Part shown: in pieces, positions 1 through 64,000 of the stretch
How positions within the stretch are numbered: position 1 is the first letter of the stretch
Layout of the letters: every line of letters starts with the position of its first letter
Source: Acidobacteriota bacterium
Lineage (GTDB): Bacteria > Acidobacteriota > Thermoanaerobaculia > Gp7-AA8
NCBI GenBank assembly: GCA_019244185.1
Contig: JAFATB010000006.1
Location: 192,001 to 256,000, forward strand
Direction: 5' to 3'
DNA length: 64,000 bases
Made by a program: the position numbers and the translations under genes
The notes under the pieces: model-generated
The model's input: the letters and a program-made list of their open reading frames with translations, nothing else
Databases searched by the model: none
Told to the model about the DNA's origin: nothing

Positions 1-2893
1 CACAATCGCGAGTCTTCGAACAGCAGTGACCGCACCCGCGAGCGCTCGCCCATCGCCGCGAGCGCACGCAGCGCAGCCATCCGACGCGTCGTGTGCTCGT
101 CGTCATCTTCACCGGCGCGAGCAATCGCAGCCAATCGTTCGACGGCATCGGACGAAGGCGTGGTAACCATGCTACGGATCTCCGTGCCGCACCACGATTG
201 GCAGGCGTCGAGTTGATGCAGGAGAAACCGTTCCAGTTCGGCCCCGCCGATGCTCAGAAGCAGCCGGTGCACCTGCCGCACGAAGTGCCGGTCGAGCGTG
301 TTCGAGCCATGCGGCGTAAACATCACGGCCACCTCGTGCAGCTTCCGCGGCAGCGCTGCGTCTCGCTGCTCGCGCAGTATGCGCAGGCCGTCCCTTGAAT
401 CGATGGATGCAAGAAGTTCGATCAAGTGCTCCAGATCCGGCGGTGGACGGTCCGGGCGGTCACTGCTCAGCGTACTGTCGATCATTGCCTCCAGACGCTC
501 GAGCGCGGCATCGATCGTCTGTTCATCGATCTCACGCTCGCCGCCGAAAGCCCCGTGAAGTGCAGCGCAGCTGTATTGGCCCGACTGAAACTTGTCGCGG
601 ATCGCGGTTCGAGTCCGGTCTGGAATGGTCAGGAGAAGCGGCGACAACCACCAGTCCTCGTAAAAGGACATGCGCTCGACTTCAGACCGTTCGAAGATTC
701 CGATTGCCACCTCCGGCTTAAGGCGGCATAGGGCGGCGAATGCTTCCTGAGTCACCCAATCGGCTTCGCTGTGAGTCCACTGAATGAGGTAGTCAACCGC
801 ATCCGAATCGCGATAACGATCAATACAGTCGATTGCCCCGCGGAACCCGTCGTTTCGGAATGCATCGAGAAAGATCGGTTTCAAATCGAACCAGAGTCGT
901 CGTCCGTCCTCATTCGCCAGGACGGCAACGAGCCACCCAAGGGTCCTCAGCTCTTCACGATCCGTCTTTGCGGTGGTCGCCGTACGGATCCATTCAGGAT
1001 CGACGCGGCAGCATGCTACGAGCGCGTGCTGCGCAAGCTGCTCTCGGTGATAACCCTCTCCGTCTTTCCCAGCGAGCTTACGCTCCCGATACAGCCGCCA
1101 AATGACGTTGAGAAGACCACCGGACGGTTGCAGTCGCGCAAGTTCAAGGCCGGCGTCCTGCACCTCGGCATTCGCGTCCTGCAGCAACGTCAGAACAAAC
1201 GCGGGACCGACTGCAAACCGAGCCGCGACCTCCTTCATGCACAGCCGAGCCTCACGCACGCGATGCCATGGCGCTTCAGGAACGCGCATGCGACTCAGAA
1301 GCGCTGGTAGCAATCCGGGCCCGATCGTGGGGAGCAGCTCTTCATATAGTTTCTGACTGGGAGCATCTTCGAGTGCCTGAAGAACCTCGACGATCTCCTC
1401 AACCGAGCGGCGGTACTGGACCAGCAACCAGACCACGTCCATCGCCACGTATCCAAGATGCCGCTCCCCTTTCTGCCGAGTCCGTCCAAACAGGTCTGCC
1501 ACCACCTCCGCTACCTTCGTTGAACTCCATTTGCCGCGTTCAAGTTGCGCAAGAACGGCACGTGCGACAGCCCAGTTCAGAAATCGATCGTGCGCGAACT
1601 CCACGCCACCGTCGACGTGAACACGCAGCCACCCGAGGCGCTGCAGCCGTAACTGCATCTCGGACGGGATGTGCAGGCCAAGCAGCACGTCTGCAGGCCA
1701 CGGATACGACTCCGGGCTGTCCAGAAATGCGTTTGCCAAGGTGACGAGTACGCCGACATCCTGCGGATGCTGCGCCTGTCCTTTGGCGGTAGAGACCTGA
1801 CGCCAGAATCGATCGTACAGCTCATATTCATTCGTCGGCTGCCAATTCGCGTCCTCCGACAGCCTGCAATACAAATCGGCCAGAATGGCGCGGCGCAGAA
1901 GTTCGAGGACGTCCTGTGGCACCCCGGCCATGCTCCGACCACGCAGCTGCAACAGCTGCGCAATTCGGACAGGCGCATCTCGCCTACCGCTTGAAGAACT
2001 ACGCGCTCCCGGACCTCGGCGTCCTCGCGGATGCGCTGGGCTGCGTTCTCGTCAGCGGTGAAGGCAACGCGAACGCCCCACTCCCTCCACGGCAGCGCGA
2101 TCAGCGCGAGCGCTTCGTCCACAGATGCCGTCAGGTCGAAGCAGACGGTCAACCAAGGCATCTCGGAGGCGATCGCCGCCTTCGCCCGCCTAACGAGCGA
2201 TTCCCAGTCGAGCGGACGATCGTGGCCTACAATGCGCTTCCAGACTTCGTCGGAGGCACGTTGCAGCGCATCCTCAATCCCCTGCCGAGTTGCAACGAAG
2301 ACGACATTCCCCGCTGCCGCGTTCTCGATGGCGACTTGCGCGAGAAGCGTTGTCTTTCCCATACCGCTTCCACCGGCGAGACAAAGAACCGTCTCGGCCG
2401 ACGGCCAGCTCACGACGCGGCGAACCGTGACCGTCACGTCGTACCGGATTTCTCCCAATCGCCGGTTCAGTTGCGCCAGCGTGGTTTCTCGGAGACCCGG
2501 GAAGCGAGCGAGCGAGATCGTCGGCAGATCCAAGCGGCGCAACAATGTCTCGAGCGTGAAGCGACGCTCCCCGCGGCTCCCGAATTGAAGCAGTAGCCCG
2601 TACAGCTCGCGGGCAACATGCGGAACATCTTCGGCGTGATCGACGTACCCGAGCAGTAACGAGCTCACTCGATCATGCGCATCGTCCGCAGACTGCCGTC
2701 GGATCTCAAACCGGGACAGAAGCGCCCACGTGCGTCGGTATGCGACGTTGTCCGGGGGATCCTCCGATTTCGAAAGACGCGCCGCCACATCGCGGAAGAA
2801 GGTCTCGTACGTGTCATCGACAAAGATGGAATCGGCTACCTCTACGATCCGGCGCGTTTCGCGGAGATCCTCGATGACGGCACGGTCGGCCTG
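1..2893 (-). pseudogene. Frameshifted, 5'-truncated STAND/NACHT-like P-loop NTPase with C-terminal HEAT/ARM-like helical repeats (putative antiphage sensor); runs off the left window edge
   Basis: Walker A 'LAGGSGMGKTTLLAQVA' near 2340-2385. After a frameshift near 1960 the minus strand reads 'QDVLELLRRAILADLY..YELYDRFW', then winged-helix-like 'VEFAHDRFLNWAVARA' near 1560-1610 and HEAT-like 'LTLLQDANAEVQDAGLELARL' near 1130-1195. Manual translation across several frameshifts. Confidence 0.7.
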
Positions 2894-2894
2894 A

Positions 2895-3185
2895 GACTCG
2901 CGGGAGGATGTCAAAGCACGCCTCCGCGAACAGTTTGTCGATGCCGACGAGCACCTGCCCGAGCAACCGCCGCGCGAGTGGCACATGACGACCTCGGGCA
3001 AATTCATCTTCCCTGACTACGAGCCGGTCGATGTCGTCGGGCGAGCGCTGTACTGGCAGGACATTGCGCAGCAACTCGCGCGTCAGCTGCGCCGGCTCGG
3101 TAAGGCAATCAACGCGACGAGTGCCGAGCAACCCGACACCATCGTCGAGCGCGCAATCGTTCGACTTCGAGGTACGTCCGAATGA
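2895..3185 (+). pseudogene. Hypothetical phage-like protein, apparently 5'-truncated
   Basis: The frame of ORF 2985..3185 is open back to the TGA at 2892-2894 and reads protein-like (DSREDVKARLREQFVDADEHLPEQPPREWHMTTSGKF..). Its stop overlaps the next start (ATGA). Confidence 0.5.
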
Positions 3186-3616
3186 ACAGGAAGGAAGTAG
3201 AAGTGCAGGCGCAGGAACGACGCTACAAGAGCATCACGAGGGTTGACTCATCCCGTGTGCACGGATGGTTCGTCCGCGTCGTGCACAACGGAGACACGCA
3301 TCCCAAACTCTTCAGCGACGGCAAGCACGGTGGCCGCGCTGCTGCATTGGCGGCAGCCGTTCGCTGGAGGAACAAGACTGAGCGCGCCATCGGCAAACCG
3401 CGTACCGAACGGATCGTCGTGGCGCGTAAGGCGGGTGCCGGAGTTCGTCGCAAGATCAAAGACGGCAGGCCAGTGTACGAAGTCACCTGGAGTCCGCGGC
3501 CGAAGAAAGTCAGCCGCACCACGTTTTCGATCGCGCTTTACGGCGAACGCGGCGCGCGCGATCTCGCGCACGCTCTGCGTGCCGAAATGGAGCGCCGCTA
3601 CTACGGATATCGATAG
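3182..3616 (+). CDS. Tandem AP2-domain DNA-binding protein (phage-type)
   Basis: Two AP2-like units: 'YKSITRVDSSRVHGWFVRV..KLFSDGKHGGRAAALAAAVRWRN' and 'GVRR..VYEVTW..SRTTFSIALYGERGARDLAHALRAEME'. ATGA coupling with the upstream gene. Confidence 0.75.
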   Translation: MNRKEVEVQAQERRYKSITRVDSSRVHGWFVRVVHNGDTHPKLFSDGKHGGRAAALAAAVRWRNKTERAIGKPRTERIVVARKAGAGVRRKIKDGRPVYEVTWSPRPKKVSRTTFSIALYGERGARDLAHALRAEMERRYYGYR

Positions 3617-3618
3617 AG

Positions 3619-3924
3619 ATGAACGATACGAACTTCCTGGATCTCGTCGAGAGCATTCGCCAAGCGGGAAAGATTCATCGCGCGATGCGCCGTCATCACA
3701 AGACCCGCAGCATCGCGGCGGCACGTCGTCTGGCCGAGCGGTGGAGCCGGCCGATCGATCGATGGCCGAATGAACGCGTGCGCAAGGCATGGGTTGAACG
3801 CACGGCGCGCCTCCTCGCCGATACACCGCACCAGTGCTCATCCACCATTCATGGCTGCGGACACAAACGCCAGCTTCTCGGCAGGACGATTCAGGAACGA
3901 AGAGCTGATGAGCGGGACGATTGA
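3619..3924 (+). CDS. Hypothetical protein (phage-like cluster)
   Basis: ATG 2 nt after the AP2 stop, GAG just upstream, helical N-terminus 'MNDTNFLDLVESIRQAGKIHR'. Confidence 0.5.
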   Translation: MNDTNFLDLVESIRQAGKIHRAMRRHHKTRSIAAARRLAERWSRPIDRWPNERVRKAWVERTARLLADTPHQCSSTIHGCGHKRQLLGRTIQERRADERDD

Positions 3925-4435
3925 GAAGGCGCGAGCGGTCCTCGCGCAACTGGAACAGACCACCGACGTTCCACGCGACGAGACTGCAGCTGCCTTGCGC
4001 GAGCTCATCGCGCTTGCCGAGGGTGTCTTCGAAGACCTCGACGACTGCAACACCAGAATCGCTCGTGCGGCGAAGGCAATCGGCGCGACGGGTTGTCCGG
4101 TGGATCAGCTGAACGCCGTGGTGCGCTACACCGAGCGCGTGGCACCGCACTTTCGCTACATCGCGGCTTCCGGTGAGCTGATTCACCGGCAGCGTGACGA
4201 GAACGGACTTCTGTCAAGCGAGTTTGTCGGGCCTATCGAGATCCGCCGTAATCGCGACGGTTCGCTGGATGAAGTCGTCGCGCAGAACGTGTTCGTCCAC
4301 CTGGAGCAGATGGCCGACAACTCGTGCTGGATGGGCGTCAGCACGTCCGACAACGCACATCTCATCCACGTCAACTTCTACTCGGATCGAGCAATCGAAG
4401 CGGAAGCTGAGGATCAGCATGCGGAGGAAGAGTGA
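3908..4435 (+). CDS. Hypothetical protein (phage-like; coiled-coil N-terminus, beta-rich C-terminus)
   Basis: The protein-like part of ORF 3770..4435 starts at ATG 3908 (MSGTIEKARAVLAQLE..) and overlaps the preceding gene. Confidence 0.6.
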   Translation: MSGTIEKARAVLAQLEQTTDVPRDETAAALRELIALAEGVFEDLDDCNTRIARAAKAIGATGCPVDQLNAVVRYTERVAPHFRYIAASGELIHRQRDENGLLSSEFVGPIEIRRNRDGSLDEVVAQNVFVHLEQMADNSCWMGVSTSDNAHLIHVNFYSDRAIEAEAEDQHAEEE

Positions 4436-4443
4436 TTGCCTTT

Positions 4444-5399
4444 TTACTTCTTCTTCGGAATCGTGCAGTCGAGAACAACCGGCGTGATGAAGAAGCCCTG
4501 CGGCCGGAAGTCCTCGGCCTGACGGGAGAGATGCGCCTCCATCTCCTCACGCGACCAGGAGTGGCACTGCTTCTTTCGTCCGTCCCCATCCGTCCAAGCT
4601 GAGGCACCGAACCAGGCCACGAGATAGATTCCGAATGGCGACGTCGAACTGCGCAGGTATTTCTCAACGAGCTGCGTTTCCATCGCGGTCGGCAAGTCGG
4701 TGTTCCAGCACCCCTTGACCTCGATCGTAACCACCAGCTTCGGATCGAGGTCGCGTCGCACGCCGCGCCCCACGGCTTCGATCTTGATGTCGGTGAAGAA
4801 ACGGTCGAAGACCTCCACTTCCTTGTTGGTGACCAAGTGCGGAAGCGCCAAATCGTCGTTCAGGAACCTGCGAATCCAGTCTCGAACTGCTCCCTCGTCC
4901 TTGGGTTGATCGTCATCCCACAGATACTTGGCCGTCGGGTCCTCGCTGTGTAGCTGCGCCTGCAGCCGCTGAAGCGACTCGATCACGACCTCCACGAGTC
5001 GCTCCGCATTCTGCACAACGCGGTTTCTTCGATCTGTCGCCAGCGCGAACAGCTCTTCCGGAGCGGGCGGAGTCCACGAATGCGTCTGTCGTTCCTCCTC
5101 CGCCATCATGATGAACTGGTCGTGAATGCGGTTCGGAAACGCGGCTTGGATGCGCCGCAGTTCGTCGACCCTTCCACGCTTGCGGAGAACGTTCAGCACC
5201 TCACTGATCGCGAGGCCGACCTGAGACTCCAGGCCCAGCTCCTCCTGCGCGCGACGCGTGTACAACCAGATCACGAGGTCAGCGATCTCGGAGTCTTTCA
5301 GCCTCGCGATGAATTCGCTGATTTGATCGGGGCCGAGGAGCGATTCGATGAGCTCCTGGCCGGTGTCACCGGCGATACGAACAAACGGCCACACCGACG
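4444..5399 (-). pseudogene. C-terminal part of a large NACHT/STAND-associated protein with a PD-(D/E)xK nuclease-like domain, truncated by the IS
   Basis: Motifs 'KDEGAVRDWI..EVEV..TDIKIEAV..VTIEVKGCWN..AMETQLVEKYL..GIYLVAWF' (D..ExK pattern). The reading frame runs up to the left TIR with no real start or RBS. Confidence 0.7.
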
Positions 5400-5435
5400 G
5401 GTGGTGGTTTACTTTGAACCTTTACTTGTAACAGG
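5400..5435 (+). repeat. Left terminal inverted repeat
   Basis: GGTGGTGGTTTACTTTGAACCTTTACTTGTAACAGG; 28/36 identical to the reverse complement of 8568-8603. Confidence 0.9.
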
Positions 5436-5466
5436 CCACGCGCCAGTTACAACCTACATTGAAACG

Positions 5467-5607
5467 TGGGTGGTGCCACCGTGGGAGTAACCCAGACATG
5501 CAGATGGGAACGTGGAGGTTTGGCTTCACCTGCGCTCGGCTCAAGACCGAGCCGCACCAGACCCCACCACACAACCCGTCCGCTCTTGCAATCGGTGGCA
5601 CCGCCCA
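5467..5607 (+). ncRNA. Structured RNA candidate, unit 1 (long hairpin, apical loop CTCAAGA)
   Basis: 15-bp closing stem 5467-5481/5593-5607. Inner stems 5500-5508/5575-5583, 5512-5523/5557-5567 and 5531-5539/5547-5556. G-U pairs indicate the + strand. Homologous to unit 2. Confidence 0.7.
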
Positions 5608-5630
5608 ACCTTGAGACCTACATTGGAGAT

Positions 5631-5760
5631 GGGGAGCGTGCGCATGAGTTAACCAGACTCAGACACTGAGCGGAGCGAGAGGTTGGGCACGCACCGGATT
5701 CCAGACCCGGCAGCACCCAGCGCTCGCATTACCCGTGTTTTGGCAATGCGCACGTTCCCC
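5631..5760 (+). ncRNA. Structured RNA candidate, unit 2 (long hairpin, apical loop TTCCAGA)
   Basis: 15-bp closing stem 5631-5645/5746-5760. Inner stems 5661-5666/5735-5740, 5675-5687/5716-5727 and 5694-5697/5707-5710. Same architecture as unit 1 with different stem sequences. Confidence 0.7.
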
Positions 5761-5773
5761 GACCTCAACCTGT

Positions 5774-5947
5774 TTACTTTCTGGATGGGTCCGGTTTGGT
5801 ACGTCGCTTGCTCTTTGGGAGGGCAGCGCGTTGACGTAGCACATCCCGGTCGGACACCGGTTTCGGACCAGTTTCGGTGTGTTCGATTACTACATCCAGA
5901 ACAGCGCGTGCTGCCTTGATCGGATCACCCCGTGATTTCGACTTCAT
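5774..5947 (-). CDS. Small basic IS passenger protein
   Basis: GAGGA RBS before ATG 5947. 'RGDPIKAARAVLDVVIEHTE' resembles the small basic proteins often seen beside ISMhu11-type transposases (from memory). Confidence 0.55.
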   Translation of the reverse strand: MKSKSRGDPIKAARAVLDVVIEHTETGPKPVSDRDVLRQRAALPKSKRRTKPDPSRK

Positions 5948-6248
5948 TGGTTCCTCGCTCACAGTCTGTAATTCTGTCTTCGAGCACGCTCAACCAGTCT
6001 TCCAAATCGTTCAACCTTGCTCCCAGACTGCTAAGCCGGGCTTCCAAACGGTACTGTTCTTGTTGTTTGTCCGCTGACTGGATCGATGCATGTTCTACCC
6101 ATAACCAAGCAAGCCACAACATCACGCCGGTTGTCAGCATGAACAGCGAGGCCAGCTTGCCTAGATAGATCAACTGCCTGCGACTGGCAGCAAACACCAC
6201 AACCGCCACCACACCGCACAGCACGTACACCCACCAGCGCGCCCTCAT
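5925..6248 (-). CDS. Membrane protein (2 TM helices plus coiled coil)
   Basis: Two hydrophobic segments, then heptad 'LEARLSSLGARLNDLEDWLSVLEDRI'. Start overlaps the upstream stop (ATGA). Confidence 0.65.
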   Translation of the reverse strand: MRARWWVYVLCGVVAVVVFAASRRQLIYLGKLASLFMLTTGVMLWLAWLWVEHASIQSADKQQEQYRLEARLSSLGARLNDLEDWLSVLEDRITDCERGTNEVEITG

Positions 6249-6547
6249 GGCGTCGCCGCCACACACCTGAACTGCACCTCCGCCTTTGGATAGTTGCCGA
6301 ACATGTACGGTGAATGACCGGTGAGAGTGTTCACCACCTGTAACATCTTCCCGTGTTCCGCGCAGAACCGACTCGCTTGCAAGGTGATGTCGGCAGTAAT
6401 CGAGTCTGAACCGATAAACCCTGTGGCTCCACGCTTATAAATCCTGTACATGTCCGTGCCGGGCAGCGCAACCACGCCCGTGGTTGAGCCGCATCCCGCG
6501 AGCATCAGCACGGCCTTTGCCACCATACGACGAAAGTGACGGTTCAT
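6245..6547 (-). CDS. Small lipoprotein
   Basis: Lipobox 'VLMLAGC', mature part with two further Cys ('ASRFCAEHGK..PKAEVQFRC'). Start set at ATG 6547 because the longer ORF overlaps the HTH gene. Confidence 0.7.
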   Translation of the reverse strand: MNRHFRRMVAKAVLMLAGCGSTTGVVALPGTDMYRIYKRGATGFIGSDSITADITLQASRFCAEHGKMLQVVNTLTGHSPYMFGNYPKAEVQFRCVAATP

Positions 6548-6636
6548 GCGGTTTGCCTCCATTCGCTCTGATACCCATAGAATGGATACCGAAAGCATGG
6601 AAAGCAAGCGCTTAACACGAACAACACTTTCGCCGA

Positions 6637-6882
6637 ATGGCGGCGCGGAGCCCAGCGGTACAGTTAGTTGGAGCACGATTGAGGGAGTTGCGGAAGTCTC
6701 GCGGACTCTCACAGGAACAACTCGGCCATCTATGCGGACTCGACCGTAACTACGTCGGTCAAATCGAGCGAGGCAACCGCAACCCTTGTTTGGACAACAT
6801 CGTGAAACTGGCAAAGGCGCTCGGCGTAACACCCGCAGACCTGTTCAGCCGGTTCGACCTCGACACGATGAGGGATGTATAA
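6637..6882 (+). CDS. XRE/Cro-family helix-turn-helix transcriptional regulator
   Basis: 'GARLRELRKSRGLSQEQLGHLCGLDRNYVGQIERGNRNPCLDNIVKLAKALGV' is a canonical HTH_3 pattern. Confidence 0.93.
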   Translation: MAARSPAVQLVGARLRELRKSRGLSQEQLGHLCGLDRNYVGQIERGNRNPCLDNIVKLAKALGVTPADLFSRFDLDTMRDV

Positions 6883-7008
6883 GGGGAATGGGGGTAACTG
6901 GGGCGCGTCCGAACCGCGCTGATGGGAACCGAAGTAGGCGTCAGTTTGTGGAACTGACCAGCCACGCCTCTCAGTACCTGTGACACCAGTTGCCCCCATT
7001 CCCCTTAT
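6879..7008 (+). ncRNA. Long-stem hairpin element 3 (23-bp inverted repeat, 84-nt structured interior)
   Basis: 6879-6901 pairs with 6986-7008 with one G-U on the + strand. Interior hairpins GCGCG-TCCGAAC-CGCGC and GTCAGTT-TGTGG-AACTGAC. Confidence 0.6.
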
Positions 7009-7152
7009 CGTTTGAATCCCACCTCGGCGCGTGTATGCCCACGGCAACAGCGCCATCAACCACTACATTCCTGTGGAATACCACCGATCCGGCCATCCGA
7101 CCGGTGTCAAGTCTGGCGTATCCACGTTACGACTCACATTGTAGGTAAGCAT

Positions 7153-7963
7153 ATGAGGAGACTGCCTAAATCCACCCGCACCAGAATTCTTGCTGCTCTC
7201 GTCGAAGGTAATTCCATTGCATCCACCTGCCGACTGGTGGGTGTGGCCAAGCTCACCGTACTGCGGCTACTGGAGGAAGTCGGTGAAGCGTGTACGGCAT
7301 TCAGCGACCGGTTCATTACCGGCATTGAATCGCCGCACGTACAGGTGGACGAGATGTGGGGGTTCTGTCAGCAGAAACAGAAGAACGTATCCCCGGAGAA
7401 TGCGGGCGTTCTGGGGTATGGCAACGTCTGGACCTACATCGCAATAGACTCACGGTCCAAACTGGTAATCACGTGGCGTGTGCGGGCATCGTAACGAGCA
7501 GACCACACGTGACTTCCTGCATGACTTGGCGTCCCGGCTGACTGGACCCGTTACGCTCTCTACTGACGGGTTCATGGGATACGTCAATGCGATACCGGAA
7601 GCGTTTGACGGAACGCTGAACTACGGGGCTGTGGAGAAACTGTACGAGCGTAACCGGTACGTCGGTGCGAACTACACGAACCGAGTGGGAAACCCGTCGA
7701 AGATATCCACGTCCCTCATCGAGCGCCAGAACCTCACGGTGAGAATGTCAAACCGGCGCATGACGCGCAAGACGAACGGTTTCTCGAAGAAACTGTCCAA
7801 CCACATCTACCAGCTGGCAATCAACTTCGTCTACTACAACTTCGTCCGCACTCACGCCACCATCAAGACGACACCAGCGCTTGCAGCCGGGATCATCGAC
7901 TACCAGTTGTCGCTTGCCGATATGACCGAGTTGGCAATCTGGAGCGATGTGCAGGCGGCGTAA
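7153..7963 (+). pseudogene. IS1-family DDE transposase with a 1-nt frameshift near 7483
   Basis: N-terminal HTH 'LVEGNSIASTCRLVGVAKLTVLRLL'. Catalytic motifs 'VQVDEMWGF', 'LSTDG' and 'STSLIERQNLTVRM..R..RKTNGFSKK'. Split between ORFs 7012..7494 and 7478..7963. Confidence 0.9.
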
Positions 7964-7977
7964 ACAGGCACAATTAC

Positions 7978-8076
7978 GCAGGCTGTCCCAATGGTCGGTA
8001 CCGTTGCGGGATTTACACTCCCGGTAGGCTCGCTGCCGTTGCCAGCGATGGGGTTCAACTCCCACAGCCTCCGCAA
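7978..8076 (+). tRNA. Irregular tRNA-like gene (8-bp acceptor, 4-bp T-stem, tRNA-Sec-like D-arm, long variable arm; anticodon TAC)
   Basis: Acceptor GCAGGCTG/CAGCCTCC (7/8 paired), discriminator G8073. D-stem CAATGGT-CGGT-ACCGTTG. Anticodon arm CGGGA-TTTACAC-TCCCG. 25-nt variable region. T-arm TGGG(G)-TTCAACT-CCCA. Ends CAA rather than CCA. Confidence 0.7.
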
Positions 8077-8084
8077 ACCCAGTC

Positions 8085-8231
8085 TAACAGGTGGGGTGAG
8101 TGGAACCATCCAAACTCGCGGTGACGACTACTGCTTGCGGGACGACTTTCCGAACGTCGGCGGCAGTTGTACGTCTGTGACACTTTGGCGAACGGATTTG
8201 GTTTGGATGGTTCCACTCACCCCACCTGTTA
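8085..8231 (+). ncRNA. Long-stem hairpin element 4 (perfect 31-bp inverted repeat, 85-nt structured interior)
   Basis: 8085-8115 TAACAGGTGGGGTGAGTGGAACCATCCAAAC is the exact reverse complement of 8201-8231. Interior 8116-8180 folds as an extended hairpin with loop ACTTTCCGAA. Confidence 0.65.
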
Positions 8232-8249
8232 TGTGCAGACTGCGTTATT

Positions 8250-8258
8250 TGCTATACT
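8250..8258 (+). promoter_or_regulatory. Putative extended -10 promoter (TGcTATACT) for the 8268 gene
   Basis: TGnTATACT lies 9 nt before the ATG and there is no SD, so the mRNA may be near-leaderless. Confidence 0.4.
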
Positions 8259-8267
8259 CTCAACCCC

Positions 8268-8594
8268 ATGACGGTCGAAGAGATACGCGTACAGAAAGCA
8301 CTGGCGATGTTGGAAGTGGAAGAGGCCGAGACCGCCCACGCTGCTGCCAGTGAGCACGCCCACGAGTTGCAAGTGGCAACTAGTGAGGCGATCAGTACTG
8401 CCCTCGATATTGCCCGTCGTTTGCCTGTGCAGGTGGATCGACTGCGCGAGACGTTGGCAGGGATTGATCTGGACGGGCTGTCAGAGGCACAGACGCAGGC
8501 CGAACGGTTTCTTGGTGCCGCTGCGGCCGCCCGAGTGAAACTGCGCGAGTTTCAACTACCCGGACGACCTGTTACAAGTGGATGGGGAAAGTAA
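8268..8594 (+). CDS. Alpha-helical/coiled-coil IS passenger protein
   Basis: 108-aa Ala/Glu-rich ORF whose stop codon lies within the right TIR. Confidence 0.6.
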   Translation: MTVEEIRVQKALAMLEVEEAETAHAAASEHAHELQVATSEAISTALDIARRLPVQVDRLRETLAGIDLDGLSEAQTQAERFLGAAAAARVKLREFQLPGRPVTSGWGK

Positions 8595-8603
8595 ACCAGT
8601 ACC
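8568..8603 (-). repeat. Right terminal inverted repeat
   Basis: Reverse complement is GGTACTGGTTTACTTTCCCCATCCACTTGTAACAGG. Confidence 0.9.
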
Positions 8604-8965
8604 CGATAACCTGCACCGGTGTGAGTTGGCCGCGTTCGGCCGCAACGTGCATTGTAGCGACGGCAATCTCTCGCGTTTTCAGATACCAAACCCAGGTCTA
8701 TCGGTGAAGATCATCAAGGATGATGACCGTCGAACGCCCACCGGTATTCATGAAACTGCCAAACTTCTTTTTCGCCCACCCCAGCGCCGATCCCGCAAAC
8801 GCTTTGAAATACCGAGCGTCGTGTTCTGGCACTGCTCGCCGACCGGATCGCGGCCATTAACCGGGTCGCCGCCCGCAAATGTGTAAGGCGTTGAAGAGTC
8901 TTGATAATTCGGATCCGGCGGCACGAATGTGCCGGTCAAGGAATCCAGCCACCGCTCCCTTGCAG
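8604..8965 (-). pseudogene. Orphan RHS core end plus pre-toxin linker, truncated by the IS
   Basis: 'ARERWLDSLTGTFVPPDP..YTFAGGDPVNGRDPVG.QCQNTTL', then after a frameshift 'GWAKKKFGSFMNTGG..AERGQLTPVQVIG'. This matches the main toxin 'ARERWFD..YTFAGGDPVNDRDPSG..CKNTTL..QWAKGAFVGFMNFGG..VERGEGTPVYVIG'. Confidence 0.8.
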
Positions 8966-9003
8966 ACACGCTAGCCACTTGACTGCATACAATCGCGGCT
9001 CCG

Positions 9004-9555
9004 CTAAAATCGACTACTTCGGCGGTTGCGTTGCATTATTTTGCGGTTCCGCGCTGCGGTGTAGTCTTTACCGTGGTCAACAGAAGGCGAATCTGAAATA
9101 TCCGAATATGGGCCGTCGGCAGCCATCTCAGGGAAGGCACGCACCGGCACTTCTACGCCTCGGACCTGTGTTACGGGCTCATATTCCACAGGTGCAAACA
9201 TCATCGGTATAAAGTCCGTGGCGAAGAATGTTCCCACTGCTATGGCGCGACTGCGATCCGCAGCCGTGATGGTCGTGAAGCCCTGGCCAGGAACGTACAG
9301 GATCTCGCCGTCTGCATCAGCGCGTGCAACCGCCGCTTCGAACGTCGCGATGTCGTTGACCATCGTCCGCTTCGCGAGTTCGTAATATTCTGTCGTGACG
9401 GTCAAATCGGCCATCTGCGTTTCGTAATCGCCGCCAATCGCGCCGCTCGTGTCGTACCACTTCCGCGCTACTGGCACACGAAGCGGCTGCCTGAACGACC
9501 TACGTTCGGTTCTCGTGAAATCGTCATAGACCTTCTTACCGCGCCCTTTCAGCAT
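9004..9555 (-). pseudogene. Orphan toxin C-terminal fragment (lead-in of an HNH-type toxin, catalytic part missing)
   Basis: 'GPYSDISDSPSVDHGKDYTAARNRKIMQRNRR' resembles the segment preceding HNH toxin domains in RHS tips (from memory). Lower GC, located in the orphan array. Confidence 0.55.
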
Positions 9556-9564
9556 CGCGAACCG

Positions 9565-10735
9565 CTCGCGTTTGCGTGGCGTCGACTTTCGTCTGCGCCG
9601 CGTCATGCGGCCGTTCGCCGTGTAGCTCGCCTGCGCGACTCGCCGATGAGCGTGCCGACCGCGCGTAGGTCTTGACGCTCTTCGGGTTGCCCCAGTCGTC
9701 GAAGTCGGTGACGGTCTTCACGCCGTTCGGAGCGAGCGACGACGTCGCGCGGCCGTGGACGTCGTACGCGACGGCGCTCGCGCTGTGGTTGTCGGCCGAG
9801 TAGACGAGGTTGCCCGCGAGGTCGTACGCGTACTGTTCGACGATCGGCGTGCCGCCGGTGGTCGTGGTGCGCTTCGCGATTCGTCCGAGCCCATCCAGTT
9901 CTTCCGTGACCACCGCGCCGCCGGGCAGCATGCGCACGATCTTGCGATTGGTGAGGTCGTAGTCGGTGGTCGTGGTGACGGAGGTGAGGCCCTCGCCCAC
10001 CGCGACGTTGTTCGTCGTCGACTGCTTCACGCGACCGAGCGGGTCGTACGCGAGCGACGTGGTCACGCTGTGGCCGTCCTGCTTGTGCGTGGTCTCGGTG
10101 AGGCGTCCGTTGAGGTCGTACTTGGACGACTCCTCGAGCGAGAGCGACGGGCCGGTGGTGACGCTCGACACCGGACGGCGCCAGCCGTCGAGGTTCGTGA
10201 GCGTCGAGACGCCGCGCTCCTCGTCGACCTTGATCTGATCGGGCCCCGGATACGCGAACTTCGTCTGCAGGCCGGAGGCATCGACGAGCTCCGGCATCGC
10301 GCGCGCGTACTCCGGCGCGGTGGCGTCGCGGAACTTGTAGCTGACTGACGCGTTGCCGCCGGCGTCGGTGCCGCCCGTGCTCGTGACGGTTTTCGGCTGG
10401 CCGTACGCGTCGACTTCGACCGTCGTCGTGATGGCGTCGTTCGTGGCCGCGACGCTCTTCTTCATCGCGCTCGGCTCGGAGGTATGGATCGTGTCGCTGC
10501 CGATGCTGACGCTCTCGAGATACGCGGGACGCGGATTCGACGATGCGTCGTCGTAGCCGAAGGTCCGCTTGATCGGCGTCGCGCCGCTGCCGCTCGTTTC
10601 GCTGGTGAAGAGCACGAAGCCGGGCGCGCCGGGCTCGATCGATTTGTAGGTGTTCGTCGTCGTGCGGATCGTGCTCGTGGCGCCGATGCCGAGAGCTCGC
10701 TTCGTCGTTTGTCGTCCTTTGAGCATGCGCCGCGG
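9565..10735 (-). repeat. Near-identical duplicate (about 1.15 kb) of an internal YD-repeat segment of the giant RHS gene (about 16188-17375)
   Basis: ORF 9536..10726 repeats 'GIGATS..TIRTTTNTYKSIEPGAPGFVLFT..DDWGNPKS' almost verbatim. The DNA aligns with scattered substitutions and indels at the ends. Confidence 0.93.
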
Positions 10736-10740
10736 CCTTC

Positions 10741-11271
10741 CTAATTCAAGTCGTACTCTGCGCCCGAACGAACGCTCGCTGTAAATCGGACGCCGCTTTC
10801 CATTAACTCTTTGCTGATGGTCCGACGTAATAGGATTTCACCTTTGAAAAGCGGCGTTTGATTTCTCGCTCGAACGATTTTGAAGGGCGCCAAAGCGTTC
10901 GCGTCGTCAGTTGCGGTACCGACTTGACCCTGATGACGGCAACGTCGCCGAACCGACCGCCTGACTGATGACCACCGTTGCCGGATTCTGCATTTGATCG
11001 ATTGCACACTTCACTCCGCCACGCCGCTGCGGCACTTCACGGATATTGATCCGCTGGGTCGCAGCCGCGACGAGGTAACTCCGCTCCTGTGCTTGATCAC
11101 CTTTCTGCGCGACTCCGAATGACTCGATAGTTCGACGGAGTTCGCGGTAAACAGTTCCGGCTTATCGAACAACCCGGTAAGAACATACTGCAGTCGTTGC
11201 TCGGCTTCGATCGCAGCCGCTGCCGTTTTCAAGTCTTCATTCACCGCGAAGAACACGATCGATTTGCTCAT
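10741..11271 (-). pseudogene. Orphan immunity protein, frameshifted
   Basis: Pieces 'MSKSIVFFAVNEDL..LQYVLTGLFDKPE', 'AIDQMQNP', 'QGQVGTATDD', 'FEREIKRRFSKVKSYYVGPSAK' and 'ELMESGVRFTASVRSGAEYDLN' join into one ~175-aa protein. GAGG RBS. Directly follows the orphan toxin. Confidence 0.7.
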
Positions 11272-11280
11272 CTCACCTCA

Positions 11281-11595
11281 CTACTGTTTCGGCTTCGGAA
11301 TCAACACCAGGTGATCACCCGGCTTTGCTGGCGAATGCGCGTCGCGCTTGGTGGCTTCGCGTGTTGTTGGCGTGATCCCATCCGCACGCGTATCCACGGT
11401 GTTGATCCGGAGCGTCCGACCGTTCTTCGTGGCCGTGATGTCACGCCATGACGAACCGCGTCGCGCTCCTCCGGGTCCAGGCAAATACTCCTCTGGCGCA
11501 CGTCCGCCACCGTACGTTACCGTCCACCCTCTTGCTTACAGCTCGTTAGTAATCTGCGCGATCTGCTCGCGCGTCTCAGGGCTGCCAAGACCGCA
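11281..11595 (-). pseudogene. Orphan RHS toxin tip (putative nuclease, REase-like fold), disrupted
   Basis: 'LGSPETREQIAQITNEL*ARGWTVTYGGGRAPEEYLPGPGGARRGSSWRDITATKNGRTLRINTVDTRADGITPTTREA..PGDHLVLIPKPK' with an in-frame TAA and small indels. Confidence 0.7.
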
Positions 11596-12050
11596 AGTCG
11601 AGCAAAGATCCCCGCTAAGAACGCTTGCGCTGTAAATTCTCCAGCCTCGCGCTCTTGCTGTTCGGGGCTGATATTGCCGGCGATAGCATGCACGCAAAAA
11701 CTTGTTGTACCCCGATGCAGTCGTTGAGCGCGATGAGAGAGACCATCGCGGTACTGCGATCCTGGCCGAGCAATTCGCTTTGCGCCGTCCGAGTCAGTCT
11801 CGTCGATAGTTCGCGGAGTCAGGTCGATGCCGCGCTCTGCTTTTACTTACCCAGCAAAATCCCTTCGGGCAGCTCGCGGCGGCTGATGGCACGGCTTAAG
11901 TGGTCGTAAGAGGCCATCTAGGGCCTTATGTTGTCACAATGTACGGCACTTCGATCCAATCATACTTTGGCGACGTCGCGCTATACCGACCCGGGGCAGG
12001 CAGATACGCATATGCCGTGGTTGGCCCAACGTAGTGGGTGCCGAGGAGCT

Positions 12051-12521
12051 TTACTTAACGGTATTTTCGTCCCAGGCCGCGTTGAAAGCGCGATGCAGCA
12101 AAGGATCATCCGGCCCAGTAGGCAACCATCCGTCCCTGACGTCCGATGAATTGAACCACTGCCATACACGATGGCATTGCTCCTCATAATACTCGCCGAC
12201 AAGGGTCATCCAATCTGAAAATGCTTGGACTCGGGCGTACTCGGCGCTTGAGTCACCGCGCCAACCATCGGGCAGGTACTCGCGCAGAAACCTAGACAAG
12301 GTATCGACTGCGAATGCCCGCATGTCGTCTGACATTTCCGCTTCCTCTTTCAAGAGGAGCTTCAACTGAATCGGCGCCACGGAACTTGAGAGAACCTCAA
12401 TCATCTGATCGAAGGTTTCAGTTCGATGCGACCGAGCAAATTCTGTCGCGCTGCGGTATCCAAGTGCACGCACCCTCGACCGCAATCGTTCGTGCCAGTC
12501 GCCATCCCAAACGTTTGTCAT
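12051..12521 (-). CDS. Cognate immunity protein of the giant RHS toxin
   Basis: ATGA overlap with the toxin stop. 'WDGDWHERLRSRVRALGYRSATEFA..GWLPTGPDDPLL' resembles proteins that follow DUF2380-type toxins (from memory). Confidence 0.85.
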   Translation of the reverse strand: MTNVWDGDWHERLRSRVRALGYRSATEFARSHRTETFDQMIEVLSSSVAPIQLKLLLKEEAEMSDDMRAFAVDTLSRFLREYLPDGWRGDSSAEYARVQAFSDWMTLVGEYYEEQCHRVWQWFNSSDVRDGWLPTGPDDPLLHRAFNAAWDENTVK

Positions 12522-15500
12522 TGTCGAAATGGGACAAACGAGCCTGAAAGGCCATAGTCCCTCATCATTTGCTTGCCAACATCGAAAACTTCAGCAAACG
12601 TCAATGCCCGCCCAAGAAGCTTTTCGCGCTGCGAGATGCGGGACATGATCTGTCGATTCCATTCGCCTTCCCATTTGCGACCAAGGCGATAGTTCCCGCC
12701 TCCGTGAATGGCTTGATGAATCGCTTCGTCCAACTCCAGAGTAAACTGATCAATATCGCGACCCCCTGTGAAACCACGGACCTCAAAGAACGCTCGAAAT
12801 TCTTGAGGAAAAACATGGTGACGAGGATTGCGGACCACGCCGGCACCGCGCGCGCCAGTCTCAGTCACCGCATCCGATTCTGGGCCCTCCCCCAAGGAAT
12901 CGTGCACTGAACTCGCGAGCACAATCGTCGAGACCATCGGGCCACTTCGTGCGCTACGCGCGATCACTCCCGCCGTGGGCAATACTACTCCCGAGCTTGT
13001 CGCAAGTGCCGGTGCAGGAGTTGTCGGCGTGTTCATCGCGGACACTGTCCCGCGCACAGCTGTATAGCCATCAAGCAACGCTGGTGCAGCCGCGCGTGCT
13101 ATGTCTTCTTTGCATCCACTGCTCGAAGCGGCGTCGATTGCCTTTACTCGCTTGTCAACCGCGCCTCCAATAACATATACTGGCGTACCTTCGCCACGTT
13201 CGACAGCCGCGATGGCAAGTGACAGGCTGCGTCGTTCCTGACGACGAGCGTCTGCGGCATTCTCATGCACCCATCCCCCATACCCGAATGTTAGGGTATC
13301 GATGAGTTTCACAGTTTGATCCCCACCAAAGTTCATGAATCCGACGAATGCACCCTTAGCCCATTGCCAAGCGCCCTCCCCTGCCGCTTGTAATGATGCA
13401 AGCGTTGTGTTCTTGCATGGCTTCTGCAGCCCTGAAGGGTCTCGATCATTTACGGGGTCGCCCCCAGCGAAGGTATAAAGGTTTGAAGCGTCGACGTACC
13501 CCAGCGGATCCGGCGACAGGAACGCCCCCCGCCCCGCATCAAACCAGCGCTCCCTCGCGAACACGAGTCCCGTCCCTACCTCCTCGAACGGCAAGGCCTG
13601 GAACGACGACATGAGGATGCTGCGACCCACTGCCGGCTCCGCTGGTGAGCCCAAGGCGGCGAGGGAGGGGGCGGCGTAGGGGGTGGTGGTGGGGTCGGGG
13701 GCGGCGAGGAAGGACGTGAGCGTCGCGAGGGACGCGCGGTATTCGACGGGGAGGGTGGGGGAGGTGTGGATGGGGTGGGCGGTGGTGGCCCAGGTCGGGG
13801 GCGGGAGGATGGGGGTGGCGGTGGACCACGCTTTGGCGCGGAGGGTGTTGGTGACGGCAATCGAGAGCGATTGGACGTCGCCGGTGGGGGACGTGAGCGC
13901 GGTCCACTGGGTGGGGGTGAGGGTCCAGTGGATGGTGTTGGGGTCGGAGAGCGTGGAGGTGACCGTCGCGGTGCGGACGACGTTGCCGCTCGCGGTCACG
14001 GCGGCGAGGCGGGTGCCGGTGGCGAGGGTGGCCTCGTCGAGGGCTTCGGTCGAGCGGATCGAGACCTCCACGGCCGTGAGGTTACCACTCGCGTCTTTGG
14101 TCTTGCTCAGCGTGATGCGATCGATGGCGGCGCCGGCGAGGCTGCTTTCTTCTTCGCCGTAGGCGCCGTCGACGACGGTGCGGGAGATGACTTTGCCGTC
14201 GTCGCCGAGGATGAGCTGGAGGTTGCCGTTGCCGGCTTCGTCGAAGACGGGGTAGAAGTGATGCACGTCGGGCGTCACGCCGTCGGTCACGGTCACCTCG
14301 AGCGGATCGTCGTAGGCGGCGTCGCCGTGGATGAGTTGGCGGAGAAGACCTCCGTTGGCGTCGACGGACGGGTTCGCGCTCGCGCCGGCTTTGTAGACGG
14401 AGACGAGACGGTCGGAGATCGGGTCCCACACGAACGTCGTCTCGGCGGGCAGGCCGTCGGCGAAGAGGACGGCGTCGCGGTTCTCGAGCTTCCAGTCGCT
14501 GTCGAGCGGCGGCATGGAGATGGAGCTCAGCTGCGCATACTCGACGCGGCGGCCGACGATGCGGTTGCTCGCGGCGTAGTCGTAGCGGAAGCGGCGGATG
14601 GTGAGTGACGGCGTCGGGATTTCGGTCGCGGTGATGATGCGGCCGCGGTCGTCGAACTCGTACTGATAGCGGCCATCACCCGTGCGCTCGGCGCCGATGT
14701 AGGTGAACGTGTGCGACTCGCCGTTCGCGGCCACGGTGCCGATGCGGTGTCCGGACAGCTCGTCGAAGTTGAGCGTCGGCGGCGCGGCCGGTTCGACGGA
14801 CGGCGACGGACGCTCGAGCTGCGTGCGGAAGCCGGCGTCGGTGACGTGCTCGATCGACGGATTGCTGCTGTCGTCGTGCGCGGTGACGGTCGTGAGCAGA
14901 CGGCTGCGCGCGTCGTAGGAGTACTCGTTGAAGCGTGTATCGGCGGAGATGCCGAGGAGCTGCTCGCGTTTGATCTGCACGCCGTCGTACGTGATGGCGG
15001 AGCCGCCGACGACGTTGCCGCCGGCGACGATGCGCAGCTCGGAGAGCTGTCCCGCGTTCGCGGTGTCGTAGGTGTACTGACGCTCGATGACGGCCGACGC
15101 GCTCGTCGTCAGCGTACGCACGTTGGGGCGGCCGGCATTGCGGTAGTCGGCGGTGAGCAGCGGCATCGGCGACGGCGCACCGATGAGCGTGCGCGTCATC
15201 GCGCTCACGTTGCCGGCGGCGTCGTGGCTCTCCCCTACCTTCTGCGTCCATTGCGTCGCGCTGGTGGGAAAGCCGCTGTAGGACGGCATCGTCCACGACT
15301 CGCGTTCGCCGTGCACGTTCCAGGTGTGATCCTGCTCATAGGAATCGAGCACGGTCGCCGAGCCGAAGCCGGAGTGATCCTTGAAGCGCGTCTGCTTCGT
15401 GCGGCGCGGGCGATCCTCGAAGTCGTAGTCCTCGAAGACGAGCGCGGCGTCGCGCGTGCGCCATGTGGTGATGCGGCCGGCGGCGTCGTAGTCGAGCTTC

Positions 15501-18500
15501 TCGATGAGCTCTCCGCCGTTGCGGCGGATCTCGGTGAGCTGGTTCTTGTCGTCGTAGGTGTAGTTGAAGAGGCGGCCTTGGCGGTCCTTCATCGACGCGA
15601 GGCGCGAGCCGTCGTAGGTCCAGGTCTCCTGCGTGCCGTCGGGATAACGGCGGACGCTCGGACGGCCGAGGAGATCGGACTCGGTCGTTTCGGTGAGGCC
15701 GGTGCCGGTGCCGCCGTCGGACTCGTCGCGATACGACGTGTCGGTGCCGGCGGCGTGATAGCCGTACTTCACTTCGGGGGCGCCCGGCTCGCGTTTCGAG
15801 AGCAGGTTGCCGCGCGCGTCGAAGTGCTGCCTCGTCGACTCGCGCGCGGGCGGCGCGTCGGCGGTGACGTTGCCGTCCTCGTCGTAGCTACGCTTCCACT
15901 CGAGCGCGCCGGCCTGGTTCCGCGTCGGATTGCCGAGCGTGTCGTAGTCGTACTGCATGTCGATCGGCGAGGTCGCGCCGCGCTCGGTGAGCGTGCCGTT
16001 CTTGACCATGCCGCCGGTGTAGTCGGAGGCGAGGTACTTCGAGAACTCGGTCGTGATGGTCGACGTCGTGCCGGCGCCGGCGATCGAGGACTTGAGGCGT
16101 CCCGCGTCGTCGAAGGCCTGCTTCGCGGCGCGTCCGCTGACGGCGGTCGACGTGATGCGGCCGGCGCCGTCCCACTTCATCTCGCTCTCGCGCGTTTGCG
16201 TCGCGTCGACTCTCGTCTGCGCCGACGTCATGCGGCCGTTCGGCGTGTAGCTCGCCTGCGACTCGCCGATGAGCGTGCCGACCGCGTCGTAGGTCTTGAT
16301 GCTCTTCGGGTTGCCCCAGTCGTCGTAGTCGGTGACGGTCTTCACGCCGTTCGGCGCGAGCGACGCGGTGGCGCGGCCGTGGACGTCGTAGGCGACGGCA
16401 CTCGCGCTGTGGTTGTCGGCCGAGTAGACGAGGTTGCCCGCGAGGTCGTACGCGTACTGTTCGACGATCGGCGTGCCGCCGGTGGTCGTGGTGCGCTTCG
16501 CGACGCGTCCGAGTCCGTCGAGTTCTTCGGTGACGACGGCGCCGCCGGGCAGCATGCGCACGATCTTGCGATTGGTGAGGTCGTAGTCGGTCGTGGTGGT
16601 GACGGAGGTGAGGCTCTCGCCCACCGCGACGTTGTTCGTCGTCGACTGCTTCACGCGACCGAGCGGGTCGTACGCGAGCGACGTGGTCACGGTGTGGGCG
16701 TCCTGCTTGTGCGTGGTCTCGGTGAGGCGTCCGTTGAGGTCGTACTTGGACGACTCTTCGAGCGAGAGCGACGGGCCGGTCGTCACGCTCGACACCGGAC
16801 GGCGCCAGCCGTCGAGGTTCGTGAGCGTCGAGACGCCGCGCTCCTCGTCGACCTTGATCTGATCCGGCCCCGGATACGCGAACTTCGTCTGCAGGCCGGA
16901 GGCATCGACGAGCTCCGGCATCGCGCGCGCGTACTCCGGCGCGGTGGCGTCGCGGAACTTGTAGCTGACCGATGCGTTGCCGCCGGCGTCGGTGCCGCCC
17001 GTGCTCGTGACGGTTTTCGGCTGGCCGTACGCGTCGACTTCGACCGTCGTCGTGATGGCGTCGTTCGTGGCCGCGACGCTCTTCTTCATCGCACTCGGCT
17101 CGGAGGTATGGATCGTGTCGCTGCCGATGCTGACGCTCTCGAGATACGCGGGACGCGGATTCGACGACGCGTCGTCGTAGCCGAAGGTCCGCTTGATCGG
17201 CGTCGCGCCGCTGCCGCTCGTTTCGCTGGTGAAGAGCACGAAGCCGGGCGCGCCAGGCTCAATCGATTTGTAGGTGTTCGTGGTCGTGCGGATCGTCGCG
17301 CTCGTGGCGCCAATGCCGGAAAGCGTCGCCGTCTCCAGCATGCCGTCGGGCACATACGTGAAGAGCATGCGCCGCGTCAGCGACTCGGTCGGCGCGCCGG
17401 ACGGCGTGACCGCGGCCGGCAACGTGCCGAACGGCGTCGTCACCGCGGCGACGTTCGTCTCATCGAGCTGCCTCACGTGCGCGCGGTCGGTGGTGTAGTT
17501 GCCCGGCTGCGGCGTGAGCTCGTAGACGCGCTCCTGGCCGAGAACGTCTTTGGTCGTGGTGTGCGTCGCGTCCGTGTAGGTGAACGTGGCCGACTCGCCG
17601 GTCTTCCACGTCTGCGTCTTCACCTTGTCGCGATCGCTGGTGCTGTACGCGAACGCGACGCGCGGACCCTCGCCCATCGGATCGGTGATGGACGTGAGGT
17701 TCGGCGCGAGCTCGAGCTTGTCGTTGTACGTCGATGCGGGCGTGCCGTAGCCGTATTGCGTAGTCGGACGTCCGGTGCCGGTCTCCGGCAGCGTCGCGGT
17801 GATGAGGCGGCCCGCGTCGTCGTAGTCGTAGTCGACGCGCCCGAGCCAGCTTTCGATCGACTGCAGGCGTCCCGCTTTCAGTCCCGTGCCATCGGGGAAG
17901 TACATGAGGCGCGACACGCGGCCGACCGGATCGATGACCTGCGCGAGGCGGCCGCTGAGATCGTAGAGATAGCGGACGACGTTGCCGGCGTCGAGCGCGT
18001 ACGCGTTCGGCGCGAACTCGTCGGTCTCGTGCACGAGGCGTCCCATCGAATCGAACGCGCTGATGCGCGCCTTCTGATCGACGAGCACCCAACCACGATC
18101 GGTGCGCGAGAGCTTGAGGAAGAGTCCCTTCGGACGCTGGTAGAAGCCGGTGGCGTTGTCGAGCGTGAAGCGCCAGATCTCGCCGGCGCCGTCGCGATAT
18201 TCGACGTCGCCGTTCGGCAGCGCGCGCAGGCGGCGGAAGATCGACGACTCCCACCCCATACCGACCGTGCCGCCGATCGTGCGCGAGCGATACGTGCGAT
18301 CGAACAGGGCGTTCCAGCCGTTGCGGCCGCCCGCATCCATGTCGAGCGCGGAGGTCTCGACTTCGCCCGAATGGAGATACGTCGTCTCCTGCAATGCGCC
18401 GCCGGCTACGGGAGGCGCCTGCGCGGCGACGAGCACGCTCGGCGGACGCACGGTGTCGGCCATGATGGTGGCAAAGCGCGCGGTGAAACGGTTCTCGCGT

Positions 18501-21500
18501 CCGAGGTAGGCGTAGCTCGTGCCGGTGAAGACGTTTTGCGCGCAGTCGGTGCCGGCGATGCAGAGATCGGGGCGGATCGAAATCAATCGGCCGTTCGTGT
18601 AGAGCTCCCACACGCGATCCGCTTCGGTCTTGCCGGCGAGATGCGGCGGGCGCGCACACGACGAGCAGCCGCTCGCGGTCTGCAGCGCGGCGAGCGTGGT
18701 GCCCGCGGGCGGCGTCGGCCACTGATAGTTGATGCTGGCGCGCGGATCGGCGATCGCGACGATCCACGGCGAGACGAACTTGTTGAAGCCTTTCTGATGG
18801 CGCAGCTGCGCGGCCATCGAGTCGGGCACGACGCGCTCGAGATAGAAGTTCGCGTCGGCGCGCGGATCGGGCGCGCCGGAGCGATCTTTCAGACGCAGAT
18901 GCGCGCGCGGGAAGCCTTCCGGCATCTGCTCGGTCGTCGCGCCGAACACGCGCTCGCTCTCGATCGCCGCGACGAGCTTGTTCGCGCCGCCGCTCAGCGA
19001 CTGCGTCATCGCACCCGGCAGCGACACTTCGACGCGGAACGCGGCGAGCGAGCCCTCGGGACCTTTGATGACGCCCGCGGGCGGATCGACGCCGAGCGGC
19101 ACGAGGCCGCCGACTTCCGCGAGACCGTTGCCGTCGCCGACGTCGGCTTTCAGCTGCACGCGCGGATCGATGGCGGCGATGACGCTGGTGGTCTTCTCCA
19201 GCACTTTGCCGACGTAGACGTAGCCGGTGTCGGCGTCGACGACCGGCGCGAGCGTGCCCGACGTGACGCCGGGCGCGGACTTCCAGACGATGCGCGGATC
19301 GTCCGCGCCGACGCCGTACGTGCCGCTACCGTACGTTGCAGTGGACGCGAGCGACGCGGCCACGGTCTTGAAGAGCGCGTTCGCGGGCAGGAGATTGCCC
19401 GTCGAATCGAAGCGTTCGTCGATGCGCGAGAGATCGACGAGCAGCACGCGACCTTCGCCGTCGACGACGGTGGCGAGGTTCGTGCGCGGAATCGCGCGCA
19501 CTGCGGCGGCGCCGCCGGGGATCCAGATGATGTCGACGAGATGCGCGTTCGCAAGCGGGTCGTACGACGGCACCATCGTCGGCGGCGTGCCGCCGATCTC
19601 GACGACGAGCAAGCCGTACTCGTAGCCGGGGACGAGCATGTAGTCGCGCACGACGCGCGTGCCGGCGGTCGAGCCGCGCTGGCCGCGCGGCGGCGCGCCG
19701 GTGACGGACGTGCCGCTGAGCGCCTTGTTGTCCTGCGCCTCGAGCGTCCAGTGGTAGTACGCGGCGCCGGTGAAGCGCGGCGTGGGCTGGCGTCCCGCGG
19801 CTTCCGCGAACTTCGCGCGGAACGGCACGAGGCGCGGATGATCGTGGACATTCGTCGCGGGAGGATCGCCGGGCGTGAAGTAGGTGTTGCGCAGCACGAG
19901 ACCGAACTGCGCGCGCTCGCCGCACGTGTCGGCGTCGCTCGGCGCCGCGGCTTCCGCATCGTTCGCGGGCGGCGCGATCTTCAGATCGAGAATGCCGCGG
20001 CGCTGATCGACGGCGAAGATGTCGAGATCGGGCGAGCCGTCGCGCGTGATGATCGTGGCGTCGGGCGAGAGCGTGAGATCGGGGATGGCGTACGTGTCGA
20101 TCGGATCGCCGCACTCGCTGCGCAGCGCCGCGTTGGTCGCGCGGATCTGCTCGCGCAGCGGCTTGTAGTTCGCGGGCCGCGTCGGATCGTCGTTCGATTC
20201 GACGGCGTTCAAATCGAACACGGCGACGCCGTAGCCGAACAGCGAGATGACGCCGTACGTGCGCTGGTTGCGGATGACGTGGATGCGGTCGTTCTTCCGC
20301 GCGACGATGCCGTTGATCGCCGCGGGCACTCCCGGATGCGCGTCCGCCGACCAGCGCATGTCGAGCGTTTCGTTCTCGACCGTGATGCGCTGCAAGCGAT
20401 ACGGATAGCCTTCCGACATCGCCTGCTGGACGTTGAAGACGCTGAGGTCGTCCGCGTCCGCCGTGGGATCGAACGCGAGCGTCAGATCCTCCGTGTCGTC
20501 CTGCAACAGAATCTGCATCTTGCGCGGCAACGCTTCCGCGCGATCGCTGAGGATCGTCGCGCTGGCGAGATCGAGACCGACCGTCGAGCCGACGCGCCAG
20601 CTGACGATCGCGCCCGCTTTGCCGGTTACCGCGCGCGGGCCCGGCGTGCCGTTCGGCAGGAAGTCTTCGAGGCGGAACGAGCGGACGATGCCGAAGAGAC
20701 CCGAGAGCGCGGTCGCGTAGACGCGGCCGTGACGATCGCTGGCGAGCGCCCAGTATTCGTCGCCGCCGCCCGCCGCGACGCCGATCGGCTGCGTCGACGC
20801 GCCGAGCGACGCGGGGTCCGCGACGTCGTACGCGACGACGCCGCCGTCGAGCGCGGTCATGAGCAGCACGTTGCCGTTGAGCGCCTGATCGCGGATCGCG
20901 CCCTTCGTGAGATCGAACGACGAGACGAGGCCGCCCGGCTCGCGCACGCGGAAGTAGAGATAGACCGGCTCGGCGAGCGGCGCGGTGGGACCGCTCTCGC
21001 CGAGGATCTGACCGATGCGCAGACCGGACTGGTCTTCGACGGTGCTGGCGATGCCGAGGCGATAGCGCATGCCGCGTTGCAATGACGCGGGAAGATCGAC
21101 GAGCACGCGGCGTCCGCCGGAGTCGACGCGGAAGTGCGCCTGCTCGGTGACGGCGGTGTAGACCGGCGCGGCGGCGGCAGGCTCTTTCGCGATCTCGACG
21201 CTGAAGCGCGTGCGGAGGTACGCGTCGATCGCGTCGTCGGATGCGTCGGAGCCGACGGCGATCGGCTCGCTGAAGACGACGGAGAGCGAGGTGTACGGAT
21301 CGACTTCCTTTTCTTCGACGAGCAGCAGCACGCGATCGCCGAGCGCGCCCGCGACTTTCAGCCCGTCGCTGCGCTTGCGGTCGATTGCGCCGTTCGTGAC
21401 GTTGAAGAGCGTGACCTGCAGATCGGCCGGCAGCGGCGTCGACGAGTCGACGGCGGTGATCGAGTCGCCCTCGAGCTTGACGACGAAGTTGCGGATCGAG

Positions 21501-24500
21501 ACGGGCGTGTCGCTGGCGATGAGGTCGAGCGTTTCGACGCGGAACGGCGTGCCGTACACGGGATACGGACCTTCGCGATCGGGATTCGGATTCGGAAGGA
21601 TGGCGGCGGCGCCGGGATCGCCGTTCGGAATCGGATCGTAGACTTTCGCGAAGCCCTGCAGTCCGGTCGCGGCGTCGACGCCGACGACCTGGAAGGGCTT
21701 GTTCGTCAGGACCGGAATGGCGATCGTGCCGCGCCGCTCGGCGAGATAAAAGTGCGCGGCGTAGAGCGACTGGAGCGTGTCCCAGAAGAGGTCGTAGCCG
21801 GCCTGCAGGCCGGTCATCGCGCCCCACGCGACGGACGAGCCGTCGGGCACGCGGATGTCGAGGACGGAGTAGACGCCGCTGCGGTTGACGCCGAGCAGGT
21901 AGTTGCGCAACGCGGAGCCGGTGAGCACGGCGTTCGACGTCACGGCGCGTTTCTGCGTCGTCTGCTGCGTGCCGGACGTCGCGTCGGCGGTGACGAAGCG
22001 GCCGTTGTCGACGCGAACGCTGTCGACGATCATCACGCGCGGACCGCGCACGGAGAGTCCGAGGTAGCCGAGAAGGAAGTTGCGATTCGCGGTGTCGGTG
22101 CCGGCGGGAACCGGGAGCTCGACGTCGAGGCGCTTGTTGGCGACGCCGTCGAATTTCAGCTCGAGGCTGTTCGCGTAGCGCAGCTCGTCGTCGAAATGCG
22201 GCACCGCGGCGAACGCGGTCTGCTGACTCGGCGTCAGCGTGACCATCGTCGCTTTGTCGAACGCGCCCGCGGGAACGCTGACGGTGAGGCCATCGGGCGT
22301 CGTGTACTTCGTATCGAGATCGGCGGGCGCGAGGAAGCCGCGGCCGTCGTCGGTGATGAACGGCGTGAGGCGGAGGATCGCGATGATGGCGTGACTGACG
22401 GGATCGAGAACCTGCAGATCGATGATGTCGTCGACGCTGATGCGGTCGCGCGCATCGAGATGGCCGGCGTCGAACGCGAACGAGCCGTCGGCGGCGACGG
22501 TGGCGTCGTAGGTGACGACGAAGAAGTGATTGCGGCGCACGGCCACGGCCTGAGCGCCGCCGGGCAGCGCGCCGGCGGTACCGCTGATGCGCGACTTGCC
22601 GTTCGCGTCCGGAATGGTGATGTGAATGCGGTCGGCGTGAATCGTGGCGTTCGACGGCGTGGCGCGCGTCGAGAAGGTCGACGTGGAGGTCTGGCCGAAC
22701 GGCGTGCCGGTGGTCGAACGGATCGTCGGCAGCACCGCGATCGCGTACGTCGACGCCGCGCGCAGCGGATCGGTCGCGTTGAAGCGGACGCTGTTCGCGC
22801 CGCCGAGGGAGACCGTGCCGGCGAGCGGCGCATTCGTGGTGAGGTTCGTGACACGGATGCCGTTCGCGACGGACGCGGCGTCGATGGACGTGTCGAACGT
22901 CGCCTGGACGACGAGCGGCGCCGTGACGTCGAGCTCCGCGCCGTCGGCCGGAGCGATGGCGGTGAGATGCGGCGGCTGCGCGGAAAGCGTGAGCGCGCCG
23001 AAGTCGACGAAGGTGTCGGGATCGGGGCTGCCCGTGAAGGCGGATGCGGCGCCGTCGCCGAGCGCCGCGGTGCGCGCCACGAGCGAGAACGGCGCGGCCG
23101 GTTTCGCGGCGACGGGGATGACGAAGACGCCGTCGATGCGCGTGAGATCGCGCACGCCGAGAACGGAGGACATCGGCGCGCCGATGCCGGAGGTGACGCG
23201 CGCGTTCGCGACCGCGGCGCCGCCCGCGCTGCGCACGGTGCCGAAGGCGTATGCGATCGGCGCGTCGGCGACGAGGACGACGTAGCGGCCGTCCCGAACG
23301 ACGCCGTCGAGCGGCAGCTGCGTCGAGACGATCGGGCGCGAGACGAAGACGTTGGAGGTTGACGACGACGATGCCGACATCAGGGCCACGACGCGGAACA
23401 GCACGCCGAACGGCGTCGATGGGAGCACTTCCGCGACGATGACCTGCGCGTTCGCGCTCGCGGACGGCACGGCGATGGTGACGCGCGCGGGCGTGAGGAG
23501 CGCTGGCGCGTGGATCGCGACGCCGTCGGTGGGCGGCGGCTCGTTCGCGCGCGTGAGGCTGAAGGTGAAGCCGGCGGCGACGCGGAAGCCGGGCACGGCG
23601 CCGAGCGACGCGAGCTCGTTGTCGGAGAGCGAAGTCACGGAGGCGTGCAGCGGCTCGGGGGTGGCGGCGGCGGGGACGTCGAGGAGCACGTTGCCGTCGC
23701 CGGGGACGCGGCCGCCGTCCGCGCCCAGGAGCGTGCCGCGGTCGATGCGGCCGGGATAGTCGACGATGCGGATGTGATCGACGCCGTCGCGAAGGATCAC
23801 CGCCTGCGCCTGCGCGGTCGGCGCGAGGTGGAAGTCGGCGACGCCGTCGGTGCCGGCGAGATTGCGATAGATGAGGAGGTCGGTCGCGAACGGCGGATCG
23901 ACGAGCGTGCGGCCGTCGGCGAGGTTGAGCTGCTCGTCGATGAAGGCCTGCACCGCGGTGCCGCTCGGATACGGCTTCGCGCCGTCGGTGGTCAGCGTGG
24001 CGACGGTGCGGCCGCTCGGCAGCACGGCATTCGGATTCAGCGTGAACGAGCGGCCGGTGAGGCGGCAGGTATCGGGCGTGGTGAGGCACGGATTGGCGAC
24101 GCCGGTGAGCGCGGCGCCGGCGCGGGCGACGAGGCTCGAGTTCTTGTCGGCATAGACGAGCGCGTAGTTGCCGGCGGCGTCGATGTCGAAGGACGCGCGG
24201 CCGTCGGAGCCGACGTTTGCGGCGGGGACGACGACGCGCCATTCGTCGGCGCCGCTGTCGTAGTGCACGAGCGCGAGCGACTGCGCGGCGGCGGTGATCG
24301 CGTTCGCGTCGACGACGAAGGTGAGACGCGCGCCGGGCAATGCGATCGGTGACGACGCGTCGTCGATGGCGATCTCCGCGGACGCGAGCGGCGCCCAGCC
24401 GAGCGGCAGAAGACCCGCCAGCGACTGGCCGCCGACGGAGGTGAGGCGCACGCGGTGCGTGCCGGCGAGCGACGTCACGGCGAGCGCGAGCTCGACGCGT

Positions 24501-27500
24501 TTGGTGACGGCGGTGTCGGCGCCGTGTTGCAGCGTCAGCGCGGCGTTGTTCGCCTGTTTCTCGTCGCCGCCTTTGGTGAGGCGGATGTCGATCGGGACGA
24601 CGCCGGCGCCAGCGGGGACGACGACCTGGCGCCAGACGGTGGTGTAGCCGGGCGCGCCGGCGCGGACGGTGTAGGCGCCTTCAGGCAGCGCGTACGAGTA
24701 GCGTCCGCGATCGGAGGTGGTCAACGTATTGACTGCCGCGATCTCGAGCTGCGCGCCGGCGAGCGGGCGGCCGTTCGTGGCGTCGTAGACGGCGCCGGAG
24801 ACGTAGCCGTTGCCGCGTCCCGCGGTCGTGTCGGTGCTGTACGTGAACGTCTGCGTGTAGTCGGCGGTGAGCGAGGCGCCGCCCGCGTCCTTCACGCTCT
24901 TTTTGACGGTCAGGGTGATGTTCTTCGCGGGCAGCGAGGCGAAGGTGATGGTCGCAGTCTGGCCGCCGGTGTCGAGTGCAACGGTCCCGGTGAGCGCGCT
25001 CTCCCCTTCCGGCGTCACGAGCAGCGTGCCCGAGGGCGACGCGATCAGCGACGCGAGGTCCATCGGCTTCGAGAACTGGATGGCGAGCGTCTTCGCGTTG
25101 CGGTCGAGCGTGGCGCCGACGACCTGCAGCGTGGCGCAGCTGAGGCGATAGCAGAGCGCGCGCTCGGCGGAGAGGCTGCCGTCGGCGCCGAGCTCGCGCA
25201 CGCGCACGAGGTGATAGCCGGTCTGGCCAGAGAACGTAAGCGCGGCCTTGAACGCGCCGGTGTCGGAGGCCTGCGCGGTGAGCACGACGCCATCGACTTC
25301 GACGCGCGCCTGCGCGTTCGGCGAGACGCGGCCGGTGATCGTGGTGCCGCTGAAACAGCCGGTGGTCGTGGCCTCGTCGAGAATCGGCGCGTTCGACGGC
25401 GCGCTGCCGCCGGCGGTGAAGGCGAACGTGTACGGCGACGCGAGCGCGCCCCCGGCGACGTCGTGCAGCGATGAGGCGATGGTGGCGGTGTAGCGCACGC
25501 CGGCGCGCAGCGGCTGGTGCGGTGCGAACGTGATCGCGTCGCGATCGACGAAGACATCGCCGTCGACAGGGCCGTCGACGCTGCCGTCGGTGCTCGTCAG
25601 CTGGAACGCGTTCGCGGCGGTGGCGCCGTCGAGCGCGTGATTGAAGAGCACAACCAGCGCGACGCCGCGCTCGACGTCGGCGGCGTCGTTCGCGGGGAAC
25701 GACTCGCGCACGGCCAGCGGCTCGGCGAAGCGGATGACGCGCACGGCATCCGTCGCGTCGCGCGCGTCGGGCGCGGTGACGCGTGCAATCAGCGGGGTGA
25801 TGCCGGAGCTCGACGCCGAGAGCGTGACGTCGGCGGCGAAGGCGTTCGCCGTGAGGGTCGCGTTGACGCCGTTCACCTGCACGGCCGAGCCGGCGTCGCC
25901 GGTGAAGGTGCCGGCGACGCGCACGGCGCCGCTCTGCGTCGACGGCAGGTAGGTGTTGTCGCGCGGCGTGTCGATGGCGATCGACGGGCCGCCGGCGAGC
26001 TGGGTCACGTTCACGCGCGCGGTCGTCTGCGTGCCCGCGGCGTTGCGCGCGGTGGCTTCGATGACGGTGACGGCGGCGCTGGCGACCGGCACGCTCGCCG
26101 TGAACGTGCCGGTGGTGTCGGACTGCGGCGTCGCGGTGGCGGCGCGCGATGTGCCGCCGGCGCTGACCGTGATCGTCGCCGGCTCGACGTTCGCGTACGT
26201 GCCGGTGACGTCGATCGACGACGCCCCGCTGTCGCTGCCGGTGAGCGGCGCGGTGATGCTGAGTTGCGGCGCGGCGGTGAGCGCGCGCACGCGCGTGGTG
26301 GCGATGCCGACGCGCGCCGAGCGCGTCTTCGCGCGCACGGTGAGGACGCTGAGTCCTGGCGCGACGGGGACGTTCGGAACGCTGAACGAATGCGAATCCG
26401 CGCCGTCGTCGGCGACGGTGAATGCGATGCCGTTGACGTCACCGGAAACGACGCCCGCGCCGACGGTGCCGCTGACGGTGACGCTGCTGGTCGTCACGCT
26501 GCTGTTCGCGGCAGGCGACGCGATGGTCACGACCGGATCGTCGTAGCGATAGAGCACGAGCGTGACCGGCGCGTCCGTGGTCGGATTGCCCGACGCGTCG
26601 GCGCAGCGGATGGTGACTTCGTTGCGGCCCGGCGCGAGCGTGGCGTCGCCGCAGAACGAGCCGGCGGCGACGGCGGCCGCGAGGCCGTCGATCAGCACGC
26701 CCGCGGCGCCGCCGGAGCGGCCGCTGATGTGCACGTGCTCGCTGAAGACCGCGGCGCCGTCGGCGGGATCGAACTGCCCGAGGCCGCAGCCGGATACCGT
26801 GGCCGCATTGCCGATGAAGAAGACGCGATCGACGCGCGTCTCGTCGCCGGCCGCGTCGCGCGCGGTGGCGGTGAGCGCGTGGCCACCGTCGGCGAGCGGC
26901 GTGACGCCGGCGGCGACGAGGTCGCCGTCGACGCTGAGCGTGGTCACGAGGCCGTCGGGCTGGTTGTCGGTGACGTCGAGCGCGAGACTCGGCGAGGCGG
27001 CAAAATGCGCGCCGTCGGCGAGGTCGGCGCCGTTCGCGGTGACGCGCAGCACCGGCGGCGTGAAGTCGGCGGTGACGTGGACGGAGACGCTGCTCACCTG
27101 GCCGCGATCGTTCGTGAGCGACGCGGTGATCGTGTTTGCGCCTTCGACGAGCGGGAAATCATTCTTGCGGAACGCGCCGGCGGGATCGAGCGCGACGGTT
27201 GCGCCATTGATCGTGACGCCGCGCGCGGCGGCGGGCGTCAGCACCTGGCCGGCGACGAGCGTCGTCGGACGATTGGTCAACATCTTGTCGACCGGCGCGA
27301 AGAGCAGGAGCCCGTTGCCGCCGCTGTCGCGCACGACGTCGACGGAATCCGACGCGCTGTTGCCGGCAGCGTCGGCCGCGATAGCGACGATCGTGTTCGG
27401 ACCGGCGTCGAGCGGCACCGTCGCGCTGAACGCGCCGCCGGCCAGCGTCGCGGCGACGCCGTTCACGGTGACGCTGACGACGTCGTGGCCGCTGACCGTG

Positions 27501-30500
27501 CCCTGCACCTCGACGCGGTCGGCGTCGATCACCGCGTGATCGGCGGGAGTCGTGATGGTCACGACCGGCACGCTGCGATCGATGCGGAACGTGGCCGTGA
27601 CCGTCGCGGACTCGTGGCCGAACGCATCCTTCGCCTTCGCCGTCAGCGTGTAGTCGCCGTCGTTCGTCACTTCGCTTCCCGACGTGAACGGCGCGCCGTT
27701 CAGCGTGGCCGCGATCGTGGCCGCGGAATCGTTCGAACGAATGACGGGCGTGACCGCGCGGCGGTAGACCTGATGCGGCGGGATCGGCAATCCGTTCTCG
27801 ACGATCTCGACGGACGGCGCCGCGCCGCGGATGGTCAACGTGTAGACCATTCGCGACTGGTTGCCCGCCGCGTCGATCGCGAGGAGCGCGAGCGTGTTCA
27901 GCCCTTCCTGCAGCGCGACCGGCAGCGTGAAGTGCACGCCGTCGACCTGCGCGGTCTGGCCCGTCGATTCGATGACCACGGCGGCCGGCTCGCTCAGCGT
28001 GCCGGTCAGCGACGCCGGCTTCTCGCCGACGGTGGCGTTGTTCGCGGGATCGATCGACGTGATGAACGGCGGCGTGCGGTCGATCGTGAAGGCGACCACC
28101 TTCTCGTCGGAGACGTGGCCCGCGCAGTCGCGCGCCGTCGCGCGCAGCACGTGCGGCGCGGGGAGCTCGTTCGCGATCGCGGTGCCGGAGACGTACGGCT
28201 GGCCGTCGAGCGTGACCGTCAGCGCGGCGCCGGCTTCGTTCGCGCGGACGTCGAGCGCGATCGGCCGGTTCACCACCGGCGCGGCGAACGGCGCGCCGCC
28301 TTCACGCACTTCGACGACGGGCTTCGTGCGATCGATGGAGATCGCGACCGTGGCCGCGGCGGTGTGCCCGGCGAGGTCGACCGCCTCGACGCGGATCGTG
28401 AATTTTCCTTCGTCCGGCGCGGGAATCGTCGCCGTGAACGTGCGGTGGTCGTCGCCGACCGTCGCGTTGACGACCGCCGTTCCCATCGTCACCTTCACGC
28501 TCGCCAGCGACACCTCGGATACCTGCCCGCGCACTTCCACCGCGTTCGTATCGAGGCACGCGTTCGCGGACGGCGCCTCGATCGTCACCGCCGGCGCGAG
28601 CGTGTCGAGCGTCACCGGAATGGCGATGGTCGTGTTGTTGCCGGCGCGGTCGAAGCCGATGGCCTCGATCGTGTTCTCGCCTTCGAGCAGCTCGAGCTCG
28701 ACCGGCGTCGTGAACTTGCGATCGGCGATGGTGGCGTCGATGCCGTTGACTTCGATGCCGATCGCGTCGTCCGCGTCGCCGCTGACGAGGATGCGCGGCG
28801 TGGTGAGGCTCGTGTTCGCGAGCGGGCTCGTGATCGCGATCGCCGGCGGCGTCTTGTCGATGGTGAACGTCACCGGCGGCACATCCGTCGAGAGACCGAC
28901 GCGGTCGGTCACCCTCACTTTCAACGTGTACGTGCCTTCGGCCGTGACCGGCGTCTCCAGCGTGTACGGCTGATCGTTGAGCGTGGCCGTCGTCGTCGTA
29001 TCCGTGGTGTCGGTGATGACCGCGCGCGGCACGACGTCGCGGTTGAAGAACTGGCCGTCGGTCAGCTCCTTTTCGCCTTCCATGAGCGTGACCACCGGCG
29101 CGGTGCGATCGATGTAGAAGACGATCGCGGGGATGGTCGTACTCCACGCCAGCTCGTCGGTGACCGTCGCGGTGAGCGAGTACTTTCCTTCCGCGGTGAT
29201 GTCACCGCCGAACGTGAACGGCTGTTCGTTGAGCAGCGCGGTCGTGGTCGTCGGCGTCGTGTCGCTGACGGTGAGCTCGGGGTGGACGTTGCGGTTGAAC
29301 GCGCCGCCGGCGAACGGCTGGCCGTTCTCCGTCACCGTCACGACCGGCGCGGTCTTGTCGATGGTGAAGGTGATCGGCGGAACGACGGTTGCGTGCCCGA
29401 GGTGATCGGTGACGGTGATCGCGAGGACGTGATCCGCGAGCTCGGTGGAGATGGTGCTGTCGGGCGTCCACGGCGCGTTGTCAAGCGTCGCCGTCGTGGT
29501 CGTGGCGGTGAGGTCGTCGATGTCGAGCTTCGGCTCGACGTCGCGATTGAACTTGCCGCCGGTGAACGCCACGCCGTGCTCGAGCACGTGCACGACCGGC
29601 GCGGACTTGTCGATGATGAACGTGATCGGCGGGAGCGTGGTCGTCCAGTGCGCGGCGTCGGTCACCGAGACCGCGAGGACGTGCTCGCGCTCGTCCGCGA
29701 TCGGCGTCCCGCTCGTCCACGGCGCGCCGTCGAGCGTCGCTTCGACCGTCGTCGCGCTGATGTCGTCGACGGCGATGATCGGCGCGATCGTGTCGCCGAA
29801 CTCGTCGCTGGTCGCGAGCACGCGGTCGCCCACCTTCACGCTGACCGCGGGCGGCGTCGTGTCGACCACGAAGTGCACGGTGGGAACGGTCGTCGACCAG
29901 TTCGCGGCGTCCGTTACCTTGATATCCAACGAATGCGCGCCGTCGCCGGCGATGGGCGTGCCGAGGATGTAGGAGTTGCCGTCGAGCTTCGCGTCGATCG
30001 TGTACGCGGTGAGATCGGAGACCGCGACCTGCGGCAGCGCGGGATGCGCGAGCAGCGCGCCGCTCACGAACGGCGTACCGTTCTCCGTGAGCGTTACGAC
30101 CGGCGGCGTCTTGTCGACGGTGAAGACGATCGGCGGCACGTTCGTGACGAACCCGAGCTCGTCGGTGGCCTTGATGACGAGCACGTGGCGATCTTCGCGC
30201 GTGACCGTCGTCTCCGACGTGAACGGTGCGTCGTCCAGCGTGGCCTCGATCGTGACGTGCGTGGTGTCGTTCGACTCGATCTTCGGCGTAACGTCGCGGT
30301 TGAAGATCGTGTCCGACACGAGCGGCGCGCCTGACTCGGTCACGGTGACGACCGGCGCCGATTTGTCGATCGTGAACGCGATCGGCGGCACCACCGTCAC
30401 CCACCCCAGCTCATCCGTCACCGTCACATTCAGCGTGTAGACGCCCTCGGAGGAGATCTCCTGTCCCGAGGTCCACGGCGTTTCGTGCTGGCCGTCGCTG

Positions 30501-33500
30501 AGCGTGGCGTTGGTGATCGTCTCGGTGAGATCGTCGATGCGAACGAGCGGCGTGACGGAGCGCTTGAACTTGCCGCCGGTGAACGGCTGATCGGCGTCGT
30601 CGAGGTGCTCGACGACGTGCACGACCGGCGCGGTCTTGTCGATGACGAAGTGGATTGGCTCGAGCGCGCGCTCGTTGCCGACGTCGTCCTTCACGTGCAC
30701 GACGAGCGTGTAGCGCGCGTCGGCCTCGATGGCCGTGCCGCGCGTGTACGGCTGGTCGTTGAGCGTGAGCGTGTACGTGGTCTCGGTGAGGTCGTCGGCC
30801 GTGATCTCCGGCGTGATCGCGGCCTTGAACTTCGCGCCGTCCTCGAGGTCTTCGCCGTCGACGCGCACGTGCACGTCGGGCGCGGTCTTGTCGAGCACGA
30901 ACGTGAACGGACCGACGCTCTTGGTGAGCCCGCCCGCGTCCGTCGCCGTCGCGGAGATCGTGTGCACCTTCTCTTCGCTGACGACGCGGCCCGGCGGCAG
31001 CTCGTGATTGTCGAGCAGCACGACGACGTCCGGCGGCTTGCTGAGGTTGTCGTCGGCTTCCGTCGACGGCGTGATGTCGCCCGCGAACTTGAAGCTGTTG
31101 TCGACGAACTCTTTTCCGGGCGCGGCGAAGAGACGCAGCGTCGGCGGCGTGCGGTCGATCGTGAAGTCGGCTTCGACGGTCGTCGACAAACCGGCGAGGT
31201 TCGTGACGACGACTTTCAGGTGATGCTTACCTTCCGGCACGTACGGCGTGTCGAGCACGTACGCCTGGCCGTCGATGGTGGCGGTCTTCGTCGTCTCCGT
31301 TGCGGCGACGACGTGCACGCCGGCGACGACGTCGCGCGTGAACGTTTTGCCCACCGGGAACGGTTGCCCGCTCTCGAGCAGCGACACCTCGGGGGCGTTC
31401 TTGTCGAGATGGAACAGGATCTCGGGCGACGTGGACGTGTTGCCGGCCGCATCGCGCGCGTCGACGACGATCTTGTGGCTGCCGTTCGTCGTGTACAGCT
31501 GGCCGAGGACGTACGGGGCGCCGTCGATGTGCGCGGTGAGCTCGTACGGCGTGATGTCTTCCGCGCTCGCGTTGAGCGCGATATCGCGCGCGAACGACGC
31601 GCCTTCGAGGAGCGGCGTCGTGCCTTCGAACACGGAGATCTTCGGCGGCGTCTGGTCGACGATGAACGTCGCGGAGACGGTGGTCGTCCACTGCAGCTCG
31701 TCGGTCACTTTCACGACCAGCGTGTGCGTGCCTTCCGCGGACACCGGCAGCGACAGCGAGAACGGCCTGTCGTCGAGTGTGGCCTCGGTCGTCCACTGGC
31801 TCGTGTCGCTGACATTGGCGACGACGGTGACGTCGTGCGCGAAGATCGCGCCGGTCGCCGGCAGCGGCTGGCCGTTCGCGACGAGACCGACGACCGGCGG
31901 CTCGGTGTCGACGAGGAGATCGAGCTTCCCGTCGGTGGCGTTGCCGAGCGCGTCGACAGCGTGCACGGTGATGGAGTGCGCGCCTTGCGGCACCGGCGTC
32001 TTCGCCACGTACGGCTGCGTGCCGTCGAGCGTCGCCGTGAACGTGACGGCGGAGAGCGCGTCGGTGACCTGCAGGTCGATCGACGGGACGCGGTTGAAGT
32101 CGCGGCGCACGCTCGTGTCGAGCACGGCGTTGCTCTCGAGGAACTTCACCAGCGGCCCGGTCTTGTCGACGAGCACGCGCACTTCGGCGTCGGTCGTGTT
32201 GTCCGCGCGATCGGTCGCGTGCACGGCGACGACGTGCGGTCCGTCCGTCGCGATCGCGGCGCCGGACGTGTAGTCGGTGCCGTCGAGCTTCGCCGTGTAC
32301 GCGACGCCGGGCAGGTTGTCGGTGACGCTGATGACGACGTGCGCGTCGCGGCCGAACGGCGTCTGCACGTTCGTGTCGAGCGCGGTGCCCGACTCGGAGA
32401 ACGCGATCGCGGGCTTCGTCTTGTCGACGAGCAGAGTCAGCGTCGCGTCAGCGGTGTTGCCCGCGGCGTCAATCGCGTGCACCACGAGCGCGTGCTCGCC
32501 TTCCGCAACGATGTTCGTGTTCGTCGTGTACGGCGCGCCGTCGAGCGTGGCGGTGAAGGTCGCGGACGAGACGGCATCCGTCGCGCGCACGTCGATGGCG
32601 ACGTCGCGGCGGAACTTCTGCAGGTCGCGCGGATCGAGCTTCGTCGCGCCGTCGTAGAACGCGATCACCGGCGCGCTCTTGTCGACGAGTAGCGAGAGCG
32701 TGACGTCGGTGACGTTCCCCGCCTCGTCCGTCGCGTGTACTTTCAGCGCGTGCGTTCCCTCGGCCGTAATCGTCGCGAGCGAGGTGTACGCGGCGCCGTC
32801 GAGCGTGGCTGCCGACTGCACCTGTGTCGTCGCGTCGCTGGCGAGAATCTCGACCGCGGCATCGCGCGCGAACTTTGCCGTCTGCGCGGGATCGAGCGTC
32901 GTGCCCGACTCGCGCAGCACGACCACCGGCGCGACTTTGTCGACGAGCACGTCGAGCGTGGCCGTGGCCGGGTTGCCCGCCTCATCGACCGCATTGACGA
33001 CGATCTTGTGCCACCCCTCCGTCGGGATCGGATCGAGCGAGCGCCACGCGTGGCCGTCGAGCGTGGCCGTGTACGTCGGCGTCGACTGCGCGTCGGTGAG
33101 CCGCACCTCGATGGCCGGATCGATCTTGAACTTCGCGATCGGATCGAGCTTCACGCCCGCCGCGTAGAACGCGATCGTGGGCGCGCCGAGGTCGACGAGG
33201 ATCGTGGCCTGGACGGTGCGGCGGTTGCGCACGCCGTCGAGCGCGTCGACGACAAGGTAGTGCGTCCCTTCCTGCGCGATCGGCGTCTTCGCGACGTACG
33301 GGTGCCCGTCGAGCGTGGCGGTGTACGTCGTCGCGGTCCAGGCGTCCGTTACCTGGATATCAATCGATGGCGGCCGGTTGAATTTCGAATTCGGCAGCGG
33401 CAGCGGCGTGCCCGATTCCGTGAGCGTGACGACCGGCTGCGACTTGTCGACGAGCACCTTCACTTCGCTCTCGACGGCGTTGCCGGCGCGATCGACCGCG

Positions 33501-34447
33501 CGCGCGTGAATCGTGTGCAGCCCTTCCGCGGCGATCGGCGTGAGCGGCGTGTACGGAGCGCCGTCGACGGTGGCGGTCAGCGTGGCTACGCCCGACGCGT
33601 CGTCGGTTGCGCGCACGTCGACGCGCGCGTCGTGATCGAGCGCGGTGGTGGTGTTCGGCTGGAGCTGGACGCTTCCTTCGAAGAACGAGATCGCCGGCGC
33701 GGTGTGATCGACCGGCGACTTCGCGGAGAGGTCGTCGACGTACGCGTCGCCTTTCACCGCCGACCAGATGCCGATGCGGCCGCTCTTGAGGCGCGTTGCC
33801 GCGGCGTCGGTGGCGTCGATCGAGAACGTCGACGGCTCGGTCGTGCCGTCGGCCCAGAAGCGCGCGCGGATGTTCGTCGCGCTGCCGGTGTCGTCGACCT
33901 GGATGAAGAAGCGATACCACGTGTTCGTGGCGGGCGTGAACGCGCTGTCGGTGCGGTTCGCGAGCGTGCCCGCGCCGAAGCCGAAGAGCTGCATCGTCAG
34001 CGTCGGGCCGCCGTTCTGCGACCACAATCCGAGGAGGTAGTACGAGTCTTTCTCCGGATACGAGGAGAGGAACGTGAAGCCGATGCGCGTGTCGCTGCTC
34101 GTGCGGATGAAGCGGCCGCGGTATTCGAAGCGGCCGTTCGTGCTGAAGGTCCTGGTCTGGAGCGTGGAGAACGTGCCGATGCGCGGGTTGTTGCCTTCCG
34201 GTTTGCCGGACGACTGCTTCGTGCCGAAGACGATGTTCGAGCCGTGGTTGCCCTGCGTAGGATCGGGCCAGGTCTTGTACAAGCCGTTGGCCGACGGATG
34301 CGAGCTGCCGATCGACGTGTCGACCCAGCCGTCGGGATTGCGCGGCGAGCCGTAGCTCTGGAAATCGTCGGAGTACGAGACTTCCGTCTGCTGCGCGAAG
34401 AGCGCAGGACAGACGAGGAGAAACGCGAAGAGAACGAGCTTACGCAT
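12518..34447 (-). CDS. Giant (7309 aa) secreted RHS/YD-repeat polymorphic toxin: signal peptide, ConA/LamG-like domain, ~25 Ig-like repeats, Big_5 and carboxypeptidase-regulatory-like domains, DUF6531-like domain, YD repeats, RHS core, DUF2380-like toxin tip
   Basis: Uninterrupted ORF with AGGA RBS and signal 'MRKLVLFAFLLVCPALFAQ'. Recurrent D-x-T/S-x-P Ig boundaries at about 33720-26800. 'YLHSGE..FDRTYRS..GMGW' near 18250-18390. YD repeats. Autoproteolysis motif 'PDPLG..DPVNDRDPSGL' at about 13427-13515. Tip 'RHHVFPQEFRAFF..DIDQF..HQAIHGGG..WN'. Confidence 0.95.
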   Translation of the reverse strand: MRKLVLFAFLLVCPALFAQQTEVSYSDDFQSYGSPRNPDGWVDTSIGSSHPSANGLYKTWPDPTQGNHGSNIVFGTKQSSGKPEGNNPRIGTFSTLQTRTFSTNGRFEYRGRFIRTSSDTRIGFTFLSSYPEKDSYYLLGLWSQNGGPTLTMQLFGFGAGTLANRTDSAFTPATNTWYRFFIQVDDTGSATNIRARFWADGTTEPSTFSIDATDAAATRLKSGRIGIWSAVKGDAYVDDLSAKSPVDHTAPAISFFEGSVQLQPNTTTALDHDARVDVRATDDASGVATLTATVDGAPYTPLTPIAAEGLHTIHARAVDRAGNAVESEVKVLVDKSQPVVTLTESGTPLPLPNSKFNRPPSIDIQVTDAWTATTYTATLDGHPYVAKTPIAQEGTHYLVVDALDGVRNRRTVQATILVDLGAPTIAFYAAGVKLDPIAKFKIDPAIEVRLTDAQSTPTYTATLDGHAWRSLDPIPTEGWHKIVVNAVDEAGNPATATLDVLVDKVAPVVVLRESGTTLDPAQTAKFARDAAVEILASDATTQVQSAATLDGAAYTSLATITAEGTHALKVHATDEAGNVTDVTLSLLVDKSAPVIAFYDGATKLDPRDLQKFRRDVAIDVRATDAVSSATFTATLDGAPYTTNTNIVAEGEHALVVHAIDAAGNTADATLTLLVDKTKPAIAFSESGTALDTNVQTPFGRDAHVVISVTDNLPGVAYTAKLDGTDYTSGAAIATDGPHVVAVHATDRADNTTDAEVRVLVDKTGPLVKFLESNAVLDTSVRRDFNRVPSIDLQVTDALSAVTFTATLDGTQPYVAKTPVPQGAHSITVHAVDALGNATDGKLDLLVDTEPPVVGLVANGQPLPATGAIFAHDVTVVANVSDTSQWTTEATLDDRPFSLSLPVSAEGTHTLVVKVTDELQWTTTVSATFIVDQTPPKISVFEGTTPLLEGASFARDIALNASAEDITPYELTAHIDGAPYVLGQLYTTNGSHKIVVDARDAAGNTSTSPEILFHLDKNAPEVSLLESGQPFPVGKTFTRDVVAGVHVVAATETTKTATIDGQAYVLDTPYVPEGKHHLKVVVTNLAGLSTTVEADFTIDRTPPTLRLFAAPGKEFVDNSFKFAGDITPSTEADDNLSKPPDVVVLLDNHELPPGRVVSEEKVHTISATATDAGGLTKSVGPFTFVLDKTAPDVHVRVDGEDLEDGAKFKAAITPEITADDLTETTYTLTLNDQPYTRGTAIEADARYTLVVHVKDDVGNERALEPIHFVIDKTAPVVHVVEHLDDADQPFTGGKFKRSVTPLVRIDDLTETITNATLSDGQHETPWTSGQEISSEGVYTLNVTVTDELGWVTVVPPIAFTIDKSAPVVTVTESGAPLVSDTIFNRDVTPKIESNDTTHVTIEATLDDAPFTSETTVTREDRHVLVIKATDELGFVTNVPPIVFTVDKTPPVVTLTENGTPFVSGALLAHPALPQVAVSDLTAYTIDAKLDGNSYILGTPIAGDGAHSLDIKVTDAANWSTTVPTVHFVVDTTPPAVSVKVGDRVLATSDEFGDTIAPIIAVDDISATTVEATLDGAPWTSGTPIADEREHVLAVSVTDAAHWTTTLPPITFIIDKSAPVVHVLEHGVAFTGGKFNRDVEPKLDIDDLTATTTTATLDNAPWTPDSTISTELADHVLAITVTDHLGHATVVPPITFTIDKTAPVVTVTENGQPFAGGAFNRNVHPELTVSDTTPTTTTALLNEQPFTFGGDITAEGKYSLTATVTDELAWSTTIPAIVFYIDRTAPVVTLMEGEKELTDGQFFNRDVVPRAVITDTTDTTTTATLNDQPYTLETPVTAEGTYTLKVRVTDRVGLSTDVPPVTFTIDKTPPAIAITSPLANTSLTTPRILVSGDADDAIGIEVNGIDATIADRKFTTPVELELLEGENTIEAIGFDRAGNNTTIAIPVTLDTLAPAVTIEAPSANACLDTNAVEVRGQVSEVSLASVKVTMGTAVVNATVGDDHRTFTATIPAPDEGKFTIRVEAVDLAGHTAAATVAISIDRTKPVVEVREGGAPFAAPVVNRPIALDVRANEAGAALTVTLDGQPYVSGTAIANELPAPHVLRATARDCAGHVSDEKVVAFTIDRTPPFITSIDPANNATVGEKPASLTGTLSEPAAVVIESTGQTAQVDGVHFTLPVALQEGLNTLALLAIDAAGNQSRMVYTLTIRGAAPSVEIVENGLPIPPHQVYRRAVTPVIRSNDSAATIAATLNGAPFTSGSEVTNDGDYTLTAKAKDAFGHESATVTATFRIDRSVPVVTITTPADHAVIDADRVEVQGTVSGHDVVSVTVNGVAATLAGGAFSATVPLDAGPNTIVAIAADAAGNSASDSVDVVRDSGGNGLLLFAPVDKMLTNRPTTLVAGQVLTPAAARGVTINGATVALDPAGAFRKNDFPLVEGANTITASLTNDRGQVSSVSVHVTADFTPPVLRVTANGADLADGAHFAASPSLALDVTDNQPDGLVTTLSVDGDLVAAGVTPLADGGHALTATARDAAGDETRVDRVFFIGNAATVSGCGLGQFDPADGAAVFSEHVHISGRSGGAAGVLIDGLAAAVAAGSFCGDATLAPGRNEVTIRCADASGNPTTDAPVTLVLYRYDDPVVTIASPAANSSVTTSSVTVSGTVGAGVVSGDVNGIAFTVADDGADSHSFSVPNVPVAPGLSVLTVRAKTRSARVGIATTRVRALTAAPQLSITAPLTGSDSGASSIDVTGTYANVEPATITVSAGGTSRAATATPQSDTTGTFTASVPVASAAVTVIEATARNAAGTQTTARVNVTQLAGGPSIAIDTPRDNTYLPSTQSGAVRVAGTFTGDAGSAVQVNGVNATLTANAFAADVTLSASSSGITPLIARVTAPDARDATDAVRVIRFAEPLAVRESFPANDAADVERGVALVVLFNHALDGATAANAFQLTSTDGSVDGPVDGDVFVDRDAITFAPHQPLRAGVRYTATIASSLHDVAGGALASPYTFAFTAGGSAPSNAPILDEATTTGCFSGTTITGRVSPNAQARVEVDGVVLTAQASDTGAFKAALTFSGQTGYHLVRVRELGADGSLSAERALCYRLSCATLQVVGATLDRNAKTLAIQFSKPMDLASLIASPSGTLLVTPEGESALTGTVALDTGGQTATITFASLPAKNITLTVKKSVKDAGGASLTADYTQTFTYSTDTTAGRGNGYVSGAVYDATNGRPLAGAQLEIAAVNTLTTSDRGRYSYALPEGAYTVRAGAPGYTTVWRQVVVPAGAGVVPIDIRLTKGGDEKQANNAALTLQHGADTAVTKRVELALAVTSLAGTHRVRLTSVGGQSLAGLLPLGWAPLASAEIAIDDASSPIALPGARLTFVVDANAITAAAQSLALVHYDSGADEWRVVVPAANVGSDGRASFDIDAAGNYALVYADKNSSLVARAGAALTGVANPCLTTPDTCRLTGRSFTLNPNAVLPSGRTVATLTTDGAKPYPSGTAVQAFIDEQLNLADGRTLVDPPFATDLLIYRNLAGTDGVADFHLAPTAQAQAVILRDGVDHIRIVDYPGRIDRGTLLGADGGRVPGDGNVLLDVPAAATPEPLHASVTSLSDNELASLGAVPGFRVAAGFTFSLTRANEPPPTDGVAIHAPALLTPARVTIAVPSASANAQVIVAEVLPSTPFGVLFRVVALMSASSSSTSNVFVSRPIVSTQLPLDGVVRDGRYVVLVADAPIAYAFGTVRSAGGAAVANARVTSGIGAPMSSVLGVRDLTRIDGVFVIPVAAKPAAPFSLVARTAALGDGAASAFTGSPDPDTFVDFGALTLSAQPPHLTAIAPADGAELDVTAPLVVQATFDTSIDAASVANGIRVTNLTTNAPLAGTVSLGGANSVRFNATDPLRAASTYAIAVLPTIRSTTGTPFGQTSTSTFSTRATPSNATIHADRIHITIPDANGKSRISGTAGALPGGAQAVAVRRNHFFVVTYDATVAADGSFAFDAGHLDARDRISVDDIIDLQVLDPVSHAIIAILRLTPFITDDGRGFLAPADLDTKYTTPDGLTVSVPAGAFDKATMVTLTPSQQTAFAAVPHFDDELRYANSLELKFDGVANKRLDVELPVPAGTDTANRNFLLGYLGLSVRGPRVMIVDSVRVDNGRFVTADATSGTQQTTQKRAVTSNAVLTGSALRNYLLGVNRSGVYSVLDIRVPDGSSVAWGAMTGLQAGYDLFWDTLQSLYAAHFYLAERRGTIAIPVLTNKPFQVVGVDAATGLQGFAKVYDPIPNGDPGAAAILPNPNPDREGPYPVYGTPFRVETLDLIASDTPVSIRNFVVKLEGDSITAVDSSTPLPADLQVTLFNVTNGAIDRKRSDGLKVAGALGDRVLLLVEEKEVDPYTSLSVVFSEPIAVGSDASDDAIDAYLRTRFSVEIAKEPAAAAPVYTAVTEQAHFRVDSGGRRVLVDLPASLQRGMRYRLGIASTVEDQSGLRIGQILGESGPTAPLAEPVYLYFRVREPGGLVSSFDLTKGAIRDQALNGNVLLMTALDGGVVAYDVADPASLGASTQPIGVAAGGGDEYWALASDRHGRVYATALSGLFGIVRSFRLEDFLPNGTPGPRAVTGKAGAIVSWRVGSTVGLDLASATILSDRAEALPRKMQILLQDDTEDLTLAFDPTADADDLSVFNVQQAMSEGYPYRLQRITVENETLDMRWSADAHPGVPAAINGIVARKNDRIHVIRNQRTYGVISLFGYGVAVFDLNAVESNDDPTRPANYKPLREQIRATNAALRSECGDPIDTYAIPDLTLSPDATIITRDGSPDLDIFAVDQRRGILDLKIAPPANDAEAAAPSDADTCGERAQFGLVLRNTYFTPGDPPATNVHDHPRLVPFRAKFAEAAGRQPTPRFTGAAYYHWTLEAQDNKALSGTSVTGAPPRGQRGSTAGTRVVRDYMLVPGYEYGLLVVEIGGTPPTMVPSYDPLANAHLVDIIWIPGGAAAVRAIPRTNLATVVDGEGRVLLVDLSRIDERFDSTGNLLPANALFKTVAASLASTATYGSGTYGVGADDPRIVWKSAPGVTSGTLAPVVDADTGYVYVGKVLEKTTSVIAAIDPRVQLKADVGDGNGLAEVGGLVPLGVDPPAGVIKGPEGSLAAFRVEVSLPGAMTQSLSGGANKLVAAIESERVFGATTEQMPEGFPRAHLRLKDRSGAPDPRADANFYLERVVPDSMAAQLRHQKGFNKFVSPWIVAIADPRASINYQWPTPPAGTTLAALQTASGCSSCARPPHLAGKTEADRVWELYTNGRLISIRPDLCIAGTDCAQNVFTGTSYAYLGRENRFTARFATIMADTVRPPSVLVAAQAPPVAGGALQETTYLHSGEVETSALDMDAGGRNGWNALFDRTYRSRTIGGTVGMGWESSIFRRLRALPNGDVEYRDGAGEIWRFTLDNATGFYQRPKGLFLKLSRTDRGWVLVDQKARISAFDSMGRLVHETDEFAPNAYALDAGNVVRYLYDLSGRLAQVIDPVGRVSRLMYFPDGTGLKAGRLQSIESWLGRVDYDYDDAGRLITATLPETGTGRPTTQYGYGTPASTYNDKLELAPNLTSITDPMGEGPRVAFAYSTSDRDKVKTQTWKTGESATFTYTDATHTTTKDVLGQERVYELTPQPGNYTTDRAHVRQLDETNVAAVTTPFGTLPAAVTPSGAPTESLTRRMLFTYVPDGMLETATLSGIGATSATIRTTTNTYKSIEPGAPGFVLFTSETSGSGATPIKRTFGYDDASSNPRPAYLESVSIGSDTIHTSEPSAMKKSVAATNDAITTTVEVDAYGQPKTVTSTGGTDAGGNASVSYKFRDATAPEYARAMPELVDASGLQTKFAYPGPDQIKVDEERGVSTLTNLDGWRRPVSSVTTGPSLSLEESSKYDLNGRLTETTHKQDAHTVTTSLAYDPLGRVKQSTTNNVAVGESLTSVTTTTDYDLTNRKIVRMLPGGAVVTEELDGLGRVAKRTTTTGGTPIVEQYAYDLAGNLVYSADNHSASAVAYDVHGRATASLAPNGVKTVTDYDDWGNPKSIKTYDAVGTLIGESQASYTPNGRMTSAQTRVDATQTRESEMKWDGAGRITSTAVSGRAAKQAFDDAGRLKSSIAGAGTTSTITTEFSKYLASDYTGGMVKNGTLTERGATSPIDMQYDYDTLGNPTRNQAGALEWKRSYDEDGNVTADAPPARESTRQHFDARGNLLSKREPGAPEVKYGYHAAGTDTSYRDESDGGTGTGLTETTESDLLGRPSVRRYPDGTQETWTYDGSRLASMKDRQGRLFNYTYDDKNQLTEIRRNGGELIEKLDYDAAGRITTWRTRDAALVFEDYDFEDRPRRTKQTRFKDHSGFGSATVLDSYEQDHTWNVHGERESWTMPSYSGFPTSATQWTQKVGESHDAAGNVSAMTRTLIGAPSPMPLLTADYRNAGRPNVRTLTTSASAVIERQYTYDTANAGQLSELRIVAGGNVVGGSAITYDGVQIKREQLLGISADTRFNEYSYDARSRLLTTVTAHDDSSNPSIEHVTDAGFRTQLERPSPSVEPAAPPTLNFDELSGHRIGTVAANGESHTFTYIGAERTGDGRYQYEFDDRGRIITATEIPTPSLTIRRFRYDYAASNRIVGRRVEYAQLSSISMPPLDSDWKLENRDAVLFADGLPAETTFVWDPISDRLVSVYKAGASANPSVDANGGLLRQLIHGDAAYDDPLEVTVTDGVTPDVHHFYPVFDEAGNGNLQLILGDDGKVISRTVVDGAYGEEESSLAGAAIDRITLSKTKDASGNLTAVEVSIRSTEALDEATLATGTRLAAVTASGNVVRTATVTSTLSDPNTIHWTLTPTQWTALTSPTGDVQSLSIAVTNTLRAKAWSTATPILPPPTWATTAHPIHTSPTLPVEYRASLATLTSFLAAPDPTTTPYAAPSLAALGSPAEPAVGRSILMSSFQALPFEEVGTGLVFARERWFDAGRGAFLSPDPLGYVDASNLYTFAGGDPVNDRDPSGLQKPCKNTTLASLQAAGEGAWQWAKGAFVGFMNFGGDQTVKLIDTLTFGYGGWVHENAADARRQERRSLSLAIAAVERGEGTPVYVIGGAVDKRVKAIDAASSSGCKEDIARAAAPALLDGYTAVRGTVSAMNTPTTPAPALATSSGVVLPTAGVIARSARSGPMVSTIVLASSVHDSLGEGPESDAVTETGARGAGVVRNPRHHVFPQEFRAFFEVRGFTGGRDIDQFTLELDEAIHQAIHGGGNYRLGRKWEGEWNRQIMSRISQREKLLGRALTFAEVFDVGKQMMRDYGLSGSFVPFRQ

Positions 34448-34495
34448 GTGATTCCTGGTTGTGTTGGACCCGGACCTGACGATGGACCTGAACGA

Positions 34496-37400
34496 TTACC
34501 GCAACCCCGCCGCGCGTCCGTGCGCATTGCGCCGGTACGCGTTGGCGAAGTCGAAACGAGACTGCGTAGAAGTTGATGACGACGATGAACTCGACGACGA
34601 CAGCGCCGCCGCTTTCGGCGCCGACGGCGTCGCCAGCGCGCGCAGCGTCTGCAGCGACGACCACACCTGCACCTCGGCGAGGTTGATCGCGAACTGCGAG
34701 CTCGCCGTCATCTGCACGCGCACGTAACGCCCCGTGCGCCCGATCGGGAACGTCTTGCCGCCGATCAGCACCGGCGTGCCGTAGTAGTACGCGGCGACCT
34801 TCGGATCGGCGAGCGCCTCCGCGGTCGTGCTGCCCGCGATCGGCTCATCCGAAACGAAGATGTAGAAGTTCGTGAGGAAGTGCGGCGGCCAGTCGAGGCG
34901 ACCCCAGACGTCGATCGAGTCGATGGCCTGCACCGAGCAGAGGTCGACGCTCCACCACTCCTCGAGATTCGCGGTGGTGTGGTTGATCGAGTACTCGCTG
35001 CCGAGCACGCCGTTCGTGTTCGCGTTCACGGCGAGCCACGGACCGTAATCCTGATACGTCGACGACTGGGTCGCCTTGCGTCCCGCGGAGAGGTTCACGC
35101 GCTGCGGCGAGACCGGCGCCCACACCTGCACCTCGGCCGGATGCAGATACTCCTGACCGCTCAGCTGCACGCGGACGTAACGGCCGGTGCGGCGCACGTC
35201 GAACGTCGACGGGCGCTGCGCGTTCGGATAGTAGAAGTACGAGGTGACGCCGGACTGCGCGAGCGTCGCGTTGAGATCGCCGGACGTGAACGGCGTGTCG
35301 GAGACGTGGACCCAGAAGCGCGAGAGACGCTCCTGGCAGCACATGTTGAAGCCGCCGTTCCAGACGTCGATGGCGTCGATCGGCTGCACGGCGCCGAGGT
35401 CGACCTGCCACCACTCCTGCGGCGCGTTGCCGGTGTGCGCGTACGAGTACATGTCGCCGTCGACGGGGTACTCGGCGCAGTTGTACGGGCAGGGCGACGG
35501 TGCGGCGGCCTCGCGGCCGTTGACGCTGAGCCACGACGACATCGACGTCGGCTTGTGGTACGCGAGGTTGACGCGCGTGACTTTGGCAACGCGGTCGAAC
35601 CAGGCCTGGCCGTCGTAGATGACGAACGACATGCCGCGGAGGCTCATGCCGGCCATCTGCATCGACGACACGGGGATCTCCAGACGAACCCACTCACCGG
35701 CTTTCGGCATGGAGCCCATGCGGCGGCGCTCGACGGTTCCGTCGGTGCCGTAGGCCACGAGGTCGTCGCCCCAGTATACGCGGCGGCTCCAGCCGCCGTC
35801 GTTGAACTCGAGCATGAGCTCGCGCGGCGGCGCGCATGGATCGATGAGAGCGTAGACGACGATGACGTCGTCCATGCCCAGCGTCATCGTTGCGGACGCG
35901 GAATCGAAGTGGCTCTGATGGCTGCCGCCGCCGTTCGGAACGTTCATCGACAGCGTGCCGCTCGCGGCCTGCGCGGAGCTCCAGTCGAACGGCGTCCGCT
36001 CGACGCCGCCCGCGGGGAGCGCGTCGTCGAACCAGACGGTCTCGCCCGGCAGATACGACGGCTTCGCGGCCTTGCCGAGGACGCAGGCGGCGTCGCCGAT
36101 GGCATCGAACCACGCCTCACCGCCGTCGACGGAGATGGTCAAGCTGTTGACGTTCGTCGCGGACGTAATGCCGAGCGACGAGGCGAGGACTTCGAGACGC
36201 GTCCAGACGCCGCCCGCGGGCAGTGCGGCGAGCTGCACCTGCGTCGCGGCAGGCGTGAGGCGCGACTCGCCCCACGACGCGCGCCATTGCGTGGTGCCGT
36301 CGCTCCACGTGGCGAGGATCTGCCGCGGCGGATCGCACGGATTGACGAGCGCGTAGAGCACGAGGTTGTCGTCCGGCTGCACGCTCATCGGCGCGGCGTT
36401 CGCGAACGTCCACGAGCGCGCGCCGCTGCCGGCGGCGAAGTGCAGCGCAAGCGAGCCGGCGGCGACCTGCGTCGCGTCGAACGTGGCGTCGCCGCTCGCG
36501 TTCGCGCCGGAAGGCGGCGCGTCGTCGATCCACATCGTGGCCAGCGGCGTCGACGACGGACGCGCGACGCTGGCGAGCGTTGCGCACGCGTTCAACGTGA
36601 GCGAGGCGCTCTTCGAGGCGCCGTACGTCGCGAAGACGCTCGCGGTCGTGGCGGCGCCGACGCGGTCGGTGGTGACGGTGAAGGTGACCTGCGACGTGCC
36701 GGCCGGCACGAGCACCGCCGGCGGCACGTGCAGCTGCGTCGTGCTCGCGGCGAGCGACACGAGCGCGCCGCCGGCGGGCGCGGCGGAGCCGAGGGTGACG
36801 GTCGCATTGACGCTCGCGCCGCCTTCGACCGCGTTCGCGTCGAGCGCGAGCGATGCGAGCGCGCCGTTCGTGCCGGCGACGTTCAGCGCCGCGATCTTCG
36901 TCTGCTGATAGCGCGCGGTGATCGTGGCGGTGACGTTCGATGTGGACGCAGCCGTTGCGATCGAGAACTGCGCGGTGGTCTGGCCCGCGGCGATGGTGAT
37001 CGAGGGAGGCAGCGTCACGGAGCTCGCGGAGCTCGTGAGCGTGACGACGATGCCGCTGCTGCGCGCGGGCGTTGCGAGTCGCACGGTTCCGAACGTCGAC
37101 TCGCCGGCGTTGACGCTCGACGGTTCGATGGTCAGCGTCGAGAGCTGGTTGGCGTCGACGATGGCGCCGTTGACGGCGACGGTCGACGAGAGCGGCGCGA
37201 CGTGCGAGTCGGTGGCGGTGAGCGTGAACGCATCGCCGCCCTGCCCGCCCACGGAGATGCGGAACGAGCCGTCGGACGCGGCGGGGCCGCTGTAGATCGC
37301 GCCGGTGCGGACGTTCTTCGCCGCGAGATGAATGGGCGTGTCGGGATCGATGACGGCGCCCGCGGGGCCGGTGACGAAGTCGCCGCCGGCATCGCTGGTG

Positions 37401-40400
37401 ACGACGATCTGCGCGCGCTTCGACTGGGGGAACTGCGGCGCGCCGCTGTTGCCGGTGAAGGCGACGCCTTCGGGGATCGTGACGAGTCCCTGTTCGTTCG
37501 CGACGTAGAGCACGCCGTTCACCAGCGCGACGTCGAAGGCGTTGCCGCTCGTCTGCTGGCGCCCGAGGTAGCGCGGCGCGTTCGGATCGGTGATGTCGTA
37601 GAAGAGCGCGCCGAGCATGAGACCGCCGAAGACGGCGCGGTTGCCGCTCACGGCCACGCCCTGCGTCATCGCGCCGTTGGAGAAGACGCTCTTCACGACC
37701 GGCGATGCGGGATTCGATAGATCGACGACGGCGATCTTGTCGCCGTAGCCGGCGAGATAGAGCGTGTCGCCGGAGATCGCGCCGCGGAACGCGGAGAAGT
37801 TCGGGATGTCGACGTCGGCGAGCTTCACGAGGTTGTTGACGTCGCGGTGGTCGATGACGATGACGTCGTGCGACGGCGCCTGCGTGGCGACGAGGTAGTC
37901 GTCGCCGAACGCGAGCAGGCTCTCGAGCTGCGTGCCGGGCGTCGTGTCCTGCTCGTGCACGAGATGCGGCGACGCGGGATTGCTGACGTCGTAGACGCGG
38001 ATGCGGCCGTCGTTGTGCCCGAAGTTGACGGAGGTGAACGCATAGTTGCCGGCGACGGCGACGCCGAGATCGCCCGCGTCGAGGCCGACGCAATGGCGCG
38101 TCGACGTCGAGCTGGTGAGATCGATCGTGCAGAAGTCGTACGAGCCGACGTACGCCCAGCCGTCGCGCACGGCGAGGCCGTACGACGAGCCTTCCGCGGC
38201 GGCGAGCGTCCACTTGTAGACCGGCGCCGCGGGGTTGCTGATGTCGAAGACCGCGAGCTCGTTGTTCGAGCCGGAGATGCCTTCGTCGGCCCACTTCGCG
38301 ACGGCGAGCCAGTGGCCGTCGGTGCGTACGGTGCGCGCGCGATACGTGCCGCCGCCGAACGGGAAGTCGGTCATCGACGCGCCGAACGGCACGAAGCCGG
38401 CGTTCGTGGTGATGCTCGCGCGGCCGACGACGTCGTACGCGGTGACGTCGATGGCATCGCCGGACGATGCCGCGATCGACGCGTCGAAGCTGCCGTCGGC
38501 GCGCACGGCGAAGCCGGTGGCCGTCGCGCCGGTGGTGCGGTTCGTCACGGTGACGGTGAGCGGCGCGGCGCCGCTCACGGCGGTCGCGCGGCCATGCACC
38601 GCGGTGTCGCTCGCGCCGCGTGTCAGCGTGAGATCGACCGCGGAGACCTGCGGCGCGACGGGGAGCTTCGCGTAGGCGATGCCGAGGTCGTTCGCGACGT
38701 AGGCGTGGTTCGCGTAGAAGAGGACGTCGCGCGCGGTGCCGCCGAACGGAATGGTGCGCTCGAAGAACGGCGCCGCGGGCGAGGTGATGTCGTACTGCGC
38801 CAGGCCGTAGCTTCCCGCCGCGGGGAATGCTTCGGTGCCGACGATGGCGATGCCTTCGCTGCCGTCGTCGGTGTGAATGGCGCGGCTCAGCACGACCGGA
38901 TGCGCGGGGTCGCTCACGTCGACGGCCGCGGTCTGATATGCGTTGGTGAGATACAGCGTCTTGCCGTTGAGGCGTCCGCGTGACGTGCGGAAGTCGGGCA
39001 GGTCGAGGTCGGCGACGGTGACGATGTTGTTGACGTCGCGGACGTCGAAGATCATCAGATCGTGGCCGCTATAGCTGAGGCCCGCGAGGTAGCCGTTGCC
39101 GAGGTCGATGAGGCGCCAGAAGAACGAGCCGAAGCCGCTGCCCGGCACCATGGCCTGCTCTCGGATCAGGCGTGCATTCGCGGGATCGGCGACGTCGTAC
39201 ACGCGCAGGCGGTAGTCGCTGTTCGTCGCCACGTACATGTAGCGATTGACGAGCGCGAGGCTGAGCGCGCCGATCGAGCCGTAGCAGTTCTTCGTCGCGG
39301 ACGGGTTCGCGTAGTTGACGGTGCAGAAGTCGTACGACGCGATGTACGCCCAGCCGTCCACTGCTGCGACGTCGTAGATGGCGGTGTTGCCGGCGGAGAG
39401 CGAGCGCACGAACGCGGGGTGATCGGGATCGCTGACGTCGAGCAGCGCGATGCGGTCGCTGTCGCCGTTGCCCGCCCCACCGCCCGCGCCGGAGACGAGG
39501 AGCGTCGTGCCGTCGCGCACGACGTTGCGCGCGCGGAACGAGCCGTCGACGCCCCACGACGACTGGCTGAGCTGCGTGACGACGACGGACGAGTGCAGCA
39601 CGAGGTCGCCGACGTTGGTGATGCCGTCGGCCACGGGAGTCGTTGCGGCGGAGGCGCCGCTGAGCGTGGTGCCATCGGCGAGCGTCAGCGTCGCGTTGCA
39701 CGTGATCGCGCCGGTGGCCGGCATGTTCGCGATCGAGAAGAAGCCGCTCGCGTCGGTGGCGACGCTGGTCGTGTCGCAGGTGACGGCGGCGTTCGCGACG
39801 GCGTGCGCGCGCTCGTCGAGCACGCGGCCGGTGACGGTGGTGGTGTAGGTGCCGGTGGCGAGGACGTGCAGCGTGGCGGTCTTCGTCGTCGTGCCGAGCG
39901 TCGCGGTGATGGTGACGTTCGCGGCGTTCGGTGACGACGGCGTGGCGATCGTGAATTGCGCGGAGGTCGCGCCGCCGGCGATGGTGATCGTGGGCGGCAC
40001 GGTCGCGGCGCCCGACGAGCTCGCGAGCGCGACGACGACGCCGGCGCTGCGCGCGGGCTGGAGCAGTTGGACGGTGCCGGTGGCGCTCGTGCCCGCGACG
40101 ACGTTCGCCGGTGCGATGCCGAGCGCGCCGAGGCCGTTCTGCTCGACGATCGTGCCGGCGACGGGGATCGACGGCGACGCGAGCGGGAAGGCGTGCGTGT
40201 CGGTCGCGCGGACGGTGAAGGTGTCGCCGGCGCGCGCGACGAGCGGGATCGTGAACGAGCCGTCCGCCGCGGCGTCGACCGGCGTCGTCGCCTGACCGGT
40301 GCGCAGGTTCGTGGCCACGACGTGGATGGGCGTGTCGGGATCGACGACGGCGCCGGCCAGCGCGACGATCGCGTCGCCGTTCGACGTCGACGTGACGGCG

Positions 40401-43400
40401 ATCTGCGCGCGTTTCGCGGCGGGGAACTGCGGCGCGCCGCTGTTGTAGAGATGCGACGACGCGCCGTCTTCGCTGAGCGACGCGGTGTCGACGCGGTCCG
40501 CCGACTGCAGCCTCGCACCGAAGAGACGGACGGTGTCGAAGCGCTGCACGCCGTACCAGGCGTCGCCTGGTTGGATATCCATCGATTCGCCGGCGTTCGG
40601 CGCGAGCGTGAGGATGTTGCCGTTCGTGGCGGCGATGCGCCACACGCCCTTCACGCCGTTCGCGTTCGCGATCTCGACCCAGTGTCCGGCGAAGAACGGC
40701 AGGACGTTGAAATCCGTGACGAGCGTGGCGCCGTTCGAGCCGTTCTGCGCGACGCCGTTGCCGAGCGACGGCAGATCGGTGATCGCGCTCGTGGCTACGC
40801 CCGCGGCATCGATGGTGAGCTCGCCGTACGTCGACTGCGCGCGGTGGAGGAGGATGCTGCCGGGCGCGCCGGCCGCGGTGACGCACGCGCCGCCGGTGTG
40901 GCCCGCGCGGGCGAGGAGCGCCGGGAGCGCGCTCGCGCTGTCGGTGGTCTCGATGGCGATCGCACCGCCGCCGCCGCTGGCGCAGCCGTCTCCGCCAATC
41001 GTTTCGATGCTGCCGCTGCCGGTCACGCTGCCCGCGGTGATCCAGACCGAGCCGCCCGCGCCGGCGCCGAGAGTGCTCTGCCCCGTGTTCGCGCCGTTCG
41101 CGCGGATCGCGCCGTGCACGGTGACGCGCGCGGCGCGGATGCGCACCACGCCGCCGCCGGAGGCGATGCCGGTGTCGGTGCCCGCGCCGCCCGCTTCGCT
41201 CGGACGGTCGATGCTGCCGTAGGTCTTGAGCGACGCGACCTTGCCGCCGCGGCCGATGTGCGACGCGCCTTCTTCGCCGCCGACGCCGGCGACGCCGGGA
41301 TACGAGCCGCGCAGCGTGTAGCCGCGCGCGGTCGTGTCGATGGCGCCGCCCGCGTCGACGCGCACTTCGTTCGCGGCGTCGATGGTCAGCGAGCCGCCGG
41401 TCGGATGCGTGAGCGTCGACTGCGCGTGCACGACGACGCCGGTGGCGCTGACGCGCGTCGCGGCGACGGTGCCGAAGACGTCGTACGTCGTCGCCTCGAT
41501 CGGATCCCAGGAGACGATCGTGACGTCGCGCGCGGTGACGGTGTCGAAGCGATAGAGACCCTGCCACTGATCGCCGGCGACGATGTTGATCGACTCGCTG
41601 CCGTTCGGCGCGAGCGTCAGCGTGCGTGCGCTGATCGCTGTGATGCGCCACGTGCCCTTCACGGTGCCGTCGGGCGCGGTGATGCGAATCCAGTGGCCGG
41701 CAAAGTACGCGGGCACGTCCGTCGCGCGATCGGTGACGAGCGTCGCGCCGGTCGAGCCGGCGAGCGCGAGGCCGCTGCCGATACCTTCGAGCTCGACGCG
41801 GTCGTTCGCGCGGCCCTTCGCATCGAAGGTCACGTCGCCGAACGTCGCGCCGGAGCGTTTGATGAAGACGCTGCCCGCGCCGCCGGCCGCGCGCGTGCAG
41901 CCGGCGAACGCACCGGGACGCGCGTACGCCGCGGGGACGACGCTCGAGGGGTCGCTGTACTCGATGGCGATTGCGCCGCCGCCGCCGGTGCTGCAGGCGC
42001 CGCTGCCGCCGTCGGCTTCGATCGAGCCGCCGCCGGCGATCCTCGCCGTGGTGATCCAGACCGAGCCGCCGCCGCCGGAGCCGAGACCGCTGCCGGCATC
42101 GGTTGCGCCGTTCGCGCGGATCGCGCCGTCCACGACGACGTTCGTCGCGTTAACGCGGATCGCGCCGCCGCCCCAGCCGCCGCCGGTGTCGGTGCCGCCG
42201 GAACCGAATTCCTGCGGGCGATCCACACTGCCGTAGGTGCGGTGGTCGTCGGCTTCCCCGCCGCCGCGTCCGATGTGGCCGCCGCCTTCATCCCCGTTGA
42301 CGCCCGGCACGCCGGGGTACGAGCCGCGGTTCGTGTAGCCCTTCGCGGTGGCGTCGATCGACGCGCCGCAGGCGACGTAGAGCGTCGACACGCTGATGGC
42401 GAGCGGCTGCTCCTGCATCGGCGCGAGGACGGCGTTGCCGAGGAGCGCCACGCGATCGAAGGTGTGCGCGCCGGCGATCGTCAGCGTGACGCCGTCGAAG
42501 ACCGCGATGCTGCGGTGCTCGTACGCGCTGTCGGCCGCGGTGATGGTGCCGCTGGAGCGGATCTCGACCGCGCCCTTCATGACCGTGAAGGAGCCGTCGA
42601 CGGACGCGGTCGTGCCGGACGCGGTGGTGGCGACGACGTGCGTCGGCAGCTGCGTGCCGTCGGCGAGGTCGGGCACGGTGAACGTCGCTTCCCAGACGTC
42701 GTTGCCGAGCGGCGCAGCCTGTACGGTCGTACCGCTCACCGTGAGCTCGACCTTGCGAATGACGTTCGCGGGAGTCGGCGCCTTCGCGACGACGCGCAGC
42801 TTCGCGGCGTAGCCGGCCGGGAAGAGCGCGTCGCTGCCCGCGCACTGCCACGCGAGCGACGGCGCGTTCGCGTCGACGACCGGATGGATGACGAGCGGGA
42901 TCGCATTCGCGCTGCCGCTGTTGCCGTTGTTGTCTTCGGCGCTGACGACGAGATCGCGCGTCACATCCTGCGTGCCGTCGACGAACGGCACCGGCAGTTG
43001 CGCGCTGTACGTGTCGCCGCTGCCGTGCGCGAGCTCGTACGTGTTGCCGTCGAGCGTCGCGAAAACGCGCTTCACGCCGGAGTCGGTGTCGGTGACGGTT
43101 GCGGTGACGACGATCGGCGCGGACTGCCCTTCGGTGAACGCGGCGTTCGGCACCGGCGAGGTCACGGCGATCGACGGCGCGGTGTGATCCTTCACGATCT
43201 GCAGCGTGCCGGTGACGGAGACGCCGCCCCACGTCGCGGCGATCGGCGCCGAGACCGCGTTCGCGACGGGCGTCGTGGCGACGTTGAATGTCGCCGTCGT
43301 GGCGCCGCTCGGAATGACGACGCTGGACGGAATCGCGACGGCGCTGCTCGTCGTCGACAGCAGCACGAGCACGCCTTCGCTGCCCGCGGGAGCGCGCAGC

Positions 43401-46400
43401 GTGACGGTGCCGGTGGTCGAGCCGCCGCCGGTGACTTCGCCGGGGAACGTGACCGATGCGACGCCGAGGTTCGCCGGGATCGCGCCGATGGAGATCTCGC
43501 CGGTGGTGAGGCGGAAGACGTTGCGGTCGCGCGCGGCGATGGTGACGGCGTCGCCCGCGGCGCCGTCGAACGGAACGCGGAACGAGCCGTCGGCGGCGGA
43601 CGGACGCGTGCGCGTGCCGTACGCGGTCGAGTAGAACTCGACGTTGTCGAAGTACATCCAGTCGTCGCGGAAGCCGAAGGTGAATTTCGCCGACGGCGGG
43701 ACGACGGTCTTGAGCTCGTACACCAGCGCGTCGTTGACGTACCACTGCACCGAGTCGGGCGTCTTCTCGAGGCGGAAACGCGTCGACGCGTCGAGCGTGC
43801 CCTGCGTGAAGCCGGAGTTCGCCCACGCGCCGTTCGGCCAGACTTCCCAGCGGTTGCCGGTCGGGAAGTGGAAGTAGTGGTTGGCCACGCCGATGAATGC
43901 GAGGTTGTTGGGGCTCCGATCGTTGAAGGTGAGGTACGCGGAGTCGCCGACCTCCGGCGTCTCGATCGTTCCCGGCGCCTGATTGAAGTTCGGGATCTTC
44001 TGCAGGCGCAGTCCACCGCGGTTCGGCGCGAGCTCGATGAATGACGCGTTCTGCAGCAGCTCGGCCGTCGCCGGCAGCGCGGGACGCGCGGTGTTGCGCG
44101 CGAAGACGTCGACGCCCTCGGCATCGCGCACCGCGCCGGCGGCGCCGGCGAGCACCGGACCGGTGCGTCCCTGTTCGATCGTCACCTTCGACGCGTCGAT
44201 CGCCGGGCCGCTCGCGTTCGTGACGAGCGATGAATCGGCCGCGACCGCCGGCGCGTTGGCGGATTCGATCGTGTCGCGCGAGAGCACGTGCGCGCCGCCG
44301 CGCACCGTGACGTGATTGAAGCGATAGACGCCGCGCAGCTGATCGCCCGGCTGCATGACGACCGGGCTGCCGTCGGTGGACGCGAGCGTGATGCGCGGCG
44401 CGGTGCGGACGAGCGTCACGTTGCGCCAGTCGGTGTCGAACGCGAAGAGGAACTCGCTGAACTCGGTGTCGACGTAGCGCACGACGTTGCCGCTGTAGAT
44501 GCCGCCGTACGCGTTCGCGTAGACCGAACCGCCGACGAGTTCCGCGACGGCGATGCCGCCGATCGATCCGCACGTCGTGCCGCAGGTGAGGCGGCGCACG
44601 TCGTAGATGTGCGGGCTGTTCTTGCGGAAGCTCGCGAAGACGCGGTCGCTCGCGTCGGGCGTGAACGGCACGAACGGACGGCCGTCGTCGTTGTCGTACG
44701 ACCACTGACCGTTCTCGAATTTCGTCATGGCGATCTTCCGCCCTTCGACGAAGCCGCCCGGCCGATAAACGAGATAGCCGTCGTACGCGATCTGATCGTT
44801 GCCGAACCAGAACGAGGCGGACGGCGTGGCCGCCTGCGGATCGTTCTCGATCGACGCGATGCGATACGTCCCGCGAATCGTGCCGTCGGGCGCGACGACG
44901 CGCGCCCAGTTGCCGACCTGGAACGGCTGGATGTACGCGCGGTTCGCGAGCGTGGCCGTGCCGTTGCTGACGGAGGCGATCGTGTGCGCGCCGAGCCACG
45001 GGAGATCGGTCTCGACGCCGGTGCCGAAGCCGGCGTTGTCGATCACGAGATCGCCGAGCGCGGCGCCGTTCGCACGGATGAACACGGAGCCGGCGGCGCC
45101 GGGACGTCCGCTGTTCGTGCGCCCGCCGCGCGCGACGAGGTGATCGGCGATCGTGCCGCCGAGGGAGCCGTACTCGATGGCGATCGCGCCGCCGCCACCG
45201 CCGCCGCGGTTGTTGTTGTCGCCGCCGCCGCGCGCCTCGATCGAGCCGCCGCCGGCGAGGCGTCCGCGCGTGGTGAGGTAGACGGAGCCGCCGGCGCCGG
45301 GGCCCCACGTGTCGTTGTCGATGCCGTTCGCGCGGATCGCGCCGTCGACGGTGACGAACGTCTCGACGTCGAGACGCAGCACGCCGCCGCCGGTCGTGGC
45401 GTAGTTCGGATCGATGGTGTGGCCGCCGCCGCCCTTCTCGGCCGGATGCTCGATGCTGCCGTACGTGCCGCCGCCCGGAGGCGACCACTCGCCGCCGCGT
45501 CCGATGTGGCCGCCGCCCGACGAGTCGGTGGGCGTGGCGCTGCCGGGATACGCGGTGACGCCCGGATAGCCCTGCGCGCTGACGTCGATCGCGCCGCCGC
45601 AGGCGACGAAGAGGCGCTGCACGGAGACGACCGGCAGCGGAGTGCCGTCGGCGACCTGCTGCTGTTCGACCTTGCCGCCGTCGAGCACGATGAGGTTGCG
45701 CAGGTGCTGCTCGCCGGAGAGCACGAGATCGCCGCCGGCGCGCACGACGACGTCGCGGTTCTGATAGCCGGCGTCGAGCGGCGTGACGACCGAGCGCGTG
45801 CTGACGTCGATCGCGTTCGCGACGGCGGTGAAGCTGCCGAGGAGCACGGCCTGGTTGCCGCCGGCACTGGTGGCGGTGACGCGGACGTCGAAGGACGTGT
45901 CGTTCGCGGTGCCGCCCGGGATCGTGTAGCGGATCTCGTACTGATCGGAGCCGCCGATGCGGGAGGCGAGCACCGGCGTCGCGCCGTTGATCGAGAACTC
46001 CACGCGCTCGACGCCGTTCGACGGCGACGATGGCGTCGCGGTGACGCGCAGCGGGAACTCGTAGCCGAGCGGATAGCTCGCGTTCGGACTCGCGCAGACC
46101 CACGCCAGCGCGGCCGCGTTCGGATCGACCAGCGGCTTGATGTAGACCGTCAGCGTGCGCGACTCCGTGTTGCCGTCGTAGTCGATCGACGTGACGGTGA
46201 GCGTCTTCGCGATCGGCTCGCTGCCGTCGACGCTCGGCACGTTCAGCGTCCGCCGATAGACGTCGCCGCCGGCGTACGTCAGGTCGCTCGTGACGCCATC
46301 GAACGTGACCGTCACGCGCTGCACGGCCACCTCCGCATCGCTCGACGTCGCCTCGACGACGAACGTCGCGCCGGTGCCTTCCTGCAGTTGCGCGTTCGGC

Positions 46401-49400
46401 TGCGGCGTCGCGACCGCAAGCGACGGCGCGAGCGTGTCTTTCAGGATGTGAACGGTCTTCGTCTGCGTCGTGGCGATGCGGCCCGGCACGTCATCGAGCG
46501 CAGAGAGCGTGAGCGTGACGTCGCTGCCCGACGGCGCCGATGACGGGATGGCGACGCTGAACGTGCGCGTCATCGTCTGCGGCGTCGGACGCGTGGCGGT
46601 GCCGGACGTGACGCTGCCCTGCGACGACGCGAGCGCGAGCGAGGTGACGGCCACGTCGTCGGACGCGGCTGCGCTGACGTCGATGTTGTGATTCGCGTAC
46701 GTCTCGGTCGCGCTGACGTCGAACGCGTCGATGACCGGCGCGGCGTTGTGGATGATGTTGAACGCGAGCGGCGCGGACTCGGCGACGCGGCCGGCGCGAT
46801 CCGTTGCGTAAAGTTTCAGCGTCGTCGCGCCGAGCGGCGCGTCGTTCGGAATGGCGATGGTGAGCGTCGTGTCGCCGAGCGGTGAGACGAAGTTCGGATA
46901 CGCGAAGACGTCGACCGGCTGCACACCGAGCGTCGCGCGCAGCTGGCGGATGCCGGACGCGCTCTCCGCCGTGACGTGCACGGTGATGGTCGTGTTCTGC
47001 GCGACGCTGCTGCCGGCCGCGGGATCGCTCGAGACGAGCGTCAGCGCGAACGGATCGTTCGGACGCACGATCGACGCGGACGGATCGACGGTGAGCGTGC
47101 CGGACGGCTCGCTGTCGAAGCGCGCCAGCACGCGGGGACCGATGGTGATGCTGTCGAACGCGCCGCCGCCGATCGGCGTGGCCGCGGTGCGGTGCGCGGT
47201 CGCGGGAACGCGATCGTCGAACGAGGAGACGACGAGCTCGCCGAGCGTCGCACCCGGACGCACGAGGTAGATCGTGCCGGCGCCGCCGTCGACGTGCGCT
47301 TCGTTGTCCGCGCCGGTGTGACGTCCTCCGCGCGCCTGGATCGCGGAGAGCGCCACTTCGAAGCGGTCGCTTGCACGGAGCTCGATACGTCCGCCGCCCG
47401 CGCCGCGATCGAGGTTGTTCTCCGCGCCGCCGTCGGCGCCGTTCGCGCTGATGCGCGTCCACGGACCGGTGATGAGCGCGTGCGCGCGGAGCGAGATCGT
47501 GCCGCCCGAGCCGAGCATCCAGAACGTGGAGCCGGACGGCGGCTCGCCGTCGGCGAGCACGGGTCCCGCGAGCACGAAGCGCGCGAGTCCGCTGCCGCCG
47601 CGCAGGAGCACCGCGCCGCCGCCGTTCGAGCCGGGACGATCGCCGCCGCTCGGCTGCGCGCCGCCGCCGCTCCCGAAGTCGACAGGATCGGTGATCGAGC
47701 CGTAGGTCGCGTTGGTCGTGCCGACGTACGAGCCGCCGATGCCGCCGTACGAGGCGTCGGCATTCGCCGCACCGTTGCCGGAGCGCGTGCGGCCGAGGCG
47801 CGAGGCGTTGCCCGGCGTGCGGTCTTCGCGGCCGTGGAGGCCGCCGAGGTAGCCGCGGCCGGTCAGGTCGACGCGGGAGTCGGCGTCGACGAAGAGATGA
47901 TCGGCGATGGTGAGATCGAGCTTCGTCTCTTCGGGATTCGAGAGCACCGCGCCGTCGACGAGCACGAGGTCTTTCAGCGCGAGCGGAACGGAGACGTAGA
48001 CGCGCACGCCGCGCACGAGGACGCTGCGGTTCGCGTACTGATCGGCGGTGATGGACGAGATGTTGATGTTGGCGCTGATGACGCGATCGACGTCGACCGG
48101 ATCGATGGTGATGGGCAGCTCGACGCTGTGCGACGGATCGGCGTCGTCGACGATCGCCTTGACCGTGAACGGCGTGCGATCGGCGGGGAACGTGAACGCG
48201 ACGCGCGCCTCGAAGACATCCGACGTGCCAGCGCGCAGCGTGGCGTCGACCGGCGCGGCGAGCGCGGTCGACTCGAAGCGGACCGACGTGACCTTCACGT
48301 CGTCGGTCGCGCGCACGCGCAGCGTGGTCAGCCAATCGGATTGATTCGCCGGCAGCGCCGCGCCGTCGAGCGGCGTGATCCAGGCCGCGGTCGGGATCGT
48401 GGCGTCGTCGACGCGGTCGTAGATCACCTCGTGCGTGTCGGTGGTGACGTTGTCGCGCTGGTCGTAGACCGAGACGGCGACGGGCACGCGCGTGTCGGCG
48501 TTGCGCGGCGGCACGGTGACGCTCTTGCGGAACGTGGTGATGCCGGTCGCGGAGTCGAACGAGCTCGTGACGCCGCTCTGCGCGACGCCGCCGACGCTGA
48601 TCGTGGCGCGGGCGATGCCGGTCTCCGCGTCGCGCACCTGCAGCTCGATCGTGTAGCTGCCGCTCGCGGTGTTGTACTGGTAGTGCGTCTCCGCCTTCGG
48701 CGTGAAGGCGACGATCTCCGGCTTCGTCGTATCCGCGAGCACGGTCAGCGGCACTTCGGCGATGCCGGATTTGTTGACGGAATCCGTCGCGGTGACGACG
48801 AGCGTCGCGGCGCCGTCCTTCAGCGTCGCGGGCAGCGTCCAGTCGAAGCTCGCGTCGGGGAACGGCACGGCCGTCGAAGGACGGGTGATGTTCTGCGAGC
48901 CGACGATCTGGTGCAGCGCGTCGCCGTTCGTCGCGGTGCCGCGCAGCTCGAGCGCGAGCGTGACTTTCAGCCCCTCGTCGTGGAACGCGACGGTCGTGTG
49001 CACGGCGTGCGTGGGGTACGCGGCGTCGGGCGTGTTGGTGACGAGAATGTCGCGCGGCGGATCGTTCGGCAGCACGTTCCAGGTGTGGACGTCGGGCGCC
49101 GGACTGCTGTTGCCGGAGAGATCGGTGGCGACGGCCTGCAGCGTGAACGTCGAGCCGGTGGTCGTCGCGGCCGGCGCGGCGAAGCTGTACGCGAACGGCT
49201 TCGTGCGCACGCGGGCGATGGCCGTGCCGTTCGCATCGAGCCAGTCGACGTAGGCGATGTCGTTCGACTCGTCGTCGGTGCCGTCGTCCGTCACGCGGAC
49301 GCTGGCGGTGTAGAGCAGTTCGGAGACGAGGTTGTCGTCGCTGCTGGTGATCCTGGCGATCGGCTTCTTCGTGTCGAAGGAGAAGAACTCGAAGACGCGG

Positions 49401-52400
49401 TCGTCCTTCTGCACGTTCGGCGGCGTCTGCGTGTCGCGCGCGCCGCTGACGGTGAGGCGGTAGAACGACGACTCGGCGATGGCCACGCCCCGCGGCGCGA
49501 TGACGAACGTCGTCGCGTCGGCGGGATCGGGGAACGCGGAGATCGGCAGGACTTCGACGGCGTTGCCCTTGTACGCGTCGAGATTCTCGAGGCGCACCAC
49601 GCCGCCGATCTCGAACGAGTTCGCGGCGATGGCCTTGTTGAACTTCACGCGGAACGTGGCGCTGGCGGGGATCGGCTCGGTCTCCGCCGGATCGACCTTC
49701 AGCACCGCGGGCTCGGTGTAGTTGACGGTGGTGAAGCTCGAGCCGACCGCGGTGAGCATCGGGTTGCCGGTCGTGTCCTGAATACCGGCGGGGATGGCCA
49801 GTCGATAGAGCACGTTGCTCTTGAGCGGGAACTTCTGGCCCGCGCCCGGCGGCGGCGGGACGAGCTTGACGATGAACGTCCCATCGGGACGCACCGACGG
49901 CTCGACCGTGCACGCGACGAGCGAGCTGTCGTCGGTCGCGAGCAGTTGGAACCACGAGCCGTTGAGATACGCGGCCGCGAGTTGCTCGCTGAAGGTGATC
50001 GTGATCGGCGTCGACGGCGAGACGCTGGTGGCGTTCGCCGGCGGATCGATCGACAGTACGCGCGGCGGCGTGGCGTCGATGCGCACGCGCGGCACGACGA
50101 TCGTCCCGGTCGTTCCGTCCGCGACCGGCACCGTGCGCGTGGCACCGATGGTCGTGTCGTCGGGGCCGTAGAACGTGAACGCGAGCGTGGTGCCGCCGAC
50201 CGGAATGCCGGTGAAGCGGTACGCGCCGTTCGCATCGGTGAGCGTTTCGAGGCGCAGCGGCTGCGAGAGACGCGAGGTCACCAGCAGCAGCACGCGCGTG
50301 CCGGCGGACGGAGTTCCGTTGCCGATCTCCGCGTCGACGCCGCCTTCGACACTCGCGTTCGAGCCGAGGTTAAGCGTGAGCTGGAGCGGTTGCGAGCGGC
50401 TCACCAGCGAGCCGCCGCCGGACGCGGTGACGTTGCCCTTCGACGCCGACGCGGTGATCCAGCCGAACGGCACGCCGGGCAGCGTGACGCTGCCGGTTGA
50501 CGGCGTAAACATCGTGCGGTTCCCGATGCCCGGCGCGAAGAGGTCCACCTTCGCGTCCTCGACCGGATTGCCGCTGCCGTCGAGCACGTGCACCTCGACG
50601 GTTCCCGACGTCGGCAGCACGACGTCTTCCGTTTTCTCGAGCGCGCCGCCGAAGCCGCCGCCGCCTTTCACGACGCGCCCTTCGCCGCCGAGCTCGCGGA
50701 CCTCGAAGCCGTAGCCGGACGAGGCGAGCATCTTCCGGAAGATGGTCGGGTTGCCCTGCTGCCCGCGGTAATACGGCACCGGCCCCCAGATCAGATCGCC
50801 CTGCCACACCGTGACCTCGGCGAGCGGCGCGAGGTCGCCCGCCGCGCCGTTGTCGAGCGGCAGATGCACGCGCACGGTGAGCGTGGCCGTGCGCTCGAGC
50901 TCGAGGTGGATGTTCTTCTGCTCGGGCACGAGCGTGCTGATGAAGAGTCCGGACGGACCGACCGCGCGGCGCAGCGAGCCGATCTCGTACGCGATCAGCG
51001 AGAACGGACCTTCCGGCACGCCGTTGAAGACGAACGCGCCGTCGACGTCGGTCGACGCGGCGGCGCTGCTGCCGGTGGCCTGCAGCTGGACGGGCATGCC
51101 CTTCGACGGCAGCCCCGGCGTCGGCTCGCTTTCCGGATCGGTGAGCGTGCCGGAAACGAGTCCGCGGAACTCGAGCTGCACGGTGACGGGCACGGTGCTG
51201 CCCGCGGCGACGTCGAAGTCGACGGCGTGTCCCGCGCGTCCCGCGGACTTCGAGTACGCGACGATCGTGTAGCGGCCCACCGGCACGCCGTCGAAGAACG
51301 CGACGCCGTTGTCGTTGGTGCTCGTAAAGTCGAAGCGTCCGCTGCCGCGCAAGAGCGCGACTTCGGCATTGGCGACCTTCGCGAAGCCGAGGAGCGGATC
51401 GGTGACCGTGACGCTGACGGCACCGGTGCCCGCGCCGCCGATGCGCACTTGCACGCTGCGCTGCGTGGCGTCGCCCTCGTCGCTGAGATGTCCCTGGTAG
51501 TCGCCGCGCAGTTCCTGATTCGTGGGATCGACGGCGGTGATGCGGAAGTCACCGGTGAAGACGTTGCTGACCACGAAGCGGCCGTTGATGTCGGCCTGCA
51601 GCGGATCCTGCGGCGTGCCGATGGCGCGGTACGGCCAGGCCAGCTCGCGCAGCCAGTAGCGCGCCAGCGGCACCTTCACGCCGTTTTGGTCAAGCACTTG
51701 ACCTTCCACCGTCGACTGCGTGCGCATGACGATGACGAGGTTCGAGACGGGGCCGCCACCGCCCGGCGTCGCGCCGCCGACGATGCCGGTGCGATAGACG
51801 CCGTCGCGCTCGAGGTCCGCGACGATGGTGAACGGCGTGCCCGCGGCGACCGCGGCGAAGCGGAACGTGCCGTCGGGATTCGTGATCGCGGGCGCGTATG
51901 TCGCGCGGTCGGTGTAGAGGCGCACGGTCGCGCCGGACACCGGCGTCACGCCGTCGTGCGCGTAGACGCGGCCGGTGACGTCGCCGATCGTGGAGAGGCG
52001 CAGCGTCACGTTGCGGACGTCGCCGTCGTACGCGAGATACGCCTGGCCCGCCGCGAAGCCGGCCGGATTTCGCACCGTGGAGAGGCCGACGTTCTGCCGC
52101 GCCGGCACGTTGTGGAAGGTGACGAGGCCCGTTTCGGAGTCAGGCGTGCCTTCGAACGTCTTCGGACGGAAGCCCTGCTCGGCCTCGTCCCACACGCTGT
52201 ACGACATCGCGATCGGCCCGAGGACCTGCGCGTAGCACGGAGGCGTGGAGCACGGCTGCTCGATTTCCGTGCGCACGACGATCGTGCCGGAGCCGGGCAG
52301 GTGGAGATCGGTGACGCCGACCTGGCCGCCGAAGTCGACGCGCACGTTGCCGCTCGCGGCCTGATCGCCGTACGGCGAGTTGCCGCCGGACGGCACCGCC

Positions 52401-55400
52401 ACGACGTCGACCTGCTGCGGCACGCGCATGTCCGGCAGCTCGTAGACGCCGTCGCCGCGCGGCGTGAAGCTGGTCGCGGGGAAACCGGGCCAGATCACGC
52501 GGTAGCCGGTGACCGGCTCGCCCTGCGGCCCATAGAGACGGATGCGCATCGTGGCCGTGCCCGCGGGCTCGGTGCTGCGCAGCTTCATGTTGAAGTGATT
52601 CGAGCCGGCGACGAGCGTCGGCACGCTGAAGTAGCCGCGGCGTCCGGTCGCGGGATCGAAGACGCTGATGCGGCGCTCCGCCGCCGACAACGGCAGATCG
52701 GCGATCGTGTACGAGCCGTCGGGATTCGTGGTGACGGGCGAGACGCGGTCGATGGTGACGATGGCGCCGGCAGCCGGCGCATCCTTCGACGCATCGCCCG
52801 GCGCCGCCGGGTCATCGCGGATCACGACGCCTTCGAGCGTCGCCGTCTCGACGTTCGGCGCCGGCACGGAGAGGACGAGCGTCTGCTCGAGCGTCTGGTC
52901 GGGACGCAGCTCGACCTCGACGCCCGCGCCGTTGCGGCTGATGCCGAAGTCGGCCGCGAGCACCGACACGACGCCCGCGGGGATACCGCTGAAGAGGAAC
53001 GTGCCGTCGGCGTCCGTGCTGCCGTCGCGCAGCGCGTAGCCCTGCGCCCAGACGCCGACGAGCGCGCCGGCGACGGGCGCGTTCGTGTCGGAGCGGCGCA
53101 CGATGACGCGCACGCTGCCGAGTCCCGGCGCATCGCGTTTCACGATGACGAGGTCCTGCGTCACGACCTCGCCGGCGACGCGGATCTGGTTCGCGGCGAA
53201 CGTCGGACGCCCGTCGTTGTCGAAGACCGAGAACGTGAGCGGCCCCACCGGCAAGTCGCCGATGTCGTAGTTGCCCGCGGCGTCGGTCCGGCCGTGCCGC
53301 ACCTGATCGAACATCGTGCTGCCGATGGTGACGTCGACGTCCGCCACGACCTCGCCGTCGCTGTAGCGCACCTGTCCGCGCGCGCGGCCGCGGCCGAGGA
53401 ACTGGAGGTTGACAGTGTGAACCTCGCCGGGGAGACGCACCGCCCCTTCGAGCTTCGCGCTCTTCCCTTCCGCCTCGGCACTGAGCGCGTAGCCGCCGTA
53501 GATGCCGCTGTCGGCGTCGCGCGGAACGAACTCGTAGAGGAAACGTCCGTCGGCGCCGGTGACGTCGATCTGCTCGCCGCCGGTCTCGCCCGTCATCCGC
53601 ACGAGTACGTTCGGGATGACGCTGTTGTCGCCGCGCAGCACGAGGCCGGTGAGGATCGCGCCGGGACGATCGTTGTCGATCCGAGGCACGACGTCGCTCA
53701 CCGCGAACGTCACCGCCGGCGCCGAGATGTCGTGAATCGCGTCGACGGCGAGGAGGTACTGCGCATTGCGCGAGAGCGCTTTGTCGAAGGTGACGTTGAT
53801 GATCTTCGCGTCGTCCTGCAGCGCGGCGCCGGGGATCTGCAGCTGCGCGTTCGGATCGGACGGGACGTTCTTCCGCGTGACGTGGTAATTCGCCTTCGGC
53901 ACGTCGACCGTGAGCGCGAACTGATCGCGCAGCGTCGCCGCGTCGCTGATGCGGACCGGCCGGTTGAAGAGCAGCGAGACGATGTGCCCGCGGTCGTCGA
54001 GATGGAGGTCCTGCGCCGCGCCGATGACGCGCAGTGGCGTCTGCGGCACGACGTTGACGGTGGCAACGCCGACGGCGTTCTTCACCACCAGCGCGTGCGA
54101 GCCGCGCACGACGTCGACGTCGACCGCGACGCCGGGCGTGGCGCCGGTGATCGCGAGATCGGTGCGCAACTGCACGCCGTCGTTCGCGTCGGGATAAATG
54201 AGGTGCAGCGTGAACGACGCCGCCGCGGGAACGACGGACACGCGCAGCGTTTCGTTCGGCCAGCGTCCGACCAGCGCGAGCTCGCCCACATCGCCGCCGG
54301 CATTGAGTCGCGTGAGCTGCGCGTACGGCAGCGTGCGAATCCACCCCTCCGCCGCTTCCGCCGGAACGTCGGCGCGCGTGCCGGTCGCGAGCGCCGTCAC
54401 GGACACCGCGTATGGCCGCGCGGCGCCATCGACATTCGCGCCGTGCGCGTACGCGAAGAGGAACCCGGTGCGATGCGACGTCGCCGCGGCGAACTCGCTC
54501 ACGAATTGCTGCGGCGTCTCGCCGTTCGAGAACGCCTGTGTCTCGAGCTGCCGCGCCATCGCCGCTTCCGCGCGTCGCCCCGACTCCTCGGCACGGCGCA
54601 GGTCGTCCCACTCCCGCAGCTCCGGCGCCGTGTTCGCCTGATCGACGCGCTCCGCGTTGCCGAGCAGATCGAGCGCGAGCTGGAAGAACGGCTCGCGATT
54701 CTCGAGCGGATCGCTGGCGCTGAGATCGCGCCGCGCGACGAAGATCCGCTGCCCCGCGCGCGCGATCTGCTGCGCGCGCGTGAAGACGTCCGTCTTCAGC
54801 ACGCGCGGGAACTTGGCCGTCGCCTGCGTGAGCGGCGCCGTGGCCAGGCTGTAGCCGAGGCCGAGGAGCTGCATGTTCGCGTCGACGAAGTCGGAGGGCA
54901 GATAGCGCGCGTAGTACGGCAGCACGAGCGTCGCCGGCGACAGCGGAATGCCGGTCGCGCTCACGCCCATGGTCAGCTTCACGCTCGCGCCGACCGTCTC
55001 GTCGTTCGCCACGCCGGCGGCGGCGAACACTTTCCCCGTGATCTTCGAGTTGAGCTTGTACGGCACCGGCTTCATCTCGCCCGGCTGGAGGTCGAGCTCC
55101 GCGGTTGGCGCCGTGCCTTCCTCGCGGCAGATGTTCTCCGCCGCCGCGCCGGAGGTGCACGCCGGGATCTGCGAGAGGTCGAGGAGCACGTGCTGGAAGT
55201 TCGCGCTGAGGTTCGTGACGAAGGCGTACGCGGTGTACCTCTCGTCCTTGCGCACGGTGTCGGGGTGGGAGAAGTTGATCTGGAAGCGCGGGTCGCTGAC
55301 GACGAGCGTCGTCGAGACGTGGCCGCGCAGCGGGAAGTCGGGCTGGCCGGGCTGCTGGTACGTCGCGTTCACTTCGACGTTGACGCTGTGCGTGCCCGCC

Positions 55401-56428
55401 TTGAGCGCCTCGAGCGTCCATTCGGCGCTGCCGCGTCCCGCGGCGACGAGGAAGCTCGCGCCGGTGCTCTCGTCGACGATCGGCACCGGCTGCCCGAGGG
55501 AGACCGCGGGGACGACTTTCGACACGCGCAGCTGCGTCGGCGTGCCGATCGTCGCCGTGACCGAGTCGAGGCGGATGTTGCTGCCCGCGGGCGCGCCGTT
55601 GTCGACTTGCAGCACGACCGCGAAGAACTGGTGCAGCACGCCGAAGCCGGTCGGCACGACCAGCGCCGCCGGAATCGAAGGCCGCCCCGGCCGCCCTTCG
55701 TGATCGAGCCCGTCGCCGCCGTCAGGTGGTCCGCCATCGAGCTCGAACGTCGCCACCGAGGGCGGCTCGAAGCGCGGCGGACGCGCGTTCACCGGCACCG
55801 GCGGAATCGTGTACTGCGACTCGCGCGGCAGCGGCGTGACCTCGTGCGTGCGGCGGTCGATGATCACGGGATACGGGATCTCGACCGTGGTCTGGTCGAC
55901 GCCGAAGATGAACGTGTATTCGTAGACGTCGTAGTTGCGCGCGTCGACGACGATGCCGCGCTGGCGCAGCTCGTCGGGCGTCAGCTGTCGCACGCGCACG
56001 TGTGTCTCGAGCACGTCGCTGACGTTGATGATCGCGAACGACGGGACGGCCTGCTGGAGGAACGCGCCGTCCGCGCCGACGAGGCGGATGTTCTGCAGCT
56101 GATAATCCCCCTTCGCATGCAGCGCGGGGATCGCGAACGCGCGGCCGGGCGTCGTCGCGAGCGTGATCGGAGTGGTGATGCCGGGGCCGGTGAGCTCGCC
56201 GAGCGCGGAGAGCCCGTTCGCGGGCGGCGCCTCGTCGCCGGTCTTGCCGCCGAAGAGCGTCTGCACGTACGGCGGAACGTCGACGGCGGTGACGACCGGG
56301 TTGCGATCGACTTCCAGGCCGAGGCCGAGGATGTCGAGATCGGCTTTGGCGACCTCGCCGGCCGCGAGGGGGACGGCGAGGAGCGCGAGAAGACAAAAGA
56401 CTCCAATGCGTGTCTGACGGAGGCGCAT
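34496..56428 (-). CDS. Giant (7310 aa) secreted adhesin-like protein: signal peptide, tandem carboxypeptidase-regulatory-like domains, Big_5/Ig-like domains, four Gly-rich modules, two LVIVD-type propellers, two C-terminal F-type lectin/discoidin-like domains
   Basis: Uninterrupted ORF with signal 'MRLRQTRIGVFCLLALLAVPLAAG'. Repeated 'G.V....V.GA.V....T.ADG.F.F..IP.G', repeated 'TYGS..RP..GSGG..GGG.I....DGAIRANG', 'VYDVSNPASP' repeats, and C-terminal 'AHT..QEWWQVDLG..IDVWN..CCQERL..GRYVRVQL..EVQVW' twice. Confidence 0.93.
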   Translation of the reverse strand: MRLRQTRIGVFCLLALLAVPLAAGEVAKADLDILGLGLEVDRNPVVTAVDVPPYVQTLFGGKTGDEAPPANGLSALGELTGPGITTPITLATTPGRAFAIPALHAKGDYQLQNIRLVGADGAFLQQAVPSFAIINVSDVLETHVRVRQLTPDELRQRGIVVDARNYDVYEYTFIFGVDQTTVEIPYPVIIDRRTHEVTPLPRESQYTIPPVPVNARPPRFEPPSVATFELDGGPPDGGDGLDHEGRPGRPSIPAALVVPTGFGVLHQFFAVVLQVDNGAPAGSNIRLDSVTATIGTPTQLRVSKVVPAVSLGQPVPIVDESTGASFLVAAGRGSAEWTLEALKAGTHSVNVEVNATYQQPGQPDFPLRGHVSTTLVVSDPRFQINFSHPDTVRKDERYTAYAFVTNLSANFQHVLLDLSQIPACTSGAAAENICREEGTAPTAELDLQPGEMKPVPYKLNSKITGKVFAAAGVANDETVGASVKLTMGVSATGIPLSPATLVLPYYARYLPSDFVDANMQLLGLGYSLATAPLTQATAKFPRVLKTDVFTRAQQIARAGQRIFVARRDLSASDPLENREPFFQLALDLLGNAERVDQANTAPELREWDDLRRAEESGRRAEAAMARQLETQAFSNGETPQQFVSEFAAATSHRTGFLFAYAHGANVDGAARPYAVSVTALATGTRADVPAEAAEGWIRTLPYAQLTRLNAGGDVGELALVGRWPNETLRVSVVPAAASFTLHLIYPDANDGVQLRTDLAITGATPGVAVDVDVVRGSHALVVKNAVGVATVNVVPQTPLRVIGAAQDLHLDDRGHIVSLLFNRPVRISDAATLRDQFALTVDVPKANYHVTRKNVPSDPNAQLQIPGAALQDDAKIINVTFDKALSRNAQYLLAVDAIHDISAPAVTFAVSDVVPRIDNDRPGAILTGLVLRGDNSVIPNVLVRMTGETGGEQIDVTGADGRFLYEFVPRDADSGIYGGYALSAEAEGKSAKLEGAVRLPGEVHTVNLQFLGRGRARGQVRYSDGEVVADVDVTIGSTMFDQVRHGRTDAAGNYDIGDLPVGPLTFSVFDNDGRPTFAANQIRVAGEVVTQDLVIVKRDAPGLGSVRVIVRRSDTNAPVAGALVGVWAQGYALRDGSTDADGTFLFSGIPAGVVSVLAADFGISRNGAGVEVELRPDQTLEQTLVLSVPAPNVETATLEGVVIRDDPAAPGDASKDAPAAGAIVTIDRVSPVTTNPDGSYTIADLPLSAAERRISVFDPATGRRGYFSVPTLVAGSNHFNMKLRSTEPAGTATMRIRLYGPQGEPVTGYRVIWPGFPATSFTPRGDGVYELPDMRVPQQVDVVAVPSGGNSPYGDQAASGNVRVDFGGQVGVTDLHLPGSGTIVVRTEIEQPCSTPPCYAQVLGPIAMSYSVWDEAEQGFRPKTFEGTPDSETGLVTFHNVPARQNVGLSTVRNPAGFAAGQAYLAYDGDVRNVTLRLSTIGDVTGRVYAHDGVTPVSGATVRLYTDRATYAPAITNPDGTFRFAAVAAGTPFTIVADLERDGVYRTGIVGGATPGGGGPVSNLVIVMRTQSTVEGQVLDQNGVKVPLARYWLRELAWPYRAIGTPQDPLQADINGRFVVSNVFTGDFRITAVDPTNQELRGDYQGHLSDEGDATQRSVQVRIGGAGTGAVSVTVTDPLLGFAKVANAEVALLRGSGRFDFTSTNDNGVAFFDGVPVGRYTIVAYSKSAGRAGHAVDFDVAAGSTVPVTVQLEFRGLVSGTLTDPESEPTPGLPSKGMPVQLQATGSSAAASTDVDGAFVFNGVPEGPFSLIAYEIGSLRRAVGPSGLFISTLVPEQKNIHLELERTATLTVRVHLPLDNGAAGDLAPLAEVTVWQGDLIWGPVPYYRGQQGNPTIFRKMLASSGYGFEVRELGGEGRVVKGGGGFGGALEKTEDVVLPTSGTVEVHVLDGSGNPVEDAKVDLFAPGIGNRTMFTPSTGSVTLPGVPFGWITASASKGNVTASGGGSLVSRSQPLQLTLNLGSNASVEGGVDAEIGNGTPSAGTRVLLLVTSRLSQPLRLETLTDANGAYRFTGIPVGGTTLAFTFYGPDDTTIGATRTVPVADGTTGTIVVPRVRIDATPPRVLSIDPPANATSVSPSTPITITFSEQLAAAYLNGSWFQLLATDDSSLVACTVEPSVRPDGTFIVKLVPPPPGAGQKFPLKSNVLYRLAIPAGIQDTTGNPMLTAVGSSFTTVNYTEPAVLKVDPAETEPIPASATFRVKFNKAIAANSFEIGGVVRLENLDAYKGNAVEVLPISAFPDPADATTFVIAPRGVAIAESSFYRLTVSGARDTQTPPNVQKDDRVFEFFSFDTKKPIARITSSDDNLVSELLYTASVRVTDDGTDDESNDIAYVDWLDANGTAIARVRTKPFAYSFAAPAATTTGSTFTLQAVATDLSGNSSPAPDVHTWNVLPNDPPRDILVTNTPDAAYPTHAVHTTVAFHDEGLKVTLALELRGTATNGDALHQIVGSQNITRPSTAVPFPDASFDWTLPATLKDGAATLVVTATDSVNKSGIAEVPLTVLADTTKPEIVAFTPKAETHYQYNTASGSYTIELQVRDAETGIARATISVGGVAQSGVTSSFDSATGITTFRKSVTVPPRNADTRVPVAVSVYDQRDNVTTDTHEVIYDRVDDATIPTAAWITPLDGAALPANQSDWLTTLRVRATDDVKVTSVRFESTALAAPVDATLRAGTSDVFEARVAFTFPADRTPFTVKAIVDDADPSHSVELPITIDPVDVDRVISANINISSITADQYANRSVLVRGVRVYVSVPLALKDLVLVDGAVLSNPEETKLDLTIADHLFVDADSRVDLTGRGYLGGLHGREDRTPGNASRLGRTRSGNGAANADASYGGIGGSYVGTTNATYGSITDPVDFGSGGGAQPSGGDRPGSNGGGAVLLRGGSGLARFVLAGPVLADGEPPSGSTFWMLGSGGTISLRAHALITGPWTRISANGADGGAENNLDRGAGGGRIELRASDRFEVALSAIQARGGRHTGADNEAHVDGGAGTIYLVRPGATLGELVVSSFDDRVPATAHRTAATPIGGGAFDSITIGPRVLARFDSEPSGTLTVDPSASIVRPNDPFALTLVSSDPAAGSSVAQNTTITVHVTAESASGIRQLRATLGVQPVDVFAYPNFVSPLGDTTLTIAIPNDAPLGATTLKLYATDRAGRVAESAPLAFNIIHNAAPVIDAFDVSATETYANHNIDVSAAASDDVAVTSLALASSQGSVTSGTATRPTPQTMTRTFSVAIPSSAPSGSDVTLTLSALDDVPGRIATTQTKTVHILKDTLAPSLAVATPQPNAQLQEGTGATFVVEATSSDAEVAVQRVTVTFDGVTSDLTYAGGDVYRRTLNVPSVDGSEPIAKTLTVTSIDYDGNTESRTLTVYIKPLVDPNAAALAWVCASPNASYPLGYEFPLRVTATPSSPSNGVERVEFSINGATPVLASRIGGSDQYEIRYTIPGGTANDTSFDVRVTATSAGGNQAVLLGSFTAVANAIDVSTRSVVTPLDAGYQNRDVVVRAGGDLVLSGEQHLRNLIVLDGGKVEQQQVADGTPLPVVSVQRLFVACGGAIDVSAQGYPGVTAYPGSATPTDSSGGGHIGRGGEWSPPGGGTYGSIEHPAEKGGGGHTIDPNYATTGGGVLRLDVETFVTVDGAIRANGIDNDTWGPGAGGSVYLTTRGRLAGGGSIEARGGGDNNNRGGGGGGAIAIEYGSLGGTIADHLVARGGRTNSGRPGAAGSVFIRANGAALGDLVIDNAGFGTGVETDLPWLGAHTIASVSNGTATLANRAYIQPFQVGNWARVVAPDGTIRGTYRIASIENDPQAATPSASFWFGNDQIAYDGYLVYRPGGFVEGRKIAMTKFENGQWSYDNDDGRPFVPFTPDASDRVFASFRKNSPHIYDVRRLTCGTTCGSIGGIAVAELVGGSVYANAYGGIYSGNVVRYVDTEFSEFLFAFDTDWRNVTLVRTAPRITLASTDGSPVVMQPGDQLRGVYRFNHVTVRGGAHVLSRDTIESANAPAVAADSSLVTNASGPAIDASKVTIEQGRTGPVLAGAAGAVRDAEGVDVFARNTARPALPATAELLQNASFIELAPNRGGLRLQKIPNFNQAPGTIETPEVGDSAYLTFNDRSPNNLAFIGVANHYFHFPTGNRWEVWPNGAWANSGFTQGTLDASTRFRLEKTPDSVQWYVNDALVYELKTVVPPSAKFTFGFRDDWMYFDNVEFYSTAYGTRTRPSAADGSFRVPFDGAAGDAVTIAARDRNVFRLTTGEISIGAIPANLGVASVTFPGEVTGGGSTTGTVTLRAPAGSEGVLVLLSTTSSAVAIPSSVVIPSGATTATFNVATTPVANAVSAPIAATWGGVSVTGTLQIVKDHTAPSIAVTSPVPNAAFTEGQSAPIVVTATVTDTDSGVKRVFATLDGNTYELAHGSGDTYSAQLPVPFVDGTQDVTRDLVVSAEDNNGNSGSANAIPLVIHPVVDANAPSLAWQCAGSDALFPAGYAAKLRVVAKAPTPANVIRKVELTVSGTTVQAAPLGNDVWEATFTVPDLADGTQLPTHVVATTASGTTASVDGSFTVMKGAVEIRSSGTITAADSAYEHRSIAVFDGVTLTIAGAHTFDRVALLGNAVLAPMQEQPLAISVSTLYVACGASIDATAKGYTNRGSYPGVPGVNGDEGGGHIGRGGGEADDHRTYGSVDRPQEFGSGGTDTGGGWGGGAIRVNATNVVVDGAIRANGATDAGSGLGSGGGGSVWITTARIAGGGSIEADGGSGACSTGGGGAIAIEYSDPSSVVPAAYARPGAFAGCTRAAGGAGSVFIKRSGATFGDVTFDAKGRANDRVELEGIGSGLALAGSTGATLVTDRATDVPAYFAGHWIRITAPDGTVKGTWRITAISARTLTLAPNGSESINIVAGDQWQGLYRFDTVTARDVTIVSWDPIEATTYDVFGTVAATRVSATGVVVHAQSTLTHPTGGSLTIDAANEVRVDAGGAIDTTARGYTLRGSYPGVAGVGGEEGASHIGRGGKVASLKTYGSIDRPSEAGGAGTDTGIASGGGVVRIRAARVTVHGAIRANGANTGQSTLGAGAGGSVWITAGSVTGSGSIETIGGDGCASGGGGAIAIETTDSASALPALLARAGHTGGACVTAAGAPGSILLHRAQSTYGELTIDAAGVATSAITDLPSLGNGVAQNGSNGATLVTDFNVLPFFAGHWVEIANANGVKGVWRIAATNGNILTLAPNAGESMDIQPGDAWYGVQRFDTVRLFGARLQSADRVDTASLSEDGASSHLYNSGAPQFPAAKRAQIAVTSTSNGDAIVALAGAVVDPDTPIHVVATNLRTGQATTPVDAAADGSFTIPLVARAGDTFTVRATDTHAFPLASPSIPVAGTIVEQNGLGALGIAPANVVAGTSATGTVQLLQPARSAGVVVALASSSGAATVPPTITIAGGATSAQFTIATPSSPNAANVTITATLGTTTKTATLHVLATGTYTTTVTGRVLDERAHAVANAAVTCDTTSVATDASGFFSIANMPATGAITCNATLTLADGTTLSGASAATTPVADGITNVGDLVLHSSVVVTQLSQSSWGVDGSFRARNVVRDGTTLLVSGAGGGAGNGDSDRIALLDVSDPDHPAFVRSLSAGNTAIYDVAAVDGWAYIASYDFCTVNYANPSATKNCYGSIGALSLALVNRYMYVATNSDYRLRVYDVADPANARLIREQAMVPGSGFGSFFWRLIDLGNGYLAGLSYSGHDLMIFDVRDVNNIVTVADLDLPDFRTSRGRLNGKTLYLTNAYQTAAVDVSDPAHPVVLSRAIHTDDGSEGIAIVGTEAFPAAGSYGLAQYDITSPAAPFFERTIPFGGTARDVLFYANHAYVANDLGIAYAKLPVAPQVSAVDLTLTRGASDTAVHGRATAVSGAAPLTVTVTNRTTGATATGFAVRADGSFDASIAASSGDAIDVTAYDVVGRASITTNAGFVPFGASMTDFPFGGGTYRARTVRTDGHWLAVAKWADEGISGSNNELAVFDISNPAAPVYKWTLAAAEGSSYGLAVRDGWAYVGSYDFCTIDLTSSTSTRHCVGLDAGDLGVAVAGNYAFTSVNFGHNDGRIRVYDVSNPASPHLVHEQDTTPGTQLESLLAFGDDYLVATQAPSHDVIVIDHRDVNNLVKLADVDIPNFSAFRGAISGDTLYLAGYGDKIAVVDLSNPASPVVKSVFSNGAMTQGVAVSGNRAVFGGLMLGALFYDITDPNAPRYLGRQQTSGNAFDVALVNGVLYVANEQGLVTIPEGVAFTGNSGAPQFPQSKRAQIVVTSDAGGDFVTGPAGAVIDPDTPIHLAAKNVRTGAIYSGPAASDGSFRISVGGQGGDAFTLTATDSHVAPLSSTVAVNGAIVDANQLSTLTIEPSSVNAGESTFGTVRLATPARSSGIVVTLTSSASSVTLPPSITIAAGQTTAQFSIATAASTSNVTATITARYQQTKIAALNVAGTNGALASLALDANAVEGGASVNATVTLGSAAPAGGALVSLAASTTQLHVPPAVLVPAGTSQVTFTVTTDRVGAATTASVFATYGASKSASLTLNACATLASVARPSSTPLATMWIDDAPPSGANASGDATFDATQVAAGSLALHFAAGSGARSWTFANAAPMSVQPDDNLVLYALVNPCDPPRQILATWSDGTTQWRASWGESRLTPAATQVQLAALPAGGVWTRLEVLASSLGITSATNVNSLTISVDGGEAWFDAIGDAACVLGKAAKPSYLPGETVWFDDALPAGGVERTPFDWSSAQAASGTLSMNVPNGGGSHQSHFDSASATMTLGMDDVIVVYALIDPCAPPRELMLEFNDGGWSRRVYWGDDLVAYGTDGTVERRRMGSMPKAGEWVRLEIPVSSMQMAGMSLRGMSFVIYDGQAWFDRVAKVTRVNLAYHKPTSMSSWLSVNGREAAAPSPCPYNCAEYPVDGDMYSYAHTGNAPQEWWQVDLGAVQPIDAIDVWNGGFNMCCQERLSRFWVHVSDTPFTSGDLNATLAQSGVTSYFYYPNAQRPSTFDVRRTGRYVRVQLSGQEYLHPAEVQVWAPVSPQRVNLSAGRKATQSSTYQDYGPWLAVNANTNGVLGSEYSINHTTANLEEWWSVDLCSVQAIDSIDVWGRLDWPPHFLTNFYIFVSDEPIAGSTTAEALADPKVAAYYYGTPVLIGGKTFPIGRTGRYVRVQMTASSQFAINLAEVQVWSSLQTLRALATPSAPKAAALSSSSSSSSSTSTQSRFDFANAYRRNAHGRAAGLR

Positions 56429-56449
56429 GCAGGTGCTCGGCGCGGGCGG

Positions 56450-57307
56450 CTAGTGGGATTCGGGTTGAATGCGGGAGGGAAGCTGATCGAGCTCGCGGAG
56501 CTCGCGCGCGACGCGGACCGCCGGCGACTCGACTTTCCGCGCGCCCGGCGGAATCAGCTTGAGCTCCTCGGGCGCGAGCTCGCTGCGCACATCCAGCACA
56601 CTGTTGCGCATCGTCACGCGGGAACCGGCCGCGTCGATGGTGATGCTCGTTTCGAACGGCAGCGCGTAGTCGTCCTGCGCGGCGATGCCGTTTGCGGATT
56701 TCGCGCGATGCGCCGGATCGCCGTTCGTGGCGACGCGCAGAATCGCGTCGTGCTCCTCGCGGCGCGGATTGGGATACGCCGCGCCGATGAGGACCTCGAG
56801 CGCCGCGCGCGAGAGACGCGTATTGCGGTCGACGCCGATGTCGAGGGTGAGCTTGTCCGCGCCGTCGCGCGAGAGCTCGAACGAGTCGAGCGAGCGGCCA
56901 TTGCGCGTGCCTATTGTGCCGCGCGGCGTCGCCGTCCACGCCGCCGCGGATTTCTGTTGGGTCGCCGCCGGCTGCGCTTTCGCCAATGCATCGAACGGCG
57001 TAATGCTGTAGGTCCCCGCGCCGCGATCGATTTCCGTCAGCTGCTGCCGCGCATAATCCGCAATGACCACGCGCGCGCCGTTGACGGTGACGACTTCATC
57101 GCCCGCACAATACTGCTCGAACGTCGTGACCGTCTTCGCAATGGGATCTTCGACGCGCCGCACAATGTGCAGCGGCCGCGGGAACAATGCCTCCGCCGCC
57201 CGCACACCCGGCACGAACGCAGACACCACCACTGCCGCGCCGGCGACGAGCCGCACGAACAGTCTCCCCCGCCACACCCCCGAAAACACGGGCGTTTTGG
57301 ATTCCAC
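56450..57307 (-). CDS. Secreted/periplasmic protein (DUF4412/LolA-fold-like), first gene of the giant-protein operon
   Basis: GTG 57307 after an AG-rich tract. Signal-like 'LVAGAAVVVSAFVPGVRA-AE'. Beta-rich 'VVIADYARQQLTEIDRGAGTYSITPF' and terminal 'LIPPGARKVE'. Stop lies 21 nt before the next start. Confidence 0.75.
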   Translation of the reverse strand: MESKTPVFSGVWRGRLFVRLVAGAAVVVSAFVPGVRAAEALFPRPLHIVRRVEDPIAKTVTTFEQYCAGDEVVTVNGARVVIADYARQQLTEIDRGAGTYSITPFDALAKAQPAATQQKSAAAWTATPRGTIGTRNGRSLDSFELSRDGADKLTLDIGVDRNTRLSRAALEVLIGAAYPNPRREEHDAILRVATNGDPAHRAKSANGIAAQDDYALPFETSITIDAAGSRVTMRNSVLDVRSELAPEELKLIPPGARKVESPAVRVARELRELDQLPSRIQPESH

Positions 57308-57555
57308 GGATTGTCTCTCTCTCTTGGTTGGACCCTTGTGAGCCGCGCAGGATAGACGATTCCCCGGAAGTCCGCAACGGCTTTTTTCGGTAAATGCAAC
57401 GATTGCCATTGTGCAAAACGCGACGCGTCCACAGTCAAACAGCAGCCGAAATCAGGCTTCTATCGCGTAAGACGCGTGACGACGATGCGGCGGCCGCGAC
57501 TCCAATCGTGACGCACCTCCTTGACCGCATCCCCGCGCGCTGCTAAAGAACAGCC

Positions 57556-58434
57556 ATGCGACAACTCGGTCTCGTTCTCCTCGCGCTCGCGATGGCTCTG
57601 CCTCTCTCCGCCACGGAGCCCAATCCTTCCACCGCGCAGCGCGCGGAGCTCGAGAAGCTGCTCGCGGCCATGGACATGGACAAGTCGATGCACGACACGA
57701 TCGACGCGATGTACAAGAGCATCGAGCAGCAGTACGCGCAATCGGCCGAGGCGAACGGGAACGATCCGGAGGACGTGGCGGAGGCGAAGGAACTGTTCGC
57801 GGCGTTCCGCGAGCGCGCGGCGAAGATCGACTTCGGCGGCGACCTGCACGAGGCGGTGGTCCGCCTCTATGCGAAGTATTTCAATGAGAAGGAAATCGCG
57901 GACCTCACCGCGTTCTATCAGTCGCCCACCGGCCACAAGGCGGTGACGCTCATGCCGCAGCTGATGACGGACGCCATGCAGATGGGCGGACAGCATCTCT
58001 CCGCGAAGATCCAGCAGGCCATGCAGGAAGCGCAGGACGTCGTGGAGAAGAAGCGGCCGTGGCGCCGCACGACGAGCGACATGCGCGGCGTGGCCGCCGC
58101 GCTCGAAGCGTGGGCCACCGATCACGACGAGACCTATCCGACGGGCGACTACGCGTCGCTCGAGGCGGAGCTCACGCCGACGTACATCCGCGCGCTGCCG
58201 AAGAAGGACATGTGGGACCACGAGTACGCGTACGTGGTGTCGGATGATCACCAGCATTACCGCATCGTGAGCGCGGGCGCGGACTCGATCTTCGAATGGG
58301 ACAGCCGCCGCATCCCGCAGGAGAGCAGCAGCGCGCGCGCCGCGACCGTCTACCGCGACCGGCTCGAAGACGATCTCATCTACGGCGACGGCGAGTTCGT
58401 CCAGCTGCCCGTGCAGGCCAAACCGAAACAGTAG
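57556..58434 (+). CDS. Secreted DUF2059 domain plus type II secretion GspG-like (pseudopilin head) fusion protein
   Basis: Signal peptide. DUF2059 motif 'LYAKYFNEKEIADLTAFYQSPTGHKAVTLMPQLM'. GspG-like 'TTSDMRGVAAALEAWATDH..YP..KDMWDHEYAY..YRIVSAGAD'. Confidence 0.8.
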   Translation: MRQLGLVLLALAMALPLSATEPNPSTAQRAELEKLLAAMDMDKSMHDTIDAMYKSIEQQYAQSAEANGNDPEDVAEAKELFAAFRERAAKIDFGGDLHEAVVRLYAKYFNEKEIADLTAFYQSPTGHKAVTLMPQLMTDAMQMGGQHLSAKIQQAMQEAQDVVEKKRPWRRTTSDMRGVAAALEAWATDHDETYPTGDYASLEAELTPTYIRALPKKDMWDHEYAYVVSDDHQHYRIVSAGADSIFEWDSRRIPQESSSARAATVYRDRLEDDLIYGDGEFVQLPVQAKPKQ

Positions 58435-58543
58435 CGACGCGCGCCCGTAGAACTGCACAATTGCGACACGCCGGCCCAACCAACGGCCGCGGCGAACGTC
58501 TGTAGAGTCGAACCCCCGATTCCAATCAAGTCAGGAGTGCAGG

Positions 58544-60097
58544 ATGCGTAAGTTCGTTGTGGCGCTGATGCTGCTCGCGAGCCCCTTGCTCGCGCAGGAT
58601 GCGAAACCCGCCGACAAGCCGGCGGATAACAAAGCGGCGGCGGAGAAGCCGCCGATGAAGTTCGTCAAGCAGCACCGGATCCGCATGGGCGGAGAAGACG
58701 TCGCGTATACGACGACGGCCGAGGAGATCTTCCTGAAGGATGCGGCCGGAAAGAACACGGCCAGCTTCTTCACCTTCGCCTACACCAAAGACGGCGCGCG
58801 CGCGGAAGACCGCCCGCTGACGTTCGTCTTCAACGGCGGCCCTGGCTCGGCGTCGGTGTGGCTGCACTTCGGCCTCGTGGGACCGAAGGTCATCGACATC
58901 CCGAGCGACGCCTCCGATCCCGGCGCGCCGCCGTACAAACTGCGCGACAACACGTCGTCGATCTTCCGCGCCACCGACCTCGTCTTCATCGATCCGATCG
59001 GCACCGGCTACAGCCACGCCCTCGGCGACAAGAAAGACGAGGACTTCTGGGGCTACGACGAGGACGCCGACTCCGTCGCCGACTTCATCCGCGCCTTCAT
59101 CACGCAGCACAATCGCTGGAACTCCCCCAAGTACATCCTCGGCGAGAGCTACGGCGGCATTCGCTCGTCGATGCTCGTCCCGCGTCTGCAGAACGACTAC
59201 AACATCGGCCTCAACGGCGTCGTCCTGATCTCGCCCGCGCTGAACATGGGCACGCTGCCGTTCGTCACCGCCGGCAACGACCTCACCTTCGCGACGCATC
59301 TCCCCGCGCTCACCGCCACCGCGTACTACCACCACAAGCTCCCCGACCAGTCGAAGGACCTCGACACGCTGCTGCGCGAGGTGGAGAAGTTCGCCGGCTC
59401 CGAGTACCTCACCGCGCTCTTCCAGGGCGACGAGCTCCCGCGCGCCGACAAGGAGCGCATCGCCGAGCAGCTGCATCGCTACACCGGCCTCTCGACGCAG
59501 TACATCCTGCGCAGCAACCTGCGCATCAACGCGATCCGCTTTACGAAGGAGCTGCTGCGCGACGAAGGCAAATCGCTCGGCCTCCTCGACGGCCGCTACG
59601 TGCAGGACGAGCTCGACGGCGTGGCCGAGTATCCGGACGGCGATCCGTTCGGCGCGAAGACCGGCCCGATCTACATCTCGCTCTTCCAGCCGTATCTGCA
59701 CGACGAGCTCGGGGTCGAGACGGATCGCCGCTACTTCCCGCAGAACGGCGAGGCGAACGGCAAGTGGAAGCGCCCCGCGAATCGCCGCGGCGCGTTCGCC
59801 GGCTTCGTCGACGTCACGGGCATGCTCGCGCAGGGCACGAAGGACAACGAGGCGCTGCGCGTCTTCGCCGCCGCCGGCTACAACGATCTGACGACGTCGT
59901 ACTTTGCGACGCGCTACATGCTCGAGCACAGCGGCATCGATCCGAACCGCCTGACAATCAAGGACTACAAGGGCGGGCACATGATGTATCTCTACCGCCC
60001 CTCGGCCGACGCGCTCTCGGACGACATCGTGGCGTTCATCCGCGCCGGCGCGAACCGCCCCGCGACGACGACCACCACGGCAACGACGACTCGCTAA
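58544..60097 (+). CDS. Peptidase S10 family serine carboxypeptidase, secreted
   Basis: 'FNGGPGSAS', 'DPIGTGYS', catalytic 'GESYGG', 'GYNDLTT' and 'GGHMMY'. AGGAG RBS and signal peptide. Confidence 0.93.
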   Translation: MRKFVVALMLLASPLLAQDAKPADKPADNKAAAEKPPMKFVKQHRIRMGGEDVAYTTTAEEIFLKDAAGKNTASFFTFAYTKDGARAEDRPLTFVFNGGPGSASVWLHFGLVGPKVIDIPSDASDPGAPPYKLRDNTSSIFRATDLVFIDPIGTGYSHALGDKKDEDFWGYDEDADSVADFIRAFITQHNRWNSPKYILGESYGGIRSSMLVPRLQNDYNIGLNGVVLISPALNMGTLPFVTAGNDLTFATHLPALTATAYYHHKLPDQSKDLDTLLREVEKFAGSEYLTALFQGDELPRADKERIAEQLHRYTGLSTQYILRSNLRINAIRFTKELLRDEGKSLGLLDGRYVQDELDGVAEYPDGDPFGAKTGPIYISLFQPYLHDELGVETDRRYFPQNGEANGKWKRPANRRGAFAGFVDVTGMLAQGTKDNEALRVFAAAGYNDLTTSYFATRYMLEHSGIDPNRLTIKDYKGGHMMYLYRPSADALSDDIVAFIRAGANRPATTTTTATTTR

Positions 60098-61215
60098 CTC
60101 ACCGCGTTCCGCCGGCTCGTGCGCAACCACTGCGCGAGCCGGCGGAGCGCGAGCGCGAGTCCCGTCCAGACGAGCACCACCGCGCCGGCCGTTGCGATCG
60201 CCGCGATCGCGCGGCCGGCCATCCCGCCCGCCTCGCCTGTATGGCTGAAGCGGATCCACGTGCGCATACGGCGTCCCGCGTTCTGCGACGCGAACGGCTG
60301 CCACTTCACGACGCGTCCCGTGCGGCGGTCGAGCGTGAGCTGCGCGCGCAGGTCGGGACGTCCGCCGTCGCCGCGATCGATCGTGTAGACGATGGTGTCC
60401 GCGTTCGGCGCGGGCACGCGCGCGCTGATGCGCTTCCAGTCGCGCACCTGCTGCTCCGCGGCCGGCAGCAGACGCGCGACGTCGTGCAGCACGCCGTCAG
60501 TCTTCGCTGCGCGCGCTTCCAGCGGACGCGGCTCGCGCGGGGGCACGGGACTACCGGTCATGCGATAGACGAGCGCGTTCGCCCATGGATACGACATCAC
60601 GACGCCCGTCGCGACGATGACCAGCAGCGGCACGAACGACCAGATGCCGATCGCGTTGTGCCAGTTGAAATCGCGTGCGCGCGCCGAGAGACCGCGGCGG
60701 AACCAGACGATCGCACGCACGCCCGGCCACGACCAGCGTCGCGGCCACCAGAGAAACGGTCCGGTGCAGACGAGCACGAGGAACGCGAGATTGCACGCGC
60801 CGGTAACGACGCGGCCGCGGTCGCGCGACGCGTCCGACGCGCCCAGCCACCGGTGCAAGCTCTCGACGACGCGGAAGAAGCGCCGCACGCCGCGCGAGCC
60901 TTCGCGCGTCGCACCGCTGGAACGATCGACGAAGACGACGCGTTCGCGGCCCACGCCGATTTCGAGCGGCAGCGACGGATCGCGCGCGATCGTCAGCATC
61001 GTTGGTGTGCCATGCAATGCGCGCTCGCTGTTCGCAAGCAACGCGTCAATCGGCAACGGCGGCGTCGCATGTGCGGCCGCGCGTGGCGTCCGATCGAACG
61101 CCGCCACGACCTCGCGCTCGAACGCCAGCAACACGCCGGTCACCGACATGATGAGAATCACGATGCCGCACACCACGCCCGCGGCGAGGTGCAGCCAGAA
61201 GAGCGCCCGCCGCAC
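60094..61215 (-). CDS. PepSY-associated TM helix protein (iron-regulated membrane protein, PiuB-like)
   Basis: 'FWLHLAAG..MSVTGVLL', 'LHRWL', 'NWHNAIGIW', 'FSHTGE'. Directly follows piuC. Confidence 0.9.
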   Translation of the reverse strand: MRRALFWLHLAAGVVCGIVILIMSVTGVLLAFEREVVAAFDRTPRAAAHATPPLPIDALLANSERALHGTPTMLTIARDPSLPLEIGVGRERVVFVDRSSGATREGSRGVRRFFRVVESLHRWLGASDASRDRGRVVTGACNLAFLVLVCTGPFLWWPRRWSWPGVRAIVWFRRGLSARARDFNWHNAIGIWSFVPLLVIVATGVVMSYPWANALVYRMTGSPVPPREPRPLEARAAKTDGVLHDVARLLPAAEQQVRDWKRISARVPAPNADTIVYTIDRGDGGRPDLRAQLTLDRRTGRVVKWQPFASQNAGRRMRTWIRFSHTGEAGGMAGRAIAAIATAGAVVLVWTGLALALRRLAQWLRTSRRNAVS

Positions 61216-61896
61216 TTACGCGTCCGCCCAGCGGCGCAGGAGATTGTGGTAGACGCCCGTCAGTTGCACCGCCAGCGGCTTGTCCGGCAGCTCGCGGTTC
61301 ACGCCCTGAATTGCGAGATCGAGATCGAACAGCAACGTGCGCTCGCCGTCGTCGCGGACCATGCTCTGGATCCAGAAGAACGACGCCAGTCGCGCGCCGC
61401 GCGTCACCGGCTTCACGTGATGCAGGCTCGACGCGGGATACAGAATCAGATGTCCCGCCGGCAGCTTGACCTCGTGCAGTCCGTACGTGTCCTCGACCAC
61501 CAGCTCGCCGCCGTCGTACTCCTCGGGTGCCGCGAGAAACAGCGTCGCCGACAGATCCGTCCGCACGCGATGCGGCGTGCCCGGCACCTGCCGGATCGCG
61601 TTGTCGACATGCGTGCCGAACGACTGCCCACCCTCGTAGCGATTGAACAGCGGCGGGAAGACTTTCAGCGGCAATGCAGCCGAGACGAACAGCGCGCTGC
61701 GCTCGAGCGCGGACACGATCATCGCGCCGAGCTGCCGCGCCGCCGGATCGTCCTCGGCGAGCTGCTGGTTGTCTTTCGCGCGCGCCGACTGATGTCCCGC
61801 GGTCACGCGGCCGTCGACCCAGCGAGCGCCGGCGAGCAGCCGCCGCGCGGTCGTCAGTTCATCCTGCGAGAGCACGTCCGCGATGGCGAGAAGCAC
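61216..61896 (-). CDS. piuC: PKHD-type Fe(II)/2-oxoglutarate dioxygenase (PiuC/YbiX)
   Basis: '[18 protein letters not shown]', 'PPLFNRY..FG.HVDNAIR', '[16 protein letters not shown]', '[20 protein letters not shown]', 'YHNLLRRWA'. Confidence 0.95.
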
Positions 61897-61899
61897 GGG

Positions 61900-64000
61900 T
61901 CAGTTCCTGTTCGCGCCGCCTAGTTGGATATCAAAGGAAAGCGACGCGGAGCGCCCCGGCCCCGGCACGATGTGGCCGGGATGCAGCTGATCGAAGTAGT
62001 ACGCGTCGGTGAGGTTGTAGAGGTTGAGCCGCAGCCGGACGCGATCGCCGAGGGGATGGCTGATCATCGCGTTGAAGACCCAGTACGCGGGCGCTTCCTT
62101 GAGCTGATGCGTGATCGGATCGAGCGGCGCGGTCGTGCTCGCGGTGCGGCTGCCGACGTACTGTCCGCCCGCGCCGATCTCGAACCGCGACGCGACGCGC
62201 AGCGTGCTCCAGAAGTTGAACGTGTCGTCCGGCACGTTCGCGAGTCGCGCGCCGACCGCCGCGGGGAAGCCGACCGATTTCACCAGCTCGCTGTTCATGT
62301 GCGAGTAGCCGGCGAGCAGCTGCCAGCGCTCGGTGACGTGCCCGCTCGCCTCGACTTCGATGCCGTCGACGCGCTGGCGTCCCGAGAGGATCTGCTGCAG
62401 CGGATTCGCGGGATCGGTCTCGCGCGCGTTGCGCTTCTCCGTGCGGAACAATGCGCCGCGCAGCGAGAGTCGCCCGTTGCGTAGATCCCACTTCGTCCCG
62501 AGCTCGGTGTTGCGGTTCTCTTCCGGCGCGGTGTCGGCCGTGCTCGCGCTCAATGACAGCGCTTCCGCCGACGGATTGAACGAGGTCGAGTAGTTCGCGT
62601 AGATGCTGCCCGTCGCTGCCGGTTTGTAGACGACGCCGCCGCGCCAGCTCGGCATCGCGTCGACGCGGTGAAACGTCGTCGGCGCGCCGGCGAGATTGTC
62701 GACGTCCGCATCGAAGCGATCCCAGCGCGCGCCCGCGGTGAGATCCCAATGCGGCCCCGCGTGCAGCGTGTCGAGCACATACGCGCCGACGGTCGTCGCC
62801 GTCGTGCGGATCTTCGTCGAGACCGCGGCGGTGCCGGCGAACGGCTGGTTCGGATCGGGATCGAGCAGACTCGTGACCGGCACGCCGCTGAACGCAAGCC
62901 GCGTGGGATCGGACGTCTCGCGTCCCGCCTCGACACCCGCGACGACGCTGTGCAGCACGCGGCCGGTGTTGAAGTTCGCGGTGAGGTCGCTCTGCAGCTG
63001 GCCGAACGTCTCGTCGCTTTCGACCGCGATCTGGTTGCGCGTCACCGTCACGCGATCGAGCGGCGTCGAAGGCGTCACGCTCGTCGCCAGCTTCGCCTCG
63101 GTGATCTGCACGTCGCGGCCATACGACGCGTAGCGCAGCTGCGTGCGCAGACTGGTCGACGCGCTGAGGTCGCGCTCGAGCTTCGCGGTGCCGATGTCGG
63201 CCGTCGTGCGGAGGAAATTCGCGTCGGGGAAACCGTAGTAGTTCGTGCGGTCGACCGGCGCGGGCGTGTCGAAGTACCACGGCACGCCGTAGTCGGGCGT
63301 GTCGTTCGCGGCCTGGTGGAGGTAGTTGATCGTGAGCCGCGATTCGCCGAGGAGCGTCGTGAGCGACGGCGCGATTCCGAAGCGGCGGTTCTCCGCCTCG
63401 GCGCGCCCGGCGACGCGAGAGTCGTGCGCCATGAGGTTGAGGCGGAACGCGGTGGCGTCGCCGAACGGCTCGTTGAGATCGGCGGTGATGCGGCGCGTGG
63501 CGTCGGTGCCGACGGTGACGTCGGTGTCGAGGAACAAGTCGAAGCGCGCGCTCTTCGTGGCCTGATTCACGACGCCGCCGGTCGAGCCGCGGCCGAACGT
63601 CACGGACGACGGTCCCTTGAGCACTTCGAGCTCTTCGAGTGCGAATGGATCGCGGTAGTAGCTGCCGAAGTCGCGCATGCCGTCCACGAAGAGATCGTTG
63701 CGCGCGGAGAAGCCGCGGATGGTGAGGTTGTCGCCCTGCGCGCCACCTTCGCCCGCGGCGATGCTGATGCCGGCGACGTTGCGCAGCGCGTCGCGCAGCG
63801 TGGTCGTCCCCTGCTGCTCCGTGACTTCGTGCGGCACGACGCTGATCGACTGCGGGATCTCGCGCAGCGGCGCGTTGTAGCGCGGGAGCGTGGTCGCGAG
63901 CGTCGACGGCGCGTGGGCGGTGACGTCGATCTCTTCGTCGCCGCCGATGAAGATCGTGGCGGCGGTGGGCGACGCGAAGCGGTACGCGAGCGCGGTGCCC
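61900..64000 (-). CDS. TonB-dependent siderophore receptor (Fiu/PiuA-like), 5' end outside the window
   Basis: Plug motifs 'EIPQSISVVP..TTLRDALRNVAGI..GEGG..GDNLTIRGF..DGMRD..EVLKGPSS..GRGSTGGVVN'. The frame is open to the window edge, where 'GTALAYRF' suggests an STN domain. Upstream of piuC. Confidence 0.93.
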   Translation of the reverse strand, partial: GTALAYRFASPTAATIFIGGDEEIDVTAHAPSTLATTLPRYNAPLREIPQSISVVPHEVTEQQGTTTLRDALRNVAGISIAAGEGGAQGDNLTIRGFSARNDLFVDGMRDFGSYYRDPFALEELEVLKGPSSVTFGRGSTGGVVNQATKSARFDLFLDTDVTVGTDATRRITADLNEPFGDATAFRLNLMAHDSRVAGRAEAENRRFGIAPSLTTLLGESRLTINYLHQAANDTPDYGVPWYFDTPAPVDRTNYYGFPDANFLRTTADIGTAKLERDLSASTSLRTQLRYASYGRDVQITEAKLATSVTPSTPLDRVTVTRNQIAVESDETFGQLQSDLTANFNTGRVLHSVVAGVEAGRETSDPTRLAFSGVPVTSLLDPDPNQPFAGTAAVSTKIRTTATTVGAYVLDTLHAGPHWDLTAGARWDRFDADVDNLAGAPTTFHRVDAMPSWRGGVVYKPAATGSIYANYSTSFNPSAEALSLSASTADTAPEENRNTELGTKWDLRNGRLSLRGALFRTEKRNARETDPANPLQQILSGRQRVDGIEVEASGHVTERWQLLAGYSHMNSELVKSVGFPAAVGARLANVPDDTFNFWSTLRVASRFEIGAGGQYVGSRTASTTAPLDPITHQLKEAPAYWVFNAMISHPLGDRVRLRLNLYNLTDAYYFDQLHPGHIVPGPGRSASLSFDIQLGGANRN

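Follow-up and report, generated by a model that had tools for sequence, protein, structure and literature searches.

The ISMhu11 group of IS1 elements (ISfinder/TnPedia) carries passenger genes. The locus analysed here raises the question of whether the cargo of such an element can include genes for structured RNA. Positions 5400–8603 of the window (i.e., the whole 64-kb stretch of DNA that was analysed) form an IS1-family element with a frameshifted transposase, in which five folds, namely four hairpins (H1–H4) and one cloverleaf, cover ~645 of the ~1030 non-coding bases by our own arithmetic. We give an even chance to the reading that this is a decayed, single-copy, passenger-carrying IS1 transposon whose candidate cargo is a set of + strand non-coding RNA genes, and weigh other explanations for the cloverleaf and for the hairpins where the evidence bears on them.

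The element, its relatives and their cargo

Searches with the transposase found 600 homologues, many of which have PF03400 or are annotated as IS1 family transposase, and the ends of the element are delimited by inverted repeats (Table 1) that are shared with related elements, the left one following their pattern (GGTGGTGGT...TTTGAA...GTAACAG). These results bear out the initial annotation, which had called an IS1-family element with passenger genes. By alignment, the break in the transposase frame falls within the catalytic domain, and the frame is restored when GTGC is read as one step. With a frameshifted transposase, no target duplication around it and one copy in the genome, the element appears to be defunct. 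L026, a sister element that the same genome carries, has an 8-bp direct duplication, GGAAGTAT, at its flanks.

Table 1. Features of the IS1-family element, in window coordinates.
Feature	Position	Strand	Detail or basis
Terminal inverted repeats	5398–5435 pairs with 8568–8605		38 nt, 79%
CCTACATTG motif, contains -10-like TACATT	5453–5461	+	6 nt upstream of H1
H1, 141-nt unit: 15-bp closing stem, small hairpin, long irregular arm	5467–5607	+	
CCTACATTG motif, second copy	5617–5625	+	5 nt upstream of H2
H2, 130-nt paralogue of H1	5631–5760	+	inverted repeat, z, single-sequence model
62-aa ORF, doubtful reality	5774–5962	-	ORF list
113-aa ORF, hydrophobic N-terminal segments and coiled-coil tail	5925–6266	-	sequence
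~100-aa putative lipoprotein, signal peptide ending LMLAGC	6245–6550	-	sequence
XRE-type helix-turn-helix (HTH) regulator	6637–6882	+	Pfam HTH_3 E 2.1e-17; PADLOC 'control protein' E 3.8e-22
H3, 130-nt unit, 23-bp closing stem; begins on HTH stop codon	6879–7008	+	
Inverted copy of CCTACATTG motif, 1 mismatch	7137–7145	-	8 nt upstream of transposase start
IS1-family DDE transposase	7153–7963	+	two ORFs, 7153–7494 and 7478–7963; one extra base at 7480–7483
tRNA-Sec-like cloverleaf	7978–8073	+	RF01852 full-length alignment, fold, sequence
H4, 147-nt unit, 31-bp perfect closing stem	8085–8231	+	both strands fold well
108-aa helical ORF, extends into right terminal repeat	8268–8594	+	sequence

Intact relatives resemble the ISMhu11 group in that their DDE transposase is a single ORF (~275–295 aa), additional genes are enclosed by the terminal repeats and element length varies, from 1.76 kb (L022) through 3.2 kb (the window element) and 3.7 kb (L026) to 6.2 kb (L017). 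What sets this element and its relatives apart is that tRNA-type genes and further structured RNA form part of the cargo; literature searches found no description of such cargo in ISMhu11-group IS1 elements, and a full-text search for ISMhu11 returned no match. As for protein cargo, the HTH regulator is 55–63% identical to HTH proteins of related elements, while the 62-aa, 113-aa, lipoprotein and 108-aa ORFs matched no family in Pfam, PADLOC or NCBIfam, and the putative lipoprotein has just two weak matches among 150 relatives. Atlas leads for the 113-aa ORF were all below 0.9. The Atlas model of the 108-aa ORF appears to resemble a helical hairpin, as a lead only.

Genes for tRNA, both genuine and irregular, are found beside the transposase in several of the relatives. 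Specifically, in 4 of 10 loci from the genus (L017, L018, L024 and L026) the transposase is preceded, at a distance of 88–153 nt, by tRNA genes that lack a long variable arm and whose anticodon is GCU or ACU; for three of them the Rfam score is 56–61 bits, and in L017 and L026 the genes are enclosed by terminal repeats. Outside the genus, tRNA genes occur in 11 of 81 IS1 loci, nine of them lying, by our estimate, ~400 nt or less from the transposase. At L029, the stretch from the transposase to an end that resembles a terminal repeat contains four tRNAs (the anticodon CUA and an anticodon loop of 8 nt both occur among them); the locus also has two closed structured units (z -5.7 and -5.2). In both L026 and L084, irregular tRNAs stand in tandem ahead of the transposase.

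Mukai et al. (2017; PMC5389517) have described, in Acidobacteria, allo-tRNAs of the 8/4 and 9/3 types as well as irregular tRNAs arranged in polycistrons, linked both to transposon-related genes and toxin-antitoxin loci, and reported pseudogenes with disrupted base pairs as well as GCU-anticodon tRNAs in the polycistrons. The portion of that paper available to us mentions neither IS1 nor tRNA genes inside terminal repeats, and the word "hairpin" has 0 occurrences in it. Measured against that portion, tRNA genes beside the IS1 transposase extend the earlier work; the finding is real and partly known.

A tRNA-like cloverleaf beside the transposase

The transposase stop codon is followed, 14 nt further on, by the cloverleaf. 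Its acceptor stem is 9 bp with one C-C mismatch, followed by a discriminator G; the D stem is 7 bp with a tetraloop and GG in the D loop; the anticodon loop UUUACAC presents the anticodon UAC with U33 and a purine at 37, on a stem of just 5 bp; the variable arm is 27 nt; and a 3-bp T stem carries the T loop UUCAACU. As allo-tRNAs are portrayed in the part of PMC5389517 at hand, the cloverleaf shares with them the long D stem with tetraloop, the long variable arm, the discriminator G, a 12-bp acceptor/T branch split 9/3 and a non-serine anticodon. It departs from them in its anticodon (UAC, where the 9/3 allo-tRNAs listed in the available parts of PMC5389517 and PMC7609411 serve Arg, Leu or the UAA codon), in an anticodon stem of 5 bp rather than a longer one, and in the C-C mismatch. 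The cloverleaf may be an allo-tRNA of the 9/3 type, active or a pseudogene.

The competing view, that this is an accidental fold in the transposase 3' region and no tRNA-type gene, seems to us unlikely, though it deserves to be taken seriously. The sequence folds into four arms, yet with a z of -1.09 that 27 of 200 shuffles equal; ARAGORN called no tRNA in the window; and the Rfam tRNA-Sec score (RF01852, 27.2 bits) lies 20 bits under the gathering score of 47 and far below real tRNAs, the same model giving 71 bits for the real selC of this genome and ~52 for its ordinary long-arm tRNAs. Nor was a homologue found in 91 IS1 loci or 150 relatives. An accident would, however, have to account for an RF01852 match that is full-length (model 1–91, E 0.019 once corrected for 4227 families), for a T loop, U33, purine 37, D-loop GG and discriminator G that are all in place, and for a transposase-adjacent site of the kind where related elements keep tRNA genes. 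Because related IS1 elements carry tRNA genes beside the transposase, the tRNA-like reading gains weight. Of the tRNA-like cloverleaf first proposed at 7978–8076, then, the four-arm fold and the RF01852 alignment stand, whereas its z, its sub-threshold score and the missing ARAGORN call speak against it.

Four hairpins and their kinship

The four hairpins lie exactly where the initial annotation had placed them, their inverted repeats being H1 5467–5481/5593–5607 (15 nt, 93%), H2 5631–5645/5746–5760 (15 nt, 93%), H3 6879–6901/6986–7008 (23 nt, 96%) and H4 8085–8115/8201–8231 (31 nt, 100%). On the + strand, 0 of 200 shuffles fold as well (z -6.02, -5.74, -7.06 and -10.49 for H1 to H4); on the - strand, z is -3.88, -4.25, -6.07 and -11.14. 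Since z is better on + for H1–H3 and not for H4, the + strand is favoured for the first three only. The proposal that G-U pairs favour the + strand likewise holds for H1–H3, whose closing stems each have a single mismatch that is G-U or U-G on + and A-C on -, and fails for H4, which has no strand preference. When the whole 5.3-Mb genome was scanned for hairpins (stems of at least 15 bp, loops of 50–160 nt), nearly all of the 124 matches fell into two or three families of dispersed repeats; H3 and H4 were unique sequences.

H1 and H2 are paralogues in tandem: when a model is made from the H1 sequence by itself, it retrieves H2 (36.7 bits, E 2.9e-6 with 64 kb searched). Their inverted-repeat arms are wholly different and their cores are related. 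In their alignment 94.5% of cells are paired, vs 33–43% when it is slid, and 15 of 47 pairs are changed on both sides, eight of these in the closing stem, a level that 0 of 500 shuffles attain; this covariation upholds the earlier call of structured non-coding units on the + strand. H3 fits helices 1, 2, 4 and 6 of six, and its addition, in an alignment made by a model built from the same paralogues, raises the pairs changed on both sides to 23, with 94.4% of cells paired. Model R2 scores H3 at 19.5 bits on + vs 12.3 on -. The tie of H3 and H4 to H1/H2 comes with weak model scores (16.6–19.5 bits), and the short motifs that they share with other units were noticed after the fact, i.e., GATGGGAAC, common to H1 and H3 at analogous positions (3 matches in the window vs 0.26 expected), and the 9-mer CTGTGACAC, found within the window only in H3 and H4 at an analogous 3' position.

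Searches for the hairpin family returned no further copy in the rest of its own genome and no homologue in 150 relatives, in a 150-genome sample of the phylum or in 91 IS1 loci totalling 0.5 Mb. As the family was found nowhere else, all covariation comes from paralogues within one element, placed in register by a model made from those same paralogues: the compensatory changes that had been predicted exist between H1 and H2, none were obtained across related elements, and the predicted recurrence of the hairpins was not borne out, the exact hairpins being present in none of the related elements searched. No Rfam family matched H1–H4, even at E <= 10. The proposal that the organisation is undescribed holds in part: allo-tRNAs near transposon genes were already known, as the available part of PMC5389517 documents.

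Exact copies of CCTACATTG number two in 64 kb, directly before H1 and H2, and we infer that the motif could serve as their promoter. In L026, the TACATT hexamer lies 17 nt after TTGACA, upstream of an ORF. A consensus scan of the window element found neither a sigma-70-like promoter nor a convincing terminator, and the sequence turned up in no RNA run.

RNA cargo or punctuation

Transposase genes of IS10, IS50 and IS1 are protected from read-through, and IS elements commonly keep expression low. The hairpins might accordingly be cis-acting RNA punctuation that terminates, insulates or directs transcript cleavage between cargo cassettes. In that case transcription that arrives from outside across the left end would be blocked by H1 and H2, the transposase would be kept apart from the HTH message by H3, and H4 would close the transposase/tRNA-like unit, with transposase expression staying low. 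We judge this rather improbable, albeit with good points: besides that precedent of read-through protection, all units sit exactly in intergenic gaps (H3 on the HTH stop codon, H4 behind the cloverleaf and ahead of the following ORF), and the tRNA genes that occupy the HTH-to-transposase interval of relatives would likewise be cleaved from transcripts. The L026 hairpin with 60-nt arms, which separates two same-strand ORFs, argues both ways, since the strand opposite its flanking genes gives a slightly better fold. Units of 130–147 nt whose inner helices and motifs are conserved, moreover, far exceed what a terminator requires; no U-tracts follow the units, and the terminator scan was empty at these places; and the -10-like motif that precedes H1 and H2 alike, with matching spacing, suggests a start, not an end.

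That the hairpins are DNA palindromes without an RNA role (MITE remnants, foldback insertions or attC-like sites) is very improbable, for although they are, like MITEs and integron attC sites, ~130–150-bp units within a mobile element bounded by inverted repeats (15–31 bp, perfect or near-perfect, around 85–111 bp), although their own genome is rich in palindromic dispersed repeats and although H4, without strand preference, starts ...TAAC and ends GTTA..., recalling attC ends, such ends occur in H4 alone, target duplications are not evident, every unit is single-copy in the genome, variable arms around a related core in H1/H2 are the reverse of MITEs and attC (conserved ends, variable centre, many copies), the three closing-stem mismatches are all G-U on one strand, the inner helices covary, and no single-stranded stage is known for IS1 transposition.

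On the cargo reading, the transposon would carry a tRNA-Sec-like 9/3 cloverleaf with anticodon UAC and a four-member family of 130–147-nt RNAs, each with a closing stem of individual sequence enclosing a partly conserved core. H1 and H2 would each be transcribed from a -10-like box of their own, the last base of which lies 5–6 nt ahead of the stem. By their length the closing stems would set the ends of the RNA and shield them, whether by forming stable terminal hairpins or by serving as stalks that a double-strand RNase processes, and the hairpin RNAs and the tRNA-like RNA may act in trans as one mobile RNA module. The roles that the initial annotation put forward, namely anticodon mimicry, decoys for anticodon nucleases and RNA antitoxins, would be purely hypothetical for such a module.

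RNase III substrates include the double-stranded stalks at which rRNAs and some phage/tRNA transcripts are processed. The hairpins may be likened to these in that near-perfect long stems enclose a core of ~85–110 nt and the stem sequence is free as long as it pairs; the cores, however, are neither rRNA nor tRNA, and the likeness would be one of working mode, not of family. They also recall bacterial Y RNAs (YrlA) in size (~100–150 nt), in the long stem formed by their 5' and 3' ends and in the link to tRNA mimicry, but differ in that H1–H4 have no Rfam Y RNA match at E <= 10 and no recognised tRNA-like T/D loops.

Because this element and its relatives carry unusual tRNA- or RNA-like genes, IS1 elements of this kind seem to move non-coding RNA genes around.

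Delimitation, content and setting of the IS1 element

The pattern of the terminal inverted repeats that bound the element (window positions 5400–8603) is common to the ends of elements from its own genome and genus, specifically a plain one of 1.76 kb (L022) and longer ones of 3.7 kb (L026, same genome) and 6.2 kb (L017), and recurs as a single detected end in two further IS1-type loci, L018 and the metagenomic L029 (there on the right-end side). The transposase, split by one extra base within its catalytic domain, has 600 homologues at E ≤ 1e-3, many of them with PF03400 or named IS1 family transposase and typically encoded as one ORF of 270–280 aa; direct profile scores of the fragment fall under the cut-offs (Pfam 21.6 vs 24.1; NCBIfam 22.6 vs 100). 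Judged by this homology, of the IS1 InsAB'/ISMhu11 type, it is a DDE transposase of the IS1 family, and with these homologues and the shared repeat pattern the boundaries and family given by the initial annotation proved right. The closest homologue (P0002, on a 4-kb record) is 70% identical, and every other is at most 51% identical.

With a frameshifted transposase, a single copy and no target-site duplication, the element looks like a dead copy. Specifically, no duplication of 8–10 bp was found at its flanks (CACCGACG and CGATAACC), which are unlike each other; as the left flank is a truncated gene, a later rearrangement there is possible. In its own genome the only matches are the element itself and 148 nt of the transposase of a second element, a search of 60 relatives gave matches confined to HTH and transposase pieces, and nothing matched in a blastn search of plasmids. 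The first 13.5 kb of the window have a G+C content of just 55–64% in a genome (5.30 Mb) of 67.1%, which suggests acquired DNA.

The small ORFs of the element belong to no family in Pfam, PADLOC or NCBIfam, and an Atlas search returned leads only, all below 0.9; the lipoprotein had just two weak matches in 150 relatives, and the HTH protein is similar to restriction-modification control proteins and antitoxin-type repressors (PADLOC, NCBIfam). The lipoprotein gene overlaps that of the membrane-anchored coiled-coil protein, a pair loosely reminiscent of phage spanins, with the gene order reversed and no family match. Beyond the element, the 316-aa ORF abutting its left end resembles a C-terminal stretch of ~200 residues in two NACHT antiphage proteins, EruA (E 3.9e-25; profile positions 1094–1303 of 1318) and HyoA (E 2.7e-14; 1215–1410 of 1430), at scores both far under the full-length cut-offs. 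Its frame reaches the IS end and no N-terminal part was seen beyond the element; the IS itself, or a deletion that it mediated, may have truncated a defence gene here. On the right, window positions 8604–9000 hold short broken ORFs only, and a 396-aa ORF has the look of a repeat-rich (YD/RHS-like) protein fragment.

Features of the element, in order from left end to right end, of its neighbours and of related elements (window positions unless a locus is named)
Feature	Position	Strand	Details
316-aa ORF, left neighbour	4444–5394	−
Left terminal inverted repeat	5398–5435		38 nt, 79% complementary to right repeat
H1	5467–5607		long-stem fold
H2	5631–5760		long-stem fold
Three small ORFs	coiled-coil protein 5925–6266; lipoprotein 6245–6550	−	62 aa (doubtful); 113 aa, hydrophobic segments and coiled coil; lipoprotein, ~100 aa
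XRE-type HTH gene		+	Pfam HTH_3, E 2e-17
H3	6879–7008		long-stem fold
Transposase	7153–7494 and 7478–7963
Cloverleaf	7978–8073	+	tRNA-Sec-like fold
Acceptor stem	7978–7986 with 8064–8072		9 bp, 8/9 paired, one C-C mismatch
D arm			6–7-bp stem, tetraloop CGGU containing GG
Anticodon stem	8007–8011 with 8019–8023		5 bp, loop UUUACAC, anticodon UAC
Variable region			27 nt with 7-bp stem
T stem	8051–8053 with 8061–8063		3 bp, 7-nt loop UUCAACU, canonical-looking
Discriminator	8073		G, then CAA rather than CCA
H4	8085–8231		long-stem fold
108-aa helical ORF			between H4 and right end
Right terminal inverted repeat	8568–8605		38 nt
396-aa ORF, right neighbour	9536–10726	−
L026 element	G000:C6:471000–483000, 5481–9184		3.7 kb; 8-bp duplication GGAAGTAT at flanks
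L026 tRNA-type genes	6806–6879 and 6720–6794	−	tandem
L026 hairpin	7639–7804		60-nt arms
L026 other content			frameshifted transposase, HTH gene, several small ORFs
L017 hairpin	3574–3663		perfect, 28 bp
L017 DUF3800-VIII RNA	3787–3857	+	Rfam 52.4 bits vs gathering score 40.2; inside 6.2-kb IS1 element
L017 281-aa ORF	3855–4700	−	adjoins DUF3800-VIII RNA, opposite strand
L017 inverted repeat	8876–9225		75-nt arms, 97% complementary; element's right end in loop
L017 second terminal-repeat copy	9206–9225		partial
L029 tRNAs	1079–2164		four, between transposase and terminal-repeat-like end

Structured units in the large gaps of the element

All four inverted repeats reported by the initial annotation (H1–H4, which lie in every large gap of the element) were recovered where it had placed them, and as + strand RNA they fold with z-scores of −6.0, −5.7, −7.1 and −10.5, respectively (0/200 shuffles as good). 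A genome-wide scan for stems of at least 15 bp with loops of 50–160 nt gave 124 matches, nearly all of them copies from two or three families of dispersed palindromic repeat with no relation to H1–H4, and H3 and H4 are unique sequences; four long-stem units in 3.2 kb is far above this background. The dispersed repeats of the genome themselves fall into at least three families (e.g., C2:408381-408532, C1:14736-14858, C15:22669-22831), one G+C-rich with arms of ~40–55 nt, loops of ~55–67 nt and dozens of copies, another built of inverted arrays of a GAACGCA-type heptamer, and a third that is rarer.

H1 and H2 are tandem units, at equal distance upstream of which stand the two exact copies of the motif CCTACATTG in the 64 kb. 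A covariance model built on the minimum-energy structure of H1 only recovers full-length H2 (36.7 bits, E 2.9e-6 in the 64-kb window). In the alignment of the two, which was fitted to structure and holds only two paralogues from one locus, 47 pairs in six helices have standard pairs in 94.5% of cells, vs 33–43% when partners are slid by 1–3 columns, and both sides have changed in 15 pairs, eight of them within the 15-bp closing stem (0/500 shuffles equal these values). The structure is thereby conserved, the closing stems differing in sequence with complete pairing in both. The model from H1 and H2 together (R2) scores 19.5 bits on the + strand of H3, vs 12.3 on the − strand; with H3, which is without helix 5 and part of helix 3, included, 94.4% of cells are paired and 23 pairs have changed on both sides, again among paralogues of one locus. 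On H4 the same model gives 16.6 and 16.9 bits on the two strands, no better than any long hairpin is expected to score. Two motifs spotted post hoc, each at analogous positions, link the units further: GATGGGAAC lies 3' of the first inner hairpin in H1 and H3 (three matches in the window vs 0.26 expected), and CTGTGACAC lies 5' of the closing 3' arm of both H3 and H4, with no copy elsewhere in the window or in unrelated loci. In our reading H1–H3 form a single family, to which H4 probably belongs as a distant member. A MAFFT alignment of H1–H3 was structurally useless, and the motif TTKGCRAWB showed no enrichment.

The family appears new, yet orphan. Rfam 15 gave no match at gathering score over the whole window, and at E ≤ 10 over the element it returned the tRNA-Sec match discussed below and three others (E 1.1–9.6) taken as chance, including the sole match overlapping a hairpin (H19_3, E 1.1, over H3 on the − strand); H1–H4 thus match no Rfam family, as the initial annotation had proposed to check. 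Searches with R2 found only H1 and H2 in their own genome, nothing but one spurious 32-nt hairpin (E 0.88) in 91 IS1 loci, and no match in 150 relatives or in a 150-genome sample of the phylum. Four DNA sequencing runs and no RNA runs are listed as containing the element sequence; the contigs from these runs have the same sequence, with no variant lacking a unit.

For H1–H3 the evidence favours RNA of the + strand, because the lone closing-stem mismatch in each is G-U on that strand and A-C on the other, and because their fold z-scores are better there; several inner pairs of H1 and H2 are also G-U. The + strand bias claimed initially thus stands for these three, but not for H4, which carries no strand information. 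Formally, the molecule could be single-stranded DNA of the + strand instead. The DNA-level explanations that we tried fail: a MITE or dispersed palindromic repeat is contradicted by units that match only themselves in the genome and by closing stems that differ between paralogues. The conserved integron attC ends, RYYYAAC ... GTTRRRY, have an AAC/GTT counterpart by eye in H4 only, not in H1–H3.

tRNA-type genes in the element and its relatives

The cloverleaf that lies 3' of the transposase bears out its earlier description as tRNA-like in part. The tRNA-Sec model (RF01852) aligns to it end to end and the layout is of the 9/3 type described below, but its fold does not stand out from shuffles (z −1.09), ARAGORN found no tRNA genes in the whole window, and the score of 27.2 bits (E 0.019 over 4227 families) is under the gathering score of 47; the real selC of the genome reaches 71.1 bits and ordinary long-arm tRNAs ~52. 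The anticodon also differs from that of tRNA-Sec, being UAC instead of UCA. As read from sequence, the cloverleaf fits the 9/3 allo-tRNAs described by Mukai et al. (2017; PMC5389517) in all but one respect. Its 12-bp acceptor/T branch is split 9/3 (the minimum-energy fold has a 4-bp T stem and 6-nt loop instead of 3 bp and 7 nt), it shares the tRNA-Sec-like long D stem with tetraloop and the long variable arm, and its G matches a discriminator that is G73 or U73 (serine identity) in 9/3 allo-tRNAs; their anticodon stem, however, is longer than canonical, whereas here it has 5 bp only.

A covariance model of the cloverleaf (R3) found, among the IS1 loci, itself and one weak match (18.4 bits, E 0.84) to a tRNA-like stretch that precedes the transposase in L025, and no match in 150 relatives. 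A scan of the 150 relatives with RF01852 recovered ordinary long-arm tRNAs and, in nearly every genome, the genuine selC, and is of no use for finding allo-tRNAs. Given the low RF01852 score and the lack of a homologue in the R3 searches, the cloverleaf may be a diverged or decaying gene; that it is of tRNA-type origin we consider fairly probable.

Related IS1 elements habitually carry tRNA-type genes. Within the genus, four of ten loci analysed (L017, L018, L024, L026) have a 75–77-nt tRNA with anticodon ACU or GCU that lacks a long variable arm and precedes the transposase by 88–153 nt in the same orientation (Rfam tRNA 56–61 bits for three of the four). Directly before this gene in L026 and in the metagenomic L084 is a second tRNA-like gene that matches the tmRNA tRNA-like domain (39.6 and 36.5 bits, respectively), and in L025 a comparable gene combines a long acceptor stem and the loop CUUUAGA with a D arm of 6 bp and a tetraloop. 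ARAGORN was also run on 81 further IS1 loci, one from a genome and 80 from metagenomes, whose transposases are ≤51% identical to that of the element; it found 14 tRNA genes in 11 of them, namely 11/54 of the longer loci and 0/27 of the short ones. In nine of these 11 (not L092 or L104) the tRNA lies within ~400 nt of the transposase, the starts of which are estimated.

In L029, whose transposase is intact and 47% identical, two of the four tRNAs have long arms and discriminator G, with the anticodons CUA (amber) and UAA, the latter gene abutting the terminal repeat; a third has an 8-nt anticodon loop (ARAGORN anticodon 'tacc'), and the fourth is a tRNA-Gln on the opposite strand. The spaces between them contain two closed structured units, one 277 nt long (z −5.7) and the other 127 nt (z −5.2). 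Neither is homologous to H1–H4, but a distant relative thus repeats the order of transposase, then long-arm tRNA, then closed structured unit. Alternatively, IS copies may merely have landed beside tRNA genes, which would explain neither the abnormal anticodons and architectures of these tRNAs nor, in L017 and L026, their positions between the terminal repeats. As a separate observation, L017 also contains a DUF3800-VIII RNA and a hairpin, and its right end looks like an inverted duplication at the element end.

Proposed working, prior knowledge and significance

We propose that the H1–H4 RNAs would act in trans beside the tRNA-like RNA. H1 and H2 would each start at their own weak promoter, predicted from CCTACATTG: the TACATT within this motif also occurs 17 nt after a TTGACA upstream of an ORF in L026. 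A consensus scan for sigma-70 promoters and terminators gave no promoters, full ones at the CCTACATTG copies included, and no terminator at H1–H4. The long closing stems could provide defined, nuclease-resistant RNA ends, or serve as cleavage stalks. The main rival is that H1–H4 work in cis as insulators or signals for processing, so that transcription from outside or from the cargo does not drive the transposase. Their placement fits this reading, yet it does not easily explain their conserved cores, nor the motifs upstream of H1 and H2. Two observations bear on the roles suggested by the initial annotation, decoys for anticodon nucleases or RNA antitoxins: the likeness of the HTH protein to restriction-modification control proteins and antitoxin-type repressors, and that of the left-flank ORF to a C-terminal portion of NACHT antiphage proteins.

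A bolder reading, to which we give very little credence, would make the IS1 clade specialised in carrying recoding tRNAs together with companion RNAs, with the cloverleaf here serving the transposase by +1 reading. The sole visible defect of the transposase is the extra base directly 3' of a GUG valine codon (GTGC, 7480–7483), the cloverleaf lies 14 nt past the transposase stop codon, and its anticodon UAC is that for valine. Reading GTGC as one step restores a full-length, homology-consistent transposase, and if the element's own tRNA promoted such four-base reading, synthesis of the transposase would depend on the cargo RNA. However, the same rule alters the last three residues, because GTGC occurs in frame a second time towards the end of the gene; the anticodon loop is of normal size (7 nt); and where relatives have split N-terminal transposase fragments, these stop at different points. 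It is therefore far more probable that an ordinary mutation disabled the gene, and the differing fragment ends also led us to reject a conserved programmed frameshift as the main reading.

The tRNA-like part is a new member of a known, poorly understood kind, here in sharper context. Mukai et al. (2017) report an allo-tRNA(UAU) pseudogene and a transposon-related ORF that overlap, genes for allo-tRNAs in the vicinity of toxin-antitoxin loci and, in soil metatranscriptomes, irregular-tRNA polycistrons with 8/4 forms and the GCU anticodon among them. They suggest that translation makes no use of many such tRNAs, and a 2020 review (PMC7609411) repeats this picture. Figures S5 and S6 of the former (five-stem-junction allo-tRNAs; tRNA0/1/2 polycistrons) may already show structures like those that precede the transposases of L026, L084 and L025. 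A literature search of incomplete journal coverage found no paper naming IS1 elements as tRNA-gene carriers, and neither the name ISMhu11 nor the phrase 'transposon-encoded tRNA' occurs in the literature searched. The organisation, which the initial annotation had thought undescribed, thus appears new as to IS1 carriage in the literature found and as to H1–H4, which have no Rfam family; the link between allo-tRNAs and transposons was already made by Mukai et al. (2017). What that annotation observed is confirmed, and how it interpreted this is in part supported.

The weight of this locus by itself is limited, as a decayed element with orphan RNAs whose expression is only predicted. If the RNAs are made, H1–H4 would be a new RNA motif, with a variable, strictly paired stem around a conserved core, and the cargo that an insertion sequence transfers between genomes would extend beyond protein genes to tRNA-type genes and structured RNAs of a new class. 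The tRNA cargo of the relatives includes amber-suppressor-like, ochre-like and eight-base-loop forms. For the allo-tRNAs and 'irregular tRNA polycistrons' of soil bacteria, whose candidate functions include recoding, a decoy role towards toxins or defences that target tRNA, and transposase control, elements of this kind would then provide a concrete vehicle and genetic context.

Follow-up and report, generated by a model that had tools for sequence, protein, structure and literature searches.

Two tandem units in the 64-kb window (the whole stretch of DNA that was analysed) are homologous to each other, share one predicted fold and adjoin the inner side of the left inverted repeat of an IS1-like element of 3.2 kb (5400–8603). 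With a third, diverged copy the element carries three such modules, all on the same strand as its transposase gene (Table 1). They are probably functional, as RNA modules borne by the transposon. Our reading of their role is more tentative: they may be examples of a rod-shaped, structured RNA module, ~140 nt long and so far uncatalogued, that belongs to an IS1-family-like element, would act on the transcripts of that element and would hold its transposase output down.

Architecture and homology of the modules

Table 1. Coordinates (window numbering) and strands of the modules, the element that carries them and the adjoining gene remnant.
Feature	Position	Strand	Remarks
EruA-like NACHT anti-phage gene, 3' remnant, 316 aa	4444–5394	−	severed where the element begins
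Left terminal inverted repeat, read outside inward	5400–5436	+	38 nt, 79% complementary to 8568–8605
Small hairpin directly before unit 1	5426–5452	+	formed between the inner repeat segment and its inverted copy; 11-nt arms, 91% complementary, 5 nt apart
10-nt box ACCTACATTG, copy 1	5452–5461	+	precedes unit 1; contains the −10-like hexamer TACATT, ending 6 nt before the closing stem
Unit 1, closing stem to closing stem	5467–5607	+	P1 of 15 bp, conserved internal loop, helices P3 to P6, apical loop CUCAAGA
10-nt box ACCTACATTG, copy 2	5616–5625	+	precedes unit 2
Unit 2	5631–5760	+	architecture as unit 1; apical loop AUUCCAGAC
Third, diverged module	6871–7009	+	closing stem of 23 bp; shares GAUGGGAAC with unit 1; apical loop UUGUGGA
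Transposase leader	7111–7146	+	GTCTGG..GTTAC..CTC..CATTGTAGGT; ends 6 nt before the ATG
IS1-family-like transposase gene	7153–7963	+	split into two frames, 7153–7494 and 7478–7963
Right terminal inverted repeat	8568–8603	−	partner of 5400–5436

Unit 1 (5452–5615) and unit 2 (5616–5769) follow each other on the + strand, and the 10-nt box that opens each of them recurs with a period of 164 nt; just three copies of this box are present in the 5.3-Mb genome. Both units are closed by a 15-bp stem (5467–5481/5593–5607 in unit 1, 5631–5645/5746–5760 in unit 2) which is 93% complementary in either case, with stem sequences that differ between the two. Unit 1 has GAGTAACCCAGAC at 5485–5497 and unit 2 has GAGTTAACCAGAC at 5646–5658; GGTTTGG/GGTTGGG, ACCCGT and GCAAT are found in both units alike, and the conserved unpaired boxes agree at 10/10 and 11/13 positions. 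The tails after the closing stems read ACCUUGAG and GACCUCAAC. An earlier note, made from the sequence alone, had described tandem homologous units of 164-bp period with these boxes and 15-bp closing stems, and every one of them lies where that note had placed it.

On the + strand the predicted folds have energies of −74.7 kcal/mol for unit 1 (z = −5.15) and −67.8 kcal/mol for unit 2 (z = −4.33), values equalled by none of 200 shuffled sequences in either case; the minus-strand folds give z-scores of −2.72 and −4.12, respectively. Within a 535-nt transcript both units are predicted to keep their stand-alone folds. Each folds as a rod: beyond the closing stem comes an internal loop that is large and asymmetric (about 21 and 12 nt), and then a long terminal stem with interruptions. 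The rod of unit 1 is capped by a 5-bp stem with a 7-nt loop, as the earlier note had it for both units. For unit 2 the description needs qualifying: its apical hairpin has a 4-bp stem and a 9-nt loop, and a loop of 7 nt results only when an A.C mismatch is accepted as closing pair. A third tandem unit was sought at 5762–5930 and rejected (z = −0.56).

A covariance model built from unit 1 alone and run over the 64-kb window recovers unit 2 over its full length with 41.1 bits (E = 7.4e-9), followed by matches of 14.5 and 7.5 bits; the reverse strand reaches 14.5 bits, compared with 215 and 41 bits on the + strand. The two units show no significant similarity in a plain local alignment (p = 0.30); what they share is structure and short boxes. 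When unit 1 is aligned with unit 2, 92.6% of the cells are paired, as against 35–39% with the partners slid, and 12 of the 41 pairs are changed on both sides; four inner helices covary as well. RNAalifold applied to MAFFT alignments misaligns the stems, and its output was kept out of the pair counts. Read on the + strand, the alignment has six G-U pairs versus two A.C/C.A cells, a bias that favours this strand as the RNA strand.

The third module begins at the stop codon of an XRE gene, 144 nt before the transposase start. The covariance model aligns it end to end with 16.9 bits, and in an alignment that was fitted to the model 93.9% of the cells are paired and 21 of 41 pairs are changed on both sides. 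Its apical loop shrinks to 3 nt in the minimum-energy fold. The earlier claim that stem sequences diverge while their pairing is kept is thus borne out for units 1 and 2, by the double-sided changes and by the score of unit 2 under the unit 1 model, and it extends to this module.

Rfam 15 has no match at gathering scores in the whole window, and at E up to 10 the segment 5300–6000 yields only Histone3 (12.4 bits, E = 6). Two alternatives that the earlier note had offered gain no support from these and related results: a 6S-like promoter mimic has no 6S match in Rfam at E up to 10 and no conservation in the relatives searched (34 genomes of the genus and samples of 150 genomes each of the phylum and the class), and for a type III antitoxin the period is 164 nt, with no array of short repeats followed by an endoribonuclease gene. 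Type III (ToxI-like) antitoxin repeats measure ~36 nt. No + strand gene follows the units for 860 nt, PADLOC and Pfam detect no toxin in the neighbours, and no reverse transcriptase, which a retron would have next to its RNA, is found among the open reading frames of 1–12500 with Pfam, PADLOC, PHROGs and NCBIfam.

The IS1-like element and the gene at its left end

No other inverted match in the whole window scores as high as the terminal repeats of the element (36, with a background of 18–20), and the left end is 81% like the end of a second IS copy in the same genome (score 39). The terminal sequences, GGTGGTG and GGTACTG, fit GGnnnTG, which we take to be the form of IS1 ends. The ends of this IS family have the form TGGTYTASTTT..GTAACAGG; the end motif is present in 6 of 120 other genomes of the same family of bacteria, with no match for the reversed control, and in all six loci with a transposase found, of eight loci, the 3' end of the transposase gene is the one nearest the matched IS end. 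In the element studied here the transposase gene is frameshifted. Its two frames match NF033558 with E = 5.4e-8 and 8.2e-5, below the 100-bit cut-off, and an intact 310-aa relative is also below that cut-off (E = 1.7e-17); the match to Pfam DDE_Tnp_IS1 (E = 3e-4) is likewise below the cut-off of that profile. A small membrane protein gene (5925–6248, minus strand) has no relative in 400 genomes of the phylum and no useful match in the Atlas.

Members of the IS1 family generate direct target duplications of 8–9 bp. None was found for this element, the flanks 5391–5399 and 8604–8612 being different, which fits a later deletion adjoining the element. To the left lies the remnant of an EruA-like NACHT gene, which matches NF058535 (E = 3.9e-25) over profile positions 1094–1303 of 1318 only. 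The intact gene of a related genome (G003) encodes 1349 aa (E = 4.5e-83), and the 80% DNA identity to that genome stops exactly at 5395. The IS1-like element severed the gene precisely at 5395, a clean case, in an uncultured acidobacterium from soil, of a transposon truncating a defence gene of the EruA-like NACHT kind; a search for literature on EruA, HyoA and NACHT returned nothing. The 316-aa open reading frame was considered as a partner of the RNA and rejected because it is a gene remnant. The neighbourhood is an island of defence and RHS genes. The transposon, which is the decisive setting of the units, had escaped the earlier note.

Distribution of the modules

Model searches took in about 480 genomes and about 190 loci. 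They yielded one homologue, in a genome of another genus (G601; 34.1 bits, E = 7.1e-6 per genome), which is the single case among 123 genomes of the family. This module has the ACCTAC box, shares TGGGAACGT with unit 1 and resembles unit 2 in its apical hairpin. Its closing stem abuts a terminus of the same IS family, and no transposase is encoded in the 1.3 kb of contig that lie inside this terminus. In the genome studied here there are no further copies, and a model of units 1 and 2 returns these two only. The same model finds nothing in 34 genomes of the genus or in 150 of the class, and a 23.7-bit match among 150 genomes of the phylum was taken as chance. Over 80 loci of more distant IS1-like relatives it gives one partial match of 16.9 bits and no modules, and over seven loci with the same IS end one match of 19.1 bits, which is a plain hairpin. 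A model of all three modules has no match in 150 genomes of the class; its 26-bit match in a further genome (G579) is a plain hairpin without the boxes. The hairpin at 8085–8231 of the element itself was rejected as a further module, as it matches the model through its stem only.

Searches by pattern and by sequence add no further copy. The pattern ACCTACATTG..GAGTWAMCCAGAC has no match in genome contigs, nor has a three-box pattern in metagenome contigs; a two-box pattern gives two chance matches of low GC content in metagenome contigs (best 10.9 bits). Two looser patterns match 7 and 13 loci in viral contigs, all by chance, with no match to the model and with phage sequence unlike the units. 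A loose 24-nt pattern for the apical hairpin matches 41 times outside the own genome in 350 genomes of the phylum versus 28 times in the control, and the five best genomes are negative with the model. BLAST of the units and the passenger segment returns only two chance matches of 28 nt in 60 relatives, and nothing in plasmids and phages.

The modules are absent from the second IS copy in the genome, from seven other loci with the end motif and from the 80 distant IS1-like loci, and are therefore not needed by this IS family. Only two module-bearing elements are known among the genomes searched, and both may be dead, because the transposase gene is frameshifted in one and missing from the 1.3 kb of the other. 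With a family so rare, and both of its carriers looking decayed, the practical weight of the finding is modest at present.

Possible roles and known systems

As RNA modules of the element, the three copies would be transcribed together with its own genes or immediately before them, and could then serve as barriers to transcription entering from outside, as processing or stability points on the element's transcripts, or as partners of the transposase leader, with which they might pair through the unpaired boxes ACCUACAUUG, GAGUAAC and CCAGAC; by each of these routes transposase output would be held down. The leader, which lies just before the transposase start codon, is a reverse-complement image of the boxes with their order kept. 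Its alignment to the boxes has p = 0.002 and 0.016 against shuffles of the leader, although window-wide the leader is not the top tile and others equal it in a gapped scan. The pairing of boxes and leader ranks 81 and 113 of 4264 tiles, which is not exceptional; a regular expression for the leader has a single match in the genome, but it was composed post hoc.

The earlier note saw in the units a scaffold presenting anticodon-type loops with a variable triplet, which would serve as a programmable array or as a decoy that draws anticodon nucleases or enzymes that bind tRNA. Part of the pattern stands: all four apical loops can be written as Y-U-NNN-G-A (CUCAAGA, UUCCAGA, CUCCAGA in the G601 homologue and UUGUGGA in the third module), with three different triplets among the four (CAA, CCA, CCA and GUG). 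A loop of 7 nt requires an A.C closing mismatch in two of the four modules, however, and one loop folds to 3 nt. The loop of the third module is identical to the anticodon loop of the host tRNA-His at 7/7 positions, the IS family adjoins tRNA genes in 3/9 loci, and RHS toxin and defence genes are close by. Against a tRNA-like role, ARAGORN reports no tRNA or tRNA-like gene in the window or at the G601 module (L151), and the loops of the host tRNA-Leu(CAA) and tRNA-Trp(CCA) (CUCAAAA and CUCCAAA) have A after the anticodon, at position 37, where the modules always have G. Nor are the module stems copies of those of the cognate host tRNAs, to which they are identical at 2, 6, 6 and 3–4 of 10 positions; 11–22 of 55 host tRNA arms reach an identity of 6 too, so the cognates are no closer. 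The loop motif C(A/C)AGAC is moreover part of the repeated CCAGAC box and recurs outside the loop. The scaffold proposal is thus not upheld, and we regard it as highly improbable. We are also quite doubtful of a broader version, in which an IS1-like DDE family would carry several copies of a structured RNA of its own, built on a conserved scaffold with closing stems that vary and an anticodon-shaped loop of 7 nt. This RNA would slow transposase translation in trans, or would serve for recognition or as a decoy in connection with the family's habit of adjoining tRNA genes; it would be the partner of a transposase family with none known. The repeated motif bears on another explanation, that the transposon carries the modules as cargo and that they are independent small RNAs with a partner in the host or in a phage, on which they act in trans, for instance as a sponge for a C(A/C)AGAC-binding protein. 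CAGAC occurs five times in 324 nt, on the + strand only, against a background in the window of 0.1 per 160 nt, and the motif sits in the internal loops of units 1 and 2 and in the apical loop of unit 2; it is also present in the apical loop of the G601 homologue, and the apical loop of unit 1 has AAGAC. A transcript could start at the base of the stem, as TACATT ends 6 nt upstream of the closing stem in each unit, and the surrounding defence and RHS island suits a cargo RNA. A promoter scan of 5200–6100 nevertheless finds no sigma-70-like promoter and no −35 element, a terminator scan calls none within the units (two sites are reported at 5388–5406), the third module is devoid of CAGAC, and no candidate binding protein is encoded within the element. 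The sequencing runs that contain the stretch, four in number, are all DNA; their contigs match it without differences (X4 without coverage of the units). A cargo RNA of this kind seems to us unlikely.

Two further explanations were weighed. If the units mattered as DNA, they might be derivatives of the IS of a fold-back, MITE-like kind, or arrays of protein-binding sites near its ends, with the stems as by-products of inverted duplication. The 5' arm of the unit 1 closing stem does share GGGTGGTG with the left terminus of the element in the same register, the IS family yields small palindromes built from its ends in another genome (G027), and the transposase gene is flanked by another pair of long modules closed by stems, which have inner motifs in common (p = 0.003) and of which the one at 8085–8231 has perfect arms of 31 bp. 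The ends of MITEs should be alike, however, and the closing stems of the units differ; there are no multi-copy shared ends, no target-site duplications flank the units and no more copies exist in the genome. Similarity between the units and the IS ends is not significant (p = 0.05–0.99), and the right end of the element has no GTCTG cluster matching that of the left. The covariation of four inner helices and the bias of G-U pairs to one strand also speak against a role as DNA, which we consider unlikely. The remaining possibility is that the modules are transcription terminators or insulators of unusual size that keep the element's gene units apart and have no sequence-specific partner. Their positions agree with this, the third module starting at the XRE stop codon and units 1 and 2 lying 150 nt beyond the stop of a convergent small-protein operon. 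It is rendered improbable by the lack of a U-tract after the closing stem of any module, by the terminator scan and by the conserved unpaired boxes, which would be superfluous in a hairpin terminator.

Several known RNAs and repeats resemble the modules in part. With 6S RNA (RF00013) they have in common the rod with closing stem, large internal loop and interrupted terminal stem, but they are shorter and tandem, and the mobile element that bears them is single-copy and was not detected in 34 genomes of the genus. Like REPIN/REP sequences and MITEs, they are long hairpin-forming stretches tied to mobile DNA, sometimes placed right after a stop codon; those repeats come in dozens of near-identical copies with shared ends, whereas the modules are unique in the genome and conserve inner boxes and helices rather than closing stems. 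The operator of thrS in E. coli, which mimics a tRNA anticodon arm, has a 7-nt Y-U-NNN-R-A loop on a short stem, a form in which the module loops can be written. In contrast to it, the modules do not match cognate host tRNAs in the stem or at position 37, and no synthetase or tRNA gene is controlled. CsrB and RsmZ are protein sponges with many GGA motifs; the modules are akin to them as predicted multi-hairpin RNAs with a short motif repeated in unpaired parts, although the motif is CCAGAC, with two to three copies per unit only, and has no known binding protein.

Parallels also exist with RNA-OUT of IS10 and, in IS200, the art200 antisense RNA and the 5' stem-loop, which are regulatory RNAs encoded by transposons. 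As in these elements, a structured RNA would lie inside an insertion sequence and have unpaired bases predicted to be able to pair with the ribosome-binding region of the transposase. The RNAs of IS10 and IS200 are antisense to the 5' end of the transposase gene, whereas units 1 and 2 are on the sense strand 1.5–1.7 kb away and the third module is 144 nt away; the modules are also larger (140 nt), with several helices and two to three copies, and their pairing with the leader is partial and not statistically exceptional. RNA partners are known for IS10, IS200/IS605 and IS110, and we know of none for IS1-type elements. If the modules are functional RNAs, they would form a new family of RNAs, linked to an insertion sequence of the classical cut-and-paste type.

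Two tandem rods with compensating stems

Window 5452-5775 consists of two head-to-tail units with a period of 164 bp, which confirms the tandem arrangement described in the earlier note together with its boxes and 15-bp closing stems (Table). The two arms of each closing stem are 93% complementary, and the stem sequence differs between unit 1 and unit 2. On the + strand the folding energies are -74.7 kcal/mol (z = -5.15) for unit 1 and -67.8 kcal/mol (z = -4.33) for unit 2, with 0 of 200 shuffles as good. Minus-strand folding gives z = -2.72 (unit 1) and -4.12 (unit 2). The predicted fold is an unbranched rod, in which the closing stem P1 is followed by an asymmetric internal loop containing the conserved boxes, by helices P3-P6 and by an apical loop; a 5-bp stem carries CUCAAGA in unit 1, and a 4-bp stem carries AUUCCAGAC in unit 2. 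Each unit retains its own fold in a 535-nt transcript folded in silico, and the sequence 3' of unit 2 (5762-5930) has no structure (z = -0.56).

Because MAFFT misplaces the stems, a covariance model was made from the sequence and structure of unit 1 only. Scanned over the 64-kb window, this model recovers unit 2 over its full length (41.1 bits, E = 7.4e-9); after it come unit 1 on the reverse strand (14.5 bits) and a spurious match (7.5 bits). Aligned in this way, 92.6% of cells pair, a share that falls to 35-39% when partners are slid, and 12 of the 41 pairs (8 of them in P1) carry double-sided changes, so that the proposal of divergent stems with pairing kept holds. A plain local alignment shows no significant similarity between the units (p = 0.30); their likeness is one of structure and short boxes. 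Rfam returns no match in the whole window at gathering scores and, with E up to 10 allowed, Histone3 alone (12.4 bits, E = 6). No tRNA or tmRNA gene was found in the window.

Features of the element and its surroundings (window coordinates unless a locus is named)
Feature	Position	Strand	Remarks
316-aa ORF	4444-5394	-	last 316 codons of EruA-like NACHT anti-phage gene
Intact 1349-aa EruA-like gene	L052 7823-11872	-	in G003, same genus
Inverted repeat, 38 nt	5398-5435 and 8568-8605		79% complementary; directly past break at 5395
Units 1 and 2	5452-5615 and 5616-5769	+	first item between the repeats
Box ACCTACATTG		+	opens each unit
Closing stem, 15 bp	unit 1 5467-5481/5593-5607; unit 2 5631-5645/5746-5760		begins five bases past box
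Segment GAGT(A/T)A(C/A)CCAGAC			both units
GGTT(T/G)GG, ACCCGT, GCAAT			both units
Two small ORFs		-	next after units
XRE/HipB-like regulator	6637-6882	+	next after small ORFs
Third stem-closed module	about 6871-7009	+	between regulator and transposase
IS1-family-like transposase	7153-7494 and 7478-7963	+	split into two frames
Hairpin, perfect 31-bp arms	8085-8231		downstream of transposase
108-aa ORF			last feature before right repeat

An IS1-like element beside a truncated defence gene

Of the 1318 positions of the NCBIfam EruA model, the 316-aa ORF covers the final 210 only (E = 3.9e-25, far below the equivalog cut-off), and in relatives its domain forms the end of far longer proteins. In G003, DNA 80% identical to window 3587-5395 extends into the 1349-aa gene, which matches EruA over its length (E = 4.5e-83, below the cut-off). 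Since homology to this gene stops exactly at 5395, the transposon end, the ORF is the 3' remnant of a truncated defence gene, and as such it was rejected as a partner of the RNA. Scans of the units' neighbours turned up neither a reverse transcriptase nor an endoribonuclease toxin, nor any known defence protein.

The left repeat is by far the best inverted match to the right one in the 64-kb window (score 36 vs 18-20), and the element end is 81% like that of the genome's only other related transposase copy. Of 120 other family genomes, 6 have the end motif TGGTYTASTTT..GTAACAGG (reversed control, 0 hits); six of eight loci with the motif have a transposase, whose 3' end is nearest this end. 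An intact 310-aa relative of the transposase matches the IS1 model with E = 1.7e-17, below the cut-off. The element ends read GGTGGTG and GGTACTG and fit GGnnnTG, which we take to be the form of IS1 termini. The flanks show no target duplication, and what follows on the right is not the rest of the NACHT gene, which fits a later deletion beside the element. The element is single-copy in its genome, and the four public DNA runs holding it show no differences.

Among its passengers are a lipoprotein-like ORF and a membrane/coiled-coil ORF (5925-6545, -), the latter without relatives in 400 phylum genomes; these two and the divergent XRE/HipB-like regulator perhaps make up a small toxin-antitoxin-like or exclusion module. 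The downstream hairpin (arms 85 nt apart, z = -8.8) is unique in the genome, and public assemblies break there. It has the inner motifs CCGAACGTNGGCGNCAGTT (p = 0.003) and CTGTGACAC in common with the third module (6879-7008 in this comparison); as a candidate module it was rejected, matching the model through its stem only.

The second IS1-like copy (1.2 kb, G000:C6:476485-477672 in the source genome; loci L013 and L147) has its frameshift at a different place. Beside it lie the genome's only other ACCTACATTG and then a small hairpin, ~45 nt from a tRNA-Ser gene. Copies of the IS family are within ~150 nt of tRNA genes at three of nine loci scanned (L140, L141, L147), which may reflect a target preference. 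In genome G027 a 32-nt perfect palindrome of two IS-terminus copies (L144 1444-1502) lies directly outside the IS end; the family thus gives rise to tiny end-derived fold-backs. Elsewhere in the window, a 7309-codon ORF (12518-34447, -) has an RHS-repeat ORF downstream of it (9536-10726, -). The segment 9567-10691 shares 96% identity with another (G000:C6:208191-209318) that lies within the giant ORF at a distance of 3 kb, and the whole resembles an RHS toxin locus with orphan cassettes. At 3-3007 (-), ORFs for a STAND-type P-loop NTPase (1577-3007) and for HEAT repeats (3-1952) overlap in different frames and are probably a single frameshifted gene.

Further members of the module family

With filters off, the model from units 1 and 2 aligns the third module end to end (16.9 bits), including GAUGGGAAC as in unit 1 and CAGUACCUGU opposite CAUUACCCGU. 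The three-sequence alignment has 93.9% paired cells and double-sided changes in 21 of its 41 pairs, a count that leans towards structure because the alignment was fitted to the model. A model from all three modules finds only these three in the whole source genome and yields one hit in 123 other family genomes, in G601 of a different genus (34.1 bits, E = 7.1e-6 per genome). The G601 module starts with ACCTAC and shares TGGGAACGT with unit 1; its 10-bp closing stem is new, and its apical hairpin closely resembles that of unit 2 (loop ACUCCAGAC). The module folds with z = -2.47, and the 3' arm of its closing stem abuts an end of the same IS family without a gap, the module being on the inner side. 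The 1.3 kb of contig inside that end holds no transposase, so this element may be a relic; both carriers are probably decayed. Each module runs in the direction of the transposase or points to the transposase-distal end. The modules are a family of structured, covarying elements, travelling inside one IS1-like family on the transposase strand.

Among the genomes searched, only two carry modules. No homologue was found with the two-unit model in 34 same-genus, 150 phylum and 150 class genomes, or with the three-module model in 150 class genomes; these negative counts include G024, flagged as unpublished, which enters no other result. Nor was a module found at 80 loci of distant IS1-like relatives and 7 loci with the same IS end, in viral, plasmid and phage collections, or by exact-pattern scans of genome and metagenome collections. 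In G601 a long array of ~20-nt tandem repeats of the type GATCAACGTCGATCGAC (L150 ~1150-1460) lies directly outside the IS end. The same genome has a Bcp-type peroxiredoxin gene (L151 ~3850-4340, -) in which an in-frame TGA stands at the expected catalytic cysteine (TPG-TGA-T) and the frame continues, a candidate selenoprotein.

Apical loops and possible modes of action

All four apical loops can be written as Y-U-NNN-G-A (CUCAAGA, UUCCAGA, CUCCAGA, UUGUGGA), the pattern from which the earlier note derived an anticodon decoy or programmable array. For two of them this takes an A.C closing mismatch: unit 2 and G601 have a 7-nt loop only if it is counted as a pair, and the third module prefers a 3-nt loop. 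The host anticodon loops (ARAGORN, whole genome) are CUCAAAA for Leu(CAA), CUCCAAA for Trp(CCA) and UUGUGGA for His(GUG). The base after the triplet is therefore G in the modules vs A in the cognate Leu and Trp tRNAs, and only the His-like loop of the third module is identical to its host counterpart. Module stems share 2, 6, 6 and 3-4 of 10 positions with the cognate arm, a score of 6 being reached by 11-22 of the 55 host arms; a tRNA stem is not specifically mimicked. The two units, 324 nt in all, contain CAGAC five times, always on the + strand (the 64-kb window as a whole has 42, a rate of 0.1 per 160 nt). It also sits in the internal loop and, for unit 1, in one strand of a helix; the motif of the loop belongs to a repeated box. 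Like the closing mismatches, the base after the triplet and the stems, this speaks against tRNA mimicry. Across four members, too small a set to refute the loop rule, none of the mimicry tests gives support to a decoy or programmable array.

Judged from sequence, the modules are probably functional RNA carried by the transposon. Of the possible roles we deem most likely, tentatively, that they act on transcripts of the element itself, serving as barriers or as points of processing or stability, or pairing with the transposase leader, and would so keep transposase output low. The leader (7111-7146) reads GTCTGG..GTTAC..CTC..CATTGTAGGT, the boxes of the units in reverse complement with their order preserved, and ends 6 nt before the ATG. 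Its alignment with the boxes gives p = 0.002 and 0.016 against shuffled leaders, the leader not being the best tile in the window, and the duplex energies rank only 81 and 113 of 4264. The modules might instead be DNA-level fold-back elements. Unit 1 has three U-G pairs and no mismatches, unit 2 three G-U pairs with one C.A and one A.C cell, and the G-U pairs, set against so few A.C/C.A cells, favour the + strand. Large terminators are another reading; terminator-like sites were called only as two overlapping ones at 5388-5406, outside the units, and none within them. A trans-acting small RNA or protein sponge is a further rival. In each unit's box, TACATT stops 6 nt short of where the closing stem starts, and TTGACC plus 17 bases precede TACATT in the third box copy, by the second IS copy, so the box may be a -10 element. 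A sigma-70-like promoter scan of 5200-6100 called no site, units 1 and 2 have no -35 element, and box-to-stem spacing is shorter in G601.

Regulatory RNAs encoded by transposons exist, as in IS10 RNA-OUT and IS200. These, 6S-like rods, REPIN/MITE hairpins and anticodon-arm mimics are the nearest known systems, and most of their defining features, checked one by one, are not those of the modules. The module family matches nothing catalogued, and its nearest general type is a structured RNA carried by an insertion sequence.

Follow-up and report, generated by a model that had tools for sequence, protein, structure and literature searches.

Within the window, by which we mean the whole 64-kb stretch of DNA analysed here, lies a gene for an allo-tRNA-like RNA whose acceptor branch is divided 9/3. 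Homologues with covariation show that it belongs to a real RNA family, and its position shows that it is cargo within an IS1-type transposon and not merely a neighbour of one; we hold these two points together with high confidence. The window element itself is decayed, having a frameshifted transposase, a truncated upstream tRNA and one diverged end. Overall, the best explanation, which we consider fairly probable, is that this transposon-borne 9/3 family acts on its own transposase mRNA and that the window copy is a relic. The features of the locus are collected in Table 1.

Table 1. Features of the RNA gene and its carrier element (positions in the window).
Feature	Position	Strand	Evidence or remark
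Left terminal inverted repeat of IS1-family cargo transposon	5400–5434	+	Matches ends of the L019 element
XRE-type helix-turn-helix gene, cargo	6637–6882	+	NCBIfam HTH and antitoxin-type families, best E 9.5e-13
Hairpin element	6879–7008	.	23-nt arms, 96% complementary, 84 nt between; single copy in genome
Class-I tRNA remnant (T loop, 3' T stem, 3' acceptor strand)	7010–7030	+	Read by eye
IS1-family transposase gene	7153–7963	+	Two ORF pieces, +1 frameshift near 7478–7484
9/3 allo-tRNA-like gene	7978–8076	+	Fold, Rfam match, homologues, covariation
Acceptor stem of the RNA gene	7978–7986 paired with 8064–8072		
D arm	7989–8006		
Anticodon arm	8007–8023		UAC at 8014–8016
Variable arm	8024–8050		
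T arm	8051–8063		
Discriminator base	8073		G, followed by the tail CAA
Perfect 31-bp inverted repeat	8085–8231	.	85 nt between arms; 8 nt past the tRNA-like gene
108-aa ORF inside transposon	8268–8594	+	No Pfam or NCBIfam match
Diverged right terminal inverted repeat	8568–8603	+	28/36 positions agree with the reverse-complemented left end

The cloverleaf is the minimum-free-energy fold of the gene. Its acceptor comprises 9 bp, eight Watson–Crick pairs plus a C7979–C8071 mismatch at the second pair, and ends with U7986–A8064 as the ninth pair; the T stem is 3 bp long (GGG/CCC) and carries a 7-nt loop, UUCAACU. A preliminary description of this DNA had recognized most of these elements correctly: the start 14 nt past the transposase stop (TAA, 7961–7963), the C–C mismatch, the 7-bp D stem with its CGGU loop, which is present both in the sequence and in the minimum-free-energy fold, the perfect 5-bp anticodon stem (CGGGA/UCCCG) whose loop, UUUACAC, presents UAC with U33 and A37, the long variable region (25 nt there, 27 nt with a 6-bp stem in our fold), the T loop and the G discriminator, G73. 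It had, however, arrived at an 8/4 geometry by discounting one G. We correct this to 9/3, because an 8/4 fold needs a G–A pair or a 6-nt T loop, and because the homologues described below have a fully paired 3-bp T stem and covary for the ninth acceptor pair. The assignment to the allo-tRNA kind holds, given the 12-bp acceptor branch, the tRNA-Sec-like D arm, the long variable arm and G73. G73 is followed by CAA in place of CCA. In all, 29 of the 30 pairs are intact, and the anticodon arm is the most regular among the 11 known members of the family. The fold energy is unexceptional (z = −1.09; 27 of 200 shuffled sequences fold equally well).

ARAGORN called no tRNA within the 64-kb window, as had been anticipated for standard scanners. 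The Rfam tRNA-Sec model (RF01852) aligned full-length to 7977–8073 with 27.2 bits, where the gathering score is 47 (E 0.011 with 2 kb searched, 0.007 for the whole genome). Most of the genome-wide matches to this model of at least 20 bits were ARAGORN-called tRNAs; the four lowest matches, at 15–17 bits, were not ARAGORN calls, and three of these were unusually long (99–112 nt). The 27 bits of the candidate therefore exceed the noise of the genome, in which it is present as a single copy. A canonical tRNA-Val would be a 7/5 class-I molecule found by standard scanners, whereas this gene has a 9/3 fold and a long variable arm and is silent in ARAGORN. The host has a tRNA-Val(UAC) at C10:120785–120859, and its true tRNA-Sec lies at C26:37415–37508 (71.1 bits). 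Three of 47 credible host tRNAs, the tRNA-Sec among them, lack an encoded CCA. A sigma-70-like site was not found around the candidate, and a complement of the anticodon arm that could serve as an antisense 'lock' was not seen by eye in 8077–8300.

Contigs built from three DNA read sets, possibly the source of the assembly, were without difference over 6800–8114 at a depth of 32–89. They reproduce the C–C mismatch, the G run and the CAA tail, the three places where the preliminary description had advised a check of the reads, and also the transposase frameshift. Four public DNA runs agree with the locus sequence, three of them possibly its source. Among the public runs listed for the locus, none was of RNA.

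We scanned about 700 genomes with covariance models, one built from the candidate sequence alone and one built from four sequences. Ten homologues were found in nine genomes elsewhere in the phylum, scoring 47.8–98.4 bits with models built from the candidate sequence. The single-sequence model found three of them in a phylum sample of 151 genomes (L106, 59.7 bits; L107, 58.0; L108, 49.4), and the four-sequence model found another in a class sample of 151 genomes (L115, 60.7 bits). In the order of genome G188, of which 151 genomes were scanned with the four-sequence model, six genomes were positive, G188 and five new ones, with six further copies (L127–L132) at 47.8–75.1 bits. The same model found no homologue besides L106 and L107 in the order of G193 (26 genomes), and none besides L115 in the order of G319 (119 genomes). 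Close to home the picture is empty: searching the DNA of 124 genomes from its own family gave only chance matches of 20–30 nt, and the single-sequence model gave no credible match in the genus (34 other genomes) or the order (126 others), the top matches being chance on inspection. With nothing close to home and scattered finds in the phylum, the distribution of the family is sporadic. A separate pattern scan of viral contigs yielded a single 8/4 tRNA-like look-alike, L092, at 30.4 bits, the other finds being unrelated tRNAs.

The preliminary description had named lack of a conserved cloverleaf in homologous elements as one way to refute it; in the homologues found here the cloverleaf is kept, with covariation. 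In a model-fitted alignment of the candidate and its ten homologues, which leans towards the modelled structure, 93.0% of cells pair, compared with 72.9% in shuffles; 23 of the 30 pairs have changes on both sides, none of 500 shuffles reaches any of five measures, and slid partners give 43–49%. The acceptor helix is 99% paired, its sole unpaired cell of 99 being the C–C of the candidate, and the ninth pair is UA in eight sequences, AU in two and GC in one. The 3-bp T stem is 100% paired and the variable-arm helix 96.6% paired across the 11 sequences. Because a model-fitted alignment is biased to its own structure, we added a structure-blind MAFFT alignment analysed with RNAalifold; the 9-bp acceptor and the 3-bp T stem were recovered without the model, and 17 of 23 pairs were compensatory.

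The upper half of the molecule, acceptor and T arm, is the best-conserved part of the RNA family. G73 is present in all 11 sequences and G2–C71 in nine, and the candidate alone is without a 2:71 pair. Every member has GG in the D loop and the T-loop sequence GUUCRA, and the D stem of the family has 5–6 bp with a loop of 4–6 nt. CCA is encoded only in L115, so that its lack in the candidate is not itself a defect. The weakest helix is the anticodon stem (82.7% paired), with irregular loops of 7–9 nt. The loop motif UUUAC occurs in 10 of the 11 sequences; the exception, L128, has CUUAUCA, which reads as UAU. The structure-blind consensus places the loop in the register N-UUUACA, which presents UUA with C at position 37, whereas the candidate's own arm presents UAC. 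The anticodon is therefore firm for the candidate and ambiguous for the family.

The preliminary description had placed the gene directly after a transposase. The 14-nt spacing stands, but the notion of a mere neighbour does not, since the gene sits inside an IS1-family cargo transposon that spans 5400–8603. The left end is the one match to the full-length end pattern, with 0 expected, and the right end is the best local alignment to its reverse complement within 7001–16000. No target duplication was seen around the element, whose GC content is 56.7%, compared with 67.1% for the genome. A related element of this genome, L019, is bounded by inverted ends of 35 nt (89% complementary) and shows a target duplication of 8 bp. 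It carries two odd tRNA-type genes and an XRE gene whose DNA is 71% identical to that of the XRE gene in the window element, and its transposase has a frameshift other than the one in the window. A structured RNA was sought after the L019 transposase, and the fold there was not significant (z = −0.85). The inverted ends of the elements described here begin with GGTGGTGG. The arms of the 31-nt hairpin downstream of the RNA gene were considered as IS1 ends and not adopted, as the likeness is confined to the first 5–7 bases; this inverted repeat forms a unitig of its own when the read sets are assembled, and nothing related to it turned up in 123 other family genomes.

The window transposase, probably a distant IS1-family member, starts by homology at ATG 7153, and intact relatives (266–279 aa) align to both of its pieces in different frames. 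The change of frame means that the gene is broken. Its pieces match Pfam PF03400 with 21.6 bits (cut-off 24.1), and the best NCBIfam match, NF033558, is likewise below its cut-off; the intact transposase relatives L018, L106 and L108 exceed the Pfam cut-off.

Transposase relatives occur in 39 of 124 genomes, a tally that includes the unpublished genome G036, on which none of the other results depends. Seventeen of 51 loci of these relatives have a class-I tRNA on the same strand, 41–179 nt before the ORF, with the anticodons ACU (12), GCU (3), UGC (1) and GUC (1). The window element retains what appears to be a remnant of such a tRNA, 141 nt before the ORF start (the T loop of the relatives' tRNAs lies at −78 to −143): 13 nt agree without mismatch with the T arm of the L034 tRNA, and this 13-mer is unique in the genome. 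The 130-nt hairpin element abuts the remnant and cuts its 5' side, and no RNA model matches what is left. We considered the candidate as a conserved part of the window transposase lineage and rejected this, as the single-sequence model matched none of the 51 loci (best 14.3 bits) and none of three distant metagenome relatives (best 10.4 bits); Rfam models found only ordinary tRNAs at the relatives' loci (20 loci). A downstream motif in L071, L075 and L085 proved to be protein-coding cargo. For the ACU-linked clade, we also considered recoding of AGU to another amino acid. Relatives have a mixture of residues at the aligned positions (G, R/K, D/N, T/V), which leaves no single alternative amino acid, and the idea was dropped.

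The RNA gene itself keeps company with other transposases of this type. Nine of the 11 loci have an IS1-like transposase no further than 1.5 kb away; of the other two, L128 sits where its contig ends, and around L132 no such gene is in range. The RNA gene runs convergently towards the transposase and a 116-aa cargo gene in five loci. Three others have it pointing away from the transposase, as the first gene of a cargo operon. It is on the opposite strand to the transposase in eight of the ten homologues, and two have promoter-like motifs of their own (read by eye); only in the window do the two genes share a strand, with the RNA gene 3' of the transposase. Between the window and L106 and L107, DNA homology (73%) is limited to 7976–8074. 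The window transposase is only 35–42% identical to the linked transposases, and the RNA gene therefore accompanies distant IS1 lineages.

The linked transposases share a codon that matches the RNA. In all seven that are intact (51–95% identical, 49–65% GC), GTAAA occurs exactly once, formed by the valine codon of a QIVK motif together with two bases from the start of the lysine codon; this 5-mer is complementary to UUUAC. This GTA is the only one in the linked transposases, bar one in a doubtful N-terminal extension of L127. The seven proteins have eight invariant valine columns, of which the other seven vary among GTC, GTG and GTT and never contain GTA, and a single codon is kept in only three of 46 invariant columns with four-fold or six-fold degeneracy. 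Among 42 transposases without this RNA there are 18 valines at the QIVK column, encoded by GTC (10) or GTG (8) and in no case by GTA. Since the seven linked transposases are kin, we take this as one synonymous site fixed across deep divergence and not as seven independent events. The window transposase has a glutamate at the fixed column. Four of its 20 valine codons are GTA, a weak excess over the 73 of 864 in relatives, and the only plus-strand GTAAA at the window locus consists of G, the TAA stop and A of the transposase, which is at chance level (4 matches, 3.7 expected). A full-text search of the literature returned no paper describing tRNAs carried by IS1 elements and matched to codons of the transposase, and the codon link is new for this anticodon.

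The 9/3 family moves as transposon cargo, on IS1-family elements, in several bacterial families of the phylum, and it keeps a body competent to form the L shape (9-bp acceptor, 3-bp T stem, D-loop GG, GUUCRA T loop). The RNA may act on its own transposase mRNA at the single conserved GUA-AA site to which UUUAC is complementary. It could do so as the private decoder of a valine codon that is avoided elsewhere, perhaps with insertion of serine, or through pairing of its loop with the mRNA, and either mode would result in gating of transposase synthesis. To gating by the family RNA we give slightly less credence than doubt. The family's G73, its long variable arm and the pairs G1–C72, G2–C71 and A3–U70 look serine-like by established identity rules. 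The window copy is most likely an impaired relic, in view of the dead element around it, the lack of a visible promoter motif and its unique C2–C71 mismatch at a serine-identity pair; with 29 of 30 pairs intact and a regular anticodon arm, it may still be working, and we lean only slightly towards its being non-functional. The analysis shows family membership, structure, transposon context, the codon pattern and the defects, and from these we infer expression, charging, mechanism and loss of function.

Read for itself, the window gene could be an active missense tRNA that is transcribed with the transposase, is processed, receives CCA, is charged by SerRS by way of G73 and the long variable arm, and places serine at GUA/GUN valine codons throughout the proteome. 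Its perfect anticodon arm with U33, UAC and A37 would suit this role, as would the conserved elbow elements, the discriminator G73 shared by all 11 sequences, a host that already matures some tRNAs without encoded CCA (3 of 47) and the precedent of 8/4 and 9/3 allo-tRNAs that insert serine in E. coli (PMC5389517). We nevertheless think it rather improbable: the second acceptor pair is broken in this copy alone, where nine of the 11 have G–C; no promoter motif was found and the transposon is dead; the host owns a tRNA-Val(UAC); and transposon-linked allo-tRNAs of the UAU type were inactive in E. coli (PMC5389517). An RNA that does not decode at all, and is instead a tRNA mimic cut by RNase P and the 3' tRNA-processing enzymes so as to set the ends of transposon transcripts or stabilize them, would have a loop motif that is incidental. 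Such a loop would not hold UUUAC in 10 of 11 sequences or match a fixed GTAAA in seven of seven transposases, and the opposite-strand position in eight of the ten homologues and the promoter-like motifs of two also count against this role. These observations make the mimic unlikely, even though the window gene lies on the same strand 14 nt past the stop with no promoter of its own found, the relatives have irregular 7–9-nt loops on an anticodon helix only 82.7% paired, and acceptor and T arm are the best-conserved parts.

If the consensus register N-UUUACA were the one in use, the family would present UUA and could read UAA stops as an ochre suppressor. The structure-blind alignment gives this register, 9/3 allo-tRNAs for UAA are among those published (PMC5389517), none of the seven linked transposases ends in TAA, and the window transposase, which ends G-TAA-A, would on readthrough continue in an open frame to 8353. 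Yet the best arm of the window copy presents UAC and not UUA, position 37 would be C in the UUA register, the GTAAA at the window stop does not exceed chance, and in-frame TAA was not seen in the linked genes, so that this role is very unlikely. A chance look-alike or a decayed fragment of a host tRNA is refuted. The unexceptional fold energy and an Rfam score under the gathering score would be in keeping with chance, but chance does not produce ten covarying homologues in other families of the phylum, and neither a fragment nor a recent copy of a host tRNA is compatible with the lack of close similarity to any tRNA called by ARAGORN in the genome.

Returning to action of the family RNA on its own transposase mRNA as the preferred reading, the window gene adds a member, probably impaired, to a published kind, and as a decaying relic it is probably of little consequence for the host. 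The main interest lies in the wider pattern of IS1 transposons and codons. Allo-tRNAs are published; this locus ties one 9/3 subgroup to an IS1-family cargo transposon as a defined carrier and, via intact relatives, to one fixed synonymous codon in the carrier transposase. This raises the idea that a transposon could regulate or recode its transposase through a tRNA-like RNA that it encodes itself. The locus also shows that such genes escape standard tRNA scanners. More broadly, and with reserve, we suggest that IS1-family transposons of the phylum could carry private odd tRNAs, the 9/3 UUUAC RNA in some and class-I tRNAs with ACU or GCU in others, each matching fixed codons of the transposase (one GUA-AA site or several AGU) and either gating the transposase or recoding it from valine to serine, with the window copy as a relic; this general form is possible, though we would not call it probable.

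Among known RNAs, tRNA-Sec (RF01852) resembles the candidate in its long acceptor stem, its D stem of 6–7 bp with a tetraloop and its long variable arm. The acceptor branch of bacterial tRNA-Sec has 13 bp (8/5), whereas that of the candidate has 12 (9/3), and the candidate presents UAC and not UCA. With a score of 27.2 bits under the cut-off of 47, the wrong anticodon and a true tRNA-Sec elsewhere in the genome, it is not a tRNA-Sec. The carrier resembles the IS1 family in its inverted ends, in the 8-bp target duplication seen in L019 and probably in its transposase, taken to be of DDE type, whose best matches are to IS1 but below the cut-offs for the window pieces. The IS1 family has a subgroup that carries passenger genes; in comparison with such elements, the cargo here includes odd tRNA or tRNA-like genes, and the window element is decayed.

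The closest likeness is to the (9/3) allo-tRNAs of Mukai et al. (Nucleic Acids Res 2017; PMC5389517). Both have a 12-bp branch divided 9/3, a long D stem of tRNA-Sec type closed by a 4-nt loop, a long variable arm, G73 and a non-serine anticodon, and both are detected below threshold by the tRNA-Sec model, and a discriminator G73 or U73 with serine-type identity is given there as a mark of allo-tRNAs. The candidate differs in its broken 2:71 pair, on a comparison made by description only, and in its anticodon stem of 5 bp, where allo-tRNAs are described as having one longer than canonical (PMC5389517). It differs also in its anticodon: the published 9/3 species have anticodons for arginine, leucine or ochre, and valine appears once, in an 8/4 species (PMC5389517).

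A parallel on the side of the transposon is the allo-tRNA(UAU) group. In Edaphobacter strain C40, an allo-tRNA(UAU) pseudogene overlaps a transposon-related ORF (PMC5389517; review PMC7609411). Like the family described here, that group has links to transposable elements and irregular or destabilized stems and is doubtful as a source of translating tRNAs; one member of our family, L128, even carries a UAU loop. Full-text searches of the literature, these papers included, yielded no report of an IS1-family carrier or of a fixed matching codon for the allo-tRNA(UAU) group. The present family is set apart by its UUUAC loop, by an IS1-family carrier with defined ends and by a fixed matching codon in the transposase.

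Some IS1-like transposases occur with a class-I tRNA, anticodon ACU or GCU, as a fixed unit (for example L034:792-1851), and homology between copies of the unit runs from the first base of the tRNA to the stop codon of the transposase. Codon usage differs between linked and unlinked genes: AGT makes up 27% of Ser codons in the tRNA-linked transposases, compared with 5% in relatives without the tRNA, and the AGT codons of the linked genes occupy fixed columns. Two AGT-rich transposases have no visible tRNA, L038 and L033, the latter lying at a contig end.

A codon difference was also seen at the QIVK-valine column, where the clade linked to homologues of the allo-tRNA-like candidate keeps GTA. 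In a tRNA-less clade this position is instead ACA in 10 of 10 transposases (L022-L025, L027-L031 and L073), and no tRNA-like gene was found at these ten loci. Where DNA is GC-rich, ACA is expected to be rare among the Thr codons.

Coordinates of the related elements, tRNA-like genes and window features
Feature	Location	Strand	Remarks
Second IS1-type cargo transposon	L019:1981-5684 (C6:476480-480183)		Same genome as the window; 35-nt ends, 8-bp target duplication
ACU-type units	L034, L036, L037, L039, L041, L046, L069, L070, L076, L082, L086, L088
GCU-type units	L019, L021, L042
Conserved cargo protein	L108:968-1318
Conserved cargo protein	L106:421-720	-
Conserved cargo protein	L071, L075, L085		Downstream of the transposase
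Long hairpin	Window 6879-7008		23-nt arms, 96% complementary; 84 nt between; single-copy
Long hairpin	Window 8085-8231		31-nt arms, 100% complementary; 85 nt between; single-copy
396-aa ORF	Window 9536-10726	-	Just downstream of the 3' end of the 7309-aa ORF
7309-aa ORF	Window 12518-34447	-	Many repeats
8/4-type tRNA-like gene and a second, weaker match	L117:1501-1593 and 1899-1994		Genome G354
8/4 tRNA-like sequence, 88 nt	L092:842-929	-	Viral contig

Within the sister transposon at L019 lie an XRE gene and a 190-aa ORF, together with a 74-nt tRNA-like gene and a short-arm tRNA(GCU). Its transposase is frameshifted, at a different place from that of the window. At window 7960-8353, the transposase frame stays open past its TAA as far as 8353, through the tRNA-like gene. 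The candidate's UUUAC loop has its complement in the G-TAA-A at this stop, although the motif is no more frequent than expected by chance. The two long hairpins lie on either side of the transposase and tRNA-like pair, and the upstream one occupies the place of the upstream tRNA's 5' portion. The downstream hairpin had no relatives in 123 other genomes of the family; long hairpins of a similar kind are found near related elements at L019, L025, L043 and L044.

Several IS1-like transposases are accompanied by a conserved cargo protein of approximately 100-116 aa, which had no match in Pfam or NCBIfam. Elsewhere in the window, the 396-aa ORF appeared by eye to be a near-verbatim repeat of a long stretch of the 7309-aa ORF, in the manner of a displaced cassette.

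Other tRNA-like sequences were seen as well. The 8/4 sequence on the viral contig scored 30.4 bits with R1, the covariance model built from the candidate alone, and shares with the candidate the top of the D-arm and the T loop; its anticodon arm is irregular, and a tRNA-Ala lies nearby. At L117, the 8/4-type gene encodes its CCA and has a loop of Ser type (CGA); another, weaker match follows 400 nt downstream, and this pair looks like further allo-tRNA genes. The 74-nt gene of the sister transposon, for its part, has a likeness to the tRNA-like domain of tmRNA.

Follow-up and report, generated by a model that had tools for sequence, protein, structure and literature searches.

Organization of the locus

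The window analysed here, i.e. the whole stretch of 64,000 nucleotides, originates from an uncultured Thermoanaerobaculia bacterium (phylum Acidobacteriota). Four co-oriented ORFs of its minus strand were retained. They encode a small secreted protein (S), two giant proteins (G1 and G2) and, behind them, a small product of 156 aa (Table 1). The ORF listing confirmed the tight spacing given by an earlier, sequence-only reading, with gaps of 21 nt between S and G1 and of 48 nt between G1 and G2, and an overlap of 4 nt between G2 and the 156-aa ORF. Likewise, the Sec-type signal peptides that it had assigned to both giants were recovered as hydrophobic N-termini and were also present in orthologues, namely in the aligned G1 N-termini of relatives and in 14/14 other complete G2 orthologues inspected. 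The domain content described for both proteins agreed with the Pfam matches. The name of twins given to the giants did not hold beyond their length, as they displayed no detectable mutual sequence similarity (best BLASTP E 0.016). Even the equal length is a coincidence, the nearest relative displaying ~6,807 and 5,908 aa.

Table 1. Features of the S-G1-G2 locus (positions are those of the window)
Feature	Position	Strand	Remarks
S, small secreted protein of ~285 aa, predicted LolA-superfamily fold	56450..57307	-	ORF open to 57409
G1, conserved adhesin-like giant, 7310 aa	34496..56428	-
G1 signal peptide and N-terminal domain (NTD), residues 1-195: Ig/FN3-like sandwich, then long beta-hairpin	55844..56428	-	predicted model
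G1 residues 196-900	53729..55843	-	predicted model
G1 C-terminal pair of F5/8 type C (discoidin, lectin-like) domains, residues ~6985-7270	34619..35476	-	Pfam
G2, Sec-dependent stalked RHS polymorphic toxin, 7309 aa	12518..34447	-
G2 signal peptide, possible LamG-like head, Ig-domain stalk, residues 1 to ~3300	24548..34447	-	Pfam
G2 pre-RHS region, residues 4300-5450: Big_5, propeller-like stretch, conserved CxxC, DUF6531 plug	18098..21550	-
G2 RHS shell to DPSGL core end, residues ~5450-7007	13427..18097	-
G2 variable C-terminal toxin, SitA6/DUF2380-type end, residues 7008-7309	12521..13426	-
Putative immunity gene, 156 aa	12051..12521	-	4-nt overlap with G2 stop
Degraded duplicate of G2 internal RHS segment	9567..10691	-	96.2% identity over 1130 nt to 16191-17318
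RHS core-end remnant with truncated toxin start	8748..8978	-	tblastn, 62.5% identity to G2 6962-7017

Small protein S

The complete ORF of S extends from 56450 to 57409 (319 aa). Its homologues align only from ORF residue ~35-60, which fits the start at 57307 chosen by the earlier reader. S matched no Pfam or NCBIfam family, and its sequence did not qualify as a member of the LolA, LolB or RseB families. A lipoprotein-carrier function received no support either, as both giants are devoid of a conserved lipobox cysteine (see below). The relationship appeared at the level of the AlphaFold model (mean pLDDT 85.9), for which the best Foldseek hit was 8cgm_A (E 7.2e-8, TM 0.35 on the query and 0.48 on the target). 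A total of 41 chains were retrieved at E <= 0.001, most of them LolA, LolB, RseB and ependymin-related proteins. As predicted by this model, S has the LolA/LolB/RseB fold, consisting of an open beta-barrel and a helical lid. The S gene was found directly upstream of the region coding for the G1 NTD in 29 of 31 loci, the remaining two being located at contig ends, so that the adjacency held for 29/29 assessable loci. S is a periplasmic-type protein of predicted LolA fold and the constant neighbour of the first ~170 residues of G1. This constant pairing with the NTD, together with the LolA-type fold, is one of two new leads provided by this study, the other being the recurrent fusion of the NTD to the RHS part of G2 (see below).

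The adhesin-like giant G1

G1 is a conserved, non-polymorphic adhesin-like giant composed of beta-sandwich arrays, Gly-rich modules resembling beta-helices, LVIVD propellers and terminal discoidin domains. Its Pfam matches comprised CarboxypepD_reg (E 5.6e-46, seven stretches), Big_5, Big_7 and LVIVD/beta-propeller families. The N-terminal ~3860 aa were collinear with orthologues (37-41% identity), as were the C-terminal ~940 aa in three of the four full-length orthologues (41-49% identity), G015:C52 being devoid of that end. The lectin-like nature proposed earlier for the G1 end was borne out by two discoidin domains (PF22633, E 2e-21, and PF00754, E 2.1e-13, two stretches each). This pair was kept in 3/4 full-length orthologues compared, and the last ~40 aa displayed no conservation.

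The NTD alignment (A3) had a mean column identity of 56%, and the model of residues 34-139 reached VIA Z values of 8-9 to Ig/FN3 domains. Further downstream, residues 196-900 were predicted to form a disordered Pro-rich linker (~200-280), beta-sandwiches, a helical domain (~505-650) and beta-sandwiches again, the region closing with an SbsC-like Ig domain (VIA Z 13.1 to SbsC, residues 797-920). Over the first 920 residues, which were those modelled, G1 is predicted to be mainly beta-sandwich, the helical domain representing just ~150 aa. Foldseek related the N-terminal model to alpha-2-macroglobulin/TEP-like arrays at low TM (~0.1), and no sequence match to this region was found in the PDB.

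The RHS giant G2

The N-terminal part of G2 is dominated by a stalk whose Ig domains span ~3,000 aa, and its Pfam matches were Big_13 (E 7.8e-70), Big_3_3, Glucodextran_B (eight stretches), Big_5 and CarbopepD_reg_2. Ahead of this stalk, residues ~23-245 may form a LamG-like head, a label read by eye from the sequence. The remaining Pfam matches were DUF6531, RHS_repeat and a C-terminal DUF2380. The pre-RHS region, aligned among 19 orthologues (A4), displayed a mean column identity of 43%. At E <= 0.1, DUF6531 was found in 19/19, Big_5 in 16/19 and LVIVD in 5/19 of these orthologues, and the profile of the region had no match among PDB sequences.

The shell contains multiple RHS/YD repeats (PF05593, E 1.4e-21) and closes with an Rhs-associated core (Rhs_assc_core, TIGR03696) at residues 6958-7007 (E 1.7e-11, 44.5 bits for a cut-off of 32.5). 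Motifs DPLGY and DPSGL occur there at residues 6980 and 7003, and the shell end carries, as judged from its letters, a putative self-cleavage-type motif DPxGL-x(n)-DPSGL. The nearest solved structures were T6SS-type Rhs shells (8qja, E 2e-9; 7q97, E 1.1e-7; and 8h8a, within 2e-9 to 1e-7), while teneurin was reached at E 0.019 only. In the orthologue consensus, the shell is preceded by a conserved YLHSGE stretch, which we take to resemble the site where T6SS Rhs proteins cleave themselves near the N-terminus.

The variable tip, the downstream gene and RHS remnants

Five full G2 orthologues and a short fusion protein described below (G003mini) align with G2 up to residues 7006-7029 and then diverge; in the same comparison, the G016mini fusion ends at a contig edge (residue 6367). 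The GC content of the tip is 0.596, versus 0.68-0.72 in the body of the gene. The tip end matched PF09533 (E 6e-8) and, over model positions 117-185 only, TIGR02269 SitA6 (E 3.3e-8; 33.3 bits, below the cut-off of 85.75). The SitA6 family is reported to contain AHH-type nucleases. PF14412 (AHH) was not among the Pfam matches of G2; the tip contains an R-H-H tripeptide. On the strength of the sub-threshold SitA6 match, the tip may be a nuclease. The 156-aa ORF matched no family in Pfam or NCBIfam and is present in one copy in the genome. Its position makes it a likely immunity gene, and its absence beside orthologous cassettes is expected, because the module would be exchanged along with the toxin. 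With a variable tip and a small gene behind it, G2 conforms to the RHS cage toxin that the sequence-only reading had recognized. The orphan modules also announced by this reading turned out to be degraded RHS remnants only, and an intact orphan toxin-immunity module is absent. The ORF holding the internal RHS duplicate (9536-10726) ends out of frame relative to G2, and the translation of the core-end remnant (76 aa) stops ~25 aa into the toxin.

These features bear on whether G2 kills at all. Adhesion-type domains are abundant in G1 and G2, and a role in adhesion or kin recognition, in which the cage would be a surface recognition molecule as in animal teneurins and the tip would be vestigial, was left open for bacterial teneurin-like proteins (TLPs) in a recent report (Raoelijaona et al. 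2026, PMC13018210). Yet, tips are exchanged among orthologues, that of G2 runs into a small overlapping gene, and downstream RHS remnants are the usual marks of toxin-immunity turnover. We therefore regard a non-killing role as very improbable.

Conservation and distribution of the cassette

Our results support the view that S, G1 and G2 are genuinely conserved as a unit. Searches with S, the G1 N-terminus and the G2 mid-region detected each of them in 24/41 related genomes. Of the other 24 genomes sampled in the genus, 19 displayed all three parts, one displayed two and four displayed none. A three-gene synteny had been proposed as a check, and the order S-G1-G2 was indeed found on one strand in all 20 cassettes examined (from 19 regions). 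All five genomes chosen through the NTD alone carry a G2-like gene, in each case directly behind G1. The cassette was restricted to one family and its sister family (69/401 genomes of the class). The genes flanking it were not conserved, which indicates a self-contained unit. Cassettes also duplicate as G1-G2 units (G044:C8), and three to four of them occur in some genomes (G015, G044), where they occupy roughly 2% or more of the genome, a cost that argues for a selected function.

Fusions between the G1 NTD and the RHS part of G2

Short ORFs were found to join G1 residues 1-169 to G2 residues starting at 6262 (G003), 4714 (G016) or 5465 (G017), the breakpoint falling after G1 residue 169. Each of these three is preceded by its own S gene. 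In a further genome (G020:C284), match positions place adjoining G1 N-terminal and G2 mid-region matches within one open frame of 373 aa, on a contig with no S match. In a tree of the NTD, each of the three sequenced fusions groups with a different full-length G1 (starred support for two of the three placements) and the fusion label needs three changes. NTD-RHS fusions thus arose at least three times independently. Read as Rosetta-stone proteins, they suggest a functional tie between G1 and G2. However, the YDxxGR repeat motif is recreated at 2/3 junctions, which suggests repeat-driven recombination and not selection for function, and the fusions could be deletion scars.

Both giants have separate Sec signal peptides and share no sequence similarity; G2, which lacks the NTD, may not need G1 at all. 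Moreover, Sec-dependent RHS toxins that have adhesion modules and no known partner are described (Zhang 2012, PMC3482391; PMC13018210). The two proteins might then be co-regulated but physically independent, G1 as a stand-alone biofilm or surface adhesin and G2 as a stand-alone WapA- or teneurin-like RHS toxin, and their common operon would reflect nothing more than the usefulness of both in crowded communities. This interpretation deserves to be taken seriously but is unlikely, given the near all-or-none presence of the parts (a single genome of the genus has two), their fixed order in the examined cassettes, the joint duplication of G1-G2 units (as in G044:C8) and the repeated fusion of the G1 NTD to the RHS part of G2.

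Export and relation to the T6SS

No match to PAAR, VgrG, TPS/haemagglutination, autotransporter, T9SS tail, RTX or LPXTG families was found in G1 or G2 among Pfam matches at E <= 0.01, in line with the lack of known secretion signatures reported earlier. A conserved lipobox cysteine was absent from the N-termini of both giants in the alignments and orthologues inspected, and no anchoring motif was seen at either end of G1 or G2. No outer-membrane translocator was linked to the cassette, the two secretins of the genome being located on other contigs. A ShlB search of the genome gave no match, as was also the case for the control genomes. The bacterium encoding G2 has an outer membrane; the window contains a gene for a TonB-dependent receptor.

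The distribution of the cassette does not follow that of the T6SS. TssC was sparse in the family (20/121 genomes, versus 65/96 for S) and gave no match in a complete genome (G015, 100%) with three cassettes; conversely, G005 and G012 have TssC and are devoid of the cassette. Together with the Sec signal peptides and absent PAAR/VgrG domains, this is consistent with the T6SS independence postulated by the sequence-only reading. A T6SS is nevertheless encoded ~60 kb away on the same contig (TssC at C6:126278, PAAR gene at C6:143170), and T6SS-type Rhs shells are the nearest sequence relatives of the G2 shell. That G2 would be a cargo of this machine is hardly credible, as it has a Sec signal peptide, lacks PAAR, VgrG or any other T6SS adaptor domain, far exceeds known cargo sizes with its 7309 aa, and belongs to a cassette for which 14/21 positive genomes of the genus gave no TssC match.

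The missing anchoring motifs and the two secretins would fit a released toxin. In this case, the RHS cage or G2 as a whole would leave the cell by way of a secretin or by Tc-like lysis, reach the medium or vesicles and act remotely, with G1 as matrix; cleavage at YLHSGE, which resembles the T6SS Rhs site, could free the cage. This is rather doubtful, because neither an Ig stalk of 3,000 aa nor a lectin-tipped partner is easily reconciled with a diffusible toxin, and no lysis cassette was found near the genes.

Comparison with known systems

T6SS Rhs effectors share with G2 the DUF6531 plug, the RHS shell, the Rhs-associated core end and the polymorphic tip, and provide its nearest solved shells. 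G2 differs from them by its Sec signal peptide, the lack of PAAR/VgrG, a size four to five times larger and the presence of its cassette in many genomes without TssC match.

WapA-type RHS toxins of Gram-positive bacteria display a signal peptide, an RHS shell, a variable C-terminal toxin and a downstream immunity gene, without a T6SS. G2 has the same Sec signal, shell, variable tip, downstream gene and lack of T6SS link. Yet, WapA hosts have no outer membrane to cross, in contrast to the G2 host, and WapA is not known to have a giant partner or a LolA-like gene, both of which accompany G2.

Tc (ABC) toxins also combine an RHS cocoon and an adjacent propeller around a self-cleaved toxin with a very large partner encoded alongside, and weak alignments relate the G2 core end to TccC3 and YenC2 (E 0.003-0.01). 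They need a TcA-type partner, however, and G1 had no TcA or VRP1-type family match. Unlike in Tc toxins, both giants have Sec signal peptides and the G2 cocoon is a single polypeptide on a long stalk.

The layout of the cassette recalls that of CdiA/CdiB. Either system has an accessory gene dedicated to a conserved N-terminal domain, then a stalk of great length and a variable toxin at the C-terminus, with an immunity gene (putative in the cassette) and orphan remnants behind it. Unlike CdiA/CdiB, neither giant had a Pfam match to a TPS domain, FHA repeats or a CdiB/ShlB barrel, the accessory protein would be a soluble LolA-fold protein, and the toxin is carried by a second polypeptide.

TLPs are reported from six phyla, including Acidobacteriota, and have no obvious delivery machinery according to the authors (PMC13018210). 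Their hallmarks are an FN-plug, an NHL propeller and a YD shell, in this order, and a TIP domain in the N-terminal part. They share with G2 a Sec signal peptide, N-terminal Ig/TTR-type adhesion modules, a propeller beside a YD/RHS shell and a polymorphic C-terminal toxin that is self-cleaved and has an immunity gene, the propeller, cleavage and immunity being predictions in the case of G2. G2 is ~3x longer than the TLPs described there and, in contrast to them, has a DUF6531 plug directly before the shell and is encoded together with a LolA-fold protein and a giant, conserved partner. Moreover, neither Pfam (G2 and 19 orthologues) nor a profile search against solved structures revealed an NHL or fibronectin-type (FN-plug) family in G2, and its shell is nearer to T6SS-type Rhs than to teneurin, as seen above. 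Finally, SitA6 toxins of myxobacteria are described as small lipoproteins moved by outer-membrane exchange (PMC8546572), and their likeness to G2 is confined to its last ~100 aa, with the TIGR02269 match below the family cut-off.

Proposed mechanism and significance

On balance, we lean towards a polymorphic RHS toxin system that is specific to this lineage, depends on Sec and not on a T6SS, and is made of three conserved genes and a swappable toxin-immunity end. In such a system, S, G1 and G2 would all enter the periplasm via Sec, where S would handle or hold the G1 NTD, the putative anchoring or export module. G1 would be displayed as an adhesin, its discoidin and propeller end binding glycans of the target cell. 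G2 would travel or dock with G1 and present the toxin cage; the NTD-RHS fusions suggest a contact between the G1 NTD and the RHS region of G2. Upon cell contact, the tip would be released and would kill cells devoid of the immunity protein. The set formed by S, G1 and G2 with its putative immunity gene in uncultured soil Acidobacteria may reveal how bacteria can use cage toxins in the absence of an injection apparatus.

Distribution and synteny of the cassette

The cassette formed by S (a small protein), G1 (an adhesin-like giant) and G2 (a stalked RHS toxin) is a real, conserved and lineage-restricted system. S, the first 900 aa of G1 and residues 3301-5300 of G2 were each present in 24 of 41 related genomes (22 of 39 without the unpublished G002 and G024, whose six results were all positive). 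The giants were co-inherited rather than independent in relatives, since 19 genomes of the genus contained all three parts and four (G005, G010, G012 and G023) contained none; in G011 only the G1 match was missing. All three parts also occurred in both genomes of a sister family from the same order. At the class level, S was detected in 69 of 401 genomes (66 of 398 without the unpublished G002, G161 and G196, all positive), including 65 of 96 from the window's family and 2 of 2 from the sister family. Outside these two families a single weak match was recorded, about 300 genomes from elsewhere in the class having no match. Relatives retrieved with the first 200 residues of G1 were all uncultured Acidobacteriota, mostly labelled Thermoanaerobaculia.

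Gene order was conserved too. The three-gene synteny that the sequence-only reading had proposed as a check was found across genomes, 20 cassettes from 19 fetched regions displaying the order S, G1, G2. All loci retrieved for analysis came from genomes other than the unpublished G002, G024, G161 and G196. Among loci retrieved by the N-terminal domain (NTD) of G1 alone, S lay directly upstream in 29 of 31, and the two others begin at most 411 nt from a contig end. Likewise, all five genomes picked through the NTD alone had a G2-type gene, directly after G1 in each. None of the window's flanking genes, immunity ORF included, was conserved beside the cassettes of relatives.

Several genomes (G015, G044) carried three or four cassettes. 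The four of G044 add up to about 150 kb, for a genome size of 6.1 Mb, and its contig C8 (loci L090-L094) displayed tandem cassettes, S-G1-G2 followed by G1'-G2', with a single S. One or both giants were split into several ORFs in three of the 19 fetched regions; G1 and/or G2 in two or three ORFs were recorded on G026:C15, G027:C8, G043:C4 and G014:C411 (genome:contig). Frameshifts, errors of assembly or genuine decay could each account for such splits.

Organization of the locus

The window lies on contig C6 of a 5.3-Mb genome that is 98.9% complete. ORF calls confirmed the spacing described for the four genes, with gaps of 21 and 48 nt and then a 4-nt overlap of the last two. The start of S was placed downstream of the ORF limit because its homologues align only from residue ~35-60. 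A 20-kb stretch over the G1-G2 boundary showed zero differences in one 60,015-nt contig from each of two public runs, and in a third run the boundary was also bridged, by a contig of 20,111 nt; since these runs may be source samples, they indicate reproducible assembly and not independent occurrence. Rhizosphere, root and rock samples are among those in which this contig is abundant.

Coordinates of the cassette genes and neighbouring features in the window
Feature	Position	Strand	Remarks
S	56450-57409	minus	ORF; likely start 57307
G1	34496-56428	minus	ORF, 7310 aa
G2	12518-34447	minus	ORF, 7309 aa
Candidate immunity ORF	12051-12521	minus	156 aa
RHS duplicate	9567-10691		96.2% identical to internal segment 16191-17318 of G2
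RHS core-end remnant	8748-8978		encodes 76 aa, toxin start cut off
STAND-NTPase-like ORF	1577-3007		weak matches only

Orphan modules had been noted downstream of the cassette. These are not intact toxin-immunity pairs: one piece is a copy of a G2 segment and the other a short remnant (see table), and both are recombination debris. Positions 1-14000 displayed a GC content of 0.56-0.63 versus 0.66-0.73 across the giants. This low-GC block, in which the RHS remnants and the STAND-NTPase-like ORF lie together with the toxin tip and the candidate immunity ORF, has the appearance of an acquired island. Upstream of the cassette, positions 57556-64000 contained unrelated genes, named here by eye from their sequences. 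Two encode secreted proteins, of 292 aa (divergent gene) and 517 aa, and one a membrane protein; the others are an ORF of 226 aa and a TonB-dependent-receptor-like ORF that continues beyond the window end. None of these was kept beside relatives' cassettes.

The giants had been described as twins, being of near-identical size (7310 and 7309 aa). The closest relative displayed a G1 of ~6,807 aa and a G2 of ~5,908 aa, and exact equality is treated as chance. Among 15 complete pairs, G1 ranged from 5,322 to 9,223 aa and G2 from 5,691 to 7,468 aa. Their lengths co-varied (Spearman 0.76, median difference 161 aa), this difference being reached in 0.2% of 20,000 shuffles, a significance overstated by the mutual relatedness of the pairs.

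G2, a stalked RHS toxin

The description of G2 as an RHS toxin on an Ig stalk was upheld by its Ig domains, RHS repeats, Rhs-associated core and divergent C-terminus, as was its N-terminal Sec-type signal peptide. The head following this peptide reads, from its sequence, as LamG-like. It precedes an Ig-type stretch of ~3,000 aa in which Pfam recognized Big_13 (E 7.8e-70), eight Glucodextran_B stretches and Big_5. Ahead of the shell, a conserved region of ~1,150 aa displayed DUF6531 in 19 of 19 orthologues, Big_5 in 16 and a weak LVIVD propeller signal in five. An alignment of this pre-RHS region from the 19 orthologues (A4) contained an invariant CxxC (columns C962 and C965) shortly before the DUF6531 plug, at window positions ~18400-18500. 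The region had no usable protein-atlas match, and the A4 profile matched nothing among PDB sequences.

The RHS shell (E 1.4e-21) ends in an Rhs-associated core (TIGR03696, E 1.7e-11) with the motifs DPLGY at residue 6980 and DPSGL at 7003. Five full orthologues and one short fusion form (see below) aligned collinearly with G2 up to residues 7006-7029 and diverged beyond. The tip (residues 7008-7309) and the following ORF had a GC content of 0.596, versus 0.68-0.72 in the G2 body. The last ~100 aa of the tip matched the SitA6 family (PF09533, E 6e-8; TIGR02269, E 3.3e-8, below cut-off), and for Myxococcus, the alleles of SitA6 that were tested are reported to contain AHH nucleases (PMC8546572). 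Signal peptide, RHS shell and core, and a variable SitA6-like tip together identify G2 as a Sec-dependent polymorphic RHS toxin whose tip is probably a nuclease; the toxin function predicted for this part is well supported. As for the immunity gene, an ORF of 156 aa overlaps the end of G2 as announced, its position making it a candidate for that role.

G1, a conserved giant

A Sec-type signal peptide was confirmed for G1 too. Its N-terminal 900 aa displayed 53% mean column identity among 26 sequences, with no match in Pfam, NCBIfam or PDB sequences, and a comparison of 32 NTD sequences with Pfam yielded nothing meaningful. The remainder comprised a CarboxypepD_reg array (E 5.6e-46), Big_5, Big_7 and LVIVD propellers, together with four Gly-rich modules that, from their sequence, read as beta-helix-like. 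The lectin-like end noticed earlier corresponds to two C-terminal discoidin domains (E 2e-21). Orthologues were collinear with G1 over the first ~3,860 aa. The last ~940 aa were collinear in three of four full-length orthologues compared, that on G015:C52 being without this end; where the end exists, differences were confined to the final ~40 residues. On the strength of this collinearity, G1 is a conserved structural protein and not a polymorphic one.

For residues 1-920, the model (pLDDT 74.8) displayed an Ig/FN3-like sandwich at residues 36-140 (VIA Z 8-9) and a long hairpin at 166-191, followed by an unstructured Pro-rich linker (200-280), beta-sandwiches, a helical domain of ~150 aa and further sandwiches, the last modelled part being an SbsC-like Ig domain (Z 13.1). 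Two cysteines of the N-terminal region, C424 and C434, were invariant. In a protein atlas, the clusters closest to the NTD were those of Hcp (0.88, below the level that counts); this identity was dropped, as the structure search with the 920-aa model gave Ig/FN3 domains there and no Hcp. A Foldseek likeness of the G1 N-terminus to alpha-2-macroglobulin (TM ~0.1) was read as strings of similar beta-sandwiches. Distant proteins resembling the G1 N-terminus (37% identity), with open frames of 2,943 and 762 aa, occurred on G032:C143 and G039:C264, respectively, from other families of the class and with no detectable S; they possibly represent the family in an older form that does without S.

S, a LolA-fold protein

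S displayed a signal peptide and no lipobox cysteine, and matched no Pfam or NCBIfam family. Its confident model (pLDDT 85.9) predicted a LolA-superfamily fold, the best Foldseek match being P. gingivalis LolA (E 7.2e-8), followed by LolB, RseB and ependymin-related proteins; in total, 41 chains reached E <= 0.001. The S family is small: a search of 5.8 billion proteins at E <= 1e-5 retrieved only 235, all unnamed or labelled hypothetical, and every organism-labelled one from Thermoanaerobaculia. A shorter variant without profile residues ~100-132 (a low-confidence loop of the model) was observed in G016, G018, G019:C153, G021, G196, G316, G353, G376 and G384. Co-prediction of S with G1 residues 1-190, both as alignments, scored 0.01 for a mark of 0.32, which speaks neither for nor against binding.

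Fusions of the G1 NTD to the G2 cage

In each of G003, G016 and G017, a short ORF joined G1 residues 1-169 directly to G2-type sequence, at G2 residues 6262, 4714 and 5465, respectively, and had its own S upstream. G020 provided a fourth candidate, known from search coordinates only, with a G2 junction at ~4941. The G1 breakpoint was identical in the three sequenced fusions, after ...RN(Y/F)(D/E)VY. In the NTD tree these three did not group together: two had starred support for their pairing, each with a different full-length G1, and three changes of the fusion label were needed. From this scattered placement it follows that the fusion arose repeatedly.

These fusions are the strongest indication that the G1 NTD and the G2 cage work together. 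The shared breakpoint could also stem from repeat-driven deletion, for which selection is not needed: a YDxxGR repeat motif was recreated at the join in two of the three junctions (compared in loci L029, L034 and L036). In these two, G1 ...NYDVY (residues ~164-169, window 55922-55939) and G2 ...GR(L/P) formed the canonical RHS motif. The hairpin following the breakpoint in G1 may itself be YD-like, with no Pfam call.

Export route and proposed apparatus

A T6SS locus with TssC (E 1.8e-118), together with a PAAR gene, shares the contig of the window and lies 50-65 kb before the window begins (G000:C6:126278-143370). At least seven other RHS proteins of this genome (open frames of 1,679-2,348 aa, on contigs C2, C6, C7, C11 and C26) are more ordinary candidates for T6SS cargo than G2. 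TssC occurred in only 20 of 121 family genomes and had no match in 14 of 21 cassette-positive genomes of the genus (the unpublished G002 among them), including the 100%-complete G015 with its three cassettes; G005 and G012 displayed TssC and no cassette. Given this mismatch and the signal peptides, T6SS delivery is very unlikely, in line with the T6SS independence put forward earlier. Two secretins were present elsewhere in the genome. A ShlB search gave no match in the genome, and none in control genomes either. Among cassette neighbours, none capable of encoding an outer-membrane channel was found, and S was the sole conserved accessory of the giants.

The roles of G1 and S and the existence of a joint apparatus are inferred. 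In the most far-reaching reading, S would combine with the ~170 N-terminal residues of G1 into a previously unknown module, by which Sec-dependent giants would be anchored at the outer membrane of Acidobacteria or exported across it. The YD-like hairpin of the G1 N-terminus would dock on the RHS cage of G2, the same link being covalent in the short fusions, and the lectin end of G1 would choose the target. Taken as a whole, this reading, with S and the G1 N-terminus as an anchoring/export module and the giants as a two-filament, contact-dependent delivery apparatus with docking and targeting, is unlikely to hold in full; if true, it would describe a delivery machine for Sec-dependent RHS/teneurin-like cage toxins.

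Relation to known systems

Cage toxins of the Sec-dependent RHS and teneurin-like types occur widely, WapA being an example of the Sec-dependent RHS/YD kind. G2 fits this kind as the nearest described. Further examples of the kind are the "T2SS" class of Zhang et al. 2012 (PMC3482391) and bacterial teneurin-like proteins (TLPs). TLPs combine adhesion modules of the Ig and TTR types with immunity genes; they are present in Acidobacteriota and were counted in 139 genomes. The authors of the most recent structural study see no obvious delivery machinery and call the route to target cells unknown (PMC13018210). Like TLPs, G2 is a Sec-dependent RHS cage toxin, and it is a candidate member of the teneurin-like family itself. 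The solved shells nearest to its own belong to T6SS-type Rhs proteins (E 2e-9 to 1e-7), with teneurin only at E 0.019. No published description of the cassette was found in searches covering Thermoanaerobaculia Rhs, giant or T6SS-independent signal-peptide Rhs, and Rhs with LolA, the TLP supplementary genome list lying outside this comparison. New relative to the known kind are the size of G2, its obligate giant partner, its LolA-fold partner and the recurrent NTD-RHS fusions.

For one lineage, the cassette gives two strictly co-inherited candidate helper genes for cage-toxin delivery, and the natural fusions point to the site where helpers meet cage, which makes delivery accessible to targeted binding and knockout experiments. 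In abundant uncultured soil Acidobacteria, such weapons or adhesins take up as much as a few percent of the genome, an outlay that bears on acidobacterial competition in soil and rhizosphere.
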